Part shown: positions 1 to 38,253 of the stretch, piece after piece
Numbering within the stretch: the first letter of the stretch is position 1
How the letters are laid out: each line of letters opens with the position of its first letter
Virus record (IMG/VR): IMGVR_UViG_2778261538_000002
Reading direction: 5' to 3' (one strand)
Length of the DNA stretch: 38,253 nucleotides
Source: a virus
Lineage: Duplodnaviria; Heunggongvirae; Uroviricota; Caudoviricetes
The notes under the pieces: model-generated
The model's database searches: none
What the model was told of the DNA's origin: nothing
What the model saw: the letters and a program-made list of their open reading frames with translations, nothing else
Position numbers and translations under genes: made by a program

Positions 1-258
1 ATGCAAACCGTTATTTTTGGTCGTCCGGGTTGCCCTTACTGTGTGCGTGCAAAAGATCTGGCTGAGAAATTGAGCAATGAACGCGATGATTTCCAGTATC
101 AGTATGTAGATATTCGTGCGGAAGGGATCACTAAAGAAGATCTACAACAAAAGGCAGGTAAACCCGTAGAAACCGTGCCGCAGATTTTTGTCGATCAGCA
201 ACATATCGGCGGCTATACCGATTTTGCTGCATGGGTGAAAGAGAATCTGGACGCCTGA
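1..258 (+). CDS. grxA: glutaredoxin 1
   Basis: 85-aa ORF with CPYC redox motif (GRPGCPYCVRAK); matches E. coli GrxA as I recall it; stop TGA at 256-258. Confidence 0.93.
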   Translation: MQTVIFGRPGCPYCVRAKDLAEKLSNERDDFQYQYVDIRAEGITKEDLQQKAGKPVETVPQIFVDQQHIGGYTDFAAWVKENLDA

Positions 259-287
259 TCGTCTGACAAGCCCTCGCATTGAGGGCT

Positions 288-665
288 TTATTGATTTTTT
301 CTGTGCTGTGGTTTAAACAAACTACTGATAAATAAGAAACACAATGCCCCCAGCGCACACCAGAACACCGCACTTAATAACCATGCCAGCTCTTGCCAGA
401 ATGAGCGCGTCGGTGAAAAAAACAGCCGCATAATGAGCATCGAGCAGGGTGCCGCCAGCATTGCGCCAAACAGAGGTTTCAGGACTTCTCTACGATGTGA
501 AAAGAAGCTGGCAACTGCACCAGGAAGAATGAAAAATAGCAAACCGATTTCAGGATGCCCGGCAGCCCGAAAAGCGCCTTTCATGTGCGTCGCCAGAAAA
601 AGACACACCACAATGAAGAGGACAAAACAGCAGATTGCCCCCGCCCAACGTTGTTTATGTTTCAC
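288..665 (-). CDS. ybjM: inner membrane protein YbjM
   Basis: 125-aa hydrophobic ORF convergent with grxA, as in the E. coli K-12 neighbourhood (window is reverse-complemented relative to K-12). Confidence 0.8.
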   Translation of the reverse strand: MKHKQRWAGAICCFVLFIVVCLFLATHMKGAFRAAGHPEIGLLFFILPGAVASFFSHRREVLKPLFGAMLAAPCSMLIMRLFFSPTRSFWQELAWLLSAVFWCALGALCFLFISSLFKPQHRKNQ

Positions 666-934
666 TCGTTCCTCCTGACACTGCGTCTATCGAACACATT
701 TTTCGCCAGTGTGGCGTTCAGTAAGATAAAGCCGCTTCGCATTCCATGCTAATATAGGCCAACGCAATTCATATAGCCGTTGATACCTAATGTGATTACA
801 CTAGTAAAATATATTGTTACTTTACTATCGTTTAGGTGCGCTGAATGAATCTGCGCCCTGAATTCTGGTAAAAAACATTATCGTAAATTACCATTTCTTT
901 CAACAGCTTACTAGTAAACAAGAAGTTAGCCTCC

Positions 935-2620
935 GTGAATATAAACGTCGCCGAATTGTTAAATGGGAATTACATTCTGTTATTATTTGTGGTCCTCGCG
1001 CTTGGGCTATGTCTCGGGAAATTACGACTTGGTTCGATCCAACTGGGTAATTCCATTGGCGTTTTAGTCGTATCGCTGTTATTAGGCCAACAACATTTCA
1101 GCATTAACACCGACGCGCTTAATCTTGGCTTTATGCTGTTTATTTTCTGCGTCGGGGTCGAAGCCGGACCGAACTTTTTTTCCATTTTTTTTCGCGATGG
1201 GAAAAATTACCTAATGTTAGCACTGGTGATGGTTGGCAGTGCGCTGGTGATCGCCTTAGGGTTAGGTAAGCTGTTTGGCTGGGATATTGGCCTGACGGCC
1301 GGTATGTTAGCTGGCTCTATGACGTCGACACCGGTTCTGGTCGGTGCTGGCGATACACTGCGTCATTCCGGCATGGAAAGCAGGCAGCTCTCACTGGCAC
1401 TGGATAATCTGAGCCTCGGGTATGCCTTAACCTATTTAATCGGTCTGGTGAGTTTGATTGTTGGTGCGCGTTACTTGCCGAAATTGCAGCATCAGGACTT
1501 ACAGACCAGCGCCCAGCAAATCGCCCGCGAACGTGGCCTGGACACTGATGCCAACCGTAAGGTTTATTTACCGGTGATCCGCGCCTACCGCGTCGGCCCG
1601 GAGCTGGTGGCCTGGACCGACGGCAAAAATCTGCGTGAACTGGGTATTTATCGACAAACTGGCTGCTACATTGAACGTATTCGACGTAACGGGATTCTGG
1701 CAAATCCAGACGGTGATGCGGTGCTACAAATGGGCGATGAAATAGCGTTGGTAGGCTATCCCGACGCCCACGCCCGACTCGATCCCAGCTTCCGTAACGG
1801 CAAAGAAGTTTTCGATCGTGACCTTCTCGACATGCGTATCGTCACTGAAGAAGTGGTCGTTAAAAACCATAACGCCGTTGGCAAACGTCTCGCACAACTG
1901 AAGTTGACCGATCACGGTTGCTTCCTTAACCGCGTCATTCGTAGCCAGATTGAGATGCCGATAGATGACAACGTCGTGCTTAACAAAGGTGACGTTTTAC
2001 AAGTCAGCGGCGATGCCCGTCGCGTAAAAACCATCGCCGATCGCATCGGCTTTATCTCGATTCACAGCCAGGTCACTGACTTGCTGGCATTCTGCGCCTT
2101 CTTTGTTATTGGGCTGATGATCGGGATGATCACCTTCCAGTTCAGCACATTCAGTTTCGGCATGGGGAACGCTGCCGGGTTGTTATTCGCCGGAATTATG
2201 CTGGGATTTATGCGCGCTAACCACCCGACCTTCGGTTACATTCCGCAGGGTGCATTAAGCATGGTGAAAGAGTTCGGCTTAATGGTGTTTATGGCAGGCG
2301 TTGGTCTGAGCGCCGGTAGCGGTATTAATAACGGCCTGGGCGCGATTGGCGGTCAGATGTTGATTGCCGGATTGATTGTCAGTCTTGTGCCAGTGGTTAT
2401 CTGTTTCTTGTTCGGTGCTTATGTATTGCGAATGAACCGCGCACTGTTGTTCGGCGCAATGATGGGCGCACGCACCTGCGCGCCGGCAATGGAGATCATC
2501 AGTGATACAGCTCGCAGTAACATCCCGGCGCTGGGCTATGCGGGCACCTATGCAATCGCCAACGTCCTGCTGACGCTGGCAGGGACAATCATCGTCATGG
2601 TATGGCCAGGATTAGGATAA
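935..2620 (+). CDS. ybjL: putative AAE-family transporter YbjL
   Basis: 561-aa polytopic membrane ORF with central soluble domains; GTG start at 935; matches my recollection of E. coli YbjL. Confidence 0.88.
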
Positions 2621-2855
2621 AACTGAAGTTGCCCTGAAAATGAAATTTTTTTGCACAACCGCAGAACTTTTCCGCAGGGCATCAGTCTTAATTAGTGCCA
2701 CTGCTTTTCTTTGATGTCCCCATTTTGTGGAGCCCATCAACCCCGCCATTTCGGTTCAAGGTTGATGGGTTTTTTGTTGCCTTAAATTTATGCCGTTTAA
2801 AATCATGATGTTAGAAGCACTGTTTTTTAACGATGGCGACAAAATGGCGGCAGCG
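2621..2855. other. host-prophage junction; attachment site expected here
   Basis: interval between the ybjL stop and the first phage gene (ogr); exact core repeat cannot be defined because the other att lies outside the window. Confidence 0.4.
2733..2776 (+). terminator. rho-independent terminator downstream of ybjL
   Basis: perfect 10-bp inverted repeat cccatcaacc/ggttgatggg (2733-2742 and 2760-2769) followed by TTTTTT; loop is long (17 nt). Confidence 0.5.
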
Positions 2856-3074
2856 TCAAAGAGAGAGCGCCACCTGTCCTGATTTCATTGGATGCGGCTG
2901 AACCGGATTTGACTCTTTTGGCGTTGCAATCGAACGAACAAAAGTTTCATGGGTAACAAAAGTATGGCTGCAGTTAATGTTCTGGCACTGGTTGTAACGC
3001 TCTTTGGTCAATGAAGATACCTGAAAACTGCTGCGAGTATGGGCGGCACTTCCACACAGTGGGCAAATCATCAT
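2856..3074 (-). CDS. ogr: late gene transcriptional activator (Ogr/Delta zinc-finger family)
   Basis: about 72 aa from the tandem Met; CPLCG...CQNINC four-Cys zinc finger and KERY motif as in P2 Ogr; sits next to gene D as in P2. Confidence 0.8.
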   Translation of the reverse strand: MMICPLCGSAAHTRSSFQVSSLTKERYNQCQNINCSHTFVTHETFVRSIATPKESNPVQPHPMKSGQVALSL

Positions 3075-3164
3075 TTTTCGAGTTCTCCCCATTTTTGCTA
3101 AATTCACAATAATGATACCGCATTATTCCATTTTGCAAACTTAAAAGTTCTCCATTGCGAAGAA

Positions 3165-4265
3165 TCATTCCATTTCGAAATCATCAATCCTCACTTCAAG
3201 TTCCAGACTGGTTGTAAAACCGTTATCCGGGCTGACGGTATGTGTCAGAGTCGTAATGGTCCATTCCGCATCATCTATCGGCTGTTTAAAGCCACTGACT
3301 TTCACAGGCATTTCCGTATAAAGATCTGCCCGTCCTTCTGCCAGTTGCAGCGAGAATGACGCAACGCCGCGTTGCAGGCGTTCCCACTGCATTTTTGCCG
3401 CTCGTTCGGCGTTGCTCCGGTTGGCATAAGTGCGATTAAGTACCAGCACGTTTTCATCCGTCCCCACCAGGTAATCGCCCTGCTTCGCTTCCGGCTCTTT
3501 CTTCTGCTTCTTGGTCCTGCGCTTACGCTTCACCGTTGTGTTTTCTTTCTTCGCGGGTTCACGGGTATGCAACCAGCTGGCAATGACGCCCGTGTAAGCT
3601 CCGCGATCCGCCAGGGTAAAGCGGTGACTGTCGCCGTCCTTACGTGTGATAGTGATCACCGGCAGAGGTTTACCGCTGGCACTTTTACCCTGACCCTGCA
3701 GGATGAATAACAGATTGCCATTTTTCACCGACGCAATAGCACCGTACTGGCGCGCCAGCCGCATCAGAAAACTGCCGTCACTCTCATTAGTCTGGTCTAT
3801 ATGATCCACGGGTTTATCAGACAGGTCTTTACCCAGTGCCATCTTCAGTTTGTGACGCGCAGCTATTTCCTTCACCACTTCCCCGACAGTGGTCTTGTGC
3901 CACGATTTTTCACGACGGGTATTCAGCGTTTCCCTAAAATCAGCACTTCGCGCCCGGATAGTCAGGCGATCCGGTGCGCCAGTGTGTTCAATCTCGTCCA
4001 CCGTGAATGCCCCTTTCGGGAAAAGCGGCTGCCCTTTCCAGCCCAGCGCCAGCGTAATAACCGCACCACGACGCGGCAGCACGATTTTTCCGTCGGCATC
4101 ATCCAGTTCCAGATCAAGCTGGTCCGCTTCAAAGCCCCGGTTATCCGTCAGCGTCAGCCCCATCAGGCGGTTGTCCAGCACAGTAGTGATATCTCTGCCC
4201 TCAATACTGATGCTGAATGCGGGAGTTTTGTTGCCTTTGTTAAGCAGTTCAGAGCTGAAATTCAC
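3165..4265 (-). CDS. D: tail protein D (late control gene D)
   Basis: 366-aa ORF, last gene of the tail operon, recognised as P2 gpD-like; stop of U abuts its start. Confidence 0.88.
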   Translation of the reverse strand: MNFSSELLNKGNKTPAFSISIEGRDITTVLDNRLMGLTLTDNRGFEADQLDLELDDADGKIVLPRRGAVITLALGWKGQPLFPKGAFTVDEIEHTGAPDRLTIRARSADFRETLNTRREKSWHKTTVGEVVKEIAARHKLKMALGKDLSDKPVDHIDQTNESDGSFLMRLARQYGAIASVKNGNLLFILQGQGKSASGKPLPVITITRKDGDSHRFTLADRGAYTGVIASWLHTREPAKKENTTVKRKRRTKKQKKEPEAKQGDYLVGTDENVLVLNRTYANRSNAERAAKMQWERLQRGVASFSLQLAEGRADLYTEMPVKVSGFKQPIDDAEWTITTLTHTVSPDNGFTTSLELEVRIDDFEME

Positions 4266-4747
4266 GACAGCAGCCCTCCCACCGTTTTACTGATATAGCT
4301 TAAGGCAGACGTTGCCGTGTCCTGCAGATTATTCAGTTGCGCACTAAGATCACCGAACATATCGGACAGGGATTCATCCACCCGTTTGAGCGACAAAGTG
4401 AACTCAATCCGGCGCGGCATACCATCGCGGAAAAACTCCGTTTTAGTCTGATTCAGTCCCTCAATCACATACATGCCGTAAATCGTGCCGCTGCCTTCAA
4501 TCAGAGGCCATGCTTTCCCCTGTTCTGCCATCTGCTCCAGTGCCAGCAACGACAGCCTGCCACCTGTTATCTCCGGCATAAGAACACCGGAAAGTGTCAG
4601 CATGTCGTTGTCCGGTCCCAGAAACTGCGTGGACGGACGTCGGTTTACCCGGCTGTTAGCCACATGTCGCCAGCTGCGTTGATACTGCAGTTCCTGATAC
4701 GGAACGGTGCGCAGCATAAACACGTACAATCCCAGCACCATCATCAT
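4262..4747 (-). CDS. U: tail protein U
   Basis: 161-aa ORF; start overlaps the T stop (ATGA); P2 gpU-like. Confidence 0.85.
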   Translation of the reverse strand: MMMVLGLYVFMLRTVPYQELQYQRSWRHVANSRVNRRPSTQFLGPDNDMLTLSGVLMPEITGGRLSLLALEQMAEQGKAWPLIEGSGTIYGMYVIEGLNQTKTEFFRDGMPRRIEFTLSLKRVDESLSDMFGDLSAQLNNLQDTATSALSYISKTVGGLLS

Positions 4748-7700
4748 GCGTCGTATCCCCCCTGATCGCTGTAGTTACTCCTGGCTTTTGCCTTCAGCCT
4801 GCGTTCACGTTCATCAAGCTGGCGTGCCACCTCCCGCGCAATATCCTGCGCACTTTGTCCTGGCTGCGTCTGGATGATGATCTGCGTCGGTGCCTCAATC
4901 CGGTGAACGGGCGGCACAGTAGCTGCGCGACTCACCATCGCTTTGCCGCCTTTCGCGGGAAGCGCCAAAGGATGCAACGGTGGAAGCTCTGCTGGCGCGG
5001 CAGCAACGCCCATCATTCCGGCAACAACGGCAGCCAGTGCAGCTGTATTTCTCCGGCTGGTCACATTTGCCGGGCCGTTAACAATTTCCGGCCCGTTTTC
5101 ACCGACGATGCCAAACTGCCCGCGCGGGATATACCCGCCGCTGTCATACATCCCCGCAAAGCCATATCCCCATGACGGAAAACCACCCGATGGCATCATC
5201 ACTTTGCCGTCTGCATTCACCGTCGCAGGTTGCTGACGCGTCACGCTTTCCGGTAGTTTTGCCTTTGCGGCCTCTTTACTGACAATGCCGAGTTTCTCCA
5301 GCAACCAGGAAACGCCGGATTTCAGGGAGTCCAGCGGATGCATGACCATATTCAGCCCTTCCGCCAGTGCCTCCCCGAATCGTCGCCCCATTGCCGCTGC
5401 GCTCTGCAGTTCGGCAGAGGTCGACTTAACGGGCGTCAGCAGATCAGTAAACCAGCCCCACAGAGCCTGCACTTTGTCACCAATCCACTGAAACACGGGC
5501 TTAAGTGGTTCGAATGCGGCACTGATGGGACCTACCGCCGCTTTGAGTCCTTCCACCACGCCACCGAGAAATGCGGTGATGGGTTGCCAGTATTTCCAGA
5601 CAACCAGCGCCACGCCCGCCAGTGCAGTAACCACAAGACCTATCGGACTGAGCAGAGCACCTAACAGACCAGATATGGCATACAGGGCAACGCGCAGCAT
5701 CACCAGCGGACCGGATGCCAGCACTCGCAACACTGCACCTGCGGCAGTCAGTCCACCGCGCAGTGCCGCCAGTGGATTCATAAACATCAAGGCAACAGCA
5801 CGTAAACCGGATAAACCGGACCGCAACAGTGCAACAGGCGCAGCTGCCACAGTTTTCAGGGCATTTCCCGTCAGTGATGCCGTGCGGCGCAAAGACAACA
5901 GCGGCGCAGTAAGCAAACCCGCACTGCTCCCCGATGAAGCAAACCCGCGTCGCAGCACTGCCAGTGGCGCGCCTGCCAGCCTGGATAACGCGCTGCTGGT
6001 TCGTGTTACTGCATCCGTCACCGAAGGTAACGTCTTGATACCCAGCACAGAGAATCCCAGACGGATGACTGCCAGCGGCCCCAGCACTGCAGCCAACACC
6101 ACAGCCAGGGTGCCGAGGCCCACGGTAACCGCAGCCACAACAGCGGCTACTTTCATCAGTGTGCCCGTCAGTTCCGGGTTAGCTTCCACCCAGCGACGCG
6201 ACGCCCCCGTGACGCTTTTCACCATGTACAAAATATCCATCAGCGGCTGGCGCAGCGTTTCGCCCAGGCTGCTGAAGGTGTTCTGCGCTCCGGTTTTGAC
6301 CAGCAACCACTGCGCAGAAAGTGAATCCTTGTTAATGTCGGATTCTTTCTGCATGGAGCCGAGCGCATCATTGCCCGCTGTCAGTTTTAGCTGGCGCTGC
6401 AGTTCCGGCAGGTTGTTTGCCAGTTTCGCCGCGTCATCGCCAAACTCTTTACCAAACAACATGGTCATGGCAGACAGGCGCTTATCCTGCGGAAGCGCAT
6501 TCACCTTCTCCAGTACGCGCTGGATGGTTCCCATCGCATCCTTCGTCATCTGCTTTTCAATCACTTCAGGATTGAGTTTCAGCAGATTCATTCCTTCAAA
6601 GAAACTCTTGCTCTGCATGGTGGCAATGGACAATTCACGCACCATCGCGTTTGCTGCACTGGCTGCAACCTCCGGCGCAGCACCCAGTGTCAGGAAGGTT
6701 GAACCCAGCGCCGCCGCTTTACGATAATCCAGACGGTCAGCCACACCGCCCAGGCGTTGCATGACATCAATGATGTCTGCCCCTTTCGACATGGCGTTAT
6801 CATCCAGATAGTTCAGCGCGTCACCGAGCTGTTCAATATTGCGGGTAGGGATTTTGTAGAGCTGGGCGATTTTCCCCAGACTTTCTGACAGTTCATCCGC
6901 TGGCAGCTCAAAGGCTGTTGCCGCCTTTGCTGCCGTGCTGGCGAAGGCCAGCAGGTCACGTTTCTGGTCTTCCCAGCTGTCGTCAGGGTTTGCGACGTTC
7001 ATGCGCGCACCACCTTCAACCAGTGCAGCGAAATCCACCGCACCGTTTTCCATCGGCAACTGTTCGCTGGCAGCCTTGATGGCATCCTGCATTTCATAAA
7101 AACGTGCAGTGCGGTTGCCATTATCGTCACGCAGACCATTGACCTGCTTTGCCACACCTTTCATGGCATCTTCCATGCTGGTATAGCTTTTTACTGCCGC
7201 CATCACTGGTGCGCCCATTGCCAGCCCTGCAGCCGTGGTGGTGGCTCCTGCACCTGCAATACGATCACGCACCTCCAGTGAACGAGCATAACTGGCACGC
7301 GCCGCATTCATCCTGCGCTGAGCTTCCCCCAGTCGCTTCAGCCGCGCCTCCTGTTTCGACAATTCCTGGTTATAACGTGATGTTTCACGTGCTAAACGGG
7401 CAGTTGCTCCCGCATCATCTTTCGCAGAAATTCCCGCCCGGTACAGTTCTGCACGCACAAGCGCCGTTTGCTTCTGCAAATATTTTTGTTGTTCTTCCAG
7501 GCGTTGGACTGCCAGCGTTTGCCGACCTAAAGCCACAAGGTGCCGTTGTGATGGTTGTTCCATCGCTTCCAGCTCAGAACTAAGCAAATTTGCCTTCTGT
7601 CTGGCATAGTTCAGCCTGTCGCCTAACTTTTTGTTATCGGCCTGCAGCTTGCGAAATTTTTCCAGGCTGTTACCCGCCTGATTGAGTTGCTTTAATGCGT

Positions 7701-7821
7701 CACGGGAGTTTCTGATTGCGCCAGCCAGCTCTTTCGAACTGGCCTGTGCAGCACGAAATGGGCGGGTGAGCTTGTCAACCGCATTCAGAATCACCTGCAG
7801 ACGCAGGTTATTGTCACTCAT
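4744..7821 (-). CDS. T: tail tape measure protein
   Basis: 1025-aa ORF, N-terminal coiled-coil, Ala/Gly-rich hydrophobic repeats; position between E/E' and U. Confidence 0.9.
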   Translation of the reverse strand: MSDNNLRLQVILNAVDKLTRPFRAAQASSKELAGAIRNSRDALKQLNQAGNSLEKFRKLQADNKKLGDRLNYARQKANLLSSELEAMEQPSQRHLVALGRQTLAVQRLEEQQKYLQKQTALVRAELYRAGISAKDDAGATARLARETSRYNQELSKQEARLKRLGEAQRRMNAARASYARSLEVRDRIAGAGATTTAAGLAMGAPVMAAVKSYTSMEDAMKGVAKQVNGLRDDNGNRTARFYEMQDAIKAASEQLPMENGAVDFAALVEGGARMNVANPDDSWEDQKRDLLAFASTAAKAATAFELPADELSESLGKIAQLYKIPTRNIEQLGDALNYLDDNAMSKGADIIDVMQRLGGVADRLDYRKAAALGSTFLTLGAAPEVAASAANAMVRELSIATMQSKSFFEGMNLLKLNPEVIEKQMTKDAMGTIQRVLEKVNALPQDKRLSAMTMLFGKEFGDDAAKLANNLPELQRQLKLTAGNDALGSMQKESDINKDSLSAQWLLVKTGAQNTFSSLGETLRQPLMDILYMVKSVTGASRRWVEANPELTGTLMKVAAVVAAVTVGLGTLAVVLAAVLGPLAVIRLGFSVLGIKTLPSVTDAVTRTSSALSRLAGAPLAVLRRGFASSGSSAGLLTAPLLSLRRTASLTGNALKTVAAAPVALLRSGLSGLRAVALMFMNPLAALRGGLTAAGAVLRVLASGPLVMLRVALYAISGLLGALLSPIGLVVTALAGVALVVWKYWQPITAFLGGVVEGLKAAVGPISAAFEPLKPVFQWIGDKVQALWGWFTDLLTPVKSTSAELQSAAAMGRRFGEALAEGLNMVMHPLDSLKSGVSWLLEKLGIVSKEAAKAKLPESVTRQQPATVNADGKVMMPSGGFPSWGYGFAGMYDSGGYIPRGQFGIVGENGPEIVNGPANVTSRRNTAALAAVVAGMMGVAAAPAELPPLHPLALPAKGGKAMVSRAATVPPVHRIEAPTQIIIQTQPGQSAQDIAREVARQLDERERRLKAKARSNYSDQGGYDA

Positions 7822-8250
7822 GGCTGGCCCCGCTTCTCTGAATCGCTTTATACCGCCATTCCAGCACTTCGGTCAGCGGCATAACGTCAGTAACGGATGG
7901 CGGCCAGTGAAAGATGGTGGCGATATCAGCCACCAGATCGTCAACCGTCAGGCTGTCGGTAAACCGGCAAGCACCGACTTCTTCAACAAAAAAGTGACAA
8001 CCTCAACCGACATGGCAGTGAGATCTGCCGGGTCCATCTCTGCAATTTCCTGTGCAGTCAGTGCCGGACTGGAAATGCGGGGGATCACGGTCATCATCGC
8101 GTTCACATCCATATCCATAATGGCCTGCAGGCGTGTACCGCGCAGCGCACCAGACTGCGGTTTACGCAGCACAATTTCGGTGATTTCCGTTTTACCGCGC
8201 TTGATAGGGGTATCCAGTTGAATGGTCTTTTCAGTCTGCTTATCACTCAT
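7814..8250 (-). CDS. E+E': tail assembly chaperone E+E' (programmed -1 frameshift product)
   Basis: slippery heptamer TTTTTTG on the - strand (forward 7987-7993); hand translation of the -1 frame gives an open extension ending TGA at 7814-7816 that overlaps the T start (ATG at 7821). Confidence 0.65.
7948..8250 (-). CDS. E: tail assembly chaperone E
   Basis: 100-aa ORF between FII and T; P2 gpE-like. Confidence 0.85.
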   Translation of the reverse strand: MSDKQTEKTIQLDTPIKRGKTEITEIVLRKPQSGALRGTRLQAIMDMDVNAMMTVIPRISSPALTAQEIAEMDPADLTAMSVEVVTFLLKKSVLAGLPTA

Positions 8251-8304
8251 TTTTCTGTCCTGTAAATTGGGTTCTGGCGCGGCATTCCGCGCCGTTCAGA
8301 TACA

Positions 8305-8820
8305 TCAGAGGCCGAGGGCGTTGCGGTGCGCTTCCATCAGGTCCACTCCGTCCACAATTTCCACCATGTTGATAAGGTCCACTTCATAGAGCACCTCACC
8401 ATTGATGGTCAGCTTCGCGTAGCTGTTGGTACTGGTCACTTTGGTGGTGTTACTTTCGCCCGTCTTCCACTCGCCGGAATCCACTTCTTTGTGACGACCA
8501 CGCACCACAAGCTCCACGGCCTGCACTTCCCCGGTATCGTCACGCTGGATAGAGCCGGTAAAGCGCAGCTGGATGCCATCCACAGTGGCTTTGCCCATCT
8601 GCTTAAACAGCAGCAGTTCAGTACCACCAATGGAAAATTCTGTGTCCAGCGCGCTGTCATCAAGCCCCAGATCCACATCCACTGCACCCGGCATTCCGCC
8701 GCCGCGATACTTCTCATATTTGCGGGTGAATTTCGGCAGCGTCAGCGATTCAACGATCCCCTGCCAGTTGTTCCCCTCGTTAAACAGGTTCAGGTGTTTT
8801 AATTTGCGTGGTAAAGCCAT
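8305..8820 (-). CDS. FII: major tail tube protein
   Basis: 171-aa ORF directly downstream of the sheath gene; P2 FII-like. Confidence 0.88.
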   Translation of the reverse strand: MALPRKLKHLNLFNEGNNWQGIVESLTLPKFTRKYEKYRGGGMPGAVDVDLGLDDSALDTEFSIGGTELLLFKQMGKATVDGIQLRFTGSIQRDDTGEVQAVELVVRGRHKEVDSGEWKTGESNTTKVTSTNSYAKLTINGEVLYEVDLINMVEIVDGVDLMEAHRNALGL

Positions 8821-8829
8821 GTTGTCCCC

Positions 8830-10002
8830 TTACGCGCTGACCTGGCTGGCAAAATTCACCAGGTACTGATCGGTGATGCGCTGACGCAGCATCAGATTTT
8901 CAAGTGGCGGCACTGGCGTGTAGTCATAGTCGATGGTGAGTTTTCCGGCTTTCAGCGTGTCTTTGTCGTTCACCGACTCATCCAGCCAGCAATCACCACC
9001 AATGAGATAGCCCTGACTGACCAGGCTGCGCATTTTGGCGCGAATACCTTCGATAATGTCGCGGGCCAGCGACGGGTTAAGCGGTTTGTCCACCGCCCAC
9101 ATGTGCGCTTCTGCCATCGTGTCCATCAGCACCTGCGCCGTGCGGGTGTAGTTCTCAAAGGCAAAAAGCGGATCATCACTCAGACAGCGGGAACCCCAGA
9201 AGCGAAAACCGTCTTTGCGGATAAGCGTGGTAACGTCGTTCTGGTTAAGCAGACCTGCATCGGTTGCCGGGTCTTGCAGATCCCAGAACACATCAGCAGA
9301 AATTCCGGTGACACCGTTCACGCCCACGTTGGACAGGCTTTTGTGCCATCCGGTCTGCTCGTCAATTTTGGCGCGCAGGCCAAGCGCACGCGCGGTGGCA
9401 TATGCCGTTGCTTCGGTATTCAGCACCGTGTCCCAGCTGATAAAATCCGGCCAGATCAGCATCCCTTCACGCTGACTGAAGTTTTCGCGGTAGGTAAGCA
9501 CTTCTTCCACTGTTTTGCAGCCATACGCCGACAGGTAAGCAAACCCGCGCAGGCTTTGCGCCACGCTCAGCAACTCAGTCGCAACGGCTTTGTTATCGTG
9601 ACCCGGCACGCCGAGAATGCGCGGTTTAACGCCGAGCTGTGACTGGGCAGATAACAGGGCTTTCATGCCTGTTTTTTTACCTTCAGCAGTCACTGCGCCG
9701 ATGATATTGGTTGTGGTTTCTTCTTCCGTTTCACCCTGCGGCACACGCACAACAACGGTCACGGGTTTTGCCTGGTCAGCGATGGCATCCAGCGAACGGG
9801 CCAGCGTGCCGGACTCACCCGCTTTACCGCTGGCAGTCAGTACATCAGTGATCAGCACGGGTTTATTAAGAGGAAACATTTTTGCATCGGCATCATCGCC
9901 CGTGCAGACCATACCCACGATGGCGGTGCTCACCGTGGTAATGGATCGGGTGCCTTCGTTGACTTCAACAACGCGCACCCCGTGGTGGTAATCCTGAGCC
10001 AT
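8830..10002 (-). CDS. FI: tail sheath protein
   Basis: 390-aa ORF; P2 FI-like; first gene of the FI-FII-E-T-U-D operon. Confidence 0.9.
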
Positions 10003-10029
10003 AGTGGCGAACCTCCTGATTGGATTAGG

Positions 10030-10095
10030 CTTCGCCCTATATTGAAGTGATTGTGCCTGACAAACAGCTAAGCGCAGTTGTACCGTTATTCACAC
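10030..10095 (-). promoter_or_regulatory. putative Ogr-dependent late promoter for the FI operon
   Basis: TGT-N12-ACA dyad at 10078-10095, about 80-90 nt upstream of the FI start, as in P2 late promoters. Confidence 0.45.
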
Positions 10096-10252
10096 AAAAT
10101 GACGGTATTTGTCCGCTTCCAGAAAAAATCAAAATAATGCTGATTCAGGGCGATTCATTGCTCTTATTTGCCGGAAATTTTCTATACATGGCCAGATTAT
10201 CTGGATGCGCTTGAGGTGGTAGATACGACCATCGCACCAGATATCAAATGGC

Positions 10253-10684
10253 CTACACCTCCGGCTTCGGTGGAAAGGTAATGTCAGGCGCGGTACTGGT
10301 ATCGACTTTAGTCAGTTTGTAGCGGTACCGCTGCCATTCAGCCAGACGTGGCACGTCAACATCGTCGATGTAGCCTCCTGCCTGAGCATCTGCCAGTGGG
10401 GCGATAATCGCCGTTGCCTCCGCCAGTAATGCTGATTTCTGAAAGTCCGCAGCGATAATTTGTTCTTTTTTAGATGGTGGCTGTACATCTATCCATGATG
10501 GTTTCCCATTAACATCCGGGCCGCGAGTTTTGCCTTCTGGCGGTGTGCCGCTATATTCCGTAAAAATATCTTCGTCAACATCCACCCCATTTTCAGGCCA
10601 TGCATTAACTCGCGTGTAATCATCAAATAATGCCCAGGGATAAAAAGAATTTGTCTCGCCAGAATATCTGTATTTCATTATCAA
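10253..10684 (-). CDS. G: tail fiber assembly protein
   Basis: 143-aa ORF overlapping the 3' end of the tail fiber gene; Tfa-like C-terminus. Confidence 0.8.
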   Translation of the reverse strand: MIMKYRYSGETNSFYPWALFDDYTRVNAWPENGVDVDEDIFTEYSGTPPEGKTRGPDVNGKPSWIDVQPPSKKEQIIAADFQKSALLAEATAIIAPLADAQAGGYIDDVDVPRLAEWQRYRYKLTKVDTSTAPDITFPPKPEV

Positions 10685-12084
10685 TACCCCACAGCTATAT
10701 ATGAGAGGTTGAATCCACCGGCACCACTCATCCAGGCCTGAAAACCTGTCCTGGTTTGTGACCCCACGACTATTCCATAAGACATTGTAGTCCCCGGAGC
10801 TGCGCCACCTGACGTGACGTCAGACCACGTTAGATTGACTACTGCCCCTGAAGCAAACGCGATCGGAAATGTAGTGCTTGATAGATTTGAACCAATACTA
10901 AATCCCAGCGATCCCTTTTGAATAATCATTCCACCTACAGTTTTGACCCAATTAGGCCCATAACCCTGAAAGCTCATATCCGGTATCTGATTTACCCCCG
11001 TTCCCACATCCCGTTTTGCCGCTTCTCCCAAACCAAGGTATGCGAGAAGACCAGCAACATCCTTTCCACTCAAATTAGTCAGCGTATTATCCAGCGGTTG
11101 TTTTCCCGCCAGCGAATTGAGCATTGTCGTGGCAAAGTTCGGGTCATTCCCCAGCGCCGCCGCCAGTTCGTTCAGCGTATCCAGTGCCGCAGGTGCAGAA
11201 CCCACCATTGCCGCAATTGCCGATTTCACAAAAGCCGTGGTGGCAATCTGTGTATTGTTGACCGACTGTGCCGCAGTAGGTGCTGTTGGCGTTCCGGTGA
11301 GTGCAGGACTCGACAGCGGTGCTTTGAGTGCCAGCGCATTGTTAATGGTGGTACTGAATTTCGGGTCATTATTAATAGCAGCTGCAATTTCTTTCAGCGT
11401 GTCCAGTGTGGCTGGCGCACCATTAATCAGGGCCATCAGTGCCGCCTGAACAAACGCGGTGGTCGCAATCTGCGTGGTGTTATTCCCCTCCGCAGGTGTT
11501 GGCGCTTTTGGTGTTCCGGTCAATGTCGGGCTTTCTTTGGGTGCATACTGTGAATGCGGGTCCGGTGCGGCAAGGTGTTTTGCCATCAGGTCATCCACAT
11601 ACACCTTCAGCTCCAGTACCTTGTCATCCACATACTTGCGGGTTGCCAGCACTACAGCAGGGTCGATTTTCAGGATGATATTGTCCGTACTGCTGGTAAT
11701 CAGCACCATGCACACGGTCTGGGTACGCCCGCTGCCTTCAGCCAGTTGCGGCTTATAGCTTTCCGGGCAGTTTCCCACGGCAATCAATGCCCCGGACTCA
11801 TCAAACAGGCCCACTTCACGTATCCACCAACCGCCCTCGTTTTCAGGGATCACCTGTTCAGCAATAATCTGGCTACTGTTCTGCGGGTCGATATAAAGCA
11901 TATTCAACGCAGCCCGGCGTTTCTCATTTACCAGTACCGTCTGCTTTGCGTCCGGCGTTGGTAATGTTCCGCCACCATCGCCCACCGCCATATGGGTAAT
12001 TTTAAGCGGCACACCAAGTGCAGTGGCGCTGGCAAGTTTCGCCGCACCAATCTCCGTCAGCAGGGTATAAAATTTTGTGCTCAT
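10681..12084 (-). CDS. H: tail fiber protein
   Basis: 467-aa ORF; conserved N-terminus, two internal tandem repeats (TGTPxAPT...NNTQIATTAFV...LDTL...AAA..NDP), divergent C-terminal receptor-binding part. Confidence 0.88.
   Translation of the reverse strand: MSTKFYTLLTEIGAAKLASATALGVPLKITHMAVGDGGGTLPTPDAKQTVLVNEKRRAALNMLYIDPQNSSQIIAEQVIPENEGGWWIREVGLFDESGALIAVGNCPESYKPQLAEGSGRTQTVCMVLITSSTDNIILKIDPAVVLATRKYVDDKVLELKVYVDDLMAKHLAAPDPHSQYAPKESPTLTGTPKAPTPAEGNNTTQIATTAFVQAALMALINGAPATLDTLKEIAAAINNDPKFSTTINNALALKAPLSSPALTGTPTAPTAAQSVNNTQIATTAFVKSAIAAMVGSAPAALDTLNELAAALGNDPNFATTMLNSLAGKQPLDNTLTNLSGKDVAGLLAYLGLGEAAKRDVGTGVNQIPDMSFQGYGPNWVKTVGGMIIQKGSLGFSIGSNLSSTTFPIAFASGAVVNLTWSDVTSGGAAPGTTMSYGIVVGSQTRTGFQAWMSGAGGFNLSYIAVGY
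11060..11540. repeat. imperfect tandem repeat inside the tail fiber gene (2 units of about 230 bp)
   Basis: two similar DNA segments encoding the repeated about 70-aa fiber module; visible in both DNA and protein. Confidence 0.5.
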
Positions 12085-12686
12085 GGATTCACTCTCACTG
12101 TGTCAATAACGTGGACTGCCCCGCCCTCATGCGCGGTGCCGCCGGAAATAATTGTTTCGTTGATATACGGATAGATCGTGATTTCTTCGCCAAGATAGCT
12201 GGCGGCTCCCACCCAATGCGGGCCGCTGGTCTGCAGATTGATGGACATGCCGATCATGTGACGGCTACATGGTTTGGCATCGCTTATCAGTCGCTCAAGT
12301 TCCAGATAGGTATCTTCGGTGATGCCCTGGTCCTGCACGCCGATATCCAGGCGAAACGTGCCTGGTGTTTCTCCGGTCTGCCACCACTCAATAATGCGGA
12401 TCAGAAAGCCGAACGGCTCCACCACCCGCCGCACGGCACTGGTGGTTCCTTTGTGCTGATGAATATAAAAAGCATCCTTCACCACCTGGCGTTTGACGCT
12501 TTCCGTCCAGTCCTCGTCCCAGCGATCCACAGAGAACGCCCAGGCGAGATAAGGCAGGAAACTGACCGGACAGGTAGCCGGATCCCACAGGTCACGCAGT
12601 GGCACCTGCAGATCAGAAATCCCGCTGCAGGTTTGCGCCAGTCGGCGCTCCAGTGGTGTTGAACCCGGCGGCAGCAAACTATTCAT
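12081..12686 (-). CDS. I: baseplate assembly protein I
   Basis: 201-aa ORF; P2 gpI-like (conserved WDPxTCP...LPYLAWAFSVDRWDE); coupled to J and H. Confidence 0.88.
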   Translation of the reverse strand: MNSLLPPGSTPLERRLAQTCSGISDLQVPLRDLWDPATCPVSFLPYLAWAFSVDRWDEDWTESVKRQVVKDAFYIHQHKGTTSAVRRVVEPFGFLIRIIEWWQTGETPGTFRLDIGVQDQGITEDTYLELERLISDAKPCSRHMIGMSINLQTSGPHWVGAASYLGEEITIYPYINETIISGGTAHEGGAVHVIDTVRVNP

Positions 12687-13587
12687 CCGTTCCTCCGTTG
12701 GTTACGCTCCACTGCGTACATGATGCCGCCTGTGTTTTGTTCAGGACCACATCCGCCAGCGGCGAAGCCAGTTCCACACGCTGCACTCCCTCAACATGCA
12801 GGGCGGCAAAGATGGCGCTACGGCGAATATCCCGACCAAGCCGCGTCTGACTGGCGATGTACTTCTGCAGGCTGGCTTTTGCCGCTGCCATTACCGGCTC
12901 TGCTTCCGGTCCCGGATAAAGAAAAATGGTGGCTTCCACTCGGTACGGGATGATTTCTGCGCTGCGAACCGTCAGACGATCAGCCACCGGGCGGACGTTC
13001 TCACTGTTCAGGGCGTTCTCCACCACATCCAGCAAGTCTTTTTCTGCTGTTCCGTCGCCTTCGCGGCTAAGAACTGTCAGCACCACCTCTGCTGGTGCCG
13101 GACTGGTTGCACTGGCATCCGCCACCCGACCGTCGGCGCTTCGTGCATGAAACTCATAAGCGGCAGTTGGCCCAGCAACAGAAAGCCCTTCAAAGGCTGC
13201 AGGCACACGCAGGCGTAACGCTTCATCACTTTCCATCACAGCCGCAACGGGCGGTACAGCGTCATCATCAGCAGGTGTCACCGTCAGGCGTTTCACGTTG
13301 TAGTTAGCAGCGAGCTGGTCAAGATCGCCGCCCATCGCGTAAGCCACCATCACAGCCTGCGCGGCTTCGTTAATGCGCTGGCGCAGAAGCAACTCACGGT
13401 AAGCGTTCTCCTGCAGCAATTTAGTGACGGGTTCAGATTCCAGTTCCAGCGTACGCATCACTGCTTCCTGCTCATCTTTCGGATGAAGCGCCACAAATTC
13501 TGCCTTGCGTTCGGCAAGCAGCGTCTCAAAGTCCGGCACATCCACAATCTGCGGCGCAGGTAACTGCGAAAGGTCAATCACTGCCAT
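12679..13587 (-). CDS. J: baseplate protein J
   Basis: ORF 12679-13626 trimmed to Met14 (MAVIDLSQLPAP) by analogy with the P2 gpJ N-terminus. Confidence 0.85.
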   Translation of the reverse strand: MAVIDLSQLPAPQIVDVPDFETLLAERKAEFVALHPKDEQEAVMRTLELESEPVTKLLQENAYRELLLRQRINEAAQAVMVAYAMGGDLDQLAANYNVKRLTVTPADDDAVPPVAAVMESDEALRLRVPAAFEGLSVAGPTAAYEFHARSADGRVADASATSPAPAEVVLTVLSREGDGTAEKDLLDVVENALNSENVRPVADRLTVRSAEIIPYRVEATIFLYPGPEAEPVMAAAKASLQKYIASQTRLGRDIRRSAIFAALHVEGVQRVELASPLADVVLNKTQAASCTQWSVTNGGTDE

Positions 13588-13933
13588 TCTCTGCTCCTGT
13601 TGATACGGAAAGGGAAACAGGCACACCGTTATTCCGCCGCCCGGTCAGCTCCACCACCATTGAACCGTCAAAATTGCTGTTGATGGTGATGGAATCCAGC
13701 GTCAGCCGTGGCTCCCAGCGACTCAGCGCGACATACACTGCCGACATGACCTGCAGGCGTAACGCCGGATTTTGTGGCTGGTCTATCAGTGCCGACAGCA
13801 GGGAACCATATTCACGACGGGCAATGCGGCTACCCTGCGGTGTCAGCAGAATGTCCCGCACCGACTGGCGCAGATGGTCAATATCAGTAATAGCTTTACC
13901 GCTGGTATTGTTCATCCCGCTATAAAGCGTCAT
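13574..13933 (-). CDS. W: baseplate wedge protein W
   Basis: 119-aa ORF; P2 gpW-like. Confidence 0.85.
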   Translation of the reverse strand: MTLYSGMNNTSGKAITDIDHLRQSVRDILLTPQGSRIARREYGSLLSALIDQPQNPALRLQVMSAVYVALSRWEPRLTLDSITINSNFDGSMVVELTGRRNNGVPVSLSVSTGAENGSD

Positions 13934-14508
13934 ACCGGTCCTCCGGTTGTATCGCCGCCTTTCAGGACGCCAGTATGCTGATGCGCATCAACCACGATCC
14001 CGTTAGAACTCATTGCACCGCCGCCCTGGGTAACACCACCATTGATCACCACTTCGCTGTTAATTCGCGTGCGGTCAGCCTCCAGCACAAACTCACTGGT
14101 TTTCAGGGTGATATTGTCAGCGGCCTCAATGACCATGGATTTGATGCCTCTGACATACCAGCGCCCGGTAGCGGGTTCGTATTCAAACCAGCCACCGTCC
14201 GGGTACTCAACCACGTTGCCGTCCTCAGAGTCTGAAGGTGGCGGAAACTGATTTGAGTAGACGGCAGGCAGGGCAAACGCGGTTTCCAGATTGCCGCCCA
14301 GGCTGAACAGCACAACCTGCTCGCCCACAGACGGTTTCCACCAGGTGCGCGATTTGCCCGCGCGCAGTGTCAGCCAGTTAATCCAGTTGGTTTCAAGGTC
14401 GCCCGTTTTCACCCGACACAGCCAGTTTGCCCTGTCCACTTCGGTGACTACACCTGTGCGGATCAGGTTGGTGATAAGGCGCATGATTTCGGTAAGTTGT
14501 GCATTCAT
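13930..14508 (-). CDS. V: baseplate spike protein V
   Basis: ORF 13930-14586 trimmed to Met27 (MNAQLTEIMRLI), which matches the gpV N-terminus; ATG read at 14506-14508. Confidence 0.85.
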   Translation of the reverse strand: MNAQLTEIMRLITNLIRTGVVTEVDRANWLCRVKTGDLETNWINWLTLRAGKSRTWWKPSVGEQVVLFSLGGNLETAFALPAVYSNQFPPPSDSEDGNVVEYPDGGWFEYEPATGRWYVRGIKSMVIEAADNITLKTSEFVLEADRTRINSEVVINGGVTQGGGAMSSNGIVVDAHQHTGVLKGGDTTGGPV

Positions 14509-14556
14509 GAGAGCGATCCTTGCACAACCGGGTAGAGTGATGTAATACAGAGCGTA

Positions 14557-14574
14557 TGTATGGAGAACCACACA
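14557..14574. promoter_or_regulatory. TGT-N12-ACA dyad (candidate Ogr box) between V and the divergent cargo gene
   Basis: TGTATGGAGAACCACACA read directly; could serve the V operon late promoter or the cargo gene. Confidence 0.35.
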
Positions 14575-14603
14575 AAAGAGAAACAATTTCTAAGGTATTT
14601 AAG

Positions 14604-15470
14604 ATGACACAAATCGCAATTTATGGATTTAATTTTACTAAAAAAATCACATTTGACGGTGGTGAGTTAACTCCTATTTTCAGTTCATGGAGTGAGTTAA
14701 AAAAAAATGGCTGGGCTAATGATAGGTACATCCTCACTGGTTTTTTCAAACCAAACTCGAATAACTACGCCACTCAACAGCAGCTTATTTTTGATTTACA
14801 AGCAGTCCTTAGTTTTATTGAACAAAAAAATGTAATCATTTCAGGAGAACTTGAAAATGATGAAACCCCTTTCAATTTCAAACCATCTCTACCCAAAAAG
14901 CTTGACAAAAAACGAGATAAGGGTGCGGGCATTATCATCATGGAAGATTATTTTGCACCAAACAGCCGAGAAAATTTTATTTGCTTAGCCATGGAAAAAC
15001 TAAATAGTAAAGCCATGCTAAAACAAGATGCCTTTAGAACATCATTTTTTAAATCAATGCTAGCTTTCCGCGACTCAATAAATTATATCGACGTCAGATA
15101 TTATTTATTATTCTCGGCACTAGAAGCACTTTGCAGATTTATTAAAAATGACTACTCCCCTGCCAAAACACCACAAATAATCACTCAGGTTTTAAAAGAA
15201 TATGGTTTTAATGTCGAAAAAACAGGACATACATTAGCTCAAAGAAACATTATGCATTACTGCAAACTCCGTCACTCGCTGTTCCACAATGGTAAATACA
15301 TTGCCTATCTTGATGAAAAAAACTCAGATGGCAAAATTGAAATTCAAGATTACTCATCAAATTTGAATTTACTGGTGCCACTTGTACTAATGAAATTCAT
15401 AGGATTTGATGACAATTATATAAACTGGGACTCATGGATTGATAGGAATCCATTTATCAGTAAAAAGTAA
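14604..15470 (+). CDS. hypothetical protein, AT-rich cargo gene at the P2 orf30 position
   Basis: 288 aa from Met17 of ORF 14556-15470 (AAGG RBS 8 nt upstream); opposite strand to the flanking tail genes V and S; Lys/Asn-rich composition unlike the neighbours; no motif I recognise. Confidence 0.7.
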   Translation: MTQIAIYGFNFTKKITFDGGELTPIFSSWSELKKNGWANDRYILTGFFKPNSNNYATQQQLIFDLQAVLSFIEQKNVIISGELENDETPFNFKPSLPKKLDKKRDKGAGIIIMEDYFAPNSRENFICLAMEKLNSKAMLKQDAFRTSFFKSMLAFRDSINYIDVRYYLLFSALEALCRFIKNDYSPAKTPQIITQVLKEYGFNVEKTGHTLAQRNIMHYCKLRHSLFHNGKYIAYLDEKNSDGKIEIQDYSSNLNLLVPLVLMKFIGFDDNYINWDSWIDRNPFISKK

Positions 15471-15496
15471 ACTAAATTTTATAAATGTGGTTTTAT

Positions 15497-15943
15497 TTAT
15501 CTCTGTAACCAATTTAGCAAAGCATCCTGAATGACAGTTTCCACATCATCATTTACGCCTAGGAGACGACGCTCTGCGTAACGGACCTCCGGTCCTCTTC
15601 GACTGATGCGATCACGCAGGCCGTAGTGATGAACGCGGGCAATGCGCTGCACCTTGCCTTCAAACTGCACGCTGGCAGAATCGGCGCTGGCGGCAGTTTT
15701 CAGGTATTTTGTGGTTCGCAGCTTTGCAAACATCTGACGTTTGATGCGCCCCTTTTTACTGCGTGCTGTTACCCGTCGCGGTTCATAACTACTGCCATCT
15801 GGATTGCGTTGCATCCTGATGTTCTGCTGCTGTATCCGGCGCAGTTCCTGCGCCAGCTGGCGCATCATGCGGCTTCTTGCGGCTGGCTCCAGATTCGCCA
15901 GCAAGGCACTCAGCCAGTCGTCCACTTTCTGCAGTTCAGCCAC
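15497..15943 (-). CDS. S: tail completion protein S
   Basis: 148-aa ORF; P2 gpS-like. Confidence 0.85.
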   Translation of the reverse strand: MAELQKVDDWLSALLANLEPAARSRMMRQLAQELRRIQQQNIRMQRNPDGSSYEPRRVTARSKKGRIKRQMFAKLRTTKYLKTAASADSASVQFEGKVQRIARVHHYGLRDRISRRGPEVRYAERRLLGVNDDVETVIQDALLNWLQR

Positions 15944-16388
15944 GTTTCACCGTCCACATTTCTTCAGGTTCATCAGGTTCCGCTATAGCTTCAACGCTCG
16001 ACACACTACCGTCAGTGCTGACCAGCACACGCTCCGTCAGTTGCAGGTTCAGGCTGATATCACAGACATCGTTGCGCAGAATATCCACCTCAAGGGTGAA
16101 TAGTTTTTCCCGTAACGCCGGGTTATTGATGGCATCGGGCTGGTTATCCCTCAGCCACAGCAAAACCGGGGCCATCAGCAGATTCTGGTCGCCGCTGAAA
16201 TCTTCAATCACCACGTTCAGGGTGTAGCGGTACTCCCATGACATGGAGCTGGCCCCGGTGGCAACCAGCGAACCGTTATCCACAAACAGATGCAGTTTAT
16301 CCGGGTTATTACGGACATAAGGCACTGCTTTATTGAGGGCGTGGCGCAGGGATTGTGGTTTGTTCACTGTTTCGCTCCTGACACGCAA
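15936..16388 (-). CDS. R: tail completion protein R
   Basis: 150-aa ORF; P2 gpR-like; true start may lie a few codons inside (possible GTG near 16367). Confidence 0.8.
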   Translation of the reverse strand: MRVRSETVNKPQSLRHALNKAVPYVRNNPDKLHLFVDNGSLVATGASSMSWEYRYTLNVVIEDFSGDQNLLMAPVLLWLRDNQPDAINNPALREKLFTLEVDILRNDVCDISLNLQLTERVLVSTDGSVSSVEAIAEPDEPEEMWTVKRG

Positions 16389-16620
16389 TAATCATGTCCA
16401 CTTTGTCTGCACAGACCGCCCAGGCGGCCTCCGTTTCATCCAGCAATGCGTTCAGATCACCGTTATTGTGTGGCGCTGCCTGATCCAGCTGACACGGCGT
16501 CACTCGCGGACAACCACTGACGGTAAGCTGCACCTCCGGTGAGTGCCGGACGTTCCCGCAGCCGGATAATGTCAGCAGGCAAAGGAGTATTAGCCCAGCG
16601 GCGTAAATCCTCGTTCTCAC
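16330..16620 (-). CDS. lysC: o-spanin (LysC/Rz1-like lipoprotein)
   Basis: 96-aa ORF with signal peptide and lipobox LTLSGC, embedded out of frame in the lysB 3' region. Confidence 0.75.
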   Translation of the reverse strand: MRTRIYAAGLILLCLLTLSGCGNVRHSPEVQLTVSGCPRVTPCQLDQAAPHNNGDLNALLDETEAAWAVCADKVDMIIACQERNSEQTTIPAPRPQ

Positions 16621-16891
16621 GTTTCAGTTCCTCAATCCGATGTTGTCGTTGTCTCAGCAGCGCGCTGGTCTGTTCTGCTTCGGCATACAGCCGCGCCTGC
16701 TCCCGGTTATTGGTTTCAGTCAGAATGGACAGGCTGATAAGCTGGCTGTTGCTCTTTGCCAGTGCCTGACTTTTGCTCCGCAGCTCGTCTGCCTGCGTGC
16801 TGATGGTCTGGCTGGCATCAGCCAGCCGCCACGTCTGCCAGCCCAGCGACGCCAGTAATAACGCCAGCACAACCAGCAGCAACCGGTTCAT
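16463..16891 (-). CDS. lysB: i-spanin (LysB/Rz-like)
   Basis: 142-aa ORF with N-terminal TM helix and coiled-coil; ATGA coupling with lysA. Confidence 0.8.
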   Translation of the reverse strand: MNRLLLVVLALLLASLGWQTWRLADASQTISTQADELRSKSQALAKSNSQLISLSILTETNNREQARLYAEAEQTSALLRQRQHRIEELKRENEDLRRWANTPLPADIIRLRERPALTGGAAYRQWLSASDAVSAGSGSATQ

Positions 16892-17265
16892 GCTGCTACC
16901 TGTTGCGCCATCTGATTACGGGTGATCCAGAAGGCAATAACGGTCAGCAGATAAAAGACCAGGGTAATGGCCCACCCCGTCCAGGCGAGACTTACGATAA
17001 TCAGCAATCGCATCACCCAACTGATAAATACGTTTTCTTTTCGGGTAATTGTCTTCAGCAAAGATGCCCTTAACTCCTGCCAGAGCGGGCCATTCTTAAT
17101 TAACGCAGCCAGTGCTACCGGAATTACCGCCCATGTCAGCAAACAGGCTACCCAAACGCCGGACGCTGCCAGTACCGGAAAAATCCCCTGCGGATACACC
17201 ATTGCTGCGATTAACAGCGCCATCCATAACATCAGAAACAGTCCGCTGATTAATTTCTTTTTCAT
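16888..17265 (-). CDS. lysA: lysis regulatory membrane protein LysA
   Basis: ORF 16888-17337 trimmed to Met25 (MKKKLISG); multi-TM protein after the endolysin gene. Confidence 0.75.
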   Translation of the reverse strand: MKKKLISGLFLMLWMALLIAAMVYPQGIFPVLAASGVWVACLLTWAVIPVALAALIKNGPLWQELRASLLKTITRKENVFISWVMRLLIIVSLAWTGWAITLVFYLLTVIAFWITRNQMAQQVAA

Positions 17266-17266
17266 T

Positions 17267-17779
17267 TCAGTTTGCTCCCTGTAAACACCAGGCCATCTCC
17301 CGCGCACGGCGGTTATCCAGCCCCTGATTAAACACACCTTTTACATAAACCCAGCGCGGCAACTGTCGGCACGCATCCGCCCAGCGCCGCTGATTGAGCA
17401 ATTTCACCAGCGTGGAACTGCAGGCATTGCCTGTCCCCACGTTGAAGGCAAATGACACCACCGCGTCATACACTTTCTGCGGTGGCTGTTGCTTCACACA
17501 CCTTTCCAGTGCCCGCTCCACACGCAGCACGTTGGAGATCAGCCCTTCTGCGGCCTGTCGTTCCGTAATGGTTTGGCCTGGAATGACGCCAGATGTATTA
17601 CCAATGCCGTCGGTCCAGACACCCGCGCTGCACTGATACGGCTGCAGACGACAGCCTTCGTAATCTGCAATCAATTTCAGTCCCTCCACGGAGGTGTGAA
17701 GCTGCTGAAAACCCGGCAACGTGGCAGCAATAGCCAGCACGGCCCCGACAAGGCAGCGTTTAACGATTGATGGATTCAT
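17267..17779 (-). CDS. K: endolysin (lysozyme-like)
   Basis: 170-aa ORF with signal-anchor-like N-terminus; P2 gpK-like. Confidence 0.85.
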   Translation of the reverse strand: MNPSIVKRCLVGAVLAIAATLPGFQQLHTSVEGLKLIADYEGCRLQPYQCSAGVWTDGIGNTSGVIPGQTITERQAAEGLISNVLRVERALERCVKQQPPQKVYDAVVSFAFNVGTGNACSSTLVKLLNQRRWADACRQLPRWVYVKGVFNQGLDNRRAREMAWCLQGAN

Positions 17780-17975
17780 AGTCCTCCCGCGAGATCTGCC
17801 CGTCGCGCAGAAGCTGGTAGGCTTTGTGTTTGTAGTACCAGTTGATAGCCAGCATCAGCACACCGATCATCAGGCCGCCCAGCGTTGAGGCATCCTTGAT
17901 GGACAAATCGCCCAGCCAGGCCAGCACGACGGCGATGCAATACGTGATAAAGGCGCTGATTCGCTCAAGCGTCAT
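17760..17975 (-). CDS. Y: holin
   Basis: 71-aa ORF with two TM helices and a charged C-terminus, directly upstream of the endolysin. Confidence 0.75.
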   Translation of the reverse strand: MTLERISAFITYCIAVVLAWLGDLSIKDASTLGGLMIGVLMLAINWYYKHKAYQLLRDGQISREDYESINR

Positions 17976-17978
17976 AAT

Positions 17979-18182
17979 TCAGTCCCATAACTGGACGGTC
18001 TGCACGGTGGTGGTGGTCGGAATGTCCGGCAGCTCCACCTGCAGCCCGTGAGGTAAAAAGGGGCCGTATTCGGCAAGCCCCGGATTTGCCTTCAGTACCT
18101 GTTCCGTGACACCCTGCGTGCGCCCGTAATGACGCCAGCAAAGCGCGTCCACCGTGTCATACTGATGCGCACACACTTTCAT
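17979..18182 (-). CDS. X: tail protein X
   Basis: 67-aa ORF; P2 gpX-like. Confidence 0.8.
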   Translation of the reverse strand: MKVCAHQYDTVDALCWRHYGRTQGVTEQVLKANPGLAEYGPFLPHGLQVELPDIPTTTTVQTVQLWD

Positions 18183-18646
18183 CAGATAAGCTCCACTGTG
18201 CAGTGCGGCGCGTCCTGTACCCGGCTGATGGCCCAGCGGGCGTCACGCCACAAATCACCGCTGGCTTCCGCCAGTTCCTCGCCCCGCTTCACACCAGACG
18301 CCGTGGCGTCATAGTCCTGGTAACGTTCGTTGAGCATGGCGCGTGCCCAGCAGTAAACCGCGTTGAAATAGTGCTGAATGCGCTCACTTTTGCCGTCCAG
18401 TTGTTCCGCCGGAACCTCTGCCAGCGAGGAATACCCCAGCATCTGCTGGCGTCTGCGAAACTCATACAGTTCTGCGTTGACCTCCGAAATTGCCGACAGC
18501 GCAACCTGCTTTAAACGCGGCTGCGTCACCGTGCCGTCAGTGCGCATGACACTGCGAAACTCCGACAGGTCCACATCAGGCCAGAACGGCGTATTCCTGA
18601 TGATTTCCGCCTGTTCCGGTGCCTGTTCTGGCGCAACAAACTTCAT
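18182..18646 (-). CDS. L: head completion protein L
   Basis: ORF 18182-18709 trimmed to Met22, which has an AGGAG RBS about 9 nt upstream; C-terminus (ELWRDxRWAISRVQ) is gpL-like. Confidence 0.8.
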   Translation of the reverse strand: MKFVAPEQAPEQAEIIRNTPFWPDVDLSEFRSVMRTDGTVTQPRLKQVALSAISEVNAELYEFRRRQQMLGYSSLAEVPAEQLDGKSERIQHYFNAVYCWARAMLNERYQDYDATASGVKRGEELAEASGDLWRDARWAISRVQDAPHCTVELI

Positions 18647-18741
18647 GCTGCTTTCTCCTGAAATAGAGGGCGGTGGACGGGGTTTTGATGTGGCAGTGCC
18701 TTTCGCCACCCCGTGCCGCCCGTGCGCGGGGGCACGTTCTG

Positions 18742-19392
18742 TCAGCGGCTGTCATTGCGCAGTCTGCGCTCCAGCTGCTGTTTGTCTTTTTTCACGCCAC
18801 AGCGGGGATCGAGCTGTAACGCATGGTTGAGATGATTAAGGGCGGAAGCCGGGTTGCTTTCACTCAGGACAGCGCCAATCGCTTTATGCAGACGCGCCCG
18901 TGACTGGTCCGGCATATCCAGACCGTCTGTCAGCTCCAGCGTCTGCAGCAACAGATCGGCATCAAAGCCGGTGGCGGCAAGCATTGCGCTCTGCGCCGCG
19001 TCTGCCATTTCCTCTGCCAGCACGGTCTGCACATTGCGATTACCCAGCGGCATCACCCAGCCATGACGCAGGGCATGACGCCCGATCTCCAGCGCCCCGG
19101 CATAATCTCCGGCATCAATGCGCCACAGCATCACGTACATCAGCACGTCATCCTGTTGAGCGCCTCCGGCAGCCAGGACACCCTCTGCCCAGGCGACGTA
19201 TTTCGGCAGCAGCTCCACCTTGATTTCCGCTTTTTTGACCGTGGACTGAACGCCCTTGAGACGGCGGCGGTCTTCCGCCAGTTGCAGCAGCATCAGGTCA
19301 TAGCCCGACGCGTGGCGAACACTGCCGCCCTCGCGGGCGGCCTGTTCAGCCTGAACGCGCAGGCGATGCTGCCGTGCGGGACTCAGGCTCAT
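18742..19392 (-). CDS. M: terminase small (endonuclease) subunit
   Basis: 216-aa ORF; P2 gpM-like. Confidence 0.85.
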   Translation of the reverse strand: MSLSPARQHRLRVQAEQAAREGGSVRHASGYDLMLLQLAEDRRRLKGVQSTVKKAEIKVELLPKYVAWAEGVLAAGGAQQDDVLMYVMLWRIDAGDYAGALEIGRHALRHGWVMPLGNRNVQTVLAEEMADAAQSAMLAATGFDADLLLQTLELTDGLDMPDQSRARLHKAIGAVLSESNPASALNHLNHALQLDPRCGVKKDKQQLERRLRNDSR

Positions 19393-19395
19393 GGA

Positions 19396-20454
19396 TTACG
19401 CTCCGGTTTCTGCTGCGGCGGCGCTGAAGTCGCCAATCTGGATGTTTTCCACCAGTGCGGCGCAGCGGTAGTCCTCAACCACATAGGCTTCGTTAACGGA
19501 TTCAAAGTTTTCAATCCGGTCACGTTTCGGGTTGTCGATAACTGAACGGCGGCGAGTGTCTTCCTGCCAGTAGATGGACAGGTTATCCAGACGGGTGATC
19601 AGCAGCGCATTCGGCGGGAAGAACGGCGCACGCACGGCCTGCAGGCCACCCATGCGTTTCTGGCTGATGATCATATCTGCAGCCAGTTTTTCACTGTTCT
19701 CCTGCTCTTTGTTGACCAGCGGGAAATACTTGTCAGACAACAGTTCACGACCGCAAATCACCACCAGATCGTCATCGTCCTGGTAAACCACGTCGATAAG
19801 CTCATTGACGGCATCCATCACCACGGCGTCCAGGTTGGCATATTCGCCACCTTTGCCGACTTTCACTGCGCCCGGTGTGGTTTCACCGCCCGTGGTGGTG
19901 CTGCCCATGACGTGATCCGGTGCATCCTCACGGATTTTCTGCAGCCAGCCTTTATTCACATCCTGCAGCAGCGGGTTTTCGCTACGGTTGGAGGTTTTCG
20001 CACGCTTCACGCCGTTAAAGCCGATCATGATGCGGTCCAGTGCCTGACGTTTCACGATGGCGTCACGGATGCGCACCTGGAAATCCTGAAACTTCGCCCA
20101 CAGATCCAGCTTCGCGTAGGTCAGCACCGTGTCAAAGTTGGTCTGCTCGCATTTATATTCCACATCGACCATCAGCGTCGGATCGACAGGCTCACGCTCT
20201 TTCGCGGTGGTATCAGTGGTTCCGGCAATGGTGCTGCCAACACCCAATCCAAGCAGCTGACCGGACTGCTCAGTCACTGGCGTGACGTTAATCAGCGTCA
20301 GGAAAGCGGCGGACTGCTGGATCTGGTCTTCCAGCGTCTGCTGTACAGACGGCTCCACGGTGAACTTGCTGGACAGTTCTTCAACTGCCACACCGTTCAG
20401 ACGCGCCAGCTGCTGCAGGTAAGCGTTAAAAGCAAAGCGGGTATTCTTCTTCAT
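19396..20454 (-). CDS. N: major capsid protein
   Basis: 352-aa ORF; P2 gpN-like. Confidence 0.9.
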   Translation of the reverse strand: MKKNTRFAFNAYLQQLARLNGVAVEELSSKFTVEPSVQQTLEDQIQQSAAFLTLINVTPVTEQSGQLLGLGVGSTIAGTTDTTAKEREPVDPTLMVDVEYKCEQTNFDTVLTYAKLDLWAKFQDFQVRIRDAIVKRQALDRIMIGFNGVKRAKTSNRSENPLLQDVNKGWLQKIREDAPDHVMGSTTTGGETTPGAVKVGKGGEYANLDAVVMDAVNELIDVVYQDDDDLVVICGRELLSDKYFPLVNKEQENSEKLAADMIISQKRMGGLQAVRAPFFPPNALLITRLDNLSIYWQEDTRRRSVIDNPKRDRIENFESVNEAYVVEDYRCAALVENIQIGDFSAAAAETGA

Positions 20455-20470
20455 CAGGTTTTGTGCTCCA

Positions 20471-21304
20471 TCAGCAATTGGTCAGAGTGTCAGTGGGGGC
20501 GTTACCGCCTGTTGCACGCTGGCGGTAGTCCTGGCGGCTGTCTTCATGGCTCAGCTTGTCCACCAGTTCGTTAAAGGCGGTCAGCTGTGCCTGCAGGGAT
20601 GTCTCCAGCTCAGACAGGCGTTCTTCCTGTTCAGACAGGGATTTTTCGGTGCGCGCACTCAGGTTTTGCTGCTCAGTGGCGACCAGCTCCACGGCCTTAT
20701 GCACATCAGAGAACCGGGCATCGTCGGACTGCTCTTTTTTGGTGAACAGCGCCGTGACACGGGCAAACAGGGACGGCTTGTCCTCCTGGATTTCTTCCAG
20801 TTCGATCACCGTTTCCTCTGCGGCGGTAAAAAGATTGGCGGGATTCTGCTTGCGGTTTGCCAGCGGGTTATGGGCTGCACTCGCGCTGAATGTCAGCATT
20901 TCCGTACCCAGACTGGCTGGATCATCAGTGGCGGCCAGGCCAACCAGGTAGGCTTTGCCCGTATCAGCGAACTTCGGGCTGACTTCCATAGAGGTGAATA
21001 ATTTCTGGCCTTTTTTCACCAGTTCCACCAGGGACTCCGTTGGCTCAACGTCGGCATACAGCGCCATCTTGCCTGCCAGCGGACCTTCCGTGATTTCTTC
21101 AGCAAACAGCGCCGTCACCTTGCCGTAGCGGTTAAAGGTGCTGTCCGGCAGATAAGACTTGATGTGCTCAAGGTTAATCAGCGCGGTGTACACCGCCGGG
21201 TTGTAGCTGGCTGCCATCTGTTCCAGCCATTCACGCTGGATTTCGCGTCCGTCGGTGGTGGCACCTTCCACCCCGATGCGAAAACGCTTTGCTTTCACTG
21301 TCAT
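20471..21304 (-). CDS. O: capsid scaffolding protein
   Basis: ORF 20471-21424 trimmed to Met41 (MTVKAKRFRIGVEG), matching the gpO N-terminus. Confidence 0.85.
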   Translation of the reverse strand: MTVKAKRFRIGVEGATTDGREIQREWLEQMAASYNPAVYTALINLEHIKSYLPDSTFNRYGKVTALFAEEITEGPLAGKMALYADVEPTESLVELVKKGQKLFTSMEVSPKFADTGKAYLVGLAATDDPASLGTEMLTFSASAAHNPLANRKQNPANLFTAAEETVIELEEIQEDKPSLFARVTALFTKKEQSDDARFSDVHKAVELVATEQQNLSARTEKSLSEQEERLSELETSLQAQLTAFNELVDKLSHEDSRQDYRQRATGGNAPTDTLTNC

Positions 21305-21445
21305 GAGCCGTGCTCCGTTAGAAAAACTTACTGGAGCCTTATGGTTGCGGTGATGGGGGCAGTGAAACAATGCGCGGTATTTGTACCGACAACCACACAA
21401 ACCGCAGGCGGGGAAAGCCTTCATTCAAGGCTGTAGGTTTGTGCC
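21305..21445. promoter_or_regulatory. divergent late promoter region between O and P
   Basis: 141-bp interval between divergently transcribed capsid (O) and terminase (P) operons, as in P2. Confidence 0.45.
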
Positions 21446-23212
21446 ATGAACACCACACTGACACCCGCAGATCTCGATCCCCGTCGGCAGGCCATGCTGC
21501 TGTACTTTCAGGGATACCGCGTAGCCCGCATTGCTGAAATGCTGGGCGAAAAAGTTGCAACCGTTCACAGCTGGAAGAAACGCGACAAGTGGGGTGACTA
21601 TGGGCCGCTGGATCAGATGCAGCTCACCACCGCCGCACGTTACTGCCAGCTCATTATGAAGGAGCACAAAGAAGGGAAAGATTTCAAAGAAATTGACCTG
21701 CTGGCGCGGCAGTCGGAGCGCCACGCGCGGATCGGCAAGTTTAACAATGGCGGCAACGAAGCCGACTTAAACCCTAACGTCGCCAACCGCAACAAAGGCC
21801 CGCGTCGTCAGCCGGAAAAGAACGTTTTCACCGATGAACAGATTGAAAAGCTGGAAGAAATCTTCCATTCCTCCATGTTCAACTACCAGCGCCACTGGTG
21901 GGAAGCCGGAAAAACCAACCGCATCCGCAACCTGTTGAAGTCACGCCAGATCGGCGCGACCTTCTATTTTGCCCGTGAAGCCCTGATTGACGCTCTGCTG
22001 ACTGGACGTAACCAGATTTTCCTTTCCGCAAGCAAGGCACAGGCCCACGTCTTTAAGCAGTACATCATCGACTTCGCCAAAGAAGTGGAGGTGGAGCTGA
22101 AAGGTGATCCGATGGTGCTTCCCAACGGGGCCACGCTTTACTTCCTCGGCACCAATGCCCGCACGGCCCAGAGTTATCACGGCAACCTGTATCTGGATGA
22201 ATATTTCTGGATACCGAAATTCCAGGAGCTGCGCAAAGTGGCTTCCGGTATGGCTATTCACAAGAAATGGCGACAGACCTATTTTTCCACGCCATCCAGT
22301 CTGACACACAGTGCTTATCCGTTCTGGTCCGGTGCGCTGTTCAACCGTGGGCGCAACAAAGCCGATAAGGTGGACATCGACCTGTCCCACAGCAATCTGG
22401 CCCCCGGCCTGCTGTGCGCAGACGGGCAATACCGCCAGATAGTCACCGTGGAAGATGCGGTGCGCGGCGGCTGTAACCTGTTCGACCTTGACCAGTTGCG
22501 CATGGAGTACAGCCCGGACGAATACCAGAACCTGCTGATGTGCGAGTTCGTGGACGATCTCGCGTCCGTGTTCCCGCTCAGCGAGCTGCAGGCGTGCATG
22601 GTGGACAGCTGGGAAGTCTGGACCGACTTTCATGCACTGGCCCTGCGCCCGTTTGGCTGGCGCGAAGTATGGATCGGCTATGACCCGGCAAAAGGCACGC
22701 AGAACGGCGACAGCGCCGGATGCGTGGTGGTGGCACCGCCAGCCGTACCGGGCGGCAAATTCCGCATTCTTGAGCGGCACCAGTGGCGCGGGATGGACTT
22801 CCGCGCCCAGGCTGACGCCATCAAAAAACTGACACAGCAGTACAACGTGACCTATATCGGCATTGACTCGACCGGCGTCGGTCACGGGGTTTATGAGAAC
22901 GTGAAAGCGTTCTTTCCTGCCGTCCGGGAGTTTGTCTACAACCCCAATGTTAAAAACGCCCTGGTACTCAAGGCCTACGACATTATCAGCCACCGCCGTC
23001 TGGAGTTTGACGCCGGACACACCGACATTGCGCAGTCATTTATGGCAATCCGTCGTGCCACCACCGCCAGTGGCAACCGCCCGACCTATGAAGCCAGCCG
23101 CAGCGAAGAAGCCAGTCACGCCGATCTGGCCTGGGCAACGATGCACGCACTGTTTAATGAACCGCTGCAGGGCGAGTCCGCCAATACCAGCAATATTGTG
23201 GAGATTTTTTGA
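21446..23212 (+). CDS. P: terminase large (ATPase) subunit
   Basis: 588-aa ORF; P2 gpP-like. Confidence 0.9.
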   Translation: MNTTLTPADLDPRRQAMLLYFQGYRVARIAEMLGEKVATVHSWKKRDKWGDYGPLDQMQLTTAARYCQLIMKEHKEGKDFKEIDLLARQSERHARIGKFNNGGNEADLNPNVANRNKGPRRQPEKNVFTDEQIEKLEEIFHSSMFNYQRHWWEAGKTNRIRNLLKSRQIGATFYFAREALIDALLTGRNQIFLSASKAQAHVFKQYIIDFAKEVEVELKGDPMVLPNGATLYFLGTNARTAQSYHGNLYLDEYFWIPKFQELRKVASGMAIHKKWRQTYFSTPSSLTHSAYPFWSGALFNRGRNKADKVDIDLSHSNLAPGLLCADGQYRQIVTVEDAVRGGCNLFDLDQLRMEYSPDEYQNLLMCEFVDDLASVFPLSELQACMVDSWEVWTDFHALALRPFGWREVWIGYDPAKGTQNGDSAGCVVVAPPAVPGGKFRILERHQWRGMDFRAQADAIKKLTQQYNVTYIGIDSTGVGHGVYENVKAFFPAVREFVYNPNVKNALVLKAYDIISHRRLEFDAGHTDIAQSFMAIRRATTASGNRPTYEASRSEEASHADLAWATMHALFNEPLQGESANTSNIVEIF

Positions 23213-24237
23213 TGGGAAAGAGTAAGAAAAACCGCGCTGCGGCGACGAACCAGATCCAGCATAAAAACCAAACTTCAGCCGAAGCATTCAGCTTCGGTGA
23301 TCCCGTTCCTGTTCTGGACCGCCGCGAATTACTGGACTATGTGGAATGCGTACAGATGGACCGCTGGTATGAGCCACCAGTGAGTTTCGACGGGCTGGCG
23401 CGAACCTTTCGCGCCGCCGTGCACCACAGCTCACCGATTGCCGTAAAGTGCAACATTCTGACCAGCACCTACATCCCTCATCCGCTGCTCAGCCAGCAGG
23501 CTTTTTCACGTTTTGTGCAGGACTATCTGGTATTTGGTAACGCCTACCTGGAGAAACGCACGAACCGCTTCGGTGAAGTGATCGCCCTTGAACCTGCCCT
23601 GGCGAAATACACCCGACGCGGGTTAGACCTAGATACCTACTGGTTTGTGCAATACGGTATGACAACCCAGCCGTATCAGTTCACGAAAGGCAGCATTTTT
23701 CATCTGATGGAACCGGACATCAACCAAGAGATCTACGGCCTGCCCGGTTATCTTTCTGCCATTCCGTCAGCCTTGCTCAACGAGTCCGCCACGCTGTTCC
23801 GCCGCAAGTATTACATTAACGGCAGTCATGCTGGCTTCATCATGTACATGACCGACGCCGCGCAGAACCAGGAAGATGTGAACAACCTCCGTAATGCGAT
23901 GAAAAGCGCCAAAGGTCCGGGCAACTTCCGCAACCTGTTTATGTACTCGCCGAACGGCAAAAAGGACGGACTTCAGATTATCCCGTTGTCAGAAGTCGCG
24001 GCGAAGGATGAATTTCTGAATATCAAGAACGTGAGCCGTGATGACATGATGGCTGCGCACCGCGTGCCGCCTCAGATGATGGGGATTATGCCGAATAATG
24101 TCGGGGGATTTGGGGATGTGGAGAAGGCCGCAAATGTATTTGTGCGTAATGAGTTAATTCCGCTTCAAAGAATTATACAAGGATTTAACGGATTTATTGG
24201 TGACGACATCATAAACTTCGAAAAATATAAATTATAG
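23209..24237 (+). CDS. Q: portal protein
   Basis: 342-aa ORF, ATGA-coupled to P; P2 gpQ-like. Confidence 0.9.
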   Translation: MMGKSKKNRAAATNQIQHKNQTSAEAFSFGDPVPVLDRRELLDYVECVQMDRWYEPPVSFDGLARTFRAAVHHSSPIAVKCNILTSTYIPHPLLSQQAFSRFVQDYLVFGNAYLEKRTNRFGEVIALEPALAKYTRRGLDLDTYWFVQYGMTTQPYQFTKGSIFHLMEPDINQEIYGLPGYLSAIPSALLNESATLFRRKYYINGSHAGFIMYMTDAAQNQEDVNNLRNAMKSAKGPGNFRNLFMYSPNGKKDGLQIIPLSEVAAKDEFLNIKNVSRDDMMAAHRVPPQMMGIMPNNVGGFGDVEKAANVFVRNELIPLQRIIQGFNGFIGDDIINFEKYKL

Positions 24238-24266
24238 AAAATAGGCCTGTAATCAGGCCTAGTATA

Positions 24267-25346
24267 CTAACATTGTTTACATAAATCAGAAAAACTACCA
24301 CCGAAATAATACAGTGCAGATTTATCATTTAGTTCTTTAAAAACTTCACACGCACGCTGGTGTATCTCAATAGCACTAGATTTATTTCGTCCAATAATAA
24401 CAGTCTCTTTTTCAGTACTATCGCCATCCAGAAAAGTCTTCAAAAGAAAATTAATAATAAAGTCTTCCTTTGGGAAAGAATAACCTATAAAGATCAACAG
24501 ATCTGCTTGTCTCAACTGGGTAGAGGATTTCACAAAAGCTGTCTTAAAGTATTTATCCCCATAGTCTTGTTCATTTGAAGGCAAGATAATATTTGGAACA
24601 ACTTTTGCGTTCAATAATGAATCATAATCTATTTTAAAACCATCCCTTGCAGCAACAACCTCAAATCCTCCATTAAGCTTATACAAACCTATACCTTTAG
24701 GCTGAGGACACACTAATATATTATTATGATGCACAGGAAAACCCCGATTAACTGAACGTTCAGGGAATGCATGATGTAGCACTTTATCAATAACTATATC
24801 GTAGTTTGTTGTGACTACATCCAGTGCTGAAGCTTCCTGTAAACTCTTAAAGAAAGAAATAATATTCCTTTTATTCTGCCCAAATTTTGCAGTTTGACTT
24901 AGCTTTAAATCATTTGCCGGTATTTTTTTTGCAAACTTATTTTTTACATATAGTTTTACTTGTGCCTCAAACAACTCAAGCGTATGCCTATCAAGATACG
25001 ACGGCAATAAACTTGGATATCGCTTATAAACATCCAATGCATATTTAAAACTCTTGAAAACATTAGCTTTGTCATCTAAACCTGCATTAGCATCCGCCCA
25101 TTTAAATTTAAGACTGTCGAACAAAGAAAAAAAACCATACTCATCAATATTTTCTAATGCTTCGTCTTCAGAGATGGAAAAGACTTCATTACTCAATGGG
25201 TATTTGTCATCCCAGGCTTTAGAAAATCCTGCTCCGAGAAAAACACATACTCTTCGCTCTCTTATTTTTGATTTCAATGTGGCGAAGGATGTAATTTCTA
25301 AATTATTAGGTGTCAAAATATCACCATCATAAGCAAAGCTAGTCAT
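24267..25346 (-). CDS. SIR2-like domain protein (candidate NADase effector)
   Basis: 359 aa; RVCVFLGAGFS Rossmann motif near the N-terminus, TTNYD motif, His cluster (VLHH, PVHH) and IFIGYSFP motif, which I recognise as the SIR2_2 (PF13289-type) pattern; AT-rich; starts 14 nt after the ATPase stop. Confidence 0.7.
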   Translation of the reverse strand: MTSFAYDGDILTPNNLEITSFATLKSKIRERRVCVFLGAGFSKAWDDKYPLSNEVFSISEDEALENIDEYGFFSLFDSLKFKWADANAGLDDKANVFKSFKYALDVYKRYPSLLPSYLDRHTLELFEAQVKLYVKNKFAKKIPANDLKLSQTAKFGQNKRNIISFFKSLQEASALDVVTTNYDIVIDKVLHHAFPERSVNRGFPVHHNNILVCPQPKGIGLYKLNGGFEVVAARDGFKIDYDSLLNAKVVPNIILPSNEQDYGDKYFKTAFVKSSTQLRQADLLIFIGYSFPKEDFIINFLLKTFLDGDSTEKETVIIGRNKSSAIEIHQRACEVFKELNDKSALYYFGGSFSDLCKQC

Positions 25347-25359
25347 GTTTTTCTCACGC

Positions 25360-26589
25360 TTAGTTTTTTATATCAAGAAAAGCTGGAACTAATCCAAATT
25401 CGCCACGTAAATATTTGGCAGACACTTTAGCATCTTTCCTTACAGAAAATACCGTAGCATTAGTTATTATCGACGCTTTAGATGAATCCTTGACTATAAT
25501 ATTAAGCTCATCTCTTCTAAACACATCATCTAATAAAGGAATATTATGTGTAGACATAATAAACTGCACACCATTTTTACGGCAGGTTTTATCAAATATT
25601 TTTTTGATTAGTGCACTTGCCAAAGAATAGTGAATAGATGAATCTATTTCATCCACATAAAGTGTAAAATCATATTCACTAGCCCAAATCAATATTGCTA
25701 AAAATGTTAAAACATTTAGTGTGCCTTGGGAAAAAAATTCATCCCTACGGTCAGGGCCTATTCTAGTAAAATCACCATCATCATTTTTTATGAGATAAAC
25801 AAATTTATACTCATTATCTTCGCCAAATCTTACAAATTCAACTTTATCTATATGCAGCGGCGACTGAATAACCATTTCATTATAGGTATTTAAAATTCTT
25901 TGACCACTCTCATTTAATTTTTCATTTCCTTCCTCACCTGATAACTGGCGCTTAAGTTGTCCTTCAACAAATTTAAGACTTGGATTTTTGAATTTTTCAG
26001 AGTAATAAGGCAATTGTTTTAATGCCCAGCGTTGGGTTTCAACAAGAGCATCAATTTCTAAAGATTTTGCAAAAGTTACAACAGCTCCACTTTCTCTTAA
26101 GACAGGATTAATCAACGACTCGTATTTTTTTAAGTCGGGCTTTTTGAAAACCAACCCATTTTCATTGCGAATAAAAATACATTGTTCCCTTGCACTTTTT
26201 CTTATCGGTCTAATGTATAAATACTCATCTACAATAACTTCATTTAAAACTGACACACCATAACGGACGAAGTTTTTTTGCTCTTCATCAATCAGTATCG
26301 CTTCATAGGAAGTAGGTTTGTTACGACATTCCTTATTTAGAAGGAAAGGCATATGCAATTTGTGTAATGTGTCACTATGAATTGAATTTGCAAATTCAGT
26401 AATAGCATTTATTAATTGTGTTTTACCAACACCATTTCCGCCTATTAATGCGGCAAATCTGTTTACTCTTAAACCATTCGCTAATGTCACGATATGTTCA
26501 GGATGCTCATCCCCAATTGAGGAAGCAAAACTAAGAACCTGTCTTTCGCGAAAGCTCTTGTAATTTTCTAAACTGAATGCAACTAGCAT
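25360..26589 (-). CDS. ABC/AAA_15-21-type ATPase (candidate defense sensor)
   Basis: 409 aa; Walker A GGNGVGKT, Walker B LYVDEID, H-loop-like FIMSTHN; GAGGA RBS; AT-rich; no TOPRIM or coiled-coil evident. Confidence 0.75.
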   Translation of the reverse strand: MLVAFSLENYKSFRERQVLSFASSIGDEHPEHIVTLANGLRVNRFAALIGGNGVGKTQLINAITEFANSIHSDTLHKLHMPFLLNKECRNKPTSYEAILIDEEQKNFVRYGVSVLNEVIVDEYLYIRPIRKSAREQCIFIRNENGLVFKKPDLKKYESLINPVLRESGAVVTFAKSLEIDALVETQRWALKQLPYYSEKFKNPSLKFVEGQLKRQLSGEEGNEKLNESGQRILNTYNEMVIQSPLHIDKVEFVRFGEDNEYKFVYLIKNDDGDFTRIGPDRRDEFFSQGTLNVLTFLAILIWASEYDFTLYVDEIDSSIHYSLASALIKKIFDKTCRKNGVQFIMSTHNIPLLDDVFRRDELNIIVKDSSKASIITNATVFSVRKDAKVSAKYLRGEFGLVPAFLDIKN

Positions 26590-26704
26590 CTGAAGTCCTC
26601 ATTTTTGCGTAAAAAACGCATTTTTGACTATTTCGGTAATGTAATCCAGTGCTAACGCAAAAGCAACTTAACATTTTATGTTATATTATTAATTATGTAT
26701 CCGC

Positions 26705-26735
26705 GCGCGCTCGTATCCCCGCCACGCCTGCCCGC
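26705..26735. other. putative cos site (cohesive end)
   Basis: - strand reads GGCGTGGCGGGGATACGAG; the first 13 nt match the P2/186 cohesive-end sequence as I recall it (GGCG[A/T]GGCGGGGAAAGCA). Confidence 0.5.
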
Positions 26736-27037
26736 TTTATGCAGTGGTTTTCATGCACCTGCATGACATGAGTAAAAGCCCGCCAGTTCTAGCAGGTCTC
26801 TGCAAAAACGATCCTCAATCGATCATGCGATTTCATGCAGCATAGTCATGCACAGCCGAGGGAAGCGTAAATCCGTATCTGAATGACCGCTGAAAAGCGA
26901 ATCATACGGGTTTACAAAGATGAAAGTCCGCTGTGAACGAGAAACGGACTATGATACTAACAAGAGAGCATCACTGTTAATATTTGAACAATTAATGCTC
27001 AGCTATTTATCTATTTTACAATCAGAAAGGACTTGTA

Positions 27038-27424
27038 ATGGTTACGGTTGATGAATTAAAGATGAAATATCCGGACGCGAATGCCTGGCAAGTGGGCGAC
27101 AGCCCTGAACTGGCTAACGAGCTTGCAGCACTTATCAAAAAAGGGATTAAAACGGCCTCCTGCGGCTCTTATGCCTCTTACCAGAAGGAAGAGTTTGCCC
27201 CAAGGATTGGGAGCTATAACATCATCCTTAACGGCCAGGATGTACCGGTATGCGTGACCCGGCTAGTGTCGATGCGACTGGTGCGTTTTTGTGATGTTAC
27301 TGCCGAGTTCGCTCGCAAGGAAGGTGAAGGCGATTTGAGTCTTGAATATTGGCAGAGAGAGCATCAACGATTTTTTACATGTGAAGGTTACTTTTCTGAC
27401 GATATGGAGCTGATTATGGAATAG
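27038..27424 (+). CDS. ASCH-domain protein
   Basis: 128 aa; ASCH/PUA-like pattern (LIKKGIKTASCG ... FARKEGEGDLSLEYWQREHQRFF); AAAGGA RBS. Confidence 0.7.
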   Translation: MVTVDELKMKYPDANAWQVGDSPELANELAALIKKGIKTASCGSYASYQKEEFAPRIGSYNIILNGQDVPVCVTRLVSMRLVRFCDVTAEFARKEGEGDLSLEYWQREHQRFFTCEGYFSDDMELIME

Positions 27425-27638
27425 TTTGAAGTTGTTGATGTTTTGTAATCCAACAACGTTTATGCATGTCAGATTAGAATAACTGAGTACCGTTTTATCA
27501 CGTGAAATTTGTATTAATGCCCGCCTCTGGCACAAAGCGAACGAGCACTTATCAAAATGCCCACCCACCTTACGCCTCGTTTCACTCGTTGCCCAAACTA
27601 GCCCCCATCAGAATGAATCCTCCTGGGGGCAACGTTTC

Positions 27639-27872
27639 TTAATGCAGCCAGCTGTCGTCTTCCCACACCTTCTGCATAATTTTCATCACTTGTTTTCTTT
27701 CTTCATCCAGTTGCAGTCCGGTCAGTTCCACACCGTTAGAGCTACCTTTACGGATACGAATTACCGTTTTGGGATACAGGGGGCGCAGATTGCGGTAAAG
27801 CTCGGATTCAAGGGCGTCCAGGGTAGACTGGCTAATCTTCTGCTCTTTATCGATCATTATTTCAATGCGCAT
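27639..27872 (-). CDS. DinI-family protein (C-terminal part of a 186 Tum-like SOS module)
   Basis: 77 aa from Met25 of ORF 27639-27944 (MRIEIMIDKEQ ... WEDDSWLH), clearly DinI-like. Confidence 0.75.
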   Translation of the reverse strand: MRIEIMIDKEQKISQSTLDALESELYRNLRPLYPKTVIRIRKGSSNGVELTGLQLDEERKQVMKIMQKVWEDDSWLH

Positions 27873-27882
27873 AAAAGTCACC

Positions 27883-28071
27883 TCAACTGATGACATCCAT
27901 TGAGCGGTTGTATTCGTGGGTTCTGATTTTTGCCATGAGTTCATCTGTCAGTTCAGAAACCCACTGCAGGGCCAGCCCCTTCTCTTCATCACTACACTCA
28001 CTAGCCGCTACAAGCTTAAGAAAAAAATCAATGCGCTGGAGCTTCAAAGACTCCAAAAAATAGTCCTGCAT
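27883..28071 (-). CDS. small protein upstream of the DinI-like gene (possible Tum N-terminal/antirepressor part)
   Basis: 62 aa from Met35 of ORF 27883-28173; AGGAGG RBS; overlaps the DinI-like ORF out of frame. Confidence 0.55.
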   Translation of the reverse strand: MQDYFLESLKLQRIDFFLKLVAASECSDEEKGLALQWVSELTDELMAKIRTHEYNRSMDVIS

Positions 28072-28099
28072 TTTTCCTCCTATGACACCACAAGCAATA

Positions 28100-28130
28100 C
28101 TGTACACATAACCACTATTTATATTTACAG
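28100..28130. promoter_or_regulatory. putative LexA (SOS) operator overlapping the promoter of the tum-like operon
   Basis: CTATTTATATTTACAG (28115-28130) is one mismatch from CTGT-N8-ACAG; adjacent CTGTACACATAACCAC is a weaker site; TTTACA -35-like element on the - strand. Confidence 0.45.
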
Positions 28131-28224
28131 TATATAATAATCTTACTGATGTAAAACGTTTTTTTACGCTCATCAGCCTGATATGCCTGGTATTATTAAG
28201 AGCACGAATTGTTAACCCGCGTAA

Positions 28225-30639
28225 TTAATACAGGTTCCGCCATTTATCATCCTCCTGCAGACGCTGGTTCCGATAGAAGATACGCAGGCCTGCTTCTGAC
28301 GGAATACTGCCGCCGCGAAGGAGTAAATCGACCTCTTTCTCGCTGCCATCAAATCCTCTGGACTTCAGCTCATAGACGAGCTGCAGTCGTTGATGGTCTG
28401 TAATTCGCTGTTTGTAGTCTTTACGCCGTATCGGTTTAACCAGGCGTAACCTTGCAGCCAGTTCCCGGCGCTCTTTTTTGCTCATACTGTGCAGGTAATC
28501 GTGCAACTCCTTGTCATCCATGCGGGTAATGTCCGTTCTGGTGTCCCCATCAGCTGATTTATCTTTCTCCTGTTGGTTCAAATTTTCAGCAAGGGGACAG
28601 TTATTGCCACGAGTCCAAGGGGCGCAAGCGCCCTGGTCGGCTGCCGCCTCCTGAACGTCAACGGCCTTACGAACCATTTTCCACTTCACGGCATGAGTGC
28701 AGATCTTGCCCTCTGCAATGGGTGACCAGATGCCATAAATACGAATGCCGTGATCGCCATAGGCGGTCGGCTCTTCGTTAATTTCATAAGCGGTTCTGAT
28801 GAGGTGATATTTGCGGGGAACCAGTACGCCGCCCTGCTTCATGATGTAGGTGGCAAAACAACCAGCATCAGCAGCAGCCAGGATGGCATCAAGGCGCGGG
28901 TTATCCAGTACCGGCGCACCTGCTTTTTTGTCGCCCTGTTGCCTTGCCGCCTGACCAGCCAGCAATCGCAGTTCACGGTAAGCCTGACGCCCCGGAATGC
29001 CAAAGAAGCGGAATTGCTGAACACGATGCAGAGACGCCCAGGCATTAACGTATTCAGCGTTATCACGCAGGGATTTACCCGTTTCCTTACTGATCTCGCC
29101 AGCCAGACCACGCCCGTCAATGTTCTTACTGATGTATTTCGCGATGTAGCTTGTTGGCGTACCTTTGCGCGGGTTTATCAGCTCAGACTTAAAGCGTGGT
29201 CCCGTGTTATTACCCAGCTCCTCGCGGTCTTCACGAATGGCAAACTTACGCAACAAAGCAGTAATGGCGCGGCGATCTTTTTTGCGCATAAAACACAACA
29301 GGTGCCAGTGAACTGTACCGTCATGATGCGGCTCAGCCACCCGCACGCCATACCAGCGCAATCCGGCTTTGTGCATCGCCTTACGAAATGCAGCAAACAT
29401 GCCGACCAGATAATCACTGCTTTGTCTTACCGTCGCATTTGTCCAGGTCGGGTTGGGCCTGCCGTTATTTAGCGTGGAATGGAAACGTGACGGACAGGTG
29501 ATGGTGTAGAAAACGGCGCAGTCACCGCGCATTTCCGCGATAAGCTCCAGACCTTTAACACAGGCCATCATCTCATTGCGGCGATGCGCAGGGTTGCTGC
29601 TGCTGGCGTTTACCACATCCTCCATGTCCAGCGTGTCGCCGTCTTCGTTCACCAGTTCATGAGAACGGAAAAACTCCAGCGACTTACGGCGCTGCTCACG
29701 TTTATGCATCACGGCTTCATAGCTGACATAGGGAGATGCTTTTTTGCTGACCAGGCAAACAGCACGCAACTGCTCTTCCCGCCATTCGCAACGCATCTTC
29801 CATAATTTCCGGTACCACCAGTCGGCGCACAACATACGCGCCAGCGAACCCGGAATGAGTTCATAGGGCACGGGTTTACGGCGGTTTCTTTTCCGGCGGA
29901 GTTGCTCAAACGCAGGCGGTATGACATCCAGTCGCAGGGTTTCTGCTGCCACCTTTTCCCATGTCTTGCGGATTTCTTCTGGCTTAACATCATCGGTGGC
30001 GTACAAATCACCACAAGCGGCATCAAGACACATGCTCATATGCGCAGCGACAAGAGTAGACAGGCGTTTCACCTGATCCTGACTCATTTCAGGCAAGTTC
30101 AGCAGGCCGTCCAGCCCTTCATGGCTTGCCATAAAGCGAAAAGAAGTGGATAGCTGACTCTCGCGTACATGCTCCAGTCGTTCCAGACATGGCTTAATCG
30201 TCTCACGCAAATAGCGGGAATAAGCCTTTGGCCTGCCCAGGCTGCTGAAGTATTCAATACGTTGCATCAGCGGCTTGCTGATATGGGAAGGCTGGGCGTT
30301 AACGTCCGCCAGTATGACCATGTCCGGATTAAAACGCTGCTGCTCATGCGCCAGCTTTGCCCGGCTAATGAGCTTATCCTGCTCCATTTCGCGTTGGACA
30401 GGATCACGGGATTCATTAAAGAAATAACGCTCCCAGACCTGATCACTCAGTGCCTCGAGGCGCAGTTGTTCCTGCTCGTTATCGGCAGCGTACAGAGTGA
30501 TCAGGTTTGAAAGCGCAGAAACCGGCGCAACTTCCGCCGGGTCCAGATAAGGGTTAATAGCCTTTTTCGGGCTGTTCCATGAGAATGCTGCGGCGGCCTC
30601 GTTAAAGCCGCTGCAGTTGTTCATATCAGCATGGCTCAT
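28225..30639 (-). CDS. A: replication initiation protein A (rolling-circle nickase)
   Basis: about 804 aa from the ATG at 30639 (ORF track begins at an upstream TTG); HUH-type [10 protein letters not shown] motif and tyrosine pair YIAKYISK; ATGA-coupled to dam. Confidence 0.88.
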
Positions 30640-31493
30640 GCACGCACTCCGTACACGACGGAACAATCCACGCCACGCGAAGGATCAAATCCTACCCAGC
30701 AGCGCGGCCCGGAAACAGCGATGATTTCTGTTGCAGATTTACTCTCACCAGCTGCCACGCCGATGCTGCGTTTTGCCTTGATGTAGTGGTGAGTAAAATT
30801 GCGATACAGCGAACGGATCAGGGATGTGTCACTGTTAGAAACAATGACCGGATGTCCTTCTGATGACCGATGTTCAAGAACGGATGCCAAGTGATACTGG
30901 TCATCTTCAGTGAAGCCGTCAGTGTGATAGCCGGAAAACGTACCGTCATAAGGCGGATCGCAATACACCACATCCCCCGCCTTCAACATCGCCAGCGTTT
31001 CATCAAAGCTTGCGCAGATAAACGTTGCCCGCTGGGCTTTCTCTGCAAATGCGCGAATTTCTTTTTCAGGGAAATACGGATTTTTATAATTACCGTACGG
31101 AATGTTGAAATGCCCGCTCTTGTTATAGCGACATAACCCACGGTAACCATGACGATTGAGATACAGGAAATATACCGCTTTCATGAAATCAGTAATTTCA
31201 GTGGAGTAATTAAACTCCTGCCTTATGTTGTAATAAGCCACCTCCCTGTTTGCTTCCTCAAATAAAGCTCTGGCACGAGATATAAACGCCTCGCAATCAG
31301 CAGCAACCTTTTTATAGAGGTTGATTAAATCAGGATTAATATCCGCAACAAGATAGCTGGGGTAATCCGTCTCCATCATCACAGCACAGGAACCCGCGAA
31401 AGGTTCAACCAGTCGCGGGCCTGCAGGAAGATGTTTTTTCAGTTCGGACATAATGGCGGTTTTATTTCCCGCCCATTTCAGGATGGTGCTCAT
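30636..31493 (-). CDS. dam: DNA adenine methyltransferase (Dam-like)
   Basis: ORF 30636-31553 trimmed to Met21 ([11 protein letters not shown]); motif [10 protein letters not shown] and motif IV DPPY. Confidence 0.85.
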
Positions 31494-31717
31494 ACAACAC
31501 CTCCGTTGTAATGTTTGCCTTTCAGCTCTGCGATTTCCTGACAGGTAATGCAAAGCTGCACTCCAGGAATGGCGCGGCGTCGTGCTGGCGGAATTGGCGC
31601 TTCACATTCAATACAAAGCACACGAGACACGCCCGGTGTTTTGGCACGGGCAGCACGGATATAGCGCTGGCGTTCTTCTTCAACGCGCTGCTGTACGAGA
31701 TCCATTGCATCAGCCAT
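31490..31717 (-). CDS. DksA/TraR-family C4 zinc-finger protein
   Basis: 75 aa; CIECEAPIP...CITCQE zinc finger; position equivalent to P2 orf82. Confidence 0.75.
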   Translation of the reverse strand: MADAMDLVQQRVEEERQRYIRAARAKTPGVSRVLCIECEAPIPPARRRAIPGVQLCITCQEIAELKGKHYNGGVV

Positions 31718-31956
31718 TAGTGGATCTCCTGCGCTTCGTTCTGGATTGCTTCAGCAGTCACACGCAGCAGTTCTGCCGCTTCGACGTGGTTTAGCTGGCG
31801 GGATGTGATATGACACGCCAGGCTATCAAGGCGAGCTGCCATTGCTTCAGCCCTTGCCCGGCGTTCTTCCAGACGAGCCTCTGTCAGTAAAATATTAAGC
31901 CCTGCATCATCCGGTCCGGTTTTAGTCGTGAGGGTTTCAATATTACGCATAATCAA
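31717..31956 (-). CDS. hypothetical early protein
   Basis: 79-aa ORF, coiled-coil-like, coupled to the downstream gene. Confidence 0.5.
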   Translation of the reverse strand: MIMRNIETLTTKTGPDDAGLNILLTEARLEERRARAEAMAARLDSLACHITSRQLNHVEAAELLRVTAEAIQNEAQEIH

Positions 31957-32017
31957 TTCTCCTGAATTTAGATAAATGGATGCCCGGCGGGTTTACGCCA
32001 TTAATTTCATTAGTTGC

Positions 32018-32359
32018 TTAATTCGGCATGGTTAGCCGTCTGGGAAATAAGCTCACCACTGCACGAAAATGATTCATTGCTTTAATCAACTCCCGCTTTT
32101 CGTCAGTGGTCAGCTCATTAATGCTGATGCTATGACGTTCAGCTGGAATTTTTGCCATAAAGAATATGGCAGCCAATGCCCGTTTATTTTGTTCATTATT
32201 GATATCCCGTGGATCACGCATATCTTTAATAAACCGCTCAAGCTCTGACTCAATATTCAGGCCAAATACTTTCGCCCTTAATTCTGCAATGTGATTAAGT
32301 CCATTCAGGCGTTCACCGGGGCTTAATGGAACAGTCGCCGCAGCGCCATTAATTGCCAT
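32018..32359 (-). CDS. hypothetical early protein
   Basis: 113-aa ORF in the early operon; not recognised. Confidence 0.5.
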   Translation of the reverse strand: MAINGAAATVPLSPGERLNGLNHIAELRAKVFGLNIESELERFIKDMRDPRDINNEQNKRALAAIFFMAKIPAERHSISINELTTDEKRELIKAMNHFRAVVSLFPRRLTMPN

Positions 32360-32381
32360 ACTTCATATCCCCCAAACGCAC

Positions 32382-32606
32382 CTATCGTTCTTTGTTCTTA
32401 CGGTAACGCTCAAGGGGAGATACATTTTTTCGTACCGTCTCTTTAACCTGCTCTCCCCGTAAAAACGTCCCATCCTTTAGCGTGAAAAAGTAACTGCCAT
32501 CGCCCGACAACGACGGATAACAACAGAGCAAATCATCTTCAGGTACTGAATAACTCTCCCCTCTGTAACAAAACTGATAAACCACTTCACTTTCCGCTGC
32601 ATACAT
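32382..32606 (-). CDS. hypothetical early protein
   Basis: 74-aa acidic ORF; protein-like composition. Confidence 0.5.
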   Translation of the reverse strand: MYAAESEVVYQFCYRGESYSVPEDDLLCCYPSLSGDGSYFFTLKDGTFLRGEQVKETVRKNVSPLERYRKNKER

Positions 32607-32773
32607 TTTGACTTTCTCCGTTTCCTCGTGGTCAATTCAGACAGCAATTCATCTTGTGAATGACATGGATGCCAGCGTTTTCCATCCTCACCCATGATCC
32701 AGCCGTGACCGTAGTGCATTGCCGGGCTTTGTTTTACCAGCAGCGATGCAAATGATGGTTCTTTCGACAGCAT
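32477..32773 (-). CDS. hypothetical early protein (possible fil/dhr-region gene); 3' part doubtful
   Basis: ORF 32477-32803 from Met11; N-terminal about 55 aa look protein-like, the remainder overlaps the 74-aa ORF out of frame. Confidence 0.3.
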   Translation of the reverse strand: MLSKEPSFASLLVKQSPAMHYGHGWIMGEDGKRWHPCHSQDELLSELTTRKRRKSKCMQRKVKWFISFVTEGRVIQYLKMICSVVIRRCRAMAVTFSR

Positions 32774-32780
32774 AAGCACC

Positions 32781-33290
32781 TCACAGCAAACCGAATGAAG
32801 CACCGAGGCCAGTCACGGTATCAACCGCACTCGCCATCGCAGGGTTAGCCTGTAAACGGGCCTGCAATGAAACAGCAGCCAGCGCCATCAGTCGTGTTAC
32901 AGAGTTAATGCTGCTGATGGCATCACGACGACCTGCACTGGTTTTTACATCGCCAGATACCGCACCTGCAGCAACACGCCCGATCTCTGCGGTTGCACTC
33001 ATGACGTAATGTGGCAGTTTCTCTTTTGCCACCTCATTAATCGGCACACATGGCAGACAATGAATCTGAGCCAAAAAACCATCTACCAGCGTCGAATCTT
33101 CAGTCAGATCGGTAAGCAACCAGATTTCTGGTGCGGTTAATAAATGAGGTTGAGCTGGGTTCAGCTTGTTCCGCAGGATCTGCACATTCATGCCTGCACG
33201 TTCTGCCAGTTGCACCAGGTTGTGGCGCAGTGCGAATGCACGACAGGCTTCATCAAAATGTGGATGTTTGGAAACTTGGTAATCAAACAT
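32781..33290 (-). CDS. cII: CII-like lysogeny establishment protein
   Basis: 169 aa from Met19 ([20 protein letters not shown]...), nearly identical to coliphage 186 CII as I recall it. Confidence 0.85.
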
Positions 33291-33322
33291 AGTCGCCCCT
33301 CTTGATGTACCCCAAAATGGAA

Positions 33323-33544
33323 CTAGTTGAATACAACATTGCAATCAGTAAGTGCATCAACGGTAAGAGCAGCAAGGTTGATCATTACCTTTTCCCTTTT
33401 CTTGTCTTTCCGAAGGCGATGGCGAGGGATGCGACCATCTGCCAGCATATCGTTGATTGTGTCGATTGAAAGGCCAGTAAGTTCGCTATAACGCTCGATT
33501 GTGACGTGTGGCGTATTCAGAGTTATTGAAATGTTAGGTGTCAT
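33323..33544 (-). CDS. apl: Apl/Cox-like excisionase-repressor
   Basis: 73-aa HTH protein, first gene of the lytic operon, divergent from the repressor gene. Confidence 0.75.
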
Positions 33545-33632
33545 GATGCAACATCTCCTTTTAGCTTGTGGTGAGCTGGTTTTAATCGTGATAACAACAT
33601 CACAAAACGGAGAATAGGTTCACATAACGAAC
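33545..33632. promoter_or_regulatory. lysis-lysogeny switch region (pR/pL and operators)
   Basis: 88-bp interval between apl and the repressor gene; architecture by analogy with 186; individual promoters not resolved. Confidence 0.5.
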
Positions 33633-34583
33633 ATGTCAACTCAAAAATTCACATTTCGCCATATCAAAGAGGATGCGAAAGCCATTGTTATGCAGAATCG
33701 TGGGGGACAGAAAGTCATTGAGCGAATACTCAAAGCTTATGGCTTCAAGTCACGCCAAGCGTTCTGTAACCATCTTGGTATTTCACAAAGTACGATGGCC
33801 AATAGATATGCTCGCGATACATTTCCTGCTGATTGGGTTGTTATATGCTCAATGGAAACAGGAGCATCTTTGGAATGGCTGGCGTTTGGTTCTGATGCGG
33901 CAGAAGAAATACTCTCAACTGCTCCAAATGGATACAACGAAGACGACCAGCGAGATGACGTTGAAAGTGACAATCATATACCTTCCTTTAATTTTCATAA
34001 TGATCATCAAGTCGATTTCAATCAGGGAGGAAAAGCGGCAATAGAACGGATAGTTAAGGCTTATGGCTTTAAAACTCGTCAAGCACTGGCAGATCATCTT
34101 GGTATATCAAAAAGTACATTAGCTACACGCTATATGCGTGACTCATTCCCTGCTGATTGGATAATACAGTGTGCCCTTGAAACTGGATTCTCATTGAAAT
34201 GGCTTGTTGATGGGCAAGGACTTAATAAAAGTTCACAAAATGAAAACATTGTGTGCATAAACAAGTACGTGCTTGCCGATGGTGCACTCGAAATGAAGGG
34301 TAACTACATTTTTGATAAGTCCTTTGTACCTAAGTCGATTAAAGATCCAATGTTAATATTTGATGGCAGCAGGATATACTTAGCTGAGGGGAACTTTGAC
34401 GAAATTAGCGATGGATTGTGGTTTGTTGAAATTGAAGGAAAAATCAGTGTTCGCGAGGTAATAAGAATACCGGTAGGTAAAGTAAGAGTAACGAGCTCAA
34501 ACTCAAATATTACTTTTGACTGTGCAATTAATGAACTCAAACCGGTTGCAAAATGCCAGTTCAACCTAATGACTATAATATAA
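33633..34583 (+). CDS. cI: CI-type immunity repressor with duplicated N-terminal HTH domain
   Basis: 316 aa; two tandem copies of a 186-CI-like HTH module (ERILKAYGFKSRQAF...HLGISQSTMANRY..FPADW and ERIVKAYGFKTRQAL...HLGISKSTLATRY..FPADW) plus a CI-like C-terminal domain. Confidence 0.8.
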   Translation: MSTQKFTFRHIKEDAKAIVMQNRGGQKVIERILKAYGFKSRQAFCNHLGISQSTMANRYARDTFPADWVVICSMETGASLEWLAFGSDAAEEILSTAPNGYNEDDQRDDVESDNHIPSFNFHNDHQVDFNQGGKAAIERIVKAYGFKTRQALADHLGISKSTLATRYMRDSFPADWIIQCALETGFSLKWLVDGQGLNKSSQNENIVCINKYVLADGALEMKGNYIFDKSFVPKSIKDPMLIFDGSRIYLAEGNFDEISDGLWFVEIEGKISVREVIRIPVGKVRVTSSNSNITFDCAINELKPVAKCQFNLMTII

Positions 34584-34614
34584 ATTTATTTGACCGATAA
34601 CGAATGGTGTTGTT

Positions 34615-35733
34615 ATGTCTAGAAGTTTTGCTATTTGGGGATGCCGAAACTACGCTAAAGGCCCAGGAGAGGATTATAATGAGACTCAAGCAGATTTTAT
34701 AAACGAACTACACATCAACTTTTGGAATATCACATCCCAAAAATGCTATCATCTAGATTTTGGCATATCATTTTCTCGCCCCCAAGATAATGAAATTTCA
34801 GAACAGGGTGCAATCTGTTTATTTTTACCGTTTGTAAAAGAAAAAGATGACTTCATTGATTTAAGTACGAACCTAGATAGCAGCAAAGAACTGATCACCG
34901 CGGTTTTTAATGAATACGTCATAAATAAAGACTCAATAAACGAGAAACACTTATTATTAAATTTAACACGAAAAGGTAAACTAATAGTTAATACAAAACT
35001 TGATTTTCAAGGGGGGGCATTCGACAAAAGAATCACATTGAGAAAGAGGAATGATGGGACATATGTATTTTTCCATCTGCAGGATTGTTTGTCTAATTGC
35101 AATAATTGCAATTACTACATCAGATTCAGAATTAACCTAAATGAATCTGATGTTGAAGCAATTGTTAAAACATTCTATCCAAAAGATTTATTCTTAAAAA
35201 GCAATATTGAACGTTCTGATATTATAGATTTCAGAATTAACGAACAAAGAAATTTGCCAAACGAAGTCGCAACCACACTGGCCAGCGCCTCTTGCACTCC
35301 AAGCAAATATCATTTTTTCGTTATACGAGATATGGTTGACGAAGCATCGGCATCAGGTTCAAGCTATCAAGGTTGTCGTATTCTTGAATCAGAGACATGG
35401 AAAAAATACTTTTCAAATAATGTCAATTTTGGTAAGAACGATCCTATGATTTACCACTGGAAAGCTAAAAAGGATGATGGCGCACGGCTAGGTGACTTCT
35501 CTGTAGTAGTGAAGTTCAAGACTACTAAATCAAAAATTAGTAAAATATTTACATATATGTTCTATGCTGCAGCCATAGCATACATAATGAAATTTATTCC
35601 AACAGATGGTGTGCATAAAGACATTTATCTAATTTGCACCATTGCATTTATTGTAGCTTACATTGCCGCTCACTTTATTAAACCACAAAAATTATCCAAC
35701 TTTATTGCACTGGTGAAAAAATGGAAAAATTAA
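34615..35733 (+). CDS. hypothetical protein with C-terminal transmembrane helices (cargo gene 1)
   Basis: 372 aa; large soluble N-terminal region, two hydrophobic helices near the C-terminus; AT-rich; 32 nt after the cI stop. Confidence 0.7.
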   Translation: MSRSFAIWGCRNYAKGPGEDYNETQADFINELHINFWNITSQKCYHLDFGISFSRPQDNEISEQGAICLFLPFVKEKDDFIDLSTNLDSSKELITAVFNEYVINKDSINEKHLLLNLTRKGKLIVNTKLDFQGGAFDKRITLRKRNDGTYVFFHLQDCLSNCNNCNYYIRFRINLNESDVEAIVKTFYPKDLFLKSNIERSDIIDFRINEQRNLPNEVATTLASASCTPSKYHFFVIRDMVDEASASGSSYQGCRILESETWKKYFSNNVNFGKNDPMIYHWKAKKDDGARLGDFSVVVKFKTTKSKISKIFTYMFYAAAIAYIMKFIPTDGVHKDIYLICTIAFIVAYIAAHFIKPQKLSNFIALVKKWKN

Positions 35734-36800
35734 AACACATTCAGTTTAATGAAGTTAATTTTAACGATGTTTTTTTTGACTCCTTAAAAAAAGACTATCA
35801 ACATGGATTTATCGATTGGTTCAATAAAAAATGTAATTCTATCGAAGAAAAAGCTTATGTCTTATATAATGATGACAACACAATTGATGGTTTTTTATAC
35901 TTGAAAATTGAGCGTGGTATTATTGACGACGTAATACCACCTTTGACTCGTGCTAAACATCTAAAAATAGGCACATTTAAATTCAACCCGAAGGGGACTC
36001 TACGAGGACAAAGATTCCTCAAAAAGATTTTTGATCATGCACTAAAAGAAAAAGTAGATGATATCTATGTGACTGTTTTTGAAAAACATGATTATTTAAT
36101 TAGACTATTCAAAATTTATGGTTTTATTCATGTTGCTACAAAACAAACTGCTAATGGTAGTGAACAAGTCTTAGTAAGAGAGATGAATAAAAATCATCTT
36201 ACAGGGGATATTTTGTCTGATTATCCGTATATAAATAATAGCAACGATGAAAACAAATATCTGTTATCCATATATCCTGAATTCCATACAAAACTGTTTC
36301 CTGATTCGATACTCACCACAGAGTCCCCTGATATAATCACGGATGTATCTCATGCGAATAGCATTAGAAAAATATATATATGCAGAATGCATGACGTAAA
36401 AAAAATAAAAAGACATGACATTTTAGTTATTTACAGAACAAGTGACAAAGAAAACAGAGCGTATTATCGCTCTGTCGCAACGTCATTATGTGTAGTTGAA
36501 GATATTAGACATATTGATTCTTTTTATAGTGAAAAAGAATTCATACAGTATTGTACACGATACAGTGTATTCTCTGAAAATGAATTAAAAAAATCCTATC
36601 AAACAAAAAGATACCCTTACATTATTAGTTTTACATATAATCTAGCTTTACCTAAAAGAATAAACCGTGCTAAACTAATCAAAGAAATTGGTTTAAATCC
36701 TAAAAACCGTTGGGGTGTTGTTAAATTAACCGATGAGCAATTTGACGATATAATTAAACTTGGTGCTGTAGATGAAAGTATTATTGTCAATAAAACCTGA
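35721..36800 (+). CDS. hypothetical protein, N-terminal GNAT-like fold fused to an unknown C-terminal domain (cargo gene 2)
   Basis: 359 aa; N-terminal 150 aa have GNAT-like topology (…KIGTFKF…RGQRFLKKIF…YLIRLFKIYGF…); overlaps neighbouring genes at both ends. Confidence 0.65.
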   Translation: MEKLKHIQFNEVNFNDVFFDSLKKDYQHGFIDWFNKKCNSIEEKAYVLYNDDNTIDGFLYLKIERGIIDDVIPPLTRAKHLKIGTFKFNPKGTLRGQRFLKKIFDHALKEKVDDIYVTVFEKHDYLIRLFKIYGFIHVATKQTANGSEQVLVREMNKNHLTGDILSDYPYINNSNDENKYLLSIYPEFHTKLFPDSILTTESPDIITDVSHANSIRKIYICRMHDVKKIKRHDILVIYRTSDKENRAYYRSVATSLCVVEDIRHIDSFYSEKEFIQYCTRYSVFSENELKKSYQTKRYPYIISFTYNLALPKRINRAKLIKEIGLNPKNRWGVVKLTDEQFDDIIKLGAVDESIIVNKT

Positions 36801-37143
36801 ATTTGTTGAAAAAATCCTTAATGGGACGAAGAAGTTTGAATTCAGGAAAGGTATTTTTAAAAAACCGGATGTAAAATCTGTGGTTATTTATTCAACAATG
36901 CCTGTCGGTAAAGTTGTTGCTGAATTTGACATTGCAGATGTTATAGAAGATAAGCCGAGTATTGTATGGGAAAAAACAAGCCAATACGCAGGTATCAGTA
37001 AACAATTTTTTGACTCTTATTTTCATAGCAAAGAAAAAGCCTTTGCTATAGAAATTGGTAATCTAAAAATCTATGACCAACCACTTCATCTAAGTTCATT
37101 AGGTGATAACATAACGGCCCCGCAATCATATCGGTACTTATGA
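36772..37143 (+). CDS. ASCH-domain protein (cargo gene 3)
   Basis: 123 aa; MKVLLSIKPEFVEKILNGTKKFEFRK is a typical ASCH N-terminus. Confidence 0.7.
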   Translation: MKVLLSIKPEFVEKILNGTKKFEFRKGIFKKPDVKSVVIYSTMPVGKVVAEFDIADVIEDKPSIVWEKTSQYAGISKQFFDSYFHSKEKAFAIEIGNLKIYDQPLHLSSLGDNITAPQSYRYL

Positions 37144-37221
37144 TGTATGTAACCTTAAGCATCATACATTGACACTGGTTATATATACAGTAAAAATGCT
37201 CTCCACTGGAGGGCATTTTTT

Positions 37222-38253
37222 ATGGCAGTACGAAAACTCACCACAGGAAAATGGCTTTGCGAATGTTACCCCGCCGGACGTAGTGGGCGTCGTGTGCGTA
37301 AACAATTCGCCACCAAAGGCGAAGCTCTTGCTTTTGAGCGTCACACGATGGAAGAAACTGAATCAAAGCCCTGGCTGGGCGAATCAGTGGATCGTCGAAC
37401 CCTGAAAGACGTGGTTGAGCTATGGTTCAAACTACATGGTAAATCTCTGACTGCTGGGCAGCATGTCTATGACAAATTGCTGCTGATGGTTGACGCTCTG
37501 GGCAATCCCCTTGCAACCGATCTCACATCTAAAATGTTTGCCCATTATCGAGATAAACGACTGACAGGTGAGATCTACTTCAGCGAGAAATGGAAGAAAG
37601 GAGCCAGCCCGGTCACCATTAACCTGGAGCAAAGCTATCTAAGTAGTGTTTTTAGCGAACTATCCCGCCTGGGCGAATGGACGTATCCGAACCCACTGGA
37701 GAACATGCGAAAATTCACCATCGCAGAAAAAGAGATGGCATGGCTTACCCATGAGCAGATTGTTGAACTGCTGGCTGATTGCAAACGTCAGGACCCAATT
37801 CTGGCTCTGGTAGTCAAAATATGCTTAAGCACAGGCGCACGCTGGCGAGAAGCCGTAAATCTTACCCGCTCACAGGTGACCAAATACCGAATTACCTTTG
37901 TAAGAACGAAGGGGAAGAAAAACAGAAGCATCCCTATCAGTAAAGAGCTTTACGAAGAGATCATGGCGCTTGATGGGTTCAATTTCTTCACAGACTGCTA
38001 TTTTCAATTTTTATCCGTGATGGAAAAAACGTCTATCGTGCTCCCTCGCGGTCAACTGACACACGTTCTGCGCCATACGTTTGCGGCGCATTTCATGATG
38101 TCGGGTGGAAATATCCTTGCTTTGCAAAAAATCCTCGGACATCACGACATAAAAATGACCATGCGTTACGCACATCTGGCACCGGATCACCTGGAAACTG
38201 CATTACGGTTTAATCCGCTGGCAACACTACCAACATCAACAGCAACTGTTTGA
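37222..38253 (+). CDS. int: tyrosine integrase
   Basis: 343 aa; C-terminal catalytic region HVLRHTFA...LGHHDIKMTMRYAHL; stop at the window end. Confidence 0.92.
   Translation: MAVRKLTTGKWLCECYPAGRSGRRVRKQFATKGEALAFERHTMEETESKPWLGESVDRRTLKDVVELWFKLHGKSLTAGQHVYDKLLLMVDALGNPLATDLTSKMFAHYRDKRLTGEIYFSEKWKKGASPVTINLEQSYLSSVFSELSRLGEWTYPNPLENMRKFTIAEKEMAWLTHEQIVELLADCKRQDPILALVVKICLSTGARWREAVNLTRSQVTKYRITFVRTKGKKNRSIPISKELYEEIMALDGFNFFTDCYFQFLSVMEKTSIVLPRGQLTHVLRHTFAAHFMMSGGNILALQKILGHHDIKMTMRYAHLAPDHLETALRFNPLATLPTSTATV

Follow-up and report, generated by a model that had tools for sequence, protein, structure and literature searches.

A complete-looking prophage at Escherichia coli rybB, very probably of the Klebsiella phage 4LV2017 lineage of the P2 family

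The window analysed here, a stretch of DNA of 38,253 nucleotides, holds a prophage of ~35.5 kb that spans from shortly past ybjL to the final base and which, on sequence comparison, is very probably a temperate member of the P2 family (Peduoviridae), in the lineage of Klebsiella phage 4LV2017 (Elveevirus) and of the E. coli prophages that share its chromosomal site. It is a known kind of element, complete-looking and ordinary, and its sole unusual content is accessory genes, probably anti-phage ones. What the analysis shows directly is the identity of the element and its boundaries, which genes and domains it has, and their synteny.

How near are the nearest relatives? Of the DNA, 76% can be aligned to 4LV2017 (NC_047818, deposited as attL-to-attR prophage coordinates) at 95% identity, and on megablast against phages the top matches were 4LV2017 and the Kp48xx Klebsiella prophages, with ~95% identity across 86% of the late region. 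Protein by protein, the core is 92–100% identical to that of 4LV2017. Against the prophages E9 and Ecol_542, which occupy this site in E. coli, the core proteins are mostly 87–100% identical and, save for the tail-fibre tip, full length; divergence is greater in CI, in the orf62 protein and in G, the tail-fibre chaperone. Identity multiplied by aligned fraction against 4LV2017 gives 72.6%, a one-direction calculation on an incomplete element, its right end lying outside the window, and so the Elveevirus genus line (at least ~70% nucleotide similarity over the genome) is exceeded only marginally, while the at least 95% of a species is not reached. Alignment to P2 covers 22% of the DNA and alignment to 186 covers 23%, in both cases at 68% identity; neither Peduovirus P2 nor Eganvirus ev186, for which ~95% nucleotide identity over the genome would be the species criterion, accommodates it.

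The earlier note had taken the prophage for a P2/186 mosaic. That it is of the P2 family and complete-looking, with core proteins of full length, stands, but the mosaic does not, and comparison with the two genomes points instead to a separate Elveevirus-like lineage. A recent recombinant of P2 late genes with the early and immunity region of 186 is barely credible even though its genes are ordered as in P2, one at the lysA position (absent from 186) included, and the early genes are of 186 type, with identities of 69% for CII, 60% for Fil and 55% for int. Neither phage offers a tract of high identity within the small aligned fraction, the late proteins are 39–68% identical to those of P2 and 186 alike, so that the late genes are roughly equidistant from both, and along its entire backbone the element is collinear, at 95%, with 4LV2017 and the E. 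coli prophages. The holin, lysozyme and lysA-position protein match neither phage. Late genes, ogr and lysis cassette had been described as P2-like in both order and sequence type; the order is indeed that of P2, but the sequence type is not.

Into what has the Elveevirus-like prophage inserted? The host flank carries the E. coli genes grxA, ybjM and ybjL and, on the plus strand, an intact small RNA gene, rybB (2700–2778; Rfam RF00110, 105.3 bits, model positions 1–79 of 79), that matches K-12 exactly through 2778. Phage DNA begins at 2779, about 150 bp later than the boundary at 2621 that had been proposed. The final stretch in common with the empty K-12 site is the attL core ATGGGTTTTTTGTT (2765–2778), and the T-run of the rybB terminator is part of it; the core was defined against K-12 rybB–rcdA, attL and attR of Ecol_542, attR of L011 and the annotated attL and attR of 4LV2017. 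The insertion does follow ybjL as claimed, with that gene undisrupted and its 3′ end not truncated (its 561 aa are the K-12 length, and identity to ybjL of strain Ecol_542 is 99.8%), but the target is the rybB terminator and not plain intergenic DNA. rybB is situated between ybjL and rcdA; tyrosine-integrase recombination would join attP with a core in its terminator, ~14 nt long and in some strains as long as 26 nt, and the phage would bring replacement sequence, through which rybB remains intact at attL. The last base of the window is the end of the int stop codon, and attR and anything past int lie beyond it.

The site is a well-used one. Of 5426 complete E. coli genomes, 1105, about a fifth, have the same rybB–ogr junction, and P2-like prophages are listed at rybB in the E. 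coli strains W, B and Crooks (PMC3032704). The E. coli rybB-site prophages (such as those of E9 and Ecol_542, PhiECO1-3 of Nilsson et al. 2011 and Rybb*W/B/Cr of Archer et al. 2011) share with the element the ybjL/rybB–rcdA site and the backbone (PMC3032704, PMC3448106), but it lacks their invertible tail-fibre segment and the recombinase that goes with it. 4LV2017 and the Kp48xx prophages have in common with it the collinear backbone, int and the rybB-type host sequence alongside, and 4LV2017 shares the att core, as CAGGCAACAAAAAACCCAT on the opposite strand; it differs in the tail-fibre tip and chaperone, and in host, Klebsiella as against E. coli. 186, in contrast, integrates in tRNA-Ile.

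The late genes run ogr-D-U-T-E′/E-FII-FI-G-H-I-J-W-V-[orf]-S-R-lysC/B-lysA slot-K-Y-X-L-M-N-O and then, on the other strand, P-Q. All core genes are of full length, and comparison with three relatives (4LV2017, E9 and Ecol_542) revealed none that is interrupted by a frameshift, a stop codon or an IS element or affected by a deletion; the view that essential functions are intact is upheld within a window that ends at the int stop codon. The late-gene activator ogr (2856–3074, minus strand; Pfam Ogr_Delta, 5e-22) encodes a protein that shares 55% identity with Ogr of P2 and 54% with B of 186. The tail operon that follows on the same strand, D, U, T (the tape measure), E′, E, FII and FI (3165–10002), is full length at 95–100% by tblastn to the same three relatives, and includes the features of P2-family programmed frameshifting, a TTTTTTG slippery site with an E′ ORF (E′ 7817–7933, E 7948–8250), alongside contractile-tail and baseplate genes in P2 order. 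Next, also on the minus strand, come G (tail-fibre chaperone), H (tail fibre), I, J, W and V (10253–14586; Pfam Caudo_TAP, Phage_tail_fib with Gp53-like_C, and Phage_base_V), for which the ORF caller over-extended the starts of J and V. The minus-strand block from S to O (15497–21424), all of it full length relative to the relatives, has S, R, lysC/lysB, the lysA-position protein, lysozyme (K), an HP1-type holin (Y), X, L, M, N (major capsid; Pfam Phage_cap_P2, 3.5e-152) and O (scaffold, with its true start near 21304), and further Pfam matches to Phage_tail_S, Phage_lysozyme and Phage_holin_2_3. Holin, lysozyme (endolysin) and lysA-position protein gave no tblastn match in P2 or 186, and the holin and lysozyme families of P2 are different ones. 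P (large terminase) and Q (portal) are on the plus strand (21446–24237; Pfam Terminase_5/6N/6C and Phage_portal) and are 63% and 61% identical to their P2 counterparts. Among Peduoviridae hallmarks present are the P2-family major capsid protein together with the scaffold (GpO), terminase (GpP/GpM) and portal (GpQ), in the arrangement Q-P facing O-N-M-L, and the Ogr/Delta zinc-finger activator with the GpA rolling-circle initiator. With P2 the element shares late-gene order, Ogr and E/E′ frameshifting. A cos-like site, GGCGTGGCGGGGATACGAG, is at 26710–26728 on the minus strand; 15 of its 19 bases match 186 cos and 14 of 19 match P2 cos, the cohesive ends of a P2-type cos being 19 nt, and over its 61-nt flank the alignment with the cos junction of P2 has 77% identity (E 6e-8).

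The accessory genes occupy known hotspots for cargo in P2 phages (PMC9122126, PMC13586616), and would probably have an anti-phage function. P2 too has the cos-adjacent hotspot (old/tin) and the V–S slot (orf30), but its cos-adjacent cargo is on the A side of cos, whereas that of the element is on the Q side and its Z/fun slot is empty. Between cos and Q, on the minus strand (24267–26589), is a pair of genes for an AbiLi/AAA_21-like ATPase (25360–26589) and a SIR2 protein (24267–25346), with matches to Pfam AAA_21 (9e-14) and SIR2_2 (1.3e-8) and to the PADLOC AbiLi (2e-51) and SIR2 models. AbiL and PARIS, in which an ABC-type ATPase is paired with a Toprim/DUF4435 effector, were considered and rejected as its identity: the ATPase fits AbiLi (2e-51) and AriA (4e-16), but the partner is SIR2 and not Toprim, and the resemblance is in architecture only. 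The pair is in just one of the 5426 complete E. coli genomes, though it adjoins the portal gene in seven IMG/VR P2-like contigs, and E9 carries it at 99.7% identity along with the same V–S ORF. 4LV2017 also bears cargo between cos and Q, but there it is a retron (St85-type effector and RT).

The V–S cargo ORF, in the slot of P2 orf30 (14556–15470, plus strand; phrog_4373, 2.8e-142; GC 0.43–0.46), had no match in Pfam, PADLOC, NCBIfam or the PDB. It is 99.7% identical in E. coli E9 and is not in 4LV2017, where the slot is empty. A small ORF with an ASCH domain (27038–27424, plus strand; Pfam ASCH, 1.5e-19) is missing from 4LV2017, E9 and Ecol_542. In the cI–int lysogenic operon there is a three-gene plus-strand cassette (34615–37143). 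Its first protein, X (34615–35733), is predicted from structures and fold searches to be a beta-sandwich with two C-terminal TM helices and gave no family match in the searches run, Pfam, PADLOC and phrog among them; the second, PDC-M11A (35721–36800), combines GNAT and ASCH-like parts (PADLOC M11A, 6.7e-139) and the third, PDC-M11B (36772–37143), is an ASCH protein (PADLOC M11B, 1.7e-49). Adjacent genes that match the M11A and M11B models define the PADLOC candidate defence system PDC-M11, and the two ORFs here are adjacent and overlap; the X-A-B order is kept in close and very distant loci. In 4LV2017 one 349-aa ORF replaces all three, in E9 the cI–int slot has a KAP NTPase, and in Ecol_542 only a 191-nt ORF.

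What of control? The support from domain content and gene order is for a control module of 186 type: CI (Phage_CI_repr and CI_C) divergent from a Cox/Apl-like gene, then CII and Fil, with a DinI/Tum-like gene behind LexA-like boxes. The earlier statement that switch, SOS and replication layout are 186-like was borne out, for SOS putatively, int also being nearer to that of 186 (55%) than to that of P2 (35%); homologues of P2 C, cox and B were not found in the element. 186 has the same regulatory order, int-cI and, divergently, apl-cII-fil ... A ... LexA-controlled tum, the same CI domain families, CII and Fil, and it too is without the P2 B gene; it differs in having no lysA-position gene, and dhr and orf82-84 where the element has a Dam methylase. 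The early operon (28225–33344, minus strand) comprises A (replication initiator), Dam methylase, a TraR/DksA zinc finger, DUF2732, DUF5347, fil and cII, with Pfam matches that include Phage_GPA (8.9e-128), MethyltransfD12, Phage_CP76 (4.5e-42) and DUF5347. CII had been held to be almost identical to its 186 counterpart; at 68.6% over 172 aa it is not. The apl/cox-like gene (33323–33544, minus strand) matches phrog_575, Cox-like excisionase and repressor (9.6e-32), and its protein had no BLAST match to 186 Apl or P2 Cox. Consensus scans and a repeat search only were applied to the 88-nt switch region (33545–33632), the spacer in 186-type switches being 88–125 nt (PMC3448106), and they suggest a candidate pR there, with TTGACA at 33639–33634 and TATTCT at 33616–33611, and with the direct repeats TCACAAAACG and TCACATAACG, putatively operators, flanking it. 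Transcription would run rightward through cI and int, and leftward through apl, cII, fil and replication gene A.

The variation on the 186 plan is in the repressor. CI (316 aa; 33633–34583, plus strand) has two tandem Phage_CI_repr HTH domains (PF07022 in two stretches) and then CI_C (PF16452), with the internal repeat visible in the translation, whereas 186 CI, to which it is 33.5% identical across aa 137–307, has one HTH. Members of its subfamily are about 290–330 aa, and CI of 4LV2017 is likewise long (313 aa), with a duplicated HTH, but only 57% identical; the E. coli rybB-site prophages have ordinary CIs of 189–191 aa. The putative SOS operon (27639–28132, minus strand) has LexA-like boxes at 28098–28132, scoring 16/20 and 15/20, a 62-aa ORF (27883–28071; phrog_698) and a 77-aa DinI/Tum-like ORF (27639–27872; phrog_189 DinI, 1.7e-30). 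Tum of 186 is a single 146-aa protein; the DinI-like ORF is 41% identical to its C-terminal part, and for its N-terminal part no counterpart was detectable in the element. This operon would presumably permit SOS induction via an antirepressor.

Could the prophage, nevertheless, be cryptic, complete in looks and kept for its cargo but no longer induced, excised or packaged? That is unlikely, though several features are in its favour. In this copy alone the better of the LexA-like boxes that precede the DinI-like operon reads TAG where six relatives keep CAG; attR is outside the window; and the putative antirepressor operon shares 97–99% identity with those of Ecol_542 and 4LV2017 but the duplicated-HTH CI only 48–57% with the CIs of relatives, which makes a mismatch of repressor and antirepressor conceivable. 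The cargo between cos and Q, moreover, directly abuts the cos core. However, cargo at that position is found also in 4LV2017, E9, Ecol_542 and the seven IMG/VR contigs, and is therefore a feature of the lineage, and to this are to be added the undamaged core genes and the conservation of int and the element upstream of it. A prophage that is functional and inducible would seem the better reading.

The integrase gene itself (37222–38253, plus strand; 343 aa, tyrosine type, Pfam Int_N and Phage_integrase) encodes a protein 98–99% identical to those of 4LV2017, E9 and Ecol_542. Immediately upstream (37169–37221, plus strand) are a TTGACA, a LexA-box-like CTG-N10-CAG (37173–37192, 17/20), a hairpin over the int RBS and then a T-run, and this arrangement is kept in seven related loci, whether cargo is present between cI and int or absent.

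What the window holds is a prophage that looks complete, belongs to a P2-family lineage already known and sits at an attachment site likewise known and very common. Of 5426 complete E. coli genomes, 1105 (~20%) have the same rybB-ogr junction, and so the prophage call itself is of low weight. What is gained is correction of annotation with regard to the target (the rybB terminator), the lineage (Elveevirus-like) and the repressor (one with a duplicated HTH), together with some leads in the cargo and ahead of int.

Where does host DNA end? The left 2.8 kb is E. coli chromosome and the rest of the window, rightward, is prophage, as seen from the ORF map, relatives and Rfam. Host genes recognised from the ORF map and annotated E. 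coli relatives are grxA (1-258, +) and ybjM (288-665, -), after which comes ybjL (935-2620, +), its product 561 aa long as in K-12 and 99.8% identical to that of Ecol_542, an E. coli with a related prophage at the same site. Then follows rybB, the gene for a sigma-E-dependent sRNA (2700-2778, +), matched over the full model by Rfam RF00110 with 105 bits. Boundaries were set by comparison with the empty K-12 site, both Ecol_542 junctions, the right junction of L011, a relative at 97% identity, and the annotated attL and attR of Klebsiella phage 4LV2017. Host DNA runs through ...GGTTGATGGGTTTTTTGTT, with its last base at 2778, and phage DNA begins at 2779, so that the start at 2621 proposed in the earlier note takes in 158 nt of the host. 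The common core, ATGGGTTTTTTGTT (2765-2778), consists of the T-run of the rybB terminator together with the 3′ half of its stem, and what phage and host have in common extends in some lysogens to 26 nt; in the attR of relatives a phage-borne stem, CCCATTTACATAAATGGG, rebuilds a hairpin. As the core lies within the rybB terminator, it is this terminator that is to be read as the attachment target, not anonymous intergenic DNA. That ybjL is undisrupted was correctly seen earlier; that the insertion is in plain intergenic DNA was not. A tRNA as target was rejected, as ARAGORN detected neither a tRNA nor a tmRNA gene in the window. P2-like prophages of E. coli W, B and Crooks have rybB listed as their insertion site (PMC3032704), and PhiECO1-3, prophages of E. 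coli HS, ATCC 8739 and CFT073 at ~0.9 Mb, have one site and a 186-type cI in common (PMC3448106). The window ends, at 38253, exactly with the int stop codon, and attR is outside it. To the right of that position one would expect an ORF of ~270 nt, such as is present 3′ of int in E9 (another E. coli with a rybB-site prophage) and Ecol_542 and probably stands here too just beyond the window, then arm-type repeats, AACTTATTGTTTT twice, the attR ...CATAAATGGGTTTTTTGTT... and finally rcdA.

The element had been taken for a P2/186 mosaic, and its gene order is indeed exactly that of P2, including the gene at the lysA position and the S-V slot. However, by blastn the part of the prophage that can be aligned is only 22.1% with P2 and 23.4% with 186 (~68% identity in each case), as against 76.4% with 4LV2017 (Peduoviridae, Elveevirus) at 95.0%. 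Compared protein by protein, the late products are 39-68% identical to those of P2 and 186 alike, with neither systematically nearer, and the holin (HP1 family), the lysozyme (Pfam Phage_lysozyme) and the lysA-position protein have no tblastn match in P2 or 186; for the late genes and lysis cassette the claim of P2 order thus holds while that of P2 sequence type does not. Among phage records, megablast matches to 4LV2017 and many Klebsiella prophages, at ~95% identity, span 86% of the late and 54% of the early region. Of complete E. coli genomes the best match is strain E9, which accounts for 82% of 14000-38253 at 96.4%, and comparison with the complete E. coli genomes did not reveal the whole element in any single one. 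The low alignment to P2 and 186, the equidistance of the late proteins and the match to 4LV2017 together place the element in a third, Elveevirus-like lineage that has already been catalogued; it is no mosaic of P2 and 186.

The early region is of the 186 type. The rightward cI (33633-34583; Phage_CI_repr and Phage_CI_C), whose product is 33.5% identical to 186 CI, is set against a leftward Cox/Apl-like gene (33323-33544; phrog_575), with cII (within 32781-33344, -; CP76) and fil (32477-32803, -; 60% identical to its 186 counterpart) beyond it. The earlier note had cII almost identical to 186 CII; the measured identity is 68.6%. Genes for DUF5347, DUF2732, a TraR/DksA finger and a Dam methylase lie within 30636-32359 (-), and gene A (28225-30666, -) encodes a protein 35% identical to 186 A and 31% to P2 A. 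The int product (37222-38253, +) is 55% identical to that of 186 and 35% to that of P2, and the element has no counterparts of P2 C, cox or B. Located 3′ of A is a two-gene unit preceded by LexA-like boxes, consisting of a 62-aa ORF (phrog_698) and a 77-aa DinI-like ORF, the latter matching the C-terminal part of 186 Tum with 41% identity. The order CI, apl-like, cII and fil, the DinI-like gene with its LexA-like boxes and the lack of the three P2 genes support the 186-like layout of the early and regulatory region noted earlier. In the LexA-like double box (28098-28132) the first box is the canonical CTGT-N8-ACAG in six relatives, and the window reads ...ATAG (CAG to TAG), a change that may weaken LexA control of the putative antirepressor operon.

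CI is 316 aa long instead of ~190 owing to a tandem duplication of the HTH domain, with aa 23-86 and 131-194 of the translation clearly alike. Long-form CI, annotated ‘phage repressor protein CI’, forms ~45 sequence clusters across Enterobacterales; the allele in the window had no megablast counterpart in complete RefSeq E. coli genomes. The 88-nt switch has a candidate pR, and on either side of its -10 lie direct repeats, TCACAAAACG and TCACATAACG, at a distance of 20 nt (33600-33629). Their geometry, as a consensus-level observation only, resembles P2 O1/O2 more closely than the 186 inverted repeats, and direct repeats may suit a repressor with two HTH domains per chain. When operators common to the switch and the ogr promoter were sought (cf. 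186 pB), there was no shared k-mer of at least 8. A further lead is the LexA-box-like promoter element before int, which is conserved across the lineage. Here (37169-37221) TTGACA is followed by the LexA-box-like CTGGTTATATATACAG (CTG-N10-CAG, scoring 17/20 against the consensus), by a hairpin of 9 bp in which the int RBS is contained and by a T6 run, after which comes the ATG. The element is kept in 4LV2017, Ecol_542, E9, A30 and E. fergusonii-type relatives, irrespective of what stands between cI and int. Control of int by SOS or attenuation may be envisaged.

Is the prophage intact? Its core proteins align end to end with those of 4LV2017, E9 and Ecol_542, the exceptions being the variable tail-fibre tip and its chaperone. 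These two have no full-length match in phage records, and fibre (Phage_tail_fib and Gp53-like_C) and chaperone (Caudo_TAP) are complete by Pfam. The slippery site for E/E′, TTTTTTG, is there together with the E′ ORF, and a cos-like site, GGCGTGGCGGGGATACGAG (26710-26728, -), agrees with 186 cos at 15 of 19 bases and with P2 cos at 14 of 19, its flank aligning to the P2 cos junction. With full-length core proteins and with no IS element, frameshift or premature stop seen in the prophage portion of the window, the essential functions are apparently intact within it as had been claimed, and ‘apparently intact’ describes fairly what is seen there; we infer that the element is probably inducible. 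A satellite or a tailocin was rejected as a reading, as the full set of capsid, packaging, tail, lysis, replication and integration functions is present.

What fails to align to 4LV2017 is the tail-fibre tip and four low-GC islands, and all four cargo sites are in described P2 hotspots, namely gpA-gpQ by cos, the tail genes and integrase-primase (PMC9122126, PMC13586616); like the attachment site, these hotspots are already published. One cargo lead is an apparent third gene of the PDC-M11 system. Inside the lysogenic operon, from cI to int, three overlapping ORFs (34615-37143, +) encode X (34615-35733), PDC-M11A (35721-36800) and PDC-M11B (36772-37143), the latter two recognised by PADLOC with 6.7e-139 and 1.7e-49. 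M11A has a GNAT domain and an ASCH-like domain, and M11B an ASCH domain; among ASCH proteins are YqfB, an N4-acetylcytidine amidohydrolase, and some proposed tRNA ac4C erasers (PMC6972931; bioRxiv 10.64898/2026.02.27.708502). X (372 aa) is without a match in Pfam, PADLOC, NCBIfam, PHROGs and PDB. Its model (pLDDT 82.5) has a beta-sandwich-rich domain and then C-terminal helices, two of them hydrophobic enough to span a membrane, and its fold matches are weak. Profile search gave 1175 representative relatives of X, ten of which were sampled and had no Pfam or PADLOC match. Genes for X, M11A and M11B stand in this order also in E. coli and E. fergusonii-type prophages, with 60% identity in X, and again in very distant metagenomic contigs (L017-L021); in these contigs identity in X is down to 25-29%, and the PADLOC models still recognise A and B. 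PDC-M11 thus seems to include a third, conserved gene for which PADLOC 2.0 has no model. Tentatively, and with considerable doubt, cI-X-M11A-M11B-int could be a putative, uncharacterised three-component defence cassette expressed from the lysogenic operon. Speculatively, M11A, with its GNAT acetyltransferase fused to an ASCH-like RNA-binding domain, would be a writer on RNA or nucleotides, M11B, of the YqfB ac4C amidohydrolase fold, an eraser or an antitoxin to M11A, and X, a membrane-anchored beta-sandwich without Pfam or PADLOC model, a sensor or effector. The domains of M11A and M11B may point to an acetylation writer/eraser pair.

The other cargo lead is an AAA_21/AbiLi-like ATPase with a SIR2 protein (24267-26589, -), between cos and Q, convergent with Q and 29 nt from it. 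The pair, for which PADLOC 2.0 has no named system, is like AbiL and PARIS in its architecture of ATPase sensor plus effector but differs in having SIR2 in place of Toprim. It is present in only 1 of 5426 complete E. coli genomes, and in seven IMG/VR P2-like contigs it is kept together, always adjoining the portal gene, at 51-100% identity. In the P2 orf30 slot, on the strand opposite to V and S, is a low-GC ORF of 304 aa (14556-15470, +) with no family or PDB match besides phrog_4373; E. coli E9 has it at 99.7% identity, and both 4LV2017 and Ecol_542 lack it. PDB sequence searches with X, this ORF, SIR2 and the ATPase yielded nothing useful. Between cos and the DinI-like operon is a second ASCH-domain ORF, small and stand-alone, of 128 aa (27038-27424, +), whose place in E9 is taken by a DUF8087 gene, and this appears to be another small variable slot.

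Follow-up and report, generated by a model that had tools for sequence, protein, structure and literature searches.

The 38,253 nucleotide virus record IMGVR_UViG_2778261538_000002, referred to in its entirety as the window, contains two overlapping reading frames between its tail tube and tape-measure genes, and these raise the question of whether, as in phage P2, one start codon serves two tail assembly chaperones that differ by a programmed −1 frameshift. All of the features of this region lie on the minus strand. Gene E (bp 7948–8250) begins at ATG 8250, 7 nt downstream of the Shine-Dalgarno sequence AGGA (bp 8258–8261), ends at TGA 7950–7948, and encodes the 100 aa putative tail assembly chaperone gpE. 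Its upstream neighbor is the tail tube gene FII (bp 8305–8820; full-length match to Pfam PF04985, 3.5e-59), and downstream lies the tape-measure gene T (bp 4744–7821, ATG at 7821), whose 1025 aa product matches PF10145 (PhageMin_Tail). The proposed shift site, T_TTT_TTG (bp 7987–7993), is made up of E codons 87 and 88 and the preceding T; it has the X_XXY_YYZ phase (T TTT TTG) that tandem tRNA slippage requires. The original prediction had placed the composite E+E′ coding region at bp 7814–8250, with a TTTTTTG 13 codons before the E stop and a −1 frame that stays open for about 59 codons. Minus-strand translation bears this out: the TTG is 13 codons ahead of the gene E stop codon, and from bp 7993 the −1 frame runs for 59 sense codons (the two slip codons plus 57 new residues) to TGA 7816–7814, with no internal stop between the slippery site and bp 7816. 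The E′ extension occupies bp 7814–7986, and its first new codon, GTT (bp 7987–7985), has its G in common with the heptamer. The predicted fusion protein, gpE+E′, is 145 aa long and consists of E residues 1–88 followed by the 57 new residues. The E′ TGA had also been described as overlapping the T initiation codon; the end of E′ does overlap the first 8 nt of T, but in the junction sequence, ATGAGTGA, the TGA does not touch the ATG itself.

Both parts of the predicted fusion belong to recognized protein families. The gpE protein matches Pfam PF10109 (Phage_TAC_7), which is described as “tail assembly chaperone proteins E, or 41 or 14”; the match (1e-18, 67.5 bits against a cutoff of 25) extends over residues 9–88 and covers profile positions 1–78 of 79. 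It also matches PHROG 103 (“tail protein,” 4e-44). E′ matches PF06528 (Phage_P2_GpE) over profile positions 1–36 of 37, with values of 5.8e-19 when searched alone and 3.9e-18 within the fusion (cutoff 23 bits), and it is matched by PHROGs 1756 and 6416, the first of which covers fusion residues 85–144 and so crosses the junction. An NCBIfam scan gave no model matching E, E′ or the fusion, and a PDB sequence search gave no solved homolog. Judged by its sequence, the locus is a P2-type gpE/gpE+E′ frameshifted tail chaperone in a P2-family prophage of Escherichia coli.

The P2 E/E′ arrangement that had been proposed for this locus is well supported by the two Pfam domains, the gene order, the heptamer geometry and the protein sequence; the predicted fusion and P2 gpE+E′ share 48% identity over 141 residues, in an alignment that is gap-free across the junction. 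In P2 (GenBank AF063097) T_TTT_TTG is present in the equal phase, the −1 frame is 59 codons long, the overlap with T is 8 nt, the Pfam domains are identical, and E/E′ lies between FII and T in the FETUD order; the gene order in the window is FI-FII-E/E′-T-U-D, where FI and FII are identified by Pfam as sheath and tube. The two loci differ in detail. The gene E product is 100 aa here and 91 aa in P2, the fusion 145 and 142 aa, the zero-frame tail from the TTG to the stop 13 and 7 codons, respectively, and the residues directly before the slip site are EVVT here and KVVG in P2. The P2 shift occurs at TTTTTTG and gives a 91 aa E protein and a 142 aa E+E′ protein, and the P2-like phages of Burkholderia keep the frameshift arrangement (PMC3091744); the P2 frameshift was demonstrated in 2002, according to the citation of Christie et al. 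(2002) in PMC3091744. The P2 GenBank record gives E+E′ as a joined CDS (“-1 frameshift; essential tail protein”) with a misc_feature, “site of -1 translational frameshift,” at the heptamer homologous to that of the window. The PSP3 record annotates the frameshift in the same manner, and a note in the Fels-2 record states that the product “forms functional gpE+E' if translational slippage occurs.” When the geometry was recomputed for P2, PSP3, ENT90, Fels-2, two Klebsiella phages and a Yersinia phage, each had the 8 nt overlap with T, an in-phase T_TTT_TTG (TTTTTTC in the Yersinia phage) and a −1 frame of 59–60 codons. Fels-2 (Felsduovirus; STM2699/STM2697.1) and Klebsiella phage 4LV2017 (Elveevirus), whose DNA identity to the present sequence is 86% and 96%, respectively, have identical geometry with only point substitutions, and their records give E and E′ as two unjoined CDSs. 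The E/E′ frameshift here is already known as a textbook case of recoding, and the prophage family that carries it is very common: a near-identical copy of the 701 bp E/E′ region, with 95–98% DNA identity, is present in 1001 of 5426 complete E. coli genomes, about a fifth of them.

We estimate a probability of about 93% that gpE and gpE+E′ are produced from one start codon by programmed −1 ribosomal slippage on U_UUU_UUG. The basis for this at the present locus is sequence anatomy, family membership and conservation, and the occurrence of the shift, its efficiency and the protein contacts are inferred from P2 and λ. Ribosomes would start at ATG 8250, and most of them should read T_TTT_TTG in frame and stop at bp 7948 to give gpE. 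A minority would slip back one nucleotide, as the tRNA-Phe paired with UUU and the tRNA-Leu paired with UUG shift onto UUU UUU, and would then read the 57 further −1 codons to TGA 7816–7814 to give gpE+E′ as a minor product. The N-terminal chaperone domain common to both products would, by analogy with λ gpG and gpGT, coat the tape-measure protein gpT, and the E′ domain carried by a fraction of the molecules may, by the same analogy, recruit the tube protein FII. The frequency of slipping would set the fixed gpE to gpE+E′ ratio that tail assembly needs.

The λ slippery heptamer is G_GGA_AAG, and λ is a phage with a noncontractile tail whose proteins have no detectable sequence similarity to those of this locus. 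The analogy to λ G/GT that had been drawn for the window appears apt as regards organization, namely overlapping ORFs upstream of the tape-measure gene whose products would share an N-terminus and be joined by a programmed shift. According to the summary given in PMC5009743 of the work of Levin et al. (1993) and Xu et al. (2004, 2013, 2014), λ has two overlapping ORFs between its major tail and tape-measure genes, a −1 shift late in the first ORF yields a minor fusion protein, and tail assembly needs a fixed ratio of the two products.

The bare TTTTTTG sequence is not rare, since the window has 22 copies against 15.2 expected. A census of heptamers with the in-phase X_XXY_YYZ pattern found 47 of them in the window's 32 likely genes (10,138 codons), and the median open run in the −1 frame after these is about 8 codons; a −1 run that continues for more than 100 nt past the zero-frame stop follows only two of the 47, the E/E′ site and one at the T/U junction. 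A chance origin of the E/E′ heptamer is ruled out because it is conserved across relatives, invariant even in P2, where DNA identity is ∼66% in the part that aligns. The T/U-junction heptamer, G_GGG_GGA (bp 4756–4762), is in phase four codons before the T stop, and the −1 frame at this point is that of gene U; a slip there would yield a T-U fusion, and Fels-2 keeps the site as G_GGG_GGG. It is probably coincidental, since T and U do not overlap in P2.

Two scans of viral contigs added 160 loci to the comparison, which includes 134 distinct E-E′ nucleotide sequences. The combination of an in-phase T6+N and a −1 ORF of 59–61 codons is found in 133 of these, where the heptamer is TTTTTTG in 121, TTTTTTA in 11 and TTTTTTC in one; among the 124 relatives in which the T start could be located, the end of E′ overlaps T by 4–23 nt (8 nt in 84). 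The zero-frame tail past the slip site is 7 or 13 codons long, depending on the clade. The spread of this arrangement is considerable, as a tblastn search of 50,697 phage records with the fusion as query matched 419, with hosts that range from Escherichia to Burkholderia, Ralstonia, Pseudomonas, Mannheimia and Vibrio, and among the 40 of these records that were listed, 38 have matches that reach E′, all 38 in two pieces and two frames. In the 133 distinct sequences the six T columns have an entropy of 0, and adjacent columns have about 1 bit. The only relative without the frameshift arrangement is L010 (IMGVR_UViG_2734481921_000002, bp ∼1450–1460), in which the run is T8 compared to T7 in its closest relatives, and E and E′ form one continuous 142 aa ORF; the explanation is a sequencing error in the homopolymer or, alternatively, a natural mutant that makes only E+E′.

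That the conserved element is a homopolymeric T run, whose seventh base varies (G, A or C), and that the extra T of L010 fuses the frames in the DNA and thereby marks the run as prone to indels, are features also expected if it were the RNA polymerase that slips and adds one U within T6, in which case the fusion would have Phe rather than Leu at position 88. Bacterial transcriptional slippage has been described for runs of about nine A or T (PMC5009743), but the run is only six T in the window and seven in some relatives. In addition, the T run is always in the X_XXY_YYZ phase, which matters to tRNA re-pairing and is irrelevant to polymerase slippage, and in P2 the event is annotated and cited as a translational frameshift. 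Transcriptional slippage seems very unlikely to be the main source of the fusion, and ribosomal slippage is the reading that the phase of the run favors.

Codon-position variability gives a second view of where the reading frame changes. Upstream of the heptamer, position 3 of frame 0 is the most variable (1.20 vs 0.75 and 0.49), and downstream of the longest E stop it is position 3 of frame −1 (1.01 vs 0.54 and 0.31); in sliding windows, the switch in wobble phase falls exactly at the heptamer. This bears on how E′ is currently annotated. RefSeq/PGAP (for example NZ_CP018957.1) presents bp 7817–7933 as a free-standing 39 aa “GpE family phage tail protein,” with its start at an in-frame GTG inside E′ (bp 7931–7933), in near-identical E. 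coli and Klebsiella records. If this were correct, E′ would be a separate small gene whose free GpE-family peptide requires no shift of frame. The annotation is similar in several phage records, and an in-frame Met or Val codon inside E′ is conserved across the family (L[MV]AD; GTG here and ATG in P2-type phages). However, the anti-SD profile has no Shine-Dalgarno signal ahead of GTG 7933, and from the heptamer on, 20 codons upstream of that GTG, the −1 frame is already free of stops and the wobble variability already follows it. Residues encoded ahead of the internal GTG or ATG are conserved as well: from the fifth codon past the slip, G91, L99, D103 and L104 are invariant in the −1 frame. 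The PHROG 1756 match likewise spans the junction, and a separate start leaves the in-phase invariance of T6 unexplained. With both the coding signal and the conservation beginning at the heptamer, independent initiation of E′ at GTG 7933 was rejected and is to be considered extremely improbable. Because E′ is annotated as a free 39 aa gene and not as a ribosomal-slippage CDS, the 145 aa fusion is missing from the protein databases. The practical value of recognizing the frameshift here lies in annotation and not in new biology.

If programmed ribosomal slippage joins the two frames, the neighborhood of the heptamer might be expected to contain stimulatory elements. On the 3′ side, the folding of the 104 nt that begin at the heptamer is no more stable than that of shuffled sequences (z = −1.34), and z averages −0.53 for 77 distinct relatives. 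By the criterion used for dnaX- and IS-type sites, a 3′ stem-loop or pseudoknot 5–9 nt downstream, neither the window nor the family z values give such an element, and no downstream structure has been reported for P2 and its relatives either (PMC3091744). A weak 6 bp hairpin, GUCGGU-12 nt-ACCGAC (bp 7955–7978; about −7.8 kcal/mol in isolation), does lie 8 nt downstream of the heptamer, and Klebsiella relatives have one compensatory change in it from U-A to C-G. It is absent from the minimum free energy fold of the region and is not conserved beyond the window's clade, so its role as a stimulator is doubtful and it was set aside. In view of the lack of a clear downstream structure, the efficiency of the shift would rest on the heptamer and possibly on a Shine-Dalgarno-like motif that lies upstream of it.

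This upstream motif is GAGGT (bp 8000–8004) in the window, where 7 nt separate its GG core from the heptamer; at −10.3 kcal/mol it is the strongest anti-SD-complementary site in the window's E/E′ region, and it is a candidate 5′ modulator. In P2-type phages the motif is AAGGTGATC, and it is the strongest site of the E/E′ region in nearly all of the loci compared (L001–L169). In 123 distinct relatives, complementarity to the anti-SD at positions −11 to −2 averages −11.2 kcal/mol, compared to a regional mean of −2.4, and the profile of the 380 nt region has only two troughs, this one and the T ribosome-binding site. Of 27 distinct contexts, 26 have G as the last base of the codon at −11 to −9, although the residue encoded there may be K, E, V, R, Q or A, and the codon choices across the motif lean toward its retention, falling at a median 5th percentile of the synonymous alternatives. 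In the window's own clade, on the other hand, codon choice is unremarkable (synonymous percentile 0.31) and the motif is only GAGGT; the EVVT residues that take the place of P2's KVVG account for this weaker motif. The arrangement resembles the E. coli dnaX cassette (internal Shine-Dalgarno, A_AAA_AAG and stem-loop) in having an anti-SD-complementary motif before the heptamer. It differs in the absence of a convincing 3′ stem-loop and in its spacer, which is 7 nt from the GG core here, against 10 nt in dnaX and an optimum of 9–14 nt; a spacing of 7 nt is longer than the 3 nt typical of +1 stimulators and shorter than the 9–14 nt of −1 stimulators. We suggest only tentatively, and with the odds rather against it, that the upstream motif (RRGGTGATC in most Peduoviridae and GAGGT here) is a selected 5′ modulator that acts at a noncanonical spacing of 7 nt. 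The efficiency of the P2-type shift is reported to be 2- to 3-fold above that of λ (PMC5009743), and such a modulator, if it is one, could help to account for this without a 3′ structure.

It had been concluded from the frameshift site that the tail assembly module is intact. Such a conclusion goes too far when drawn from the site alone, but it stands at the level of ORFs when the genes themselves are checked: the 14 tail genes D, U, T, E, FII, FI, tail-fiber assembly, fiber, I, J, W, V, S and R are all present as full-length ORFs, each with a Pfam match that exceeds the gathering score. In eleven of them the match covers a Pfam model end to end or nearly so, and the coverage is partial for gpD (28–302 of 305), gpJ (112–254 of 255) and gpW (5–85 of 96). 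These findings also bear on whether the E/E′ arrangement might be an inert relic, inherited in a defective prophage in which the frameshift has no present function. Decay is frequent in prophages, but besides the intact tail genes, replication gene A, a CI-type repressor gene and a CII-like regulator gene are present as ORFs with strong Pfam matches, and the region is 95–98% identical to isolated Klebsiella and Escherichia phages. The P2-family prophage, which lies in a segment of an E. coli chromosome, is 95–97% identical to Klebsiella phage 4LV2017 and to an Escherichia phage record, and 86% identical to Fels-2. There is hardly any likelihood that the arrangement is such a relic. More generally, an intact slip site together with intact neighboring genes is a reasonable marker of a usable tail module in P2-like prophages.

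The left end of the window (bp 1–2700, plus strand) is host DNA that includes grxA-ybjM-ybjL and matches E. coli strain A42 at 100% identity. Similarity to the genomes of P2-like phages sets in at bp ∼2665–2890, no more than about 300 nt past the end of ybjL at bp 2620. Between the capsid/terminase module and the replication genes lies a pair of minus-strand cargo genes (bp 24,267–26,589) that encode an AAA_21/AbiLi-like ATPase (bp 25,360–26,589; PADLOC AbiLi, 2e-51) and, adjoining it, a SIR2_2-domain protein (bp 24,267–25,346). Together they resemble an anti-phage defense pair in a P2 hotspot. At the end of the prophage, just beyond the CI-type repressor gene, are two further ORFs; the second of these (bp 35,721–36,800, plus strand; 359 aa) matches the PADLOC candidate defense family PDC-M11A (7e-139), and its upstream neighbor (bp 34,615–35,733; 372 aa) has no Pfam or PADLOC match. 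Finally, a 304 aa ORF (bp 14,556–15,470, plus strand), also without a Pfam or PADLOC match, is encoded on the strand opposite to the tail genes, between baseplate gene V and tail-completion gene S, and it is a possible moron or cargo gene within the tail operon.

Follow-up and report, generated by a model that had tools for sequence, protein, structure and literature searches.

A candidate single-protein HEPN defence gene at the S–V cargo site of a P2-like prophage of Escherichia coli

What is a solitary, AT-rich gene doing among the tail genes of a prophage, on the strand opposite to all of them? The window analysed here (the whole stretch of 38,253 nucleotides, IMG/VR record IMGVR_UViG_2778261538_000002) is a segment of the Escherichia coli chromosome with a P2/186-like prophage. 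Its ybjL flank is 99.7% identical to E. coli E2348/69, and the prophage begins just after the RybB sRNA gene (2700–2778) and ends in an integrase gene that is cut by the window end. From D (3165) to O (21424), the credible genes all lie on the minus strand except for one open reading frame (ORF) between the tail genes V and S. A reading made from the sequence alone had picked out this ORF as a lone plus-strand cargo gene in a minus-strand tail block, and it is indeed the sole credible plus-strand gene between D and O. That reading offered two ideas of its role, an exclusion or abortive-infection function or a late-expressed accessory protein.

The gene, its start and the dyad beside it

The elements of the locus are as follows.

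13930–14508, minus strand: gpV, the baseplate spike; left flank and conserved anchor of the variable site
14557–14574, minus strand: dyad TGTATGGAGAACCACACA, TGT-N12-ACA, Ogr-type activator site of the V-operon late promoter (P_V)
14578–15496, no strand assigned: AT-rich inserted segment, approximate, from the dyad to the S stop codon, without flanking repeats
14592–14595, plus strand: Shine-Dalgarno-like AAGG, 8 nt before ATG 14604, read from the sequence
14604–15470, plus strand: cargo coding sequence (CDS), 288 amino acids (aa) and stop; PHROG 4373, an uncharacterised family
15497–15943, minus strand: gpS, tail completion/virion morphogenesis; right flank, convergent with the cargo gene

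The cargo CDS is 867 bp long, with its start ATG at 14604 and its stop at 15470, and encodes 288 aa. The open frame itself reaches back to a first ATG at 14556, from which the ORF list gives 304 aa up to 15470. The sequence-only reading had combined a length of 288 aa with a start at 14556; the length holds, but the start does not, since 288 aa requires the ATG at 14604. This ATG is taken to be the real start because it is the one used by PGAP (E. coli CDS, 867 bp), by all aligned homologues and by the PHROG profile, in which protein residues 1–285 align to positions 1–283 of 283. The E. coli RefSeq entry WP_001579974.1 corresponds to the gene at 99.7% nucleotide identity.

Two further claims of that reading, an own ribosome-binding site and a base composition unlike that of the flanks, agree with what is found. 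The AAGG at 14592–14595 stands 8 nt upstream of the start, and TAAGG also precedes the homologue in a Klebsiella phage. The GC content of the ORF is 0.333 (GC3 0.308), compared to 0.560 for V and 0.546 for S (about 0.55 for the flanks) and about 0.51 for the prophage, and the ORF is one of only three AT-rich islands within the window. The insert amounts to little besides the single ORF, with 26–30 bp on either side; the spacer between the convergent cargo and S stop codons is 26 bp, and no hairpin was found in it. No tandem, direct or inverted repeats, and no IS-like repeat, were found in 14300–15700, and no Rfam family in the cargo region. Scans found no sigma-70-like promoter upstream of the ORF and no terminator upstream or downstream of it. 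Read by eye, TTGCAC-N17-TAATAC at 14520–14548 is at best a weak promoter candidate.

A late-promoter-like dyad had also been reported just upstream of the gene. The dyad is present at 14557–14574, but it belongs to P_V and not to the cargo gene. The pattern occurs nine times in the window against 10.2 expected, which is not above chance, so its significance rests on location and not on frequency. The centre of the dyad (14565.5) is 57 bp before the V ATG and 38.5 bp before the cargo ATG at 14604; in P2, 55.5 bp separate the centre of the counterpart pV activator site from the V transcription start downstream. An equivalent TGT-N12-ACA lies 46–49 nt before the V ATG in 14 IMG/VR loci that comprise empty sites and 11 cargo types, and P2 and other deposited relatives show a matching element in the alignment upstream of V. 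Because the distance to V is conserved with and without cargo, the dyad is assigned as the P_V activator site. Other matches to the pattern, upstream of FI (10079) and in the O–P divergent region (21382 and 21440), fall where P2 late promoters are expected.

As a late promoter of the cargo gene, the dyad was rejected: an activator site at −55 would place the transcription start at about 14620, inside the ORF. Late genes under Ogr/Delta have TGT-N12-ACA at about −55 from their own start, and the cargo gene does not. As far as can be seen, then, the dyad lies outside the gene’s own control, and the idea of a late-expressed accessory protein is left without support, the dyad being placed and oriented for V.

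The S–V site as a home for cargo

The sequence-only reading had compared the position of the gene to that of the non-essential orf30 of P2, and the P2 reference record bears this out: there, Orf30 (NP_046770; 9439–10224, annotated “nonessential”) is flanked by S and V and runs antisense to both. The layout of the S–V region of the window is that of S–orf30–V in P2. The Orf30 start codon is 15 bp from the feature annotated as “activator binding site; activation of pV promoter” (10239–10266), and the record has transcription of the V operon beginning with base one of the V CDS. The two loci are alike in site, in being antisense to S and V, in having the start codon beside the pV activator site, in AT richness and in dispensability, but the proteins they encode are unrelated. 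Homology to P2 Orf30 was rejected (hhalign probability 0.2%), a tblastn search of phages with the cargo ORF did not retrieve P2, and P2 Orf30 has no Pfam match. Judged by these sequence comparisons, the cargo gene is a positional analogue only of orf30. The orf30 position, together with TO and Z, is one of three long-known regions of horizontally acquired genes in P2-like phages (PMC3091744); the source for orf30 as a variable site, as cited in that paper, is Nilsson and Haggard-Ljungquist 2007.

How variable the site is can be seen from a survey of 80 IMG/VR contigs with a gpV identity of at least 91%. Both flanks were found in 79; the site is empty in 55 of these (gap of 50–99 bp) and occupied in 24. 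S and V are adjacent in most deposited relatives as well. Among the occupied sites, at least 11 types of cargo can be told apart, each with a GC content of 0.32–0.37 and all but one antisense to S and V, and the window’s gene accounts for three of the 24. A structural tail or baseplate gene of P2 would be expected to be present throughout P2-like phages, and this gene is not. With the site empty in so many relatives, and with no homologues conserved there as a tail or assembly component, the evidence favours cargo, as had been proposed. The gene is a moron-type gene of foreign origin, horizontally acquired, at the S–V (orf30) site.

The recognisable cargo in sister phages belongs to defence. 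By PADLOC, the S–V site of these phages carries PARIS (AriA, 7.7e-39; AriB, 2.2e-24), a SIR2 protein that is LmuA/ThsA-like (1e-20), PDC-S15 (8.5e-32) and a DUF262 protein that is NsnA/PD-T4-2_A-like (3.3e-23). Known systems thus occur at the same flanked site in relatives; the site is rich in defence genes and deserves treatment as a defence hotspot. The remaining cargo consists of DUF6216 and other membrane proteins, as well as two proteins with Rx4H-like motifs, L045 (481 aa) and L079 (393 aa). Homology of these two to the family of the window’s protein was rejected, the matches to the family profile being not significant. Most S–V cargo types have no assigned function, so guilt by association is only partial. 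As a named defence hotspot, S–V is absent from the surveys of Rousset 2022, Vassallo 2022, Egorov 2024 and NAR 2026. Seven P2-borne PD systems are described, four at the gpA–portal site, three at fun (Z) and none at S–V (PMC9519451).

In empty sites, the S stop codon abuts the dyad, and cargo inserts between the two, without repeats flanking the insert. The final codons of S vary by cargo type, and so does the stretch from the dyad to the V ATG. Since both track the cargo, the module that is exchanged seems to extend from the S 3′ end to the P_V core.

Family, fold and catalytic motifs of the cargo protein

At least six alleles of the family occupy the S–V site of P2-like prophages in the same orientation, at 28–100% identity to the window protein. 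They include the following.

E. coli DSM 103246: the window allele, 99.7% nucleotide identity
Klebsiella phage ST437-OXA245phi4.1: S–V allele, 57% identity to the window protein
E. coli: S–V allele, 55% identity
Salmonella phage RE-2010: S–V allele, 35% identity
E. coli (another): S–V allele, 32% identity
Salmonella: S–V allele, 28% identity

For ST437-OXA245phi4.1 and RE-2010, the two phages compared in this way, the V and S proteins on either side are 74–86% identical. The exact window protein is found on 909 E. coli contigs, and near-identical members of its cluster occur in Salmonella and Citrobacter. In two E. coli genomes, the family gene is split by IS1.

The family as a whole, mostly from Gammaproteobacteria, is small and well delimited and comprises 118 clusters at 90% identity. 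An HMM search of 1.84 billion representative proteins returned 194 family representatives (50%-identity clusters), only the family itself and no domain fusions. Among the 150 listed of these 194, the full-length ones are almost all about 263–330 aa long, with the same architecture in essentially all.

Relatives are also found outside P2-like phages. In Halomonas, a relative 42% identical is the first integron cassette beside an IntI-like gene; the sequence at its cassette boundary, G|TTAGAAC, agrees with the R″ site of its own attC, GTTCTAAC, and the cassette that follows is built alike. An Acinetobacter relative is a lone gene between housekeeping genes, one on a metagenomic contig sits beside toxin–antitoxin modules, a Vibrio relative shares its island with an integrase and a resolvase, and a Klebsiella relative is at the edge of another element. 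The family gene is solitary in every context examined, and no neighbour gene is conserved in the roughly ten that were looked at.

Database searches name the protein no further. Pfam, NCBIfam and PADLOC gave no match to the window protein at E up to 1, including the PD-* models of PADLOC; the sole match in PHROGs is PHROG 4373, of “unknown function”; and no literature citing WP_001579974.1 was found. A sequence search of solved structures returned a single match, to 2p1a (E 0.022) in the beta-rich N-terminal domain; it is borderline and probably spurious. The AlphaFold2 model, built from a 39-sequence alignment, has a pLDDT of 89.9 and a pTM of 0.89. Foldseek found nothing significant with it in the PDB or in BFVD; Csm6/Csx1 recur among the non-significant matches. 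The features of the modelled protein, on the coordinates of the window, are these.

14604–14957, plus strand: N-terminal alpha/beta domain, about residues 1–118, six strands and three helices
15021–15467, plus strand: C-terminal HEPN-like helical domain, about residues 140–288
15123–15137, plus strand: E174-x3-R178 (EALCR), the second HEPN motif Ex3[KR], in helix 162–181
15270–15287, plus strand: R223-H-S-L-F-H228, the Rx4H catalytic motif of HEPN domains, closing helix 216–229

HEPN domains are recognised by an Rx4-6H motif that closes helix 3, in which the R is followed by a polar residue, and by an Ex3[KR] upstream of it (PMC3710099). Their bundle consists of two alpha-hairpins, and an insert often separates helices 2 and 3. 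The C-terminal domain has this fold, a four-helix up-down bundle, and carries both the Rx4-6H with its polar residue and the upstream Ex3[KR]. Among 110 full-length members that are 20–100% identical to the query (median 40%), E174, R178 and R223 are each present in 110 and H228 in 108 (98%), and position 224 is invariably polar (N, H, D or S). A beta-hairpin (233–246) is inserted right after the catalytic motif, a placement known from Csx1 (PMC3710099). In some relatives, the Pfam profile HEPN_Apea scores below threshold (best E 6.5e-4; 13.5 bits compared to a cut-off of 24.4), as in P0114, of which residues 217–273 align to profile positions 80–134. In UniRef, two members go under the name “Apea-like HEPN domain-containing protein.” The cargo protein very probably belongs to the HEPN superfamily. 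Its N-terminal domain, in which Y7, G8, P24, L44 and F71 are conserved, is proposed to be a sensor or regulatory domain.

Predicted function and the readings that compete with it

PADLOC models include ApeA, which Gao et al. are said to have described in 2020 as a single-protein HEPN defence. Identity of the cargo protein with ApeA was rejected: there is no PADLOC match at E up to 1 and no Pfam match, and the architecture differs. The likeness lies in a single polypeptide that is non-catalytic in its N-terminal part and has its HEPN domain at the C terminus, in the lack of a partner gene and in the weak, sub-threshold HEPN_Apea matches of the cargo family. In ApeA, the active site is on helix H3, and insertions surround the HEPN core, including one between H3 and H4 (bioRxiv 10.64898/2026.01.26.701840). 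Ec2ApeA has at least 583 residues and is predominantly alpha-helical (N-terminal 1–198, Mid 199–309, HEPN_ApeA 335–583), whereas the cargo protein, at 288 aa, is about half that size and has a beta-rich N-terminal domain of about 118 aa. DARNA (PD-T7-3), likewise a HEPN effector encoded by one gene, stays silent until infection, but its domain order is reversed, an N-terminal HEPN followed by a large helical C-terminal sensor of single-stranded DNA in a protein of 456 aa. In both ApeA and DARNA, a ligand derived from the infection switches on cleavage of tRNA anticodons (bioRxiv 10.64898/2026.01.26.701840; 10.64898/2026.02.22.705581).

Other known systems resemble the gene less. HepT of HepT–MntA (PDB 5yep, 7ae2, 8xdj) is a toxin of about 130–140 aa with an adjacent gene for an AMPylating MNT antitoxin, whereas the cargo gene has no such neighbour and encodes an extra N-terminal domain of about 120 aa. 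A type II/VII system of the HepT–MntA kind was rejected, there being no second ORF in the insert and no conserved neighbour in about ten contexts, and so was an AbiF/ToxIN-like type III system, for which neither repeats (14300–15700) nor an Rfam family were found. The Halomonas relative, being a cassette, can be set beside the BRiCs (bioRxiv 10.1101/2024.07.02.601719) and the “integron cassette HEPN” family (PDB 3jrt; PMC3710099). Compact single-gene defence cassettes are documented, and mobile, promoter-dependent ones often encode defence (bioRxiv 10.1101/2024.07.02.601719); HEPN integron cassettes are documented as well (PMC3710099). HEPN motifs are frequent among E. coli defence systems, many of them in prophages, P2-like ones included (PMC9519451).

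The reading preferred here, with a probability of roughly 0.55, is that the gene may encode an autoinhibited, prophage-borne HEPN RNase with a role in abortive infection or exclusion. The proposal is made by analogy with ApeA and DARNA. The gene would be transcribed at a low level in the lysogen, antisense to the late operons, and, being AT-rich, would probably be damped by H-NS. The protein would be kept inactive, with the N-terminal domain as sensor or autoinhibitor, until infection by another phage supplied the trigger. RNA would then be cut, without the need for metal, by a HEPN dimer whose active site is a composite of Rx4H and Ex3R, the most likely targets being tRNA anticodon loops or mRNA. 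Translation would stop and the infection would abort. The exclusion or abortive-infection idea of the sequence-only reading is thereby the best-supported one, given the HEPN fold and motifs, the solitary state of the gene and the defence systems at its site, with the function itself remaining a prediction.

Regulation by H-NS has a direct precedent at the S–V site. In the P2-like prophage of BL21-AI, three H-NS ChIP peaks occur, and one of them is a DUF6216 gene that is 99.5% identical to the commonest S–V cargo surveyed and that overlaps the gpS annotation; hns/stpA mutants derepress this gene. The proposal is weakest on expression, with no sigma-70 promoter found and no terminator before the convergent S. 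No antitoxin or other safeguard is visible for an RNase that is potentially toxic, and autoinhibition is assumed.

Of course, a HEPN RNase could also serve the phage that carries it, in lytic growth or against host immunity rather than in protection of the lysogen, for example by turnover of host mRNA or tRNA or by degradation of cyclic-oligonucleotide signals. The fold and the catalytic motifs fit such an enzyme equally well, a passage of review text states that HEPN proteins can deplete cyclic oligoadenylate signals, and the gene adjoins the Ogr-dependent P_V region, with no sigma-70 promoter detected. Yet the dyad fits V in both place and orientation, the gene stands apart from every late operon and runs antisense to them, and the recognisable S–V cargo is defence, not counter-defence. 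A lytic role would also make no sense for the relatives in an integron, in islands or as a chromosomal singleton, and an enzyme in the service of the phage is unlikely. The motifs bear just as directly on the thought that the protein is HEPN-like but non-catalytic (binding a ligand or nucleic acid), with some other role in lysogenic conversion, or that it resembles HEPN by coincidence. Non-catalytic HEPN domains typically lose the Rx4-6H (PMC3710099), and here R223, E174 and R178 are invariant, and H228 is kept in 98%, across 110 sequences otherwise only about 40% identical. The motif also lies at the end of predicted helix 3, as in true HEPN domains, which makes this explanation rather improbable.

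An addiction toxin that stabilises the prophage, paired with an unrecognised antitoxin in the form of a small protein or RNA, is quite improbable: no ORF, MNT gene or repeat array adjoins the gene, Rfam shows no RNA, and no partner is conserved across about ten contexts. Its location within the tail gene block could still suggest an accessory component of the tail or its assembly, but the gene is absent from 55 of the 79 phages with a gpV at least 91% identical, unrelated genes replace it elsewhere, the P2 equivalent is annotated as nonessential, and relatives occur outside phages. That the ORF is no real gene is contradicted by the 194 cluster representatives and the confident fold, and these last two possibilities are scarcely credible. 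The prophage-encoded HEPN RNase of abortive infection or exclusion is thus the reading carried forward, and the gene is a good candidate for a one-gene anti-phage defence with predicted RNase activity.

One could go further and see in the family a new, compact (about 285 aa) single-protein defence in which an undescribed N-terminal alpha/beta sensor gates a HEPN RNase, and in S–V a bona fide P2 defence hotspot where modules from the S 3′ end to P_V are exchanged. This combined claim is made tentatively, at not quite even odds. If confirmed, a very small and easily handled HEPN defence protein would join the infection-activated RNases ApeA and DARNA, and a new type of sensor domain would come with it. 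Confirmation would also draw attention to the P2 cargo site S–V, which already has PARIS, SIR2, PDC-S15 and DUF262 in a small sample; several of its proteins of unassigned function are natural candidates for screening. By itself, the gene is one more well-founded candidate among many and no conceptual surprise. Going by its sequence and predicted structure, it is a sound candidate for a single-protein HEPN defence variant, and its wide occurrence, on at least 900 E. coli contigs, means that it could affect the phage susceptibility of clinical and food isolates.

Cargo exchange at the S-V site and the V promoter

The site between the tail genes gpS and gpV holds a wide range of cargo in close relatives of this prophage, namely 80 IMG/VR contigs (L019-L098) with a gpV at least 91% identical. 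In most of these loci, the gap lies at about 2300-3500, just upstream of the V gene, and its contents include the following, with defence names taken from profile matches.

Cargo in the S-V gap of close relatives
L021, L096: PARIS
L027, L063: SIR2 protein, co-oriented with V
L070: PDC-S15
L025, L030, L062: DUF262 protein, 604 aa
L074 and eight loci whose insert is 860 bp long: DUF6216 membrane proteins
L060, L064, L067: other small membrane proteins
L045: unknown protein, 481 aa, with the Rx4H-like motif RNIIIH
L079: unknown protein, 393 aa, with the Rx4H-like motif RDKIAH

The core of the late promoter P_V, from the dyad to the ATG (some 100 nt upstream of the V ATG in the relatives; 14509-14574 in the window), varies with the type of cargo, as do the last codons of gpS in the same set of loci. 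Despite this variation in the core, the TGT-N12-ACA spacing is retained across cargo types in the relatives and the window. The cargo seems to be swapped as a module that comes with a V promoter variant of its own. Only about 10-35 nt separate the dyad from the cargo start codon, and therefore any promoter of the cargo must overlap P_V.

Further matches to the same dyad were found in the window, at the places expected for the remaining P2 late promoters:

10079-10096: upstream of the sheath gene FI
21382-21399: divergent O-P region
21440-21457: divergent O-P region

Together with the site at 14557-14574, these three probably make up the full Ogr regulon of the prophage.

Relatives of the cargo ORF in other loci

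The same ORF is present in E. coli strain 61 (NZ_CP048326.1; L014, 1501-3143), where IS1 interrupts it near codon 245, past the Rx4H motif, and the interruption recurs in strain 64. Truncated family members of 201-250 aa also occur in the protein database. In Halomonas (L004-L006, 6693-13481), the HEPN homologue sits in an integron-like array, in which a series of small same-strand genes runs divergently from an IntI-type integrase; besides the homologue, these genes encode a cupin, a DUF6998 protein, two acetyltransferases, and a Vgb lyase, and attC-like core sites occur at both of the cassette boundaries read. A 43%-identical homologue in Klebsiella (L015-L018, 3407-6157) is solitary, is preceded by about 1 kb of non-coding DNA, and has a resolvase/invertase as its neighbour. 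It sits at the border of another element, close to lysS-prfB, so the family docks at a different site here.

Integration site and further cargo of the prophage

On the left side, the prophage is directly adjoined by rybB and ybjL, and the phage appears to have integrated at or beside the 3' end of rybB. The landmarks and AT-rich islands are as follows:

935-2620, +: ybjL, left flank of the prophage
2700-2778, +: RybB sRNA gene (Rfam, 105 bits)
24267-26589, -: second AT-rich island, GC about 0.32
34615-37143, +: third AT-rich island, GC about 0.30-0.34
35721-36800, +: PDC-M11A (6.7e-139)
36772-37143, +: PDC-M11B/ASCH (1.7e-49)

The Z/fun hotspot, from FI to the tail-fibre assembly gene (10003-10252), appears to be empty, since the interval is just about 250 bp long. 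The second island lies between the portal gene Q and a replication gene, which is the old/tin "TO" hotspot. It encodes a 409-aa ABC/AAA ATPase, which matches AbiLi in PADLOC (2.1e-51) and AAA_21/AAA_15 in Pfam, together with a 359-aa SIR2_2 protein; the two are probably a two-gene defence system. The third island has a 186-type CI repressor (33633-34583) on one side and, on the other, the integrase, which spans 37222 to the end of the window; the island's 372-aa protein gave no match. With PDC-M11A/B in this island, the prophage therefore bears cargo at three separate hotspots.

Follow-up and report, generated by a model that had tools for sequence, protein, structure and literature searches.

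A two-gene cassette of an AbiLi-type ABC ATPase and an NG-type SIR2-like protein, a candidate anti-phage system carried as cargo by a P2-like prophage

The window analysed here, a 38,253-nt stretch of viral DNA (Caudoviricetes; IMG/VR record IMGVR_UViG_2778261538_000002), carries two tightly linked genes coding for an ATPase and a SIR2-like protein between the portal gene Q and the cos site of a P2-like prophage. We hold with moderate confidence that these genes form a two-gene anti-phage cassette of the abortive-infection type that occupies the P2 Q-cos-A hotspot as prophage cargo and combines the ATPase with a SIR2 effector. We read them as an effector-swap variant of AbiL/PARIS-class systems, whose function we infer and in which an NAD-destroying enzyme has very probably been substituted for the nuclease with which the ATPase is usually paired.

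The original prediction had placed two AT-rich, linked genes between Q and cos, and the ORFs, their coordinates, the GC content and the position of cos agree with it (Table 1), apart from the spacer, which is 13 nt long and not 14. GC content is 0.31-0.37 over positions 24001-26500 (about 0.33 in the cassette) compared to 0.52-0.60 in the adjoining phage genes (about 0.55 across the flanks). The cos site was located by alignment to the left end of P2: it is identical to P2 cosL at 14/19 positions and the adjoining GCGCGC is conserved, although a search for the exact P2 cos 19-mer allowing up to 3 mismatches gave no match. The flank conserved with other P2-like prophages starts at about position 26684. 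At the opposite boundary, Q is annotated as "phage portal protein" in the 99.6%-identical locus of E. coli E9. The cassette fills the 2.47 kb separating Q and cos, an interval that in P2, from cosL to the Q stop codon, amounts to 167 nt of non-coding DNA including the terminator tQ, in keeping with the original prediction. The position of cos and the short P2 interval thus place the pair between Q and cos. Across cos from the cassette are ASCH and DinI genes.

Table 1. Features of the cassette and of the slot that it occupies (positions are those of the window).
Feature	Position	Strand	Size or role	Basis
Portal gene Q	23209..24237	(+)	bounds the cargo slot on the left; convergent with the cassette	ORF list
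GC-rich hairpin TAGGCCTG-ATTA-CAGGCCTA, then TTTTCTATAA	24242..24261	(-)		terminator scan and sequence
SIR2-like gene (gene 2)	24267..25346	(-)	359 aa	ORF list
Intergenic spacer gcgtgagaaaaac	25347..25359	(-)	13 nt, from ATPase stop to SIR2 ATG	sequence
ATPase gene (gene 1)	25360..26589	(-)	409 aa	ORF list
AT-rich leader, cos to ATPase start	26590..26709	(-)	120 nt	sequence
cos cohesive-end sequence GGCGTGGCGGGGATACGAG	26710..26728	(-)	right-hand boundary of the cargo slot	alignment to annotated P2 cosL
Replication gene gpA	28225-30666			ORF list

The ATPase gene is preceded by a ribosome-binding site (GAGGA, 6 nt ahead of the ATG) and, just upstream of it in the leader, by a small inverted repeat (tgcgttttttacgca, 26606-26620). 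No convincing sigma-70 promoter was detected in the leader, the promoter scan of the minus strand yielding no site with at least 9/12 matches. The intergenic spacer contains a weak, purine-rich Shine-Dalgarno-like stretch. Directly 3′ of the SIR2 stop codon and facing the Q end, the GC-rich hairpin is likely a bidirectional terminator that closes the cassette. The minus strand of the cassette contains no further ORF of at least 50 aa and no second effector gene. Full-length homologues in many genera and confident structure models establish that the two ORFs are real genes and not chance ORFs.

The first gene is predicted from its sequence to code for an AbiLi-type ABC ATPase. Its product carries a Walker A motif (GGNGVGKT, 49-56), an ABC signature (SQGT, 287-290), a Walker B motif (LYVDEID, 309-315) and an H-loop (STHN, 346-349), all four conserved in the family alignment. 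The Pfam domains AAA_21 (9e-14) and AAA_15 (8e-10) were matched above their gathering thresholds, SMC_N was also matched, and the PADLOC AbiLi model PDLC02335 scored 173 bits (2.1e-51). The structure model (pLDDT 86.3) has an ABC/Rad50-like fold, with PtuA, Rad50, SMC heads and OLD as best Foldseek matches (top 50), and the family profile matched PtuA, OLD, AriA and SMC heads in the PDB. Together, the Rad50/SMC-like head, free of transporter domains, and the four motifs (with the Q-loop/signature) are the features of the OLD/AbiL/PARIS/Septu class, so that the ABC-type ATPase originally predicted from Walker A, Walker B and the H-loop is upheld. The protein is 409 aa long and has neither a TOPRIM domain nor a long coiled coil, the model showing only short helices at 151-242. 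Family profiles were needed to detect these relationships, as single-sequence phmmer searches of the PDB with either protein returned no matches. NCBIfam 20.0 gave only sub-threshold matches for the ATPase and no family for the SIR2-like protein, while PHROGs assigned the former to a family of unknown function and the latter to none.

ATPase relatives at 25-29% identity and 98% coverage align end to end with the protein encoded in the window. In 3/3 neighbourhoods, these relatives score as AbiLi (7e-95, 3e-97), followed by RloB/AbiLii (8e-25, 7e-26), indicating that the same kind of ATPase is found here with a different gene in the effector position. The SIR2-linked and RloB-linked groups share a distinct, conserved C-terminal motif, FSVRKD...Y..G.(F/Y)G..P, which is common to AbiLi; their middle region (approximately residues 190-285 of the ATPase) cannot be aligned between the groups.

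The second gene is predicted, from its motifs and its structure model, to code for a SIR2-fold protein with an active site of the "NG" type. The motifs GAGFS (38-42), TTNYD (179-183, comprising N181 and D183), KLNGG (223-227) and GYSFPKED (288-295) are present; GAGFS, TTNYD and GYSFP (288-292) are invariant or nearly so in the family alignment, and an acidic residue at position 259 (E/D259) is conserved. These three motifs sustain the SIR2_2 signature originally proposed, but the "His cluster" cited along with them (V-H-H-N-N, 203-207) falls in a variable stretch, is not conserved and is not the active site. The Pfam SIR2_2 match scored 35.5 bits against a cutoff of 24.5 (1.3e-8); the profile searches suggested at the outset thus placed SIR2_2, AAA_15 and AAA_21 all above their gathering thresholds, and structure prediction of each protein confirmed both folds. 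With the SIR2 model (pLDDT 90.5), Foldseek returned 68 PDB matches at E ≤ 1e-3, the best 50 of which were all SIR2-HerA SIR2 subunits, sirtuins or ThsA, led by the SIR2 of SIR2-HerA (E 1e-13 to 1e-8). Profile similarity to solved NADase SIR2s was weak (E 8e-4). The complete list of PADLOC matches consists of Aga_SIR2 and generic SIR2 models only, and neither Pfam nor PADLOC gave a match to RloB/AbiLii, DUF4435, AriB or DUF4917.

The protein thus has the Rossmann-type fold and the NAD-binding GAGxS and TTNxD motifs of the SIR2 superfamily (SIR2_2) but not the catalytic HG histidine. Alignment to the N163/D165/H212 active site of the Paenibacillus SIR2 showed that the first two residues are present as N181 and D183, and that H212 is replaced by N225. 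This Asn225 is invariant, with NG in place of HG in all members of the clade (about 100 representatives), and the family has no conserved His at any position. The change is concerted: the nearest canonical relatives have HGSxN, compared to NGG[FL]E throughout the clade. The same GAGxS, TTNxD and NG signature, by which alone the two were compared, occurs in the SIR2 domain of Avs5 (AVAST type 5), where SIR2 and a STAND NTPase are parts of one polypeptide chain, unlike the separate SIR2 protein of the cassette. The NG-type SIR2 of PaAvs5-1 is an active NADase, NAD+ falls on infection, and the N153A and N153Q substitutions abolish defence, with N153H being weaker (PMC12931631). Because the canonical His is absent, the predicted NADase activity of the cassette depends on this one precedent from another protein family. 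Since NG is active in Avs5, loss of the His argues against a canonical sirtuin and not against an NADase, and the view of the His-to-Asn change as a mark of an inactive or non-NADase enzyme was rejected as the leading reading.

Full-length homologues of 25-94% identity occur across many genera. In every examined locus whose SIR2 is at least 38% identical, the ATPase gene precedes the SIR2 gene on the same strand, at a distance of 0-13 nt. Against the 13 nt found here, the homologous loci have spacers of 1-8 nt or overlapping genes, hence close linkage is conserved. The identities of both proteins to the pair in the window also rise and fall together (r = 0.98 over 16 loci, including redundant ones). 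The pair was found in P2-like prophages (L001, L017 and L022-L028), in a P4-like satellite adjoining AbiE (L015), at a Vibrio site beside a filamentous prophage (L004) and in Alteromonadales (L002); it is therefore mobile between hotspots. In one P2-like copy (L026) the SIR2 gene is disrupted and split. More distant NG-type SIR2s (about 30% identity) are present without this ATPase, indicating that SIR2 is not strictly dependent on it. A tblastn search of deposited phage genomes with the SIR2-like protein gave no match, and plasmids yielded three distant homologues only. Because of the Vibrio homologues we looked at GAPS systems, which belong to Vibrio GMT islands, and set them aside, as the GAPS paper does not mention SIR2. 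The pair is rare, being present in 1/5,426 complete E. coli genomes. Its flanks were matched in 1,267 E. coli genomes, only one of which (1/1,267) carries the pair, and in other prophages the slot holds TIR, PIN or RES genes; the locus is thus not a conserved structural or packaging component of this phage lineage, an outcome that would have undone the original prediction.

The region between gpA and gpQ of P2 is an already published defence hotspot (Rousset 2022, PMC9122126; Vassallo 2022, PMC9519451). The cassette has the features of its cargo, lying between A and Q and by cos in a segment that is variable among P2-like prophages. The exact two proteins are listed as "AAA_21 + SIR2_2" at this locus in the raw, uncurated arrangement list of Table S5A (Rousset 2022, PMC9122126). 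The pairing is not part of any named system of PADLOC-DB 2.0.0 or NCBIfam 20.0. Likewise, no named system of an AAA_21/AbiLi ATPase with SIR2 was found in the literature searched, where Rousset 2022 was the one related paper, a body of work that does not include the ABC ATPase classification of Krishnan et al. 2020. Among the partners that Burman 2024 lists for known AAA15/21 defence ATPases, SIR2 does not appear. The original statement that the pairing could not be placed is therefore right as to named systems, but the ATPase itself can be placed as AbiLi-type.

Several known systems resemble the cassette in part. AbiL (AbiLi and AbiLii; Lactococcus pND861) and RloAB-type pairs have the same order, with the ATPase first, and the same tight linkage, but their second gene codes for an RloB/AbiLii TOPRIM nuclease instead of a SIR2 fold; with an AbiLi-type ATPase and no AbiLii/RloB (PF13707) partner, the cassette is not AbiL. 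PARIS (AriA ABC ATPase and AriB DUF4435/TOPRIM) also combines an AAA_15/AAA_21 ATPase with a separate effector in P2/P4 hotspots, its effector being a tRNA-cleaving TOPRIM nuclease rather than SIR2. Matches of the ATPase to AriA models are weak and generic (4e-16 to a 304-position AAA_21-like model; E 8e-3 to AriA in the PDB) and gene 2 lacks DUF4435/AriB, which places the cassette outside PARIS. Structurally, the ATPase model came closest to Septu PtuA/PtuB and retron I-A PtuAB (8eea, 8ee4, 8sux and 9n6c; E ~1e-12), which also gave the best profile-to-PDB matches, but the TM is only ~0.45 with 11-15% identity, and the Septu partner is an HNH nuclease.

SIR2 is found beside an ATPase in SIR2-HerA (Nezha) and PD-T7-2 (SIR2/DUF4917 with a HerA-like ATPase), two-gene systems that likewise occur in mobile elements of E. 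coli. Among solved structures, gene 2 comes closest to the SIR2 of SIR2-HerA (TM ~0.55, identity 13-17%), and in systems of this type the ATPase switches on an otherwise auto-inhibited NADase, which depletes NAD+. However, the SIR2-HerA ATPase is a HerA/FtsK-type hexameric translocase and not an ABC protein, SIR2 comes first in the gene order, and its catalytic site has the canonical HG (H212). The ABC fold of our ATPase, with no HerA among the top 50 Foldseek matches, and an N/D/H catalytic set altered by Asn225 both place the cassette outside SIR2-HerA and PD-T7-2. Lamassu reportedly (Millman 2022) combines an SMC/ABC-superfamily ATPase with a swappable effector, which may be SIR2. A Lamassu paper (PMC12663957) mentions SIR2. 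Assignment to the SIR2 subtype of Lamassu was rejected: LmuB is a long coiled-coil SMC-like protein, compared to a 409-aa ATPase with a short helical insert only, and no LmuA or LmuB model occurs in the PADLOC matches listed for either protein (the best 25 of 70 in the case of the ATPase).

Gene 1 belongs to the class of the sensor or scaffold ATPases of AbiL, PARIS, Septu and OLD, and gene 2 would be its effector. In the sequester-and-release model proposed here by analogy, which is taken from PARIS, the two proteins would be translated together and assemble, the ATPase holding SIR2 inactive within the complex. On sensing a phage-derived cue, or through a change of its ATP state, the ATPase might then release or activate SIR2, and the activated enzyme would hydrolyse NAD+ and arrest the infected cell. 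Such an abortive outcome would block the superinfecting phage and protect the lysogen population.

Other readings of the pair were weighed. It could primarily be a toxin-antitoxin or addiction module that stabilises the prophage, with SIR2 as the toxin, the ATPase as a sequestering antitoxin and defence as a secondary effect, which we consider unlikely. PARIS, mechanistically the best-known relative in the ATPase class, is indeed a type II toxin-antitoxin pair in which AriB is toxic and AriA is the antitoxin (PMC13064643; PMC11464382), and tight linkage and co-divergence fit the stoichiometry of such a pair. Yet the cassette always occurs in defence-gene hotspots and not beside maintenance functions, P2-type prophages reside in the chromosome and are stable in the absence of such modules, and the two roles are compatible, PARIS being both. 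We give a similarly low chance to a defence system in which the SIR2-like protein does not deplete NAD+ but ADP-ribosylates a protein or nucleic acid, or acts as a nucleotide-binding sensor, arrest being reached by another route. Classical sirtuins are transferases and not hydrolases, and the lack of a conserved His together with the concerted change from HGSxN suggests a remodelled active site. Against this, the sole characterised NG-type SIR2, that of PaAvs5-1, is an NAD+ hydrolase (PMC12931631), the characterised SIR2 defence effectors in the literature cited all deplete NAD+, and a second effector gene is missing from the cassette.

That the cargo serves the phage itself, through lysogenic conversion, counter-defence or regulation of host metabolism, and does not exclude other phages appears improbable. 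The hotspot does hold non-defence cargo elsewhere (plasmid-partition genes, cytolethal distending toxin), and the ASCH and DinI genes across cos would fit this reading, but both domain families are strongly defence-associated and a single one of the flank-matching E. coli genomes carries the pair. Moreover, its presence in a P4-type satellite hotspot by AbiE and in non-P2 contexts indicates that it is not tied to P2 biology. Least credible, and in our judgement very improbable, is a decayed or inactive leftover of another system, such as one of the Lamassu-SIR2, SIR2-HerA or PD-T7-2 type. The rarity of the pair and the one homologous copy with a split SIR2 gene would agree with decay, but both ORFs are intact, all their motifs are conserved over about 100 cluster representatives, and the ATPase has the whole ABC head together with the C-terminal motif of AbiLi. 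Furthermore, the ATPase does not resemble HerA, and its listed PADLOC matches (best 25 of 70) include neither an LmuB nor a PD-T7-2 model.

The partners described to date for ATPases of the AbiL/OLD/PARIS class are nucleases, helicases or reverse transcriptases. Whether ABC-ATPase sensors of this class also drive a NAD+-depleting effector, as a distinct, unnamed family of AbiLi-type ATPase and NG-type SIR2 in P2, P4 and other gamma-proteobacterial mobile-element hotspots whose whole SIR2 clade is His-less (NG...E), is a proposition to which we give roughly even chances. The cassette brings no new principle, as cargo in hotspots, modular effectors and SIR2 NADases under the control of an ATPase are already established. 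If functional, it would make NAD+ depletion a further output of AbiL/PARIS/Septu-class ABC-ATPase sensors and would be a clean case of natural effector swapping on a conserved sensor scaffold. It would then offer a natural matched pair, one ATPase scaffold with either RloB or SIR2, for studying how unrelated effectors are held and released. It would also help to tell the effector-binding from the phage-sensing part of the ATPase, for which the divergent middle region 190-285 is the first place to look. A functional cassette would also be the second independent family, after Avs5, with an immune SIR2 lacking the "absolutely conserved" catalytic His, which would suggest wide use of the NG active site by defence sirtuins. 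Current defence-finding tools overlook this rare and compact 2.3-kb cargo of a P2-like prophage, which could change the phage susceptibility of the strains that carry it.

The ATPase gene (gene 1) and the SIR2-like gene (gene 2) lie between the portal gene Q and cos of this P2-like prophage. Minus-strand alignment to the annotated left end of P2 located a cohesive end that is identical to P2 cosL at 14 of 19 positions and retains the adjacent GCGCGC. Only 167 nt, including the terminator tQ, separate cosL from the stop codon of Q in P2, compared to 2.47 kb occupied by the two genes here, so the original prediction correctly placed them where P2 has essentially no coding DNA. They are also AT-rich as predicted (GC 0.31-0.37 versus 0.52-0.60 in the adjoining phage genes), which indicates a foreign origin. 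The gap between them, predicted as 14 nt, is 13 nt. A promoter scan found no strong promoter in the 120-nt leader upstream of the ATPase gene, and expression of the pair is therefore assumed. About 15-30 nt ahead of the ATPase start, the stretch from cos to the ribosome-binding site contains a 15-nt inverted repeat (tgcgttttttacgca, coding strand; 26606-26620), which may represent an operator or a 5'-UTR structure or have arisen by chance.

Features of the Q-to-cos interval and loci carrying homologous ATPase-SIR2 pairs
Feature	Position or locus	Strand	Remarks
Gene 1, ATPase ORF	25360-26589	minus	409 aa; ORF call
Gene 2, SIR2-like ORF	24267-25346	minus	359 aa; ORF call
Gene 1/gene 2 spacer			13 nt, gcgtgagaaaaac; from sequence
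Gene 1 ribosome-binding site	6 nt ahead of ATG		GAGGA; from sequence
GC-rich hairpin then T-run	24261-24242	minus	directly after gene 2, facing Q end
Portal gene Q	23209-24237		convergent with pair
cos	26710-26728		19-nt cohesive end, GGCGTGGCGGGGATACGAG; minus-strand alignment to annotated P2 left end
E. coli E9	L001		ATPase-SIR2 pair
Different P2-like prophage	L017		pair; SIR2 56% identity
All seven IMG/VR hits	L022-L028		all P2-like; pair adjoins Q
Providencia P4-like satellite	L015/16		pair adjoins AbiE
Vibrio parahaemolyticus	L004-6		pair, beside Zot/secretin filamentous prophage
Alteromonadales contig	L002/3		pair

When positions 24100-26800 were compared by megablast with 5,426 complete E. 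coli genomes, the flanks (portal gene end and cos region) matched in 1,267, only one of which, poultry strain E9, carries the pair (99.6% identity), its genes bearing the annotations 'AAA family ATPase' and 'SIR2 family protein'. Elsewhere, prophages hold genes for a TIR protein, a PIN protein with a hypothetical protein, or a RES-family enzyme in this slot. The gene A-to-portal gene Q region of P2-like phages was described as a defence hotspot (Rousset et al. 2022, PMC9122126), as confirmed by Vassallo et al. 2022 (PMC9519451). Given this variable content and the single occurrence among flank-matching genomes, the locus is accessory cargo rather than a conserved structural or packaging component, a role that the original prediction had raised against a defence function. 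The E9 proteins (WP_000959164 and WP_097511163) are listed as 'AAA_21 + SIR2_2' in the raw arrangement list of Rousset 2022 (Table S5A, PMC9122126), where this arrangement fell far under the 10-occurrence curation cut-off and was not tested. No homologue was found in a search of deposited phage genomes.

Between the CI repressor (33633-34583) and integrase (37222 onward) genes, an AT-rich three-gene cluster (34615-37143, plus strand; GC 0.30-0.36) codes for proteins of 372 aa (no family), 359 aa (PADLOC candidate PDC-M11A, 6.7e-139) and 123 aa (ASCH; PDC-M11B, 1.7e-49). The prophage thus probably has a second cargo slot, occupied by a further candidate cassette for defence. A 304-aa ORF (14556-15470, plus) with no Pfam or PADLOC family lies in a sharp AT-rich island (GC 0.31-0.36) in the late/tail gene region, a position suggestive of the Z/fun-type hotspot, the second cargo slot of P2, to which Vassallo 2022 (PMC9519451) drew attention. 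The gpA side of cos contains an ASCH-domain gene (27038-27424, plus; Pfam 1.5e-19), a DinI-like gene (27639-27944, minus; 1.3e-22) and a 96-aa ORF of no family (27883-28173, minus). Since the ASCH gene is absent from both strain E9 and the IMG/VR contig L022 (100%-identical SIR2), which carry the pair, the two sides of cos vary independently.

Gene 1 matched Pfam AAA_21 (9e-14) and AAA_15 (8e-10) and, in PADLOC, AbiLi (2e-51), far ahead of generic AriA, PDC-M12A, PtuA and other matches. Alignment of 31 sequences revealed conserved Walker A (GGNGVGKT, 49-56), ABC signature (SQGT, 287-290), Walker B (LYVDEID, 309-315) and H-loop (STHN, 346-349) motifs, together with a C-terminal FSVRKD...Y..G.(F/Y)G..P motif. 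The AlphaFold model (pLDDT 86.3) best matched Septu PtuA (E about 1e-12), followed by retron I-A PtuA, Rad50, SMC heads and Thermus OLD, and profile-to-PDB matches of the family, AriA among them, agreed with the structure search. On profiles and model alike, gene 1 codes for an AbiLi-type ABC ATPase, in keeping with the ABC-type ATPase and the three motifs (Walker A, Walker B, H-loop) originally proposed. As a TOPRIM domain is absent and the helical insert is short, an OLD nuclease or an SMC/LmuB-type protein was ruled out, as had also been anticipated.

ATPase homologues 25-29% identical over 98% of the length had an RloB (PF13707) gene directly behind them in all three unrelated contigs examined. 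PADLOC scored the two ATPases tested as AbiLi (7e-95 and 3e-97) and the two partners tested as AbiLii (8e-25 and 7e-26), which makes these relatives genuine AbiL systems. The AbiLi family includes the window ATPase too, but with its downstream partner swapped, SIR2 standing in for RloB/AbiLii. The central part of the ATPase (residues ~190-285), where effector specificity might reside, is not alignable between the RloB-linked and SIR2-linked groups. The Vibrio parahaemolyticus ATPase (L004, 4781-6001), whose linked SIR2 has 39% identity, shares just 28% identity with the window ATPase, a distance similar to that of true AbiLi proteins; SIR2-linked ATPases may thus not form one tight clade.

Gene 2 exceeded the threshold of Pfam SIR2_2 (1.3e-8) and matched SIR2 models and nothing else in PADLOC. 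Its model, built from 42 homologues (pLDDT 90.5, pTM 0.88), best matched the SIR2 subunit of E. coli and Paenibacillus SIR2-HerA (E 1e-13 to 1e-8, TM about 0.55), then ThsA and classical sirtuins. GAGFS (38-42), TTNYD (179-183) and GYSFP.ED (288-295) are fully or almost fully conserved in the family alignment, confirming the proposed SIR2_2 signature except for its 'His cluster': VHHNN (203-207) sits in a variable stretch, and no His is conserved at any position of the alignment. The putative catalytic residues of 8w9l_A are N163, D165 and H212 (PMC11472057). As the family profile aligns LYKLNGGFE of gene 2 with KLWKLHGSIN of 8w9l_A, their predicted equivalents are N181, D183 and N225, the last an Asn in place of the canonical His (NG for HG). 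Among 1.84 billion representative proteins, 68 relatives were found at E <= 1e-30. Upon hmmalign (>200 hits), essentially all sequences better than about 1e-19 shared K-[LI]-N-G-G-[FL]-E, whereas K-[LI]-H-G-S-x-N prevailed among the more distant SIR2_2 proteins that ranked next, arguing that the gene 2 family is a distinct 'NG' clade. The motif change is concerted (family alignment, residues 221-229), with an acidic residue, E229, four positions past the Asn; E/D259 is conserved too, and either might stand in for the missing base. The His-to-Asn change, read at first as evidence against NADase activity, lost that meaning with the precedent of PaAvs5-1, which has the same replacement and hydrolyses NAD+ on infection; its N153A or N153Q mutation abolishes defence, and N153H falls short of the wild type (PMC12931631). 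Activity is thus documented for the NG variant of the motif and, by analogy with this different protein family, NAD+ hydrolysis is the most likely chemistry of gene 2.

At every locus examined with a SIR2 at least 38% identical to gene 2, the ATPase gene directly precedes the SIR2 gene in the same orientation, with an overlap or a gap of at most 13 nt. Across 16 loci, some redundant, the identities of both proteins to their window counterparts rise and fall together (r = 0.98), which fits inheritance as a unit; the pairing is both conserved and mobile. In the P2-like IMG/VR contig L026, SIR2 (3920-5068) is broken up into ORFs 3920-4375 and 4379-5068 next to an intact ATPase gene, which points to a pseudogene or else to an error in sequencing. 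NG-type SIR2s that are more distant (about 30% identity) occur without this ATPase, alone or behind small unannotated proteins, which shows that other partners can serve the SIR2 module; their neighbours (KAP NTPase, DUF4238, PDC-M01 or S8-peptidase/AAA genes) make for a defence-like setting. Small proteins that stand before or after such SIR2s in the ATPase's stead, of 224 aa (L007, 5239-5913; no family), 208 aa (L020, 5322-5948; DUF4468) and 361 aa (L019, 7277-8362; no family), may act as other sensors for the NG effector clade.

Membership was rejected for every named system considered, each on a defining feature. The pair lacks both the AbiLii/RloB partner of AbiL and the DUF4435 effector of PARIS. 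SIR2-HerA and PD-T7-2 have a HerA-type ATPase, another gene order and an HG-type SIR2, whereas the ATPase here is not HerA-type and the SIR2 is NG. The ATPase is also without the LmuB-type coiled coil of Lamassu-SIR2, and the pair, unlike Avs5, is not a STAND fusion. Nor is SIR2 among the partners that Burman et al. (PMC11464382) give for known defence ATPases of the AAA15/21 type: TOPRIM-Old, DUF4435, RloB, DUF4276, UvrD, DUF262, DUF3996, HNH and RT. As originally stated, the pair could not be placed in a named system: no name was found in PADLOC-DB 2.0.0, NCBIfam 20.0 or the searchable literature. Such a combination may already feature in the scheme by which Krishnan et al. 2020 classified ABC ATPases, which lies outside this scope.

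The model with the best support for the pair draws on PARIS, Septu and SIR2-HerA. Septu offers a similar arrangement of ATPase and nuclease. In PARIS, AriA sequesters AriB until a phage protein binds (PMC11464382), and in SIR2-HerA, SIR2 alone is auto-inhibited and its NAD+ hydrolysis is activated by the ATPase partner (PMC11472057). Once co-translated, the two window proteins would assemble into a complex holding SIR2 silent, a phage cue or altered ATP state would switch it on, and NAD+ depletion would abort the infection. The pair is very probably a defence system; we lean, less firmly, towards the full model of an ATPase-controlled NADase. While the sensor class, the effector class, the hotspot and the principle of effector swapping are already established, the ATPase-SIR2 combination and an NG-type SIR2 clade outside Avs5 appear undescribed. 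The pair is a good candidate for cloning, though no surprise to a specialist.

Follow-up and report, generated by a model that had tools for sequence, protein, structure and literature searches.

The window, the whole 38,253-nt stretch of DNA that was analysed (IMG/VR record IMGVR_UViG_2778261538_000002), includes E. coli host DNA with the genes ybjL-ybjM-grxA-rybB and carries a P2/186-type prophage (Table 1). The RybB gene adjoins the prophage end, beside an ogr/Delta-like gene, and integration of the prophage seems to have taken place at rybB or beside it. Around the putative packaging site, the order is gpA (−), DinI (−), ASCH (+), cos, ATPase-SIR2 (−), Q (+) and P (+), which is the P2 map reversed, with the presumed cos lying where P2, 186 and PSP3 have theirs. 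The strand that begins GGCG reads towards Q, the same polarity as in these three phages. The prophage that carries this site encodes a P2-type terminase (gpM and gpP) and portal; the gpM, gpP, gpQ, capsid and scaffold genes are all intact, with full-length family matches. The control region is 186/Fels-2-like rather than P2-like, with a Dam-type methyltransferase and 186-type CII and CI.

Table 1 Features of the prophage and of its predicted packaging region (positions are those of the window).
Feature	Position	Strand	Basis
RybB sRNA (noted with 1-2620 and 2856-3107)	2700-2778	+	Rfam RF00110, 105 bits
gpL, head completion	18182-18709	−	
Small terminase gpM	18742-19392	−	PF05944 (3e-40)
Capsid gpN	19396-20454	−	
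Scaffold gpO	20471-21424	−	
Large terminase gpP	21446-23212	+	PF03237, PF17289, PF06056
Portal gpQ	23209-24237	+	PF04860
Hairpin GGCCTG-taat-CAGGCC, between convergent Q and SIR2	24245-24260		tQ/tW terminator position
Cargo gene 2, SIR2-like (SIR2_2)	24267-25346	−	PF13289 (1.3e-8), SIR2 models
Cargo gene 1, AAA_15/AAA_21 ATPase, AbiLi-like	25360-26589	−	PF13304 (9e-14), PF13175 (8e-10), PADLOC AbiLi (2e-51)
AT-rich leader with presumed cargo-operon promoter, wholly on the left-end side of the cut	26590-26702	−	Sequence reading
Core left-flank end, CGCGCGC (+20 to +26)	26703-26709	−	Similarity of relatives ends and cargo DNA starts
cosN, predicted 19-nt 5'-protruding cohesive end GGCGTGGCGGGGATACGAG	26710-26728	−	Sequence; 186/PSP3 and SEN8 match
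Core right-flank half (−1 to −29), TGCATGAAAACCACTGCATAAAGCGGGCA, begins with the proximal TGCAT	26729-26757	−	Core alignment
Palindrome TCATGCA-CC-TGCATGA, proximal TGCAT and its inverted partner at −36	26751-26766		7-nt arms, 100% complementary
Terminator-like hairpin with T-run, in the spacer between the repeat clusters	26779-26796	−	Sequence scan
Distal array, three direct repeats oriented as the proximal TGCAT	26823-26852	−	Sequence
ASCH-domain gene, cargo on the gpA side, transcribed away from cos	27038-27424	+	PF04266 (1.5e-19)
DinI	27639-27944	−	
Replication protein gpA	28225-30666	−	
Dam-type N6-adenine methyltransferase; 186-type CII; CI	30636-31553; 32781-33344; 33633-34583	−; −; +	

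We compared the predicted cohesive end with the annotated ends of known P2-family phages. The + strand at 26710-26728 is CTCGTATCCCCGCCACGCC; the − strand, read as its reverse complement from 26728 to 26710, is therefore GGCGTGGCGGGGATACGAG, exactly as an earlier note on this DNA had reported. That note had also likened the first 13 nt to the P2/186 cohesive end, and the likeness holds: over these 13 nt the window agrees with the annotated 186/PSP3 end (GGCGTGGCGGGGAAAGCAT) at 13/13 positions and with the annotated P2 end (GGCGAGGCGGGGAAAGCAC) at 12/13. When all 19 nt are counted, the agreement with the 186/PSP3 end is 15/19, with the 186 overhang unlike the window at positions 14, 16, 17 and 19. 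Nicks are predicted between 26729 and 26728 on the − strand and between 26709 and 26710 on the + strand.

The complete 19-mer is identical to the one annotated as a putative cos site in Salmonella phage SEN8, whose record begins exactly at this sequence; the SEN8 genome announcement gives the cos site, found during annotation, as ggcgtggcggggatacgag (PMC5427200). The Cartapus record begins 32 bp upstream, and bases 1-59 are labelled there as a putative cos, homologous to the P2 site. Furthermore, the 19-mer together with CGCGCGC is identical between the window and Fels-2, SEN8, Cartapus and the Yersinia phage vB_YpM_MLG42. We recovered 120 IMG/VR loci with the cos junction pattern, and among 90 extracted P2-family cos records (IMG/VR loci, the window and three reference junctions) the 19-mer of the window was the commonest variant (30/90). 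For this cos variant, the literature yielded no experimental mapping of ends; the SEN8 site is annotation-based and the Cartapus site putative. We found no second cos beside Q, where P2 has its own; the gap between Q and SIR2 is only 29 bp, and the window holds no second match.

We then rebuilt the cos junctions of P2, 186, PSP3 and P4 by linking the right end of each genome, as annotated, to its left end, and set the window against them. The alignment with P2 and 186 that the earlier note had proposed as a check extends well past the 13-mer, taking in the whole 55-bp core (−29 to +26), and the pattern TGCAT...GCGGGC, overhang, YGCGCGC is present. Identity to the window over the core was 42/55 for P2, 43/55 for P4, 44/55 for 186, 45/55 for PSP3 and 53/55 for SEN8, and the final 13 bases ahead of the cut (CATAAAGCGGGCA) are identical to those of PSP3. 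Among the relatives, information content is 1.6-2.0 bits at +21 to +26 and 0.1-0.6 bits from +27. A BLAST search against phage records returned a block of about 150 bp (26703-26853) with 85-91% identity in 85-91 records of Salmonella, Klebsiella, Yersinia and Escherichia phages.

Repeats of a short motif lie on the map-right side of the predicted cut. The earlier note had counted at least four copies of (T)CATGCA at 26750-26850. CATGCA occurs here at 26752 (+), 26760 (−), 26834 (+) and 26847 (+), and all four sites extend to TCATGCA (26751-26757, 26760-26766, 26833-26839 and 26846-26852), giving four full copies within 102 bp, three in one orientation and the one at 26760-26766 inverted. There are also two degenerate copies, TCATGCG (26823-26829) and TTATGCA (26737-26743). 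In coordinates relative to the cut, the distal array consists of TGCATGA at −124 (26852 to 26846), TGCATGA at −111 (26839 to 26833) and cGCATGA at −101 (26829 to 26823), spaced by 13 and 10 bp.

The motif enrichment analysis that had also been proposed showed clustering beyond chance. The whole window has 12 copies of TGCATGA/TCATGCA, 4 of them inside these 102 bp, and the expected number of four-site clusters under uniform placement is estimated at about 3.5e-5. Similarly, the five TGCAT/ATGCA sites within 130 bp form the densest cluster in the window (P = 0.011, random placement). CATGCA is depleted about two-fold across the window, with 20 copies compared with the 44.6 that dinucleotide-preserving shuffles predict, so the cluster at cos stands out all the more. 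These statistics indicate that the repeat observation is real and non-random.

The same results bear on the reading in which the cos resemblance is a chance G+C-rich match and the repeats a chance cluster. The shortness of the 13-mer is the sole point in its favour. Exact GGCGWGGCGGGGA occurs at a single site in the 38-kb window, with two further matches that need 2 mismatches each; the flanking 150 bp are 85-91% identical to dozens of P2-family phages at the equivalent map position; and both cluster statistics oppose it. The identity of the BLAST block, the identical 19-mers in relatives and the core alignment together refute a chance match, to which we assign a practically negligible probability.

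We investigated the layout of the repeats across 68 non-redundant P2-family cos regions (<90% mutual identity over −140 to +30), aligned without gaps on the cut site; the five-element TGCAT layout described here was derived in the present analysis and not taken from the literature. TGCAT was found at −29 in 68/68 regions and its inverted form, ATGCA, at −36 in 45/68. Of the 68, 35 had a direct TGCAT copy at −124, 41 at −111 and 31 at −101, with extra copies one base off register, and 53/68 regions had at least two TGCAT within −130 to −92. The 52-bp spacer, by comparison, held one TGCAT in all 68 sequences, and the background rate in these regions was 0.0022 per position; kinship among the 68 sequences means that these positional counts are not independent events. 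Information content was near zero upstream of −125 and over most of the spacer, 1.0-1.3 bits at the repeats and 2 bits in the core. The window has all five elements (−29, −36, about −101, −111 and −124), the −101 copy being cGCAT.

P2, 186, PSP3 and P4 share this plan, with a proximal TGCAT and a triple array near −100 to −125; in P4, which has both repeat clusters, TGCAT-N8-TGCAT-N5-TGCAT is accompanied by the proximal copy. P4 is packaged by the P2 terminase, and the core cos packaging signal is common to P4 and P2 (PMC9122126). The repeats stay in register with the cut site and not with the neighbouring gene: P2 has old at this place, 186 a terminated operon that runs towards cos, and E. 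coli prophages have ASCH, DUF8087 or other genes. This register, whatever the neighbouring gene, together with the presence of the repeats in P4, argues that the repeats belong to cos as part of its module, as judged from the alignments. Their fixed offsets from the cut across the P2 family and P4 also favour the role suggested for them in the earlier note, so that they are probably terminase recognition sites. On the most economical reading, modelled on the R sites in lambda cosB, the repeats would be bound by gpM, their presumed reader. A PDB sequence search with gpM returned no usable relative, and neither a structure nor DNA-binding data for gpM homologues came up.

We also considered a true P2-family cos in which the TGCAT repeats are the binding sites of another factor, for example a host nucleoid protein or a regulator of the phage, or serve the genes beside cos as promoter or operator elements. 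In P2, the annotated transcript starts of old-tin do follow the distal repeats at a distance of about 25-60 bp, the distal repeats of the window are upstream of the divergent ASCH gene, and the functional cos as commonly quoted is just 55 bp long. However, repeat position is fixed relative to the cut site and not to any gene; the repeats are also found in 186 and PSP3, whose adjacent gene is directed at cos, as well as in P4 and beside many unrelated cargo genes; and the proximal TGCAT makes up the first 5 bases of the 55-bp core, invariant in 68/68. We consider this explanation rather unlikely. The narrower proposal that the repeats are operators of neighbouring cargo promoters was rejected, considering the register with the cut whatever the gene and the P4 copies.

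In passages of three later papers, the P2/P4 cos is usually quoted as 55 bp, with credit to Ziermann and Calendar 1990 (PMC3931495, PMC5694545, PMC2231350). A 55-bp cos excludes the distal repeats and the inverted −36 copy, which may therefore be dispensable or only stimulatory. Our literature search, outside the scope of which the 1990 paper lay, found no description of TGCAT repeats in the P2 cos. Variant repeat layouts were seen in distant relatives (IMG/VR loci L016, L042 and L036): in two of these the proximal pair is direct instead of inverted (TGCATgagTGCAT and TGCATctccTGCAT), and one has four TGCATTA repeats with exact 10-bp spacing.

The spacer between the two repeat clusters contains a hairpin that is weakened in the window, with two stem positions kept only as G-T. 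A perfect stem of at least 6 bp was found in 20/68 relatives (2/68 in shuffles), followed by a T-run in 15 of the 20; most Fels-2-type relatives have a perfect 9-bp stem and T-run in the cos spacer, and P2 is without the hairpin. Its presence in just 20/68 relatives and its absence from P2 led us to reject the hairpin as a universal cos element; a possible role is to stop read-through from the early operon into cos.

The degraded state of this hairpin relative to relatives is what speaks for a non-functional cos, a relic in a defective prophage at which virion DNA is never cut. On the other side, the core has an identical stretch of 26 bp in SEN8, an isolated and sequenced phage (53/55 over the whole core), and the same 26 bp recur in the deposited phages Cartapus and MLG42. 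Furthermore, all of the packaging and head genes have full-length family matches, and the gene set is complete and 186-like, from ogr beside rybB through to CI. These observations make a relic improbable.

Beyond the array, about 100 bp (26853-26952) are 88-94% identical among the E. coli P2-like prophage matches listed, and this block is rare in the IMG/VR relatives (2/120 loci). It contains an inverted repeat (26867-26878/26904-26915), and a promoter-like site on the − strand (26980 to 26951) is directed into it. Rfam searches of the whole window (gathering threshold) and of 26500-27100 (E <= 1) found RybB only and no RNA family at cos. A small RNA across the distal repeats was considered and dropped, the RNA fold of the − strand at 26765-26960 being not distinctive (z = −1.6). 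A promoter consensus scan gave weak matches only, no more than in shuffles.

On the Q side of the cut lies a cargo bay bounded by CGCGCGC at 26703 and by the portal terminator near 24245, where the window has a hairpin at the place equivalent to the annotated tQ of P2 and tW of 186. The cargo DNA has 31-35% GC, compared with 52-63% in P and Q, and its two genes run away from cos. We presume a cargo promoter TTGCTT-17-TACATT, with GAGGA ahead of the ATG; this site is missing from the list of the consensus scan. With the presumed promoter inside 26590-26702, the ATPase-SIR2 operon would not be split by the cut. The operon had been placed in the earlier note, on condition that the site is cos, between cos and the portal gene at the extreme left of the packaged genome, and the predicted cut at 26728/26729 agrees with this: the operon would form the first 2.5 kb at the left end of the mature DNA in the P2 map convention. 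The ATPase is AbiLi-like and is paired with a SIR2_2 protein instead of AbiLii. The two genes are a possible defence pair, as yet uncharacterised.

In the window, cos and Q are 2491 bp apart, as opposed to about 190 bp in P2/186. In IMG/VR relatives with P2-type ends this distance is about 207 bp in 19/22; in those with ACGAG/ACGAT-type ends it exceeds 500 bp in 28/33, and relatives with the exact 19-mer of the window have a median of 1782 bp. Cargo between cos and Q is typical for the lineage; it has been described before and is thus not unusual. The present content of the bay is rare. Parts of 24200-27500 are matched in 1265/5426 complete E. coli genomes, and the partial matches listed cover the cos block; ATPase-SIR2 at the cos-Q place was found in 1/5426 (strain E9, NZ_CP104500). 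With ATPase-SIR2 on the Q side, the window prophage has ASCH on the gpA side and strain E9 has DUF8087, while in strain Z1323CEC0015 the Q side is occupied by a TIR-domain gene and the gpA side by ASCH together with a restriction-endonuclease fragment. The two bays that flank cos assort independently among these three E. coli prophages (see also loci L135 and L136). Between gpA and gpQ, beside cos, the genes are variable, compositionally foreign and of defence-type domains, as is cargo of a defence hotspot.

Considering the observed sequence identity, conserved architecture, gene order and intact terminase genes, 26703-26852 is very probably the cos site of an E. coli prophage of the P2/186 family (Fels-2-like) that lies next to rybB and is apparently complete. 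The following mechanism is proposed. Upon induction, terminase (gpM and gpP) would recognise the circular genome at the cos module, most likely via TGCAT on the map-right side, that is, via the palindromic pair at −36/−29 and the phased repeats at −124/−111/−101, an arrangement that would resemble the R sites of lambda cosB. gpP would then nick the two strands 19 bp apart at the bonds given above, leaving linear mature DNA with the 5' overhang GGCGTGGCGGGGATACGAG. Cleavage at these bonds, the binding of TGCAT by gpM and the order in which the ends enter the capsid are inferred. Beyond the overhang just 7 bases are conserved, so any DNA can sit between cos and the portal terminator; in this prophage the bay would hold the ATPase-SIR2 operon, acquired horizontally and equipped with a promoter of its own.

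More tentatively, the packaging signal of the whole P2 family, P4-like satellites included, could be larger than the 55-bp cos, with the triple array about 100-125 bp off and the −36/−29 pair serving as an undescribed, cosB-like landing pad for gpM. Since such a signal would lie wholly to one side of the cut, cos could in addition be the fixed anchor at which the gpA-gpQ hotspot is split into two cargo bays that exchange independently. We regard this combined proposal as possible, with the balance of probability against it.

The kind of cos site, its place and its cargo slot are already known, and the cos variant of the window is already published for SEN8; in these respects the finding is not new. 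Locating the packaging site of this prophage would also locate the ends of its virion DNA. It identifies the ATPase-SIR2 operon as phage cargo in a known cos-proximal defence hotspot, not as a host gene. Furthermore, the family-wide map of TGCAT around cos could guide the design of cos plasmids or phagemids, as well as experiments on DNA recognition by the P2 terminase and P4 satellites.

The closest known systems are the Fels-2-like phages (Felsduovirus and Elveevirus: Fels-2, SEN8, SopEPhi, RE2010, Cartapus and MLG42), in which the module of about 150 bp is 85-91% identical and cos lies between the DinI/gpA side and Q, with cargo between cos and Q as in the window. Only the cargo is unlike: a hypothetical gene and an HNH endonuclease in SEN8, a DUF4145 gene in Cartapus and STM2723.1 in Fels-2. 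P2, 186, PSP3 and P4 share with the window a 19-nt, G+C-rich 5' overhang that starts GGCG(A/T)GGCGGGG; however, in P2, 186 and PSP3, cos and Q are only 187-198 bp apart and enclose no cargo, and P2 carries its cargo (old and tin) on the gpA side only.

Lambda cos consists of cosN and cosB, the latter with the R3, R2 and R1 sites that are bound by the small terminase subunit gpNu1. A nicking site with short repeats on one side, over roughly 100 bp, is common to lambda and the window and provides a working analogy for the TGCAT array, although the two have no sequence similarity and their overhangs differ in length, 12 nt in lambda as opposed to a predicted 19 nt in the window.

A further difference from lambda is that P2 and P4 use monomeric circles as the packaging substrate (PMC2231350). 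As cited in a passage of PMC5694545, Dodd and Egan 1996 and Nakayama 1999 proposed the cosL-Q slot for the uptake of foreign genes by P2-like phages, and Dodd and Egan described the retrons Ec67 and Ec86 as replacing DNA between cos and a terminator in a 186-like prophage. The cos-proximal region between gpA and gpQ is a published defence hotspot of P2 (Rousset et al. 2022, PMC9122126; PMC13586616), and the window resembles it in having variable, often defensive cargo beside cos, the replaced DNA being bounded by cos and the portal terminator. Surveys of the hotspot treat gpA-gpQ as one unit, whereas in the window and its relatives cos divides the hotspot into two bays.

Follow-up and report, generated by a model that had tools for sequence, protein, structure and literature searches.

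The open reading frame at 27038–27424 of the window (the whole analyzed stretch, 38,253 nucleotides of a 186-like prophage), here called ASCH-1, is a genuine gene that stands alone, was acquired horizontally, and falls in the DUF984/EF3133 (PDB ID: 1T62) branch of the ASCH superfamily; its location is an already known hotspot. It lies on the plus strand and encodes 128 aa, a shortened version of an ASCH protein of the DUF984/EF3133 type that has 136 aa when intact. Here, we propose that a stand-alone ASCH gene was captured, that its intact form is a putative hydrolase, and that the truncated copy in the window is probably inactive; we assign a probability of about 0.6 to this account as a whole.

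ASCH-1 matched the Pfam ASCH profile (PF04266) with an E value of 1.5e-19 and a score of 71.1 bits, and the second ASCH protein of the prophage (ASCH-2, 123 aa, plus strand) matched it with 2e-6 and 28.9 bits (cut-off, 21.2 bits). The first-pass annotation had called a 128-aa ASCH protein at 27038–27424 and another ASCH protein at 36772–37143; both calls are confirmed, and the ASCH fold of each is supported by this HMM comparison. ASCH-1 was aligned to positions 4–95 of the 103 profile positions, and an intact relative was aligned to positions 4–103 with 85 bits. The ASCH domain of ASCH-1 is incomplete, the TAG codon being reached before profile positions 96–103. A relative with 90% identity to ASCH-1 matched two solved structures, 1T62 (E = 2e-27) and 3S9X (E = 5e-20). 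ASCH-1 belongs to the DUF984/EF3133 branch (2402 clusters when grouped at 50% identity, with the structures of two members solved) by its full-length similarity to 1T62 and 3S9X and by the conserved residues Gly36, Lys38, Thr/Ser41, Glu95-Gly-Glu97-Gly-Asp99, Trp105, His109, and Phe130, the last of which the window allele lacks, as the stop codon precedes it. The dN/dS values (0.05–0.28) indicate a constrained gene.

The premature TAG is codon 129 (27422–27424, plus strand), which is GAG in the relatives, as observed in the alignment with E. coli 2547. A recent G-to-T change at 27422 created this stop codon and removed the last eight residues, EFEVVDVL, including the near-invariant Phe130. The orphaned 3′ end of the ancestral ORF, comprising the codons for FEVVDVL and the original TAA stop, is located at 27425–27448 on the plus strand. 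The nearest relative is intact and shares 99.5% nucleotide identity with the window allele (dN = 0). All 91 relatives examined have a length of at least 136 aa and an EEF-V-V C terminus, Phe130 is kept in 93 of 97 diverse family members, and positions 132–133 are mostly hydrophobic (Val, Leu, or Ile). Because this near-invariant segment is deleted, ASCH-1 of the window is probably inactive, that is, an ordinary, dead passenger gene, as judged from its sequence. The importance of the lost C terminus rests on conservation, since no usable structure model of ASCH-1 was obtained: the AlphaFold2 prediction for an intact relative gave a pLDDT of 41.6, as its alignment of 28 sequences (Neff 1.4) was too shallow. 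The 128-aa protein might instead still be functional, with the last eight residues dispensable and the allele representing a neutral or adaptive length variant, but we consider this unlikely. The residues aligned with the YqfB triad (see below) are all upstream of the stop codon. The truncated allele was counted on 26 contigs, compared with 40 for its intact twin and 472 for the WP_021537502 type; its presence on at least 26 independent E. coli contigs excludes a sequencing error, and its persistence there makes a residual function possible. However, none of the 91 relatives, nor any other member of the 90% cluster, ends at codon 128, and the truncation removes the conserved Phe130 together with the hydrophobic positions 132–133. 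Moreover, the allele differs by one substitution of very recent origin while the rest of the background is the same, a pattern typical of incipient decay.

The intact 136-aa protein most likely functions as a small hydrolase whose substrate is a modified (N-acylated) nucleoside or nucleotide or a comparable metabolite. Its putative pocket would consist of Lys38, Ser41, Glu95/Glu97/Asp99, Trp105, His109, and Phe130, and would be analogous to the Lys-Thr-Glu site of YqfB without the arginine. The conservation across the family is enzyme-like, involving Gly36, Lys38, Thr/Ser41, Glu95, Gly96, Glu97, Asp99, Trp105, and His109. Among 20 fusion proteins scanned, a partner was identified in 14, and every identified partner is an enzyme of small-molecule or nucleotide metabolism (GATase, aminotransferase, PALP, His_Phos_1, HD, NTP_transf_3, GT2, rhodanese, and cupin); no nuclease was found among the 20. 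The conserved pocket (Lys, Thr/Ser, Glu-Gly-Glu-Gly-Asp, Trp, His, and Phe) and the exclusively metabolic fusion partners render an enzymatic function testable. Some of the fusion partners may be gene-calling artefacts.

The ASCH-1 family is mainly a stand-alone chromosomal gene of other Enterobacterales and a rare, borrowed cargo in phages. It has 764 homologues, of which the best 120 listed share 79 to 91% identity across Enterobacterales genera. At 80 species-representative loci, no P2-like phage markers were found within 6 kb of the family gene (0/80), and no neighbor is conserved, the commonest being LysR (17/80). No close relative is present among 50,697 GenBank phage records, and in IMG/VR the family was seen on just 11 of 2.9 million contigs. 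GenBank "phage" records also contain a homologue with 52% identity, but it was discarded because these records are bacterial sequences with wrong labels (large contigs of Salmonella and fragments marked unverified); it is missing from complete E. coli genomes.

ASCH-1 resides in a single-gene cassette of ~0.6 kb (26915–27539, plus strand), in which the 5′ region, the ORF, and the 3′ region move together between prophage slots and which occasionally enters prophage cargo slots. Its bounds were set by the limits of homology with a copy in the Z/fun slot (90%) and a copy beside icd (92%); the cassette is likewise found in the tum–cos slot. Other family members are found in a lambdoid nin-like region and next to umuDC. 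The repeated arrival of the cassette in prophage cargo slots could reflect a benefit to phages. The ~110 nt upstream of the gene are conserved, yet they contain frame-breaking indels and are therefore non-coding. A 43-aa ORF at 26920–27051 was considered as a leader or partner gene of ASCH-1 and was rejected on the basis of these indels among the cassette copies. No convincing plus-strand promoter for ASCH-1 was found, the promoter and terminator scans being uninformative, and an Rfam search of the region gave no matches.

In this 186-like prophage of E. coli, the cassette occupies the slot that separates cos from the SOS-controlled tum/DinI operon. The cos site was located by alignment of the 186 end junction. 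The cohesive-end sequence is at 26710–26728 on the minus strand, and the reverse complement of these window positions, GGCGTGGCGGGGATACGAG, corresponds to GGCGTGGCGGGGAAAGCAT of the annotated phage 186 cos. An alignment of 53 columns that runs across the right end of 186 and 13 bases into the cohesive end reached 87%; a search with a degenerate P2/186 cos pattern (≤3 mismatches) gave zero matches. The surrounding region (26700–26853) is conserved and common to P2/186-like phages, and the cargo varies to the left of ~26700. When the genome is packaged in linear form, ASCH-1 lies at its far right end, with ~310 bp between the gene and the cos cut. The left arm past cos carries an AAA_21/AbiLi-like ATPase (25360–26589, minus strand; Pfam AAA_21, 9.4e-14; PADLOC AbiLi, 2.1e-51) and its SIR2_2 partner (24267–25346, minus strand; Pfam SIR2_2, 1.3e-8). 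The slot of ASCH-1 is occupied by orf97 in phage 186 and by nothing or a DUF8087 gene in most E. coli relatives. ASCH-1 is cargo, lying between gpA and gpQ beside cos where the gene content varies among syntenic prophages. This cos-proximal hotspot of P2-like phages was described by Rousset 2022 (PMC9122126), and the intact gene (WP_021537502) is already included in the P2 hotspot loci table of that study (PMC9122126). No phenotype was found for ASCH-1 in the literature and supplements covered by the search.

The DinI/Tum-like gene (27639–27872, minus strand; Pfam DinI, 6.6e-23), annotated by PGAP in the sister prophages, is convergent with ASCH-1. A 62-aa ORF (phrog_698; 27883–28071, minus strand) is the first gene of this SOS-type operon, and a LexA-box-like site, CTATTTATATTTACAG (28115–28130, plus strand), lies upstream of the two genes at the position of 186 p95. 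A GC-rich hairpin predicted by RNA folding between the convergent genes (27603–27632) is a candidate terminator. Being convergent with the SOS operon, ASCH-1 is outside it. LexA control of ASCH-1 was rejected, as the gene and the operon are on different strands and the 5′ region of the cassette lacks CTGT-N8-ACAG. The earlier description of the gene positions agrees with our analysis: ASCH-1 lies between the SOS (tum-like) module and cos, it is oriented opposite to the ATPase–SIR2 operon, whose two genes lie beyond cos on the minus strand, and each ASCH gene is at a cargo position, both being in variable regions of the P2/186-like prophage.

ASCH-2 (36772–37143) is subunit B (PDC-M11B, ZmASCH-like; PADLOC, 1.7e-49) of the two-gene PADLOC candidate system PDC-M11 in the cI–int operon. 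It carries the full GKER motif (Gly18-Lys20-Glu23-Arg25), and its AlphaFold model (pLDDT 92.9) superimposes on ZmASCH with TM scores of 0.88 to 0.89. PDC-M11A (35721–36800, plus strand; 359 aa; PADLOC, 6.7e-139) overlaps ASCH-2 by 29 nt and has a GNAT-like N terminus; it matched the acetyltransferase phrog_13728 with 1.8e-26 and PaiA (PDB ID: 1TIQ) with E = 0.03. A 372-aa protein (34615–35733, plus strand), for which family searches gave no match, is encoded between CI and PDC-M11A at a position that is variable in relatives, with 361-aa or 261-aa genes in those of Serratia. The PDC-M11 pair is located between cI and int on one strand in tight succession and is therefore probably cotranscribed in the lysogen. 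This region is a minor integrase–primase hotspot (PMC13586616).

The first-pass annotation had regarded the two ASCH proteins as paralogs, which was contradicted by their alignment. At the sequence level, ASCH-1 and ASCH-2 have no detectable relationship, the fold being all that they share (BLASTP, E = 1.9; hhalign of the family profiles, probability 0.3%). This lack of a relationship and their different ASCH branches indicate that the two genes were acquired independently. A duplication in the phage lineage that gave rise to two cooperating genes is highly improbable, even though both match PF04266 and the ASCH-2 model superimposes weakly (TM 0.55) on 1T62, a solved relative of ASCH-1. In addition to the sequence comparisons, the motif classes differ (G-K-S-G in ASCH-1 and G-K-E-R in ASCH-2), as do the closest structures. 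ASCH-2 accompanies PDC-M11A in the cI–int slot at the E. coli and Serratia loci examined, whereas ASCH-1 is solitary and mostly chromosomal.

A role of the pair in phage–host or phage–phage conflict had also been proposed. For ASCH-1, a defense role is unsupported; for ASCH-2, the defense link persists only through PDC-M11 and is only a candidate. In the comparison with known and candidate anti-phage systems (PADLOC-DB v2), ASCH-1 had no match, and ASCH-2 matched with its partner directly upstream. We consider it unlikely that ASCH-1 is a functional conflict gene, namely a PUA-like protein that reads or erases nucleic acid modifications for defense against other phages or for counter-defense. 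Several observations are consistent with such a role. More than one-third of the cloned systems from the gpA–gpQ hotspot were anti-phage (PMC9122126), and plasmid expression of orf97, which occupies the same slot in phage 186, stops 186 infection. The cassette recurs at five or more distinct cargo positions in prophages or islands, P2 Orf91 and PDC-M11B exemplify the repeated carriage of ASCH-superfamily genes by P2-like phages, and BapA, an ASCH-like hydrolase, defends against T-even phages. An Mrr_cat restriction endonuclease adjoins ASCH-1 in four complete E. coli genomes. However, 19 of 23 genomes with the Mrr_cat cassette have it without ASCH, and elsewhere ASCH is present and Mrr_cat is missing; the two cassettes are independent of each other, and Mrr_cat was rejected as a partner of ASCH-1 in these four sister prophages. 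With respect to modification-dependent restriction, no nuclease is located beside ASCH-1 in the window, and Mrr_cat is absent from the window and from the nearest relative. ASCH-1 has no match in PADLOC, PHROG, or NCBIfam. The rarity of the family in the phage and IMG/VR records, the absence of P2-like markers and of a conserved (defense) neighbor at the 80 species loci, the metabolic fusion partners, and the nonsense truncation of the window copy also argue against a conflict function.

ASCH recruits in P2/186-like phages include Orf91/DUF3850 by gene A, the DUF984-type cassette by cos or Z/fun, and PDC-M11B with its GNAT-like partner in the cI–int operon, and three ASCH-superfamily lineages are now known from P2-like cargo regions. 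It is conceivable, though we regard it as unlikely, that these phages recruit ASCH branches to erase or read acyl or other modifications of the bases in tRNA or DNA, tuning the host or excluding rival phages. PDC-M11 would then be an acetyl writer–eraser pair, and the intact ASCH-1 protein would act on its own as an eraser through a candidate G-K-S-(not R) active site. ASCH-1 of the window offers little to gain, being the truncated form of a rare cargo gene whose hotspot has been described before, and the PDC-M11 pair (GNAT-like protein and ASCH) is the better experimental target in this prophage.

Among known systems, E. coli YqfB (N4-acetylcytidine amidohydrolase; PDB ID: 1TE7 and 9KYF) has the ASCH fold in common with ASCH-1. 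YqfB consists of 103 aa, whereas intact ASCH-1 (136 aa) has an extra N-terminal helix with a W-x-G-D motif. Lys21, Thr24, Glu74, and Arg26 of YqfB are catalytic, the T24S mutant being active and R26A inactive (PMC6972931), and the authors modeled YqfB on the 1T62 template (PMC6972931). Gly19, Lys21, and Thr24 of YqfB are aligned with Gly36, Lys38, and Ser41 of ASCH-1, the alignment of the Lys and Ser residues running through 1T62. Glu74 is paired with Glu95 only in a non-significant hhalign alignment; a direct hhalign comparison between the ASCH-1 family and YqfB was not significant, and ASCH-1 had no YqfB match in NCBIfam. Of the octapeptide G-x-K-x-x-[T/S/E]-x-R, ASCH-1 has Gly36, Lys38, and Ser41, but the Arg is replaced by Gly43; the residue equivalent to Arg26 is Ser or Gly, never Arg, in 97 family members. 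As R26A abolishes the activity of YqfB, a YqfB-type reaction is not assured for ASCH-1, and its octapeptide class was explicitly excluded from a 2026 survey of ASCH tRNA deacetylases.

EF3133 (PDB ID: 1T62, formerly Pfam DUF984) and the Lactobacillus crispatus ASCH domain (PDB ID: 3S9X), named "YhfF" in the literature, are structural-genomics entries without an assigned function. They share G-x-K-x-A-[ST]-C, EGEGD, Trp, His, and FF with ASCH-1, and they also have a C-terminal F-x-V-V segment, which ASCH-1 of the window lacks. ZmASCH (PDB ID: 5GUQ and 5GUS) is akin to ASCH-2 by sequence (5GUS, 3.4e-9) and by model (TM 0.89), and both have the GKER motif and a C-terminal PQS motif. ZmASCH has no GNAT-like partner, whereas ASCH-2 is paired with one; ASCH-1 did not match ZmASCH. 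The phage 186 orf97 and P2 tin-old-Orf91 regions represent the same slot as that of ASCH-1, by cos and downstream of gene A and tum. In 186, orf97 runs in the same direction as tum within the SOS operon and shows an exclusion phenotype, whereas ASCH-1 is convergent and unrelated in sequence. P2 Orf91 is also ASCH-like (DUF3850, 1.1e-16; ASCH, 1.8e-10), but it belongs to another ASCH branch than ASCH-1 and is located directly after gene A.

The ORF at 27038–27424 (+; ASCH-1) encodes a 128-aa protein that matches the Pfam ASCH family (PF04266; E = 1.5e-19, 71 bits), and its ATG is preceded at 7 nt by a good ribosome-binding site (AAGGA). No match to ASCH-1 was found in profile searches of NCBIfam, PADLOC, and PHROGs. 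The first-pass annotation, which was made from the sequence alone, had recognized this protein and a second ASCH gene at 36772–37143 (+; ASCH-2); both are borne out by Pfam, the latter with a weaker match (E = 2e-6). Its placement of ASCH-1, flanked by the SOS module and by cos and divergent from the ATPase–SIR2 operon, also agrees with the gene order and the mapped cos.

The window holds a 186-like prophage of the P2 family from E. coli. Because the host rybB sRNA gene (RybB at 2700–2778; Rfam, 105 bits) directly abuts the prophage end, positions 1 to ~2800 are host chromosome. The terminase (21446–23212, +) and portal (23209–24237, +) genes are followed by a SIR2 (SIR2_2 protein) gene (24267–25346, −), an AAA_21/AbiLi-like ATPase gene (25360–26589, −), cos, ASCH-1, a DinI/Tum-like gene (27639–27872, −), a 62-aa ORF (orf62, −), and replication endonuclease A (28225–30666, −), after which the early genes come next. 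The two-gene ATPase–SIR2 operon between portal and cos (24267–26589) is AT-rich (33% GC). A LexA-box-like site (28115–28130) is located upstream of the orf62–DinI operon; ASCH-1, on the opposite strand and convergent with this operon, is therefore outside the SOS unit. The gene for a CI-like repressor (33633–34583) precedes those for a 372-aa protein without assigned family, PDC-M11A, ASCH-2, and the integrase, and a second LexA-box-like sequence, CTGGTTATATATACAG (37175–37190), is found after the stop codon of ASCH-2 and before the integrase start codon. The repressor has 316 aa with three PHROG-matched stretches, its Serratia relatives having 188–204 aa, and may have undergone an N-terminal duplication or fusion.

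The cos site was located by alignment to the phage 186 end junction (NC_001317, cos annotated at 1–19). It lies at 26710–26728, the reverse complement being GGCGTGGCGGGGATACGAG, as compared with GGCGTGGCGGGGAAAGCAT in phage 186; over 53 columns that run across the right end of 186 and into the cohesive end, of which they include the first 13 bases, the alignment to the window reaches 87%. ASCH-1 is the last right-arm gene of the linear, packaged genome, whose left arm has the ATPase–SIR2 pair at its cos-proximal end. A block at ~26700–26853 is conserved in Fels-2, SopEPhi, and P2-like phages of Yersinia and Klebsiella. Left of ~26700, the cargo varies among otherwise near-identical prophages: SIR2 and ATPase in the window, retron Ec67, HIRAN, or TIR elsewhere. 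On this side, the variable region starts at most ~10 bp from the cohesive end. On the other side, among 1273 E. coli genomes with both cos and DinI flanks, the slot is empty (~290 bp), is taken up by a ~1-kb segment that includes a DUF8087 gene or a hypothetical one, or, in rare cases, holds ASCH.

The window allele of ASCH-1 is shorter than its relatives. The E. coli 2547 copy, with 98% nucleotide identity, is annotated as a 136-aa ASCH protein (WP_021537502) and has GAG at codon 129, as opposed to TAG in the window (27422–27424). The following nucleotides (27425–27448) still hold the FEVVDVL codons and the original TAA stop. The closest relative, an IMG/VR locus (L023; 99.5% nucleotide identity, dN = 0 over codons 1–128), is intact. 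The ORF spans at least 136 aa in 80 of 80 species-representative genome loci and in all 11 IMG/VR loci that encode a relative, and the C-terminus of these 91 relatives reads ...MEL[IV]xEEFx[VLI][VI].... In an alignment of 97 diverse single-domain family members (clusters at 50% identity), F130 is kept in 93, and positions 132–133 mostly hold a hydrophobic residue (V, L, or I). For the truncated protein, the Pfam match ends at profile position 95 of 103, while that of an intact relative spans 4–103 (85 bits). In an exact-sequence look-up, 472 and 40 contigs had intact forms and 26 had the truncated one, all under E. coli or Escherichia names; other database entries of 128 aa owe their length to an alternative start call and have a complete C-terminus. 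The TAG thus appears to be a very recent single-base change that deleted the last conserved segment of the domain, and, judging from conservation, the ASCH-1 protein of the window is probably inactive. The dN/dS values are 0.05–0.28, indicating that the gene is under constraint.

As to the relationship between the two proteins, the first-pass annotation had called them paralogs, which proved unsupported: they gave no mutual alignment (BLASTP E = 1.9; family-profile comparison probability 0.3%), and their octapeptides, as defined in a 2026 preprint (10.64898/2026.02.27.708502), differ (G36-I-K38-T-A-S41-C-G43 in ASCH-1, G18-T-K20-K-F-E23-F-R25 in ASCH-2). ASCH-1 is assigned by sequence comparison to the branch of EF3133 (PDB 1T62, “Pfam DUF984”; E = 2e-27) and PDB 3S9X (E = 5e-20), whose proteins are called “uncharacterized protein YhfF” in several sources. 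ASCH-2 (123 aa) is a ZmASCH-like, GKER-type ASCH. It matches ZmASCH by sequence (PDB 5GUS, 3.4e-9), and its AlphaFold model (pLDDT 92.9) superimposes on ZmASCH with a TM score of 0.88–0.89 and on 1T62 with 0.55. Only the fold is common to the two, and by these comparisons they were acquired independently, from branches of the superfamily that are far apart.

ASCH-2 also matches PADLOC PDC-M11B (1.7e-49) and phrog_3136 (2.5e-53). It overlaps by 29 nt with PDC-M11A, which has 359 aa and is GNAT-like at its N-terminus (phrog_13728 acetyltransferase, 1.8e-26; PaiA 1TIQ, E = 0.03). This PDC-M11 module (35721–37143; upstream gene at 34615–35733) is flanked by cI and int, with the genes closely spaced on one strand; Serratia 186-like prophages have the same arrangement with a variable upstream gene. 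PDC-M11 is a PADLOC candidate system, and its two proteins could form an acetyl writer–eraser pair. In a literature search, the sole mention of PDC-M11 found was an annotation in a strain list. Regarding the conflict role that had been suggested for both proteins, a defence function is unsupported for ASCH-1, and ASCH-2 is only a candidate through PDC-M11B.

Here, we propose that intact ASCH-1 would be a small hydrolase whose substrate is a modified nucleoside, nucleotide, or metabolite, and that it would not serve restriction as a reader of DNA modification. The 97-member alignment contains a strongly conserved, pocket-like set (G36, K38, T/S41, E95-G-E97-G-D99, W105, H109, and F130). Via 1T62, K38 and S41 align with Lys21 and Thr24 of YqfB, in which T24S is active and K21A, T24A, and R26A are dead (PMC6972931); the equivalent of Arg26 is Ser or Gly throughout the ASCH-1 branch. 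Among 20 multidomain relatives, the fusion partner was identified in 14, and none was a nuclease, helicase, or GNAT; the partners were GATase/Peptidase_C26, aminotransferase, PALP, His_Phos_1, HD, MobA-like NTP transferase, GT2, rhodanese, cupin, DUF4440, SnoaL, DUF4286, DUF2007, and LPG_synthase_TM. In the preprint that defined the octapeptide, tRNA ac4C was deacetylated by 19 of 19 ASCH proteins assayed, a sampling that left out bacterial proteins substituted at the last motif position, the class to which ASCH-1 belongs.

ASCH-1 homologues (n = 764; the best 120 at 79–91% identity) occur in Enterobacter, Klebsiella-type Enterobacteriaceae, Kluyvera, Rahnella, Serratia, Dickeya, Erwinia, and others. 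P2-like markers were found within 6 kb of the relative in 0 of 80 species-representative genomes, the commonest neighbour family being a LysR regulator (17/80 loci), and the sampled contexts included ordinary chromosomal surroundings in E. ludwigii and variable islands elsewhere. The gene is present in four of 5426 complete E. coli genomes, every time in the same tum–cos slot, and no close relative was found among 50,697 GenBank phage records. A distinct Escherichia clade (at least 90% nucleotide identity) has a common ~0.6-kb cassette (window 26915–27539). It sits in the tum–cos slot in the window, L001, L020, L021, L023, and L024. In a P2-like prophage of E. fergusonii (L012), it occupies the Z/fun slot, between the genes for the sheath and for tail-fibre assembly. 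In L013, L025, and L026, it adjoins icd where a lambdoid remnant ends, and in E. ruysiae (L034), its neighbours are umuDC and an SRAP gene. Family members further removed from this clade were found in a nin-like region of lambdoid type (L032) and adjoining gpD and sheath genes (L030). From these chromosomal contexts and scattered prophage sites, the gene is in the main solitary and chromosomal, and prophages have captured it as a moron on occasion. In E. ruysiae, the cassette is divergent from the umuD–umuC pair and the SRAP gene (3409–5816 of the locus), a second SOS-related neighbourhood after tum/DinI; with two cases, this may be coincidence. The E. fergusonii prophage also has a Pycsar-like pair (cyclase and PycTM) among its tail genes (12489–14391 of L012).

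The four complete E. coli genomes in which ASCH occurs also have a 1.4-kb cassette encoding an Mrr_cat restriction endonuclease, located between cos and ASCH and flanked by a short repeated hairpin-like sequence (4575–4603 and 6001–6029 in the sister prophage L001). The window (junction at 26921–26949) and L023 lack the endonuclease and have one hybrid copy of this sequence, which suggests gain or loss of the cassette by recombination there. Mrr_cat and ASCH-1 as one system was rejected, since ASCH is missing from 19 of the 23 genomes with the cassette and occurs without it elsewhere.

The hotspot that contains ASCH-1 is a known one, and the gene itself is real. New here are the branch of each ASCH gene and the lack of a detectable sequence relationship between them, the cassette boundaries, its other landing sites, and the nonsense mutation. 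The cos-proximal gpA–gpQ hotspot of P2-like phages is well described (PMC9122126), and a 2026 survey reported further minor hotspots, integrase–primase among them (PMC13586616). The supplementary table of P2 hotspot loci by Rousset et al. already includes ASCH-1 in its intact form (WP_021537502, WP_133265732) as well as the pair AAA_21+SIR2_2 (WP_000959164), each entered as a bare string of domains with no test attached, together with 133 “DUF3850/ASCH” entries (PMC9122126). In phage P2, Orf91, directly after gene A (1317–1646 of locus L118), matches DUF3850 (1.1e-16) and ASCH (1.8e-10) in profile searches and is itself a member of the ASCH superfamily. Finding a gene of this superfamily next to gene A or next to cos of a P2-like phage is therefore not new. 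In phage 186, the slot of ASCH-1 is occupied by orf97, annotated with “expression from plasmid blocks 186 infection” (NC_001317); orf97 and tum point in the same direction within the p95 operon, which LexA controls, whereas ASCH-1 converges on the orf62–DinI operon.

Follow-up and report, generated by a model that had tools for sequence, protein, structure and literature searches.

The DNA downstream of the replication gene A in the window (the whole 38,253-nt stretch analysed here) is very probably an SOS operon of a Fels-2-like E. coli prophage (Felsduovirus, P2/186 family), in which tum is split into two intact genes, tumA and tumB. The operon itself is already known, being the split 186-family SOS operon of the PSP3/Fels-2 type, whose functional dissection in E. 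coli HS is published. What can be added beyond annotation is modest and comprises a colicin-like double operator, a recurrent rare change in this operator and the invariance of TumA across different CI alleles. The present analysis established how the genes are organized, how well they are conserved, what they are homologous to and how rare the operator variant is; that induction depends on tum and requires cleavable LexA is taken from published experiments on near-identical phages.

The proposed working of the operon is as follows. In the lysogen, LexA dimers would occupy two overlapping SOS boxes that lie over the -10 hexamer and the transcription start, and would thereby keep the operon silent. 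Upon DNA damage, activated RecA would promote the self-cleavage of LexA and the operon would be transcribed. The 62-aa TumA-type antirepressor would then inactivate the 186-type CI repressor, which is its presumed direct target, and open the way to lytic growth. The 77-aa DinI homologue, the equivalent of the C-terminal half of 186 Tum, would be expected to bind RecA filaments and to modulate the SOS signal. Finally, a base change found in the gene-distal box (TAG) probably lowers LexA affinity and leads to leakier or earlier induction with control retained.

Organization of the locus

All features of the locus lie on the minus strand, in the order gene A, promoter, double LexA operator, ORF1, ORF2 and hairpin (Table 1), and the stop codon of gene A is found 153 nt 5' of ORF1. 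An earlier note made from the sequence had placed an SOS-inducible tum module downstream of gene A, and this assignment is borne out both by the position of the genes, which follows the order in 186, PSP3 and Fels-2, and by the genetics of the E. coli HS prophage DuoHS. The locus DNA is ~97-98% identical to Fels-2 and to many P2-like prophages of Klebsiella, Salmonella and E. coli, and most of the matching annotated records list a 'hypothetical protein' and, behind it, a 'DinI family protein'. Of 5,426 complete E. coli genomes, about 1,100 (about one fifth) contain the module.

The operon is followed by a GC-rich hairpin at the position that t95a occupies in 186. Its RNA fold has an energy of -22.1 kcal/mol, with a z-score of only -1.75, and no clean U-run was found after it. 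It is a possible weak terminator, weakly supported and unconvincing as an intrinsic one. Further downstream, 186 carries orf97, whereas the corresponding space is filled here by defence-type cargo.

Table 1. Features of the tum operon and its surroundings, with positions in the window
Feature	Position	Strand	Basis
Gene A (replication endonuclease)	28225..30666	-	ORF list; gpA-like/replication endonuclease label in Fels-2 and E. coli relatives
SOS promoter (counterpart of 186 p95), -35 hexamer TTTACA	28150..28155	-	sequence, conservation
-10 hexamer TACTGT (left arm of box 1)	28132..28127	-	sequence, analogy with 186 p95
Double LexA operator, 35 nt (predicted)	28132..28098	-	sequence and conservation
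Distal LexA box (box 1, predicted) TACTGTAAATATAAATAGTG	28113..28132	-	C to T at 28117
Proximal LexA box (box 2, predicted) TAGTGGTTATGTGTACAGTA	28098..28117	-	5-nt overlap with box 1
Shine-Dalgarno sequence (SD) AGGAGG of ORF1	28081..28076	-	sequence
ORF1, tumA-type antirepressor gene, 62 aa + stop	ATG 28071, stop 27885-27883	-	homology
Small hairpin containing the ORF2 SD	27894..27877	-	sequence
SD GAGGTGA of ORF2, overlapping the ORF1 stop codon	27884..27878	-	sequence
Intergenic spacer, 10 nt	27873..27882	-	sequence
ORF2, tumB/DinI-family gene, 77 aa + stop	27639..27872	-	Pfam, PHROG, PDB
GC-rich hairpin GCCCCCA...UGGGGGC after the operon (possible weak terminator)	27601..27630	-	position is that of 186 t95a

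SOS promoter and putative double LexA operator

The promoter consists of TTTACA and TACTGT separated by a 17-nt spacer, and it was placed by analogy with the annotated p95 promoter of 186 and by conservation, TTTACA being found at the same spacing in 102 of the 113 related loci. A generic promoter scan called no sigma-70 site between 27400 and 28400, because TACTGT matches TATAAT at only 3 of 6 positions. The tum gene of 186 (cp95) likewise lies downstream of gene A, runs in the same direction and has its own promoter, and the -10 hexamer of p95 is also TACTGT and also forms the left arm of a LexA box; its -35 hexamer is TTCACA and its spacer measures 18 nt.

A LexA box over this promoter had been proposed in the earlier note, with the core CTATTTATATTTACAG at 28115-28130 on the plus strand. 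On the coding strand the site (box 1) reads TACTGTAAATATAAATAGTG from 28132 to 28113, a TACTGT-N8-ATAGTG arrangement that covers the -10 hexamer as in 186 p95. The pattern CTGT-N8-ACAG with at most one mismatch occurs 19 times in the window against 13.2 +/- 3.4 expected, and since this enrichment is not significant, pattern statistics cannot back the box. It is nevertheless counted as genuine because it lies in the same place as the LexA site of 186 p95 and because 109 of 113 related loci retain CTG-N10-CAG here although their spacer sequence drifts. On position and conservation, the proposed box is therefore upheld as a genuine predicted LexA site.

Box 1 is accompanied by a second box, which reads CAGTGGTTATNNNTACAGTA in the relatives and TAGTGGTTATGTGTACAGTA in the window and overlaps box 1 by 5 nt in a fixed register. 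Its ACAG arm is present in exactly this register in 98 of 113 relatives, and its other arm reads GTGG, as it does in ColE1, and not CTGT. In this respect the locus is unlike 186, which has a single near-perfect LexA box, and unlike PSP3, which also has a single box; no second LexA box was found in either of these two phages.

Over its 35 nt, the operator has almost the sequence of the one that precedes a colicin-like bacteriocin gene on ColRNAI plasmids (TACTGTATATAAAACCAGTGGTTATATGTACAGTA in the Col plasmid versus TACTGTAAATATAAACAGTGGTTATATGTACAGTA in Fels-2), and the register of the two boxes is the same as in ColE1-type colicin promoters. More than 1,200 plasmid records match the operator at a permissive threshold (E up to 10), and a literature search with the operator sequence returned no match. 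The operator can thus be described as a putative colicin-type pair of overlapping SOS boxes. The colicin boxes control a toxin gene and lie just downstream of a separate -10 hexamer, whereas here an antirepressor gene is controlled and box 1 itself supplies the -10. Colicin double-box promoters have no detectable basal expression despite weak single boxes (heterology index, HI, 7.5-13; PMC2994835), and such operators work with individually weak boxes because two dimers bind. If the analogy holds, tight repression and all-or-none firing would be expected of the Fels-2-type tum promoter.

Box 1 of the window differs from that of its relatives at 28117, where the plus strand has CTAT instead of CTGT (G to A), so that CAG becomes TAG on the coding strand (C to T). 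Fels-2, E. coli HS and 109 of 113 loci carry CAG, and within this set TAG is confined to the window and one other locus (L094). When a 42-nt query centred 5' of the site was used, 957 complete E. coli genomes were matched, and the variant was found in four of them, which matched perfectly (UMNF18, mip270_04, 22-245 and 22-250). In IMG/VR, the variant 21-mer is present in one contig compared to at least 120 copies of the canonical form. The possibility that the base is unique to this assembly was considered and rejected, given its presence in the four finished E. coli genomes and the IMG/VR contig.

Over 900 nt, the nearest neighbours of the variant carriers all have C (8 differences from the window, 2 from UMNF18 and 2 from L094), and the carriers differ from one another at 58 or more positions. 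Since the nearest relative of each carrier has C, the change must have arisen at least three times, and the sequence comparison thus identifies it as a rare derived change with at least three independent origins.

The changed base is the C of the CAG arm, which is invariant in all 19 E. coli sites of an approximate LexA matrix. The heterology matrix was rebuilt from these 19 sites and is only roughly calibrated, giving 4.47 for recA (published HI 4.31) and 4.8/4.6 for lexA (published 6.39/8.31); as it reproduces published values roughly, it was used solely for the size of the single-base penalty. This penalty is approximately +3.7, the maximum for a single position, and it raises the index of box 1 from ~4.7 to ~8.3, a value that stays within the range of working colicin boxes (published HI 7.5-13, PMC2994835). 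The base change probably lowers the affinity of LexA without abolishing control, and a leakier or earlier-firing operon is a plausible consequence. More tentatively, and with some doubt, TAG might represent, instead of a neutral polymorphism, a recurrent 'operator-down' allele with higher basal tumA expression and either a lower SOS threshold or more spontaneous induction of Fels-2-like prophages. If the allele is indeed operator-down, its three or more independent origins would be consistent with selection that tunes the induction rate through the LexA operator.

A more drastic outcome, in which the change destroys LexA control, tumA becomes constitutive and the lysogen is unstable unless CI or TumA is compensated, appears improbable. 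The strict conservation of the altered C, both in the relatives and in the matrix sites, would suit such an outcome, as would the example of the Gifsy-1 dinI-gfoA promoter, where one base decides whether the phage is inducible and a single base suffices to switch induction off (PMC5322425). However, box 2 is entirely intact, as is the left arm of box 1, and colicin operators function with two dimers bound to individually weak boxes. In addition, the variant occurs in at least three independent and apparently complete prophages of finished genomes, such as UMNF18, which argues against lethality or gross instability. A weakened operator that is still under LexA control is thus the preferred reading. 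The Gifsy dinI-gfoA/gftA operons resemble the present one in being LexA-repressed, in encoding a small antirepressor together with a DinI homologue and in the effect of a single promoter base on inducibility; unlike here, dinI comes first and the backbone is lambdoid, and neither the antirepressors nor the repressors are related to those of the present operon.

The 62-aa antirepressor-type protein and its expected target

ORF1 is identical at 61 of 62 residues (98%) to STM2728 of Fels-2, and likewise at 61 of 62 to ECHS_RS04495 of the E. coli HS prophage DuoHS. The 62-aa frame is intact in nearly all of the 113 loci, which come from many enterobacterial genera. Among its 47 distinct alleles, 28, 17 and 56 variable sites fall on codon positions 1, 2 and 3, respectively, and the median dN/dS is 0.065, which indicates strong purifying selection. 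Furthermore, in about a dozen relatives (from Citrobacter, Lelliottia, Pantoea, Erwinia and others) ORF1 is present without a dinI gene behind it.

Pairwise comparison does not connect ORF1 to its presumed counterparts, as BLASTP found no similarity to 186 Tum or to PSP3 TumA, and PSP3 TumA itself had no match to 186 Tum. Similarly, the Pfam search assigned ORF1 to no family and the profile search of the PDB returned no solved structure. Profile comparisons gave a different result. ORF1 matches phrog_698 (3.6e-38), phrog_8554 (2.4e-8) and phrog_1993 (2e-3), and the same three families are matched colinearly by residues 1-70 of 186 Tum (phrog_1993, 1.5e-23; phrog_8554, 3.4e-12; phrog_698, 5.9e-6). 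PSP3 TumA is of the 186-like type (phrog_1993, 2.7e-32), to which the match of ORF1 is weak. When a 28-member ORF1 alignment and a 20-member alignment of the Tum N-terminal family were compared by hhalign, residues 1-43 aligned on residues 1-43 with a probability of 96.5% (E 9.3e-10), and both families share the motif RI/V-x-h-h-x-+-L-x-A-x-x-x-C-x-x-x-D/E-+-x-h-A-L. The profile comparisons thus identify ORF1 as remotely homologous to the N-terminal half of 186 Tum; the two have diverged too far for BLASTP and are linked only by profile methods.

An exhaustive HMMER search of 1.84 billion representatives identified 66 homologues of ORF1 at E <= 0.001, nearly all of which stand alone, with lengths of about 55-100 aa; a Tum-length fusion with an ORF1-type domain at its N-terminus is not found among the 66. 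The N-terminal domain of the 186 type is also found mostly in stand-alone 'Tum protein' entries of 63-91 aa.

The function of the protein is indicated by work on DuoHS. This P2-like prophage adjoins ybjL, its genes are arranged in the order replication endonuclease, ECHS_RS04495 (62 aa) and ECHS_RS04500 (DinI-like), and the DNA of the E. coli HS locus is 97% identical to the window. Deletion of ECHS_RS04495 abolishes mitomycin C (MMC)-induced lysis and the formation of virion foci, and a lexA(Ind-) allele has the same effect (Ortiz de Ora et al., PMC12055606). Taken together, these results mean that the ORF1 orthologue alone is required for SOS induction and that cleavable LexA is needed. By analogy with DuoHS, the 62-aa upstream protein is regarded as an antirepressor-type gene product in its own right, and the DinI-like gene as a separate accessory. 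The suggestion of the earlier note that the antirepressor is made as two products can therefore be retained in part: the functions of Tum do reside on two polypeptides, but the antirepressor would be the 62-aa protein alone.

The repressor that TumA is expected to inactivate is encoded in the window at 33633-34583. It contains PF07022 and PF16452, which identifies it as a CI of the 186 type, as opposed to the non-inducible P2 C type, and at 316 aa it is an unusual long form that includes an additional HTH domain. Both genes were found together in 67 other loci, whose TumA proteins share 92-100% (mostly 97-100%) identity with that of the window. The CI proteins of the same loci share only 33-64% identity with the CI of the window, and they are either short (~190-230 aa) or long (~310 aa). 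Among 50 distinct CI sequences, mean identity is 74% in the HTH domain, which includes long invariant stretches, compared to 21% in the linker and 42% in the C-terminal domain. The simplest reading of a near-invariant TumA that faces many CI alleles is contact with the conserved DNA-binding domain. TumA thus most likely contacts the HTH domain of CI and blocks DNA binding, in line with the record of 186, where full-length Tum is stated to inhibit 'CI DNA binding'.

It is also conceivable, if rather unlikely, that ORF1 is needed for induction but acts on another lysogeny factor or on the host and not directly on CI. The constancy of TumA across prophages with such dissimilar repressors fits this alternative, and the wording of the DuoHS paper, according to which tum 'inhibits pro-lysogenic regulators' (PMC12055606), is vague enough to allow it. 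On the other hand, ORF1 is tied by its homology with the Tum N-terminus to a 186 protein with a recorded effect on CI, PSP3 tumA has been assigned antirepressor activity (personal communication in PMC3121763), and the well conserved HTH domain offers a possible common target. Direct action on CI is thus favoured, and contact with the HTH domain, if true, predicts cross-induction between co-resident Fels-2-like prophages.

The DinI-like gene and the integrity of tum

ORF2 is a member of the DinI family. It matches the Pfam family PF06183 over all 63 profile positions (1-63; E 6.6e-23, 81.3 bits against a cut-off of 24.2), phrog_189 ('RecA filament binding protein DinI') and, over its full length (residues 1-75), E. 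coli DinI (PDB 1GHH, E 2.7e-6). Its identity is 41% with 186 Tum (residues 71-145) and 100% with the copies in Fels-2 and E. coli HS (77/77 in HS). An alignment of the two frames to 186 Tum, as advised in the earlier note, thus succeeds directly for ORF2, and for ORF1 it fails by BLASTP but succeeds at the profile level. The contribution of the DinI-like protein to induction is less certain, as non-polar deletion of the dinI homologues of Gifsy phages had no significant effect on induction (PMC3121763), which counts against assuming a sure role.

The two ORFs had been described as overlapping out of frame. Both of them exist; the overlap does not, being an artefact of the longest-ORF rule by which the ORF lister extended ORF2 to 101 aa from ATG 27944. 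The conserved start is ATG 27872 (MRIEIM...), which is preceded by the SD GAGGTGA, yields 77 aa and leaves a 10-nt gap after ORF1. Of 114 related loci, 95 have a purine-rich gap of 9-12 nt followed by a DinI gene of 77 aa (in one case 60 aa), whereas the open extension 5' of the conserved ATG ranges from 1 to 25 codons. It is this variable length, together with the position of the conserved ATG past the gap, that marks the overlap as artefactual. The extension from ATG 27944 was accordingly rejected as coding sequence, and joining of ORF1 and ORF2 by frameshifting was also considered and rejected.

The same arrangement is known from related phages. The operons of Fels-2 (STM2728/STM2726.1) and DuoHS (ECHS_RS04495/ECHS_RS04500) are essentially the same as that of the window, including the double operator and the promoter, and differ in having the canonical CAG in box 1 and in the neighbouring cargo genes. 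In PSP3, a LexA box downstream of gene A precedes tumA (60 aa), which is separated by a spacer of 3 nt from the DinI-like tumB (77 aa). The PSP3 record describes tumA as 'similar to 5' end 186 tum; UV induction of prophage', PSP3 tumB is very similar to ORF2, and the DinI gene of Fels-2 has been described as similar to PSP3 TumB. According to PMC3121763, the tum of Fels-2 and PSP3 is divided in two by a stop codon, and the upstream gene of PSP3, tumA, holds the antirepressor activity (personal communication therein); the passage of that paper on these phages, citing Bunny et al. 2002, already sets out the split arrangement. In contrast, 186 fuses both parts into one protein of 146 aa, although internal starts also yield the DinI-like part alone. 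Its N-terminal antirepressor part is homologous to ORF1, and its CI is of the same type as that of the window.

The earlier note had further observed that the two frames jointly approximate the length of Tum, which is correct (62 + 77 = 139 aa versus 146 aa), and had raised the possibility of a frameshifted tum. It is extremely improbable that the locus is a 186-type fused tum disrupted by a frameshift or a nonsense mutation, with an inactive antirepressor and a prophage that is not SOS-inducible: the different frames of the ORFs, their combined length and the alignment of ORF2 to the C-terminal half of Tum are what such a gene would show, but the two-cistron layout, in which the second gene has an SD and an ATG of its own, recurs across many genera, ORF1 is under strong purifying selection and can stand without dinI, the Fels-2 and PSP3 records annotate two genes, fused forms are absent from the 66 representative homologues of ORF1, the 186-type N-terminal domain itself mostly stands alone, and DuoHS, with exactly the same layout, is MMC-inducible in a tum-dependent way.

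The features of a pseudogene, an interrupted frame together with relaxed constraint, are thus not seen here: the relatives share the layout, dN/dS is ~0.065 and no fused relative of this type was found among the 66 homologues. What is found instead are the marks of a split tumA/tumB, namely a stop codon at 27885-27883, the SD GAGGTGA and the ATG at 27872. Both genes are intact, each has its own start and SD, and both are conserved in over 100 relatives, where purifying selection acts on them; they also match separate intact genes of related phages (the Fels-2 pair and PSP3 tumA/tumB). On this sequence evidence, the locus is judged to contain two distinct intact genes in different frames and not a frameshifted tum.

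Implications for Fels-2-like prophages

To conclude, the annotation of the locus is settled: the 62-aa 'hypothetical protein' next to gene A is a tum-type antirepressor, the 'DinI' gene is a separate cistron and neither of them is broken. The operator resembles the double SOS boxes of colicin genes, which are associated with very tight, all-or-none expression. The rare change in this operator could alter both the induction of a prophage that carries defence-gene cargo and the ease of its transfer.

Cargo islands and the prophage end

In the window, defence-type cargo separates the dinI-like gene from the portal gene, at a place where Fels-2, UMNF18 and the E. coli HS prophage have other genes, and cI and int flank a second cargo island. 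The latter includes PDC-M11A and PDC-M11B, of PDC-M11, which PADLOC classifies as a candidate defence system, and a 372-aa protein that has no family match. The window includes a full-length rybB, which is host DNA, and therefore the end of the prophage on the ogr side should lie near the 3' end of this gene. The E. coli HS prophage occupies the same ybjL-side locus.

Features of the window discussed in this part
Feature	Position	Strand	Remarks
RybB sRNA gene, full-length	2700-2778	+	Rfam, 105 bits
Defence-type cargo	24267-27424		dinI-like/portal interval
SIR2-like protein	24267-25346	-	same cargo
AAA_21 ATPase	25360-26589	-	same cargo; PADLOC AbiLi match, 2e-51
ASCH-domain protein	27038-27424	+	same cargo
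Hairpin GTCATC-AGTTGA-GGTGAC, then TTTTAT	27877-27894	-	small; covers ORF1 stop codon and ORF2 Shine-Dalgarno
CI repressor, 316-aa 'long' form	33633-34583	+	two HTH domains
Second cargo island	34615-37143	+	between cI and int
PDC-M11A	35721-36800	+	second island; E 7e-139
PDC-M11B, ASCH-domain protein	36772-37143	+	second island; E 2e-49
int upstream segment	37169-37224	+	promoter-like site, LexA-like box and hairpin; ends at int ATG (37222)
TTGACA	37169-37174	+	first element of the segment
LexA-like box CTGGTTATATATACAG	37175-37190	+	directly after TTGACA; then TAAAAAT
Hairpin ATGCTCTCC-ACT-GGAGGGCAT		+	after TAAAAAT; then T-run

A LexA-like box and a hairpin upstream of int

Just 5' of int, a strong promoter-like site contains another LexA-like box, which is a better one than that of tumA, the antirepressor gene. 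Some 1,100 E. coli genomes have this segment conserved, and across 35 related loci the CTG-N10-CAG of the box is invariant while its spacer varies, and the hairpin displays compensatory changes. The 3' arm of this hairpin is the Shine-Dalgarno sequence of int (GGAGGG). Transcripts from the int-upstream promoter would start inside or past the 5' arm and would lack the hairpin, whereas it would be part of RNA that reads through from cI or the cargo genes. This is a candidate for SOS control of int, in which expression would escape a hairpin that acts as a terminator or sequesters the RBS; a literature search on such an arrangement found no paper.

Natural variants of the tumA module and its internal junction

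In a related Siccibacter locus (L034), ORF1, the tumA-type gene, is disrupted by a stop after 20 codons and box 1, one of the two overlapping LexA boxes at its promoter, is not recognisable, hence this module is a decayed copy. At another locus (L037), unrelated GC-rich DNA replaces the promoter and box 1, and ORF1 is intact. A third (L069) carries a CAG to TAG change in box 2, analogous to that in box 1 of the window. The small hairpin at the junction of ORF1 and ORF2, the dinI-like gene, could serve to couple translation of ORF2 to that of ORF1 or, alternatively, to attenuate expression of dinI. About 80 close relatives have an identical sequence at the junction that holds the 3' arm, and diverged ones have a different sequence there.

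The long CI repressor and TumA constancy

The window CI has an additional Phage_CI_repr HTH domain at its N-terminus (residues ~1-95), followed by a complete repressor with an HTH at 135-197 and a C-terminal domain at 209-308. Long CIs of this kind, with two HTH domains and ~290-330 aa, make up a sizeable and diverse group found in E. coli, Salmonella, Klebsiella and Enterobacter. Among the prophages of related loci L118-L238, TumA identity is 92-100%, mostly 97-100%, whereas identity between their CI alleles and the window CI is only 33-64%, and within CI only the HTH is well conserved (74% mean identity versus 42% for the C-terminal domain). These comparisons suggest that a single antirepressor serves many immunity types, possibly with cross-induction.

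Follow-up and report, generated by a model that had tools for sequence, protein, structure and literature searches.

An orphan Dam-family adenine methyltransferase gene overlapping the replication gene of a P2/186-like prophage, and the GATC content of its relatives

The dam gene and its place in the early operon

The window, the whole stretch of 38,253 nt analysed here, contains a P2/186-like (Peduoviridae) prophage inserted beside rybB/ybjL of E. coli. Its dam gene encodes an orphan Dam-family (D12 / alpha-class) N6-adenine DNA methyltransferase (Table 1). The product matches Pfam PF02086 MethyltransfD12 over residues 7–244 (E 1e-77, 261.8 bits; curated cut-off 22 bits) and the NCBIfam model TIGR00571 'Dam family' (325.3 bits, E 3e-97; cut-off 114.85 bits). 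These profile matches, like those of the neighbouring genes, are far above chance. The structure of E. coli Dam, 2g1p, aligns at E 2.9e-74 with 48% identity over 258 columns. The gene is not a chromosomal host Dam orthologue, given that its product scores 291 bits against the host-Dam equivalog model NF008152, below the cut-off of 441, and that its setting is a prophage, with a TraR-like gene and gene A on either side. The top PADLOC model is 'orphan methyltransferase' (3.5e-112), and neither Pfam nor PADLOC reveals a nuclease partner among the adjoining genes (the TraR-like gene, DUF2732, DUF5347 and gpA), so that the adjacent cognate endonuclease gene of a type II restriction-modification system is absent. 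The family, the DPPY and FAGSCAV motifs and the orphan status proposed in a sequence-only reading of this DNA are therefore all confirmed.

Table 1. Features of the dam locus and its control regions (positions in the window).
Feature	Coordinates	Strand	Basis and details
Gene A, rolling-circle replication initiator (nickase)	28225..30639	minus	PF05840 8.7e-128; 804 aa, MSHADMNN...; ATG 30639
Putative origin nick region inside gene A, GCGCCCCTTGGACTCGTGGCAATAACTGT	28600..28632	minus	A protein alignment with P2 and 186 (annotated ori)
dam	30636..31493	minus	285 aa; PF02086, TIGR00571 and 2g1p matches; start ATG 31493, stop 30636-30638
ATGA overlap, dam stop / gene A start	30636-30639		plus strand reads tcat
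Clade-specific C-terminal tail of Dam	30639..30704	minus	residues 264-285 (22 residues); homologue alignment
Shine-Dalgarno GGAG of gene A	30647-30650		7 nt upstream of A ATG
Motif IV (catalytic) DPPY	30948..30959	minus	residues 179-182; aligned with DPPY 181-184 of E. coli Dam
DNA-recognition hairpin	31086..31145	minus	residues 117-136; alignment to E. coli Dam
Motif I (AdoMet-binding) FAGSCAV	31380..31400	minus	residues 32-38; aligned with PFVGAGSV of E. coli Dam
ATGA overlap, TraR-like stop / dam start	31490-31493		plus strand reads tcat
TraR/DksA-like C4 zinc-finger gene	31490..31717	minus	75 aa; PF01258 3e-11; TIGR02419 65 bits (cut-off 59.7)
Shine-Dalgarno GGAGG of dam	31500-31504		6 nt upstream of dam ATG
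pR-like early promoter candidate TTGACA-17-TATTCT	33611..33639	minus	consensus scan, 10/12 matches; between repressor and apl/cox
CI-type immunity repressor	33633..34583	plus	PF07022 5e-60, PF16452 2e-25

When the Pfam assignments of the window ORFs are compared with the annotated genomes of 186 and P2, the gene order matches that of a P2/186-like early lytic operon (apl/cox, cII, ..., DUF2732, DksA-like zinc finger, a variable slot, and A), divergent from the CI repressor. The orientation and early-operon position ascribed to dam are borne out by this order, and the ATGA overlaps with gene A and with the TraR-like gene, through which it would be coupled to both, are present in the sequence. 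Both dam and A are preceded by Shine-Dalgarno sequences, that of A being carried by the last codons of the dam tail. The annotation of phage 186 states that A is translated only if ribosomes reach the end of the preceding ORF (orf84).

The pR-like candidate occupies the position of pR in 186 and probably drives the operon containing dam; the consensus scan found no comparable minus-strand promoter immediately upstream of dam. By analogy with the 186 annotation, the CI repressor is expected to keep the early operon, and dam with it, silent in the lysogen. The one Rfam hit is RybB, at the insertion site; none lies near dam. The putative nick region inside gene A, GCGCCCCTTGGACTCGTGGCAATAACTGT, is similar to P2 GCGCCTCGGAGTCCTGTCAATAACTGT, and neither the P2 nor the 186 ori sequence, searched for directly, has a match within 8 mismatches in 30.

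According to Pfam and PADLOC, the cargo of the prophage consists of a SIR2-like protein with an AbiLi/AriA-like ATPase, PDC-M11A, an ASCH protein and two unknowns. The ASCH and defence genes are located in variable cargo hotspots, and close relatives retain dam alongside different cargo. A link between Dam and this cargo was considered and rejected, no restriction nuclease or recognisable modification reader being partnered with Dam; the suggestion that the ASCH proteins or the defence genes relate to base modification thus finds no support.

Motifs, DNA-contact residues and C-terminal tail

Motif I is FxGxG-like and lies N-terminal to motif IV, the alpha order (PFAGSCAV, residues 31–38). The F and the first G are retained, and the position of the second G is a Cys throughout the clade; F32, A33, G34, S35, C36 and A37 do not vary among 54 family members. 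The catalytic DPPY, which has the (D/N)PP(Y/F) form of the D12 class, is conserved in 104–105 of 106 homologues. A GATC site is present within the DPPY codons themselves (GAT CCG).

In E. coli Dam, K9, Y119, N120, L122, R124, P134 and Y138 have roles in reading GATC (PMC4417163). Six of these seven residues are kept in the phage Dam (K6, Y117, L120, R122, P132 and Y136), and at least 104 of 106 homologues retain the equivalents of K9, Y119, L122, R124, P134 and Y138. The exception, in the DNA-recognition hairpin, is the base-contacting N120, which is Arg (R118) without exception in the 106 clade members, a change shared by just 9 of 113 diverse Dam representatives. This substitution counts against an E. 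coli Dam-like GATC specificity of the phage enzyme, for which GATC is a target predicted from sequence. More than 100 homologues with 72–97% identity and abundant synonymous change show little or no variation at the catalytic and DNA-contact positions, and the enzyme itself is thus under selection.

E. coli Dam lacks the C-terminal tail, as do the representatives of every other cluster at 50% identity, whose alignment stops at about residue 260. Within the clade the tail is conserved at W266, G268, D270, G274, D276, S278, V279 and V283, with synonymous codon variation at the conserved residues. An AlphaFold2 model built from a 54-sequence alignment was poor (mean pLDDT 60, tail <50) and gave no confident fold. 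The conserved positions mostly alternate up to D276, followed by S278-V279 and V283, a pattern in keeping with a beta-strand or hairpin. As a docking peptide, the tail might hold the methyltransferase to the phage replication machinery (gpA, or the clamp or helicase of the host), and nascent rolling-circle DNA would then be methylated at the fork. We regard this as a long shot; if true, it would make the protein a replication-coupled Dam instead of a free-diffusing enzyme.

GATC content across the Peduoviridae

GATC content was expressed as the observed/expected ratio under an order-2 Markov model. Among Peduoviridae of Dam-positive hosts with no methyltransferase the values are 0.13 (186), 0.22 (PSP3), 0.20 (P2), 0.37 (ST147-VIM1phi7.1), 0.48 (P88) and 0.53 (500465-2). 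Methyltransferase carriers have 0.67 (the window prophage, still mildly depleted), 0.81 (MLG42), 0.64 (YenM_42.18), 0.89 (Kp4871-3), 0.94 (Kp4849-1), 0.63 (HP1) and 0.58 (K139). The two groups differ (Mann-Whitney p = 0.001, or 0.0025 with one value per genus), with few independent lineages and kinship ignored, and the margin between them is narrow, from 0.53 without to 0.58 with a methyltransferase. IMG/VR loci show the same association at the level of lineages, with medians of 0.22 for P2-like (n=64), 0.30 for 186-like (n=65) and 0.77 for window-like loci (n=66) and ranges without overlap. Across the 11-kb structural module held in common, GATC differs most among the 256 tetranucleotides, at 7.1-fold and 3.35-fold; no other differs markedly, the next best reaching 1.35-fold. 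The Peduoviridae of Ralstonia and Pseudomonas show no GATC depletion (0.92, 0.92 and 1.13). Among the phages compared, depletion is therefore limited to those of Dam-positive host groups.

Eight window-like IMG/VR loci lack dam, the TraR gene abutting A, and have a whole-locus GATC content of 0.70–0.85 of expectation. Because these loci keep such values, phage Dam is not strictly needed for this GATC level over that timescale. No other methyltransferase was found in the dam-less window-like phages by tblastn, a motif-IV screen, Pfam searches of novel ORFs or inspection of extra contig sequence, nor in one dam-less genome (L064 + L253) examined almost in full. Within a divergent window-like subgroup, the GATC content of the structural region is lower in dam-less members (0.56–0.79) than in their dam-bearing sisters (0.77–0.93; p = 0.003). 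Locus L076 carries only a putative C5-cytosine methyltransferase, judged from its DLFAGAGG motif, beside a 303-aa ORF.

According to PMC5014478, which describes these findings or cites them, GATC is counter-selected in enterobacteriophages, phage DNA is poorly methylated, and dam- mutH+ hosts yield fewer phages. The pattern seen here agrees with the long-standing view that enterobacteriophages are under selection against under-methylated GATC, a cost that a phage Dam would lift. As a comparison of sequences, it points to GATC as the Dam target and favours a protective or cost-lifting role, while separating neither MutH nor SeqA, restriction or other GATC-dependent costs from one another.

Possible roles and known relatives

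Our preferred reading, with a probability of roughly 0.6, is that dam encodes an active, GATC-specific orphan Dam which, expressed from a CI-repressed early operon and coupled to gpA, keeps the GATC sites of the phage methylated and lifts the cost of carrying them. The CI repressor would hold the early lytic operon, including dam, off in the lysogen. Translation would pass in coupled fashion from the TraR-like gene to Dam and then to gpA; being translated as such a unit, Dam would appear simultaneously with the rolling-circle replication initiator. Its most likely job would be to keep rapidly replicating phage DNA fully GATC-methylated where host Dam falls short. In a Dam/MutH/SeqA host this would remove the cost of GATC sites that are unmethylated or hemi-methylated, chiefly MutH incision and mismatch-repair-driven breaks, with MutH as the presumed selective agent. 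Because Dam would lift this cost, the phage lineage would be free of the need to avoid GATC, and resistance of progeny DNA to methylation-sensitive GATC nucleases would be a by-product.

Phage methyltransferases are commonly protective, and Dam could instead serve to pre-methylate progeny DNA, so that in the next host it withstands methylation-sensitive GATC nucleases of the MboI/DpnII type or other defences that recognise unmodified DNA. A protective role of phage methyltransferases has been discussed (PMC4659465), an orphan methyltransferase in a phage with several defence and counter-defence cargo loci would be in keeping with it, and relief of GATC avoidance is equally expected if restriction is the selective agent. 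However, the hosts of the dam clade (E. coli, Klebsiella and Salmonella) all have their own Dam, so that an m6A-sensitive GATC nuclease cannot be present alongside it and the DNA entering them is for the most part methylated beforehand. The confinement of depletion to Dam-positive host groups, and its absence from phages of Ralstonia and Pseudomonas, likewise points to a Dam/MutH context rather than to restriction in general, and we consider the anti-restriction role unlikely. Slightly less likely again is that methylation of specific GATC sites times transcription, packaging or the lysis-lysogeny decision, as has been reported for P1 pac cleavage and for lysogeny of Stx phage 933W. Dam would be co-expressed with the replication initiator, their genes being coupled, and host Dam affects excision of the related prophage SopEPhi (PMC7380047). 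Yet the CI/apl switch region (33545-33632) contains no GATC, none comes closer than about 85 nt to the putative ori nick site, and the 105 sites are spread across the whole prophage. Clustering of GATC at control sites is accordingly rejected, and a regulatory role would leave the genome-wide relief of GATC avoidance unexplained. Of the standard functions first suggested for this gene, GATC protection is thus favoured by the comparative GATC content, as a protective or cost-lifting role, whereas modulation of replication or expression through specific sites is unsupported.

It is also conceivable that the host chromosome becomes hyper-methylated by a burst of Dam, to which mismatch repair directed by MutH and sequestration by SeqA would then be blind, in favour of phage replication and recombination. 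Dam overproduction is mutagenic in E. coli, and dam is an early gene alongside host-directed functions of this operon type, such as fil and dhr of 186, which inhibit host division/replication. By itself, however, such a takeover does not predict that only methyltransferase-bearing phages keep their own GATC, and we give it poor odds. The ORF might, finally, matter mainly for delivering ribosomes to the start of A, the methyltransferase activity being dispensable. In 186 the slot holds three different non-essential ORFs, translation through the last of which is needed for A; in P2 it holds orf83, and in some relatives it is empty or occupied by a PAPS-reductase-like gene. The near-invariance of catalytic and DNA-contact residues amid synonymous change indicates selection on the enzyme and makes a pure coupling function very improbable. 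A Dam that keeps phage GATC methylated remains our preferred reading.

The gene itself is ordinary, its family having been reported in 1990, and the comparative GATC result is the useful addition. Within one phage family on the same hosts, methyltransferase carriers have a GATC content 3- to 7-fold above that of the others; the difference is specific to GATC and is absent in phages of hosts without the Dam/MutH system. This is a clean example, from nature, of a cost of under-methylated GATC to enterobacteriophages as proposed decades ago, and gives a cheap genomic predictor of methyltransferase specificity and of temperate phages dependent on host Dam.

The phage dam gene is of a well-known type; 23% of complete E. 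coli genomes contain it, and it is annotated in numerous records of phages and of E. coli. A Dam methylase function is stated in the title of the 1990 paper by Hsu, Inouye and Inouye on retron-Ec67, and retronphage phiR67, the element that carries this retron, is said to be a 186-related E. coli prophage (attributed to Dodd and Egan, 1996). The retron-Ec67/phiR67 Dam and that of the window are both 285 aa long and come from the same prophage type in an E. coli host. The window Dam shares 96% identity with a protein annotated as 'retron EC67 DNA adenine methylase', and its match to the original retron-Ec67 protein is presumed from that annotation. Unlike phiR67, the window prophage has no retron, and the cos-adjacent hotspot that is the retron's place there holds the SIR2/ATPase pair. 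Records of RE-2010, Klebsiella 4LV2017 and other Klebsiella phages have 95–97% nucleotide identity to the window dam. The order TraR-like, dam, A is annotated in these records, in Fels-2 and in a K. pneumoniae prophage; from the dam-bearing Felsduovirus-like Peduoviridae (Fels-2, SopEPhi, RE-2010, 4LV2017 and Escherichia vB_EcoM-813R9) the window prophage differs only in cargo genes and repressor. M.EcoMIV of the ST131 strain EC958 is a prophage-borne, transcriptionally silent Dam homologue of the D12 class (PMC4659465); as to a tie with the window dam, M.EcoMIV was not found in the 50-kb stretch examined.

The Dam of the E. coli host (2g1p, 4gol and others) shares with the phage enzyme its fold family, 48% identity, DPPY, and K9, Y119, L122, R124, P134 and Y138. 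The phage Dam differs in having Arg for N120, the extra conserved 22-residue tail and a score below the NF008152 cut-off, and in being phage-borne within a lytic operon. Other phage Dams are listed for T4/T2, P1, HP1 and VT-2/933W (PMC7556043). These too are orphan phage enzymes methylating GATC, T4 Dam structures matching the window Dam at E 7e-18, and in HP1, also one of the Peduoviridae, the methyltransferase lies in the early/replication region. They are nevertheless sequence-distant or of another methyltransferase class (HP1 orf13, 173 aa), with other genome positions. In 186 the slot upstream of A holds orf82 (exonuclease-like), DUF5405 and orf84 (PAPS-reductase-like). Like dam, the slot ORFs of 186 and P2, which are non-essential, lie between the DksA-like zinc-finger gene and A, with a 4-nt or short overlap with A. 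Their proteins, in contrast, are unrelated to Dam, and 186 and P2, which have no methyltransferase, are depleted of GATC 5- to 8-fold.

A Dam-family methyltransferase in a P2/186-like prophage

The window opens with E. coli chromosome at 1-2650 (grxA-ybjM-ybjL; 100% identity to strain A42); the remainder is a P2/186-like prophage. The rybB sRNA gene lies exactly where the host flank (ybjL) meets the prophage and is likely the attachment site. The prophage runs through tail genes, capsid and terminase genes, a cargo hotspot and a DinI/Tum-like gene, followed on the minus strand by the replication gene A, dam, a TraR-like gene, DUF2732, DUF5347, cII and apl/cox, and ends with the divergent CI repressor, further cargo and the integrase. 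The Phage_CI_repr helix-turn-helix of the repressor is visibly repeated (about residues 24-85 and 135-197), with one C-terminal domain following; cI of a close relative is 597 nt (about 198 aa).

Features of the prophage and its insertion site (window coordinates)
Feature	Position	Strand	Description
rybB sRNA gene	2700-2778	+	Rfam RF00110, 105 bits
304-aa ORF	14556-15470	+	gap between tail genes V and S, opposite orientation
SIR2-like gene and AbiLi/AriA-like AAA ATPase gene	24267-26589	-	359 aa and 409 aa; between portal gene and DinI-like gene
ASCH-domain gene	27038-27424	+	128 aa; PF04266, 1.5e-19
dam	30636-31493	-	285-aa ORF, ATG 31493, stop 30636-30638; PF02086, TIGR00571
CI-type repressor	33633-34583	+	316 aa; Phage_CI_repr domain twice
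372-aa protein, then PDC-M11A candidate defence protein	34615-36800	+	between repressor and integrase; PDC-M11A E 7e-139

A sequence-only reading had assigned dam to the Dam family from its DPPY and FAGSCAV motifs, and profile searches confirm this. The product matches PF02086, the D12-class N6-adenine methyltransferases, in Pfam (E 1e-77, residues 7-244) and TIGR00571, the Dam family, in NCBIfam (325 bits; cut-off 115); FAGSCAV spans residues 32-38 and DPPY residues 179-182. Its score for NF008152, the model of chromosomal E. coli Dam orthologues, is 291 bits, below the cut-off of 441. The closest solved structures are E. coli Dam (2g1p and 4gol, E 3e-74), followed by DpnM and T4 Dam, and E. 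coli Dam is 48% identical over 258 aligned positions. The description of the enzyme as an orphan also holds: no restriction gene adjoins dam, and the PADLOC model that fits it best is ‘orphan methyltransferase’. The catalytic D-P codons of DPPY (GAT CCG) form a GATC site at 30956-30959, so that the presumed target of the enzyme falls inside its own active-site codons.

The gene is already known. Public collections contain the exact protein, named ‘DNA adenine methylase’, and another 285-aa protein, 96% identical, carries the label ‘retron EC67 DNA adenine methylase’; the element retron-Ec67 is a prophage related to 186. Of 5426 complete E. coli genomes, 1239 contain a match, nearly all of them at 90-99% identity. 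Some database proteins (P0008, P0009, P0083, P0054 and P0058) are this Dam fused to gpD-like or gpA-like sequence, and one 90%-identity cluster combines 285-aa Dam with 804-aa replication endonuclease entries, which such fusion calls probably explain. The points of note beyond the known gene are a clean GATC signature and a C-terminal tail.

In E. coli Dam, K9 and Y138 recognise the first base pair of GATC, the third is contacted by L122 and P134, and the guanine of the fourth by R124; Y119 intercalates and N120 gives a base hydrogen bond (PMC4417163). The prophage Dam keeps K6, Y117, L120, R122, P132 and Y136, each of them shared by 104 or more of 106 homologues. The position of N120 is Arg in all 106, as it is in 9 of 113 diverse Dam-family representatives.

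The tail comprises residues 264-285 and is absent from E. coli Dam; for the remaining Dam-family cluster representatives the alignment ends at about residue 260. Within this Peduoviridae Dam clade W266, G268, D270, G274, D276, S278, V279 and V283 are conserved, and several codons are used per conserved residue, which indicates constraint on the protein. The Shine-Dalgarno sequence of A overlaps the final three or four residues. AlphaFold2 could not model the tail with confidence.

GATC content of phages with and without a methyltransferase

GATC counts were compared with an order-2 Markov expectation in phages of Dam-positive host groups, those listed without a methyltransferase having none detectable by tblastn or a motif-IV ORF screen. 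The two classes do not overlap (Mann-Whitney p = 0.001; p = 0.0025 with one value per genus). A second comparison, in IMG/VR loci anchored on the portal gene, agreed with the first.

GATC observed/expected in individual phages and in groups of IMG/VR loci
Phage or group	Methyltransferase	GATC observed/expected
186	none	0.13 (14 sites in 30.6 kb)
P2	none	0.20 (25 sites in 33.6 kb)
PSP3	none	0.22
ST147-VIM1phi7.1	none	0.37
P88	none	0.48
500465-2	none	0.53
K139	annotated, different size (205 aa)	0.58
HP1	annotated, different size (173 aa)	0.63
YenM_42.18	D12 enzyme, 54% identical, upstream of A	0.64
This prophage	dam	0.67 (105 sites in 35.5 kb)
Yersinia MLG42	unannotated dam, 74% identical, directly upstream of A	0.81
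Kp4871-3	D12 homologue, 37% identical	0.89
Kp4849-1	D12 homologue, 41% identical	0.94
P2-like loci (n=64)		median 0.22, range 0.12-0.42
186-like loci (n=65)		median 0.30, range 0.12-0.58
Window-like loci (n=66)		median 0.77, range 0.65-0.92

Within the homologous 11-kb structural module, GATC ranks first among 256 tetranucleotides in between-group difference: window-like loci stand 7.1-fold above P2-like and 3.35-fold above 186-like loci, and the next-best tetranucleotide reaches 1.35-fold. This difference is indirect evidence that GATC is the target of the prophage Dam.

Peduoviridae of Ralstonia and Pseudomonas are not depleted in GATC (0.92, 0.92 and 1.13). Their hosts fall outside the Dam/MutH group, and the depletion is thus tied to the Dam/MutH host context. 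One published abstract notes that P. putida possesses MutS and MutL only.

Eight window-like loci, in which the TraR-like gene abuts A, lack dam and still show GATC at 0.70-0.85 of expectation; nearly the whole genome of one of the eight was examined and no methyltransferase was found. In the structural module of a divergent window-like subgroup, GATC stands at 0.56-0.79 in dam-less loci versus 0.77-0.93 in dam-bearing sisters (p = 0.003). Such a pattern is expected from recent dam loss followed by slow erosion, or from module exchange, and is not proof of either.

Possible roles of the phage enzyme

Enterobacteriophages counter-select GATC (McClelland 1984; Deschavanne and Radman 1991), host Dam methylates phage DNA poorly, and dam- mutH+ hosts give lower phage yield (all described or cited in PMC5014478). 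The best-supported explanation, with a probability of roughly 0.6, is that a GATC-specific Dam is produced jointly with the replication initiator and would maintain methylation of rolling-circle progeny DNA, thereby removing the cost of under-methylated GATC. That dam encodes a GATC methyltransferase is far more secure than that MutH is the selective agent. The earlier interpretation, a methyltransferase coupled to the replication gene, is supported.

Protection from restriction had also been suggested, and we regard an anti-restriction device as improbable. A site-specific epigenetic regulator of the phage is slightly less probable still; against it, the CI/apl switch contains no GATC, and the site closest to the putative ori (about 28600-28632, placed by aligning A with P2 and 186) is about 85 nt away. 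Host takeover through hyper-methylation is very unlikely, and the least credible proposal is that dam is a mere translational coupler, given that its catalytic and DNA-contact residues are constant despite abundant synonymous change.

It had further been asked whether the ASCH proteins or defence cargo relate to base modification. The analysis yielded no support for such a link: Pfam and PADLOC scans of the window cargo revealed no nuclease or reader connected with Dam, and different cargo accompanies the same dam in relatives. The SIR2/ATPase pair fills a hotspot that in relatives holds retron Ec67 and St85-type effectors. The ASCH gene belongs to a region of variable content, downstream of both gene A and the DinI-like gene, and is not at that place in vB_EcoM-813R9. 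Neither the 372-aa protein, whose C-terminus is hydrophobic, nor the 304-aa ORF has a Pfam or PADLOC match, and relatives have other cargo between V and S. In the cos-proximal hotspot of one relative (L076, 11079-13161, minus strand), a 400-aa ORF beside a 303-aa ORF is probably a C5-cytosine methyltransferase, judging from its DLFAGAGG motif.

The slot upstream of gene A

The ATGA overlaps reported from the sequence are real at both ends of dam. At 31490-31493 the stop of the 75-aa TraR/DksA-type zinc-finger gene overlaps the dam start, and at 30636-30639 the ATG of the 804-aa gene A (PF05840) overlaps the dam stop; GGAGG precedes the dam ATG, and the GGAG of gene A sits within the final dam codons. 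Between CI and apl there is a candidate pR-like promoter (TTGACA-17-TATTCT), and none comparable was seen immediately upstream of dam, from which we infer that dam belongs to the early lytic operon and is silent under CI.

The order TraR-like gene, dam, A is also annotated in Salmonella RE-2010 and Fels-2, Klebsiella 4LV2017, Escherichia vB_EcoM-813R9 and one K. pneumoniae prophage. Two deposited Yersinia phage genomes carry an unannotated full-length Dam-family gene directly upstream of A, 74% identical to the prophage Dam in L244 (PP599993, 25989-26837) and 54% identical in L246 (NC_070913, 4346-5125; PF02086, 4e-69). In some relatives the slot between the zinc-finger gene and A is empty or holds a PAPS-reductase-like gene; the one in the dam-less locus L066 (15980-16990, minus strand) resembles 186 orf84.

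In P2 the slot contains orf83, and in PSP3 a 173-aa ORF. Phage 186 has three unrelated non-essential ORFs there (exonuclease-like, DUF5405 and PAPS-reductase-like); its A overlaps the last of these by 4 nt and, according to the 186 record, appears to need translation through the end of that ORF. These differing contents indicate that dam is one alternative occupant of an accessory slot, and that coupling to A belongs to the slot rather than to dam.
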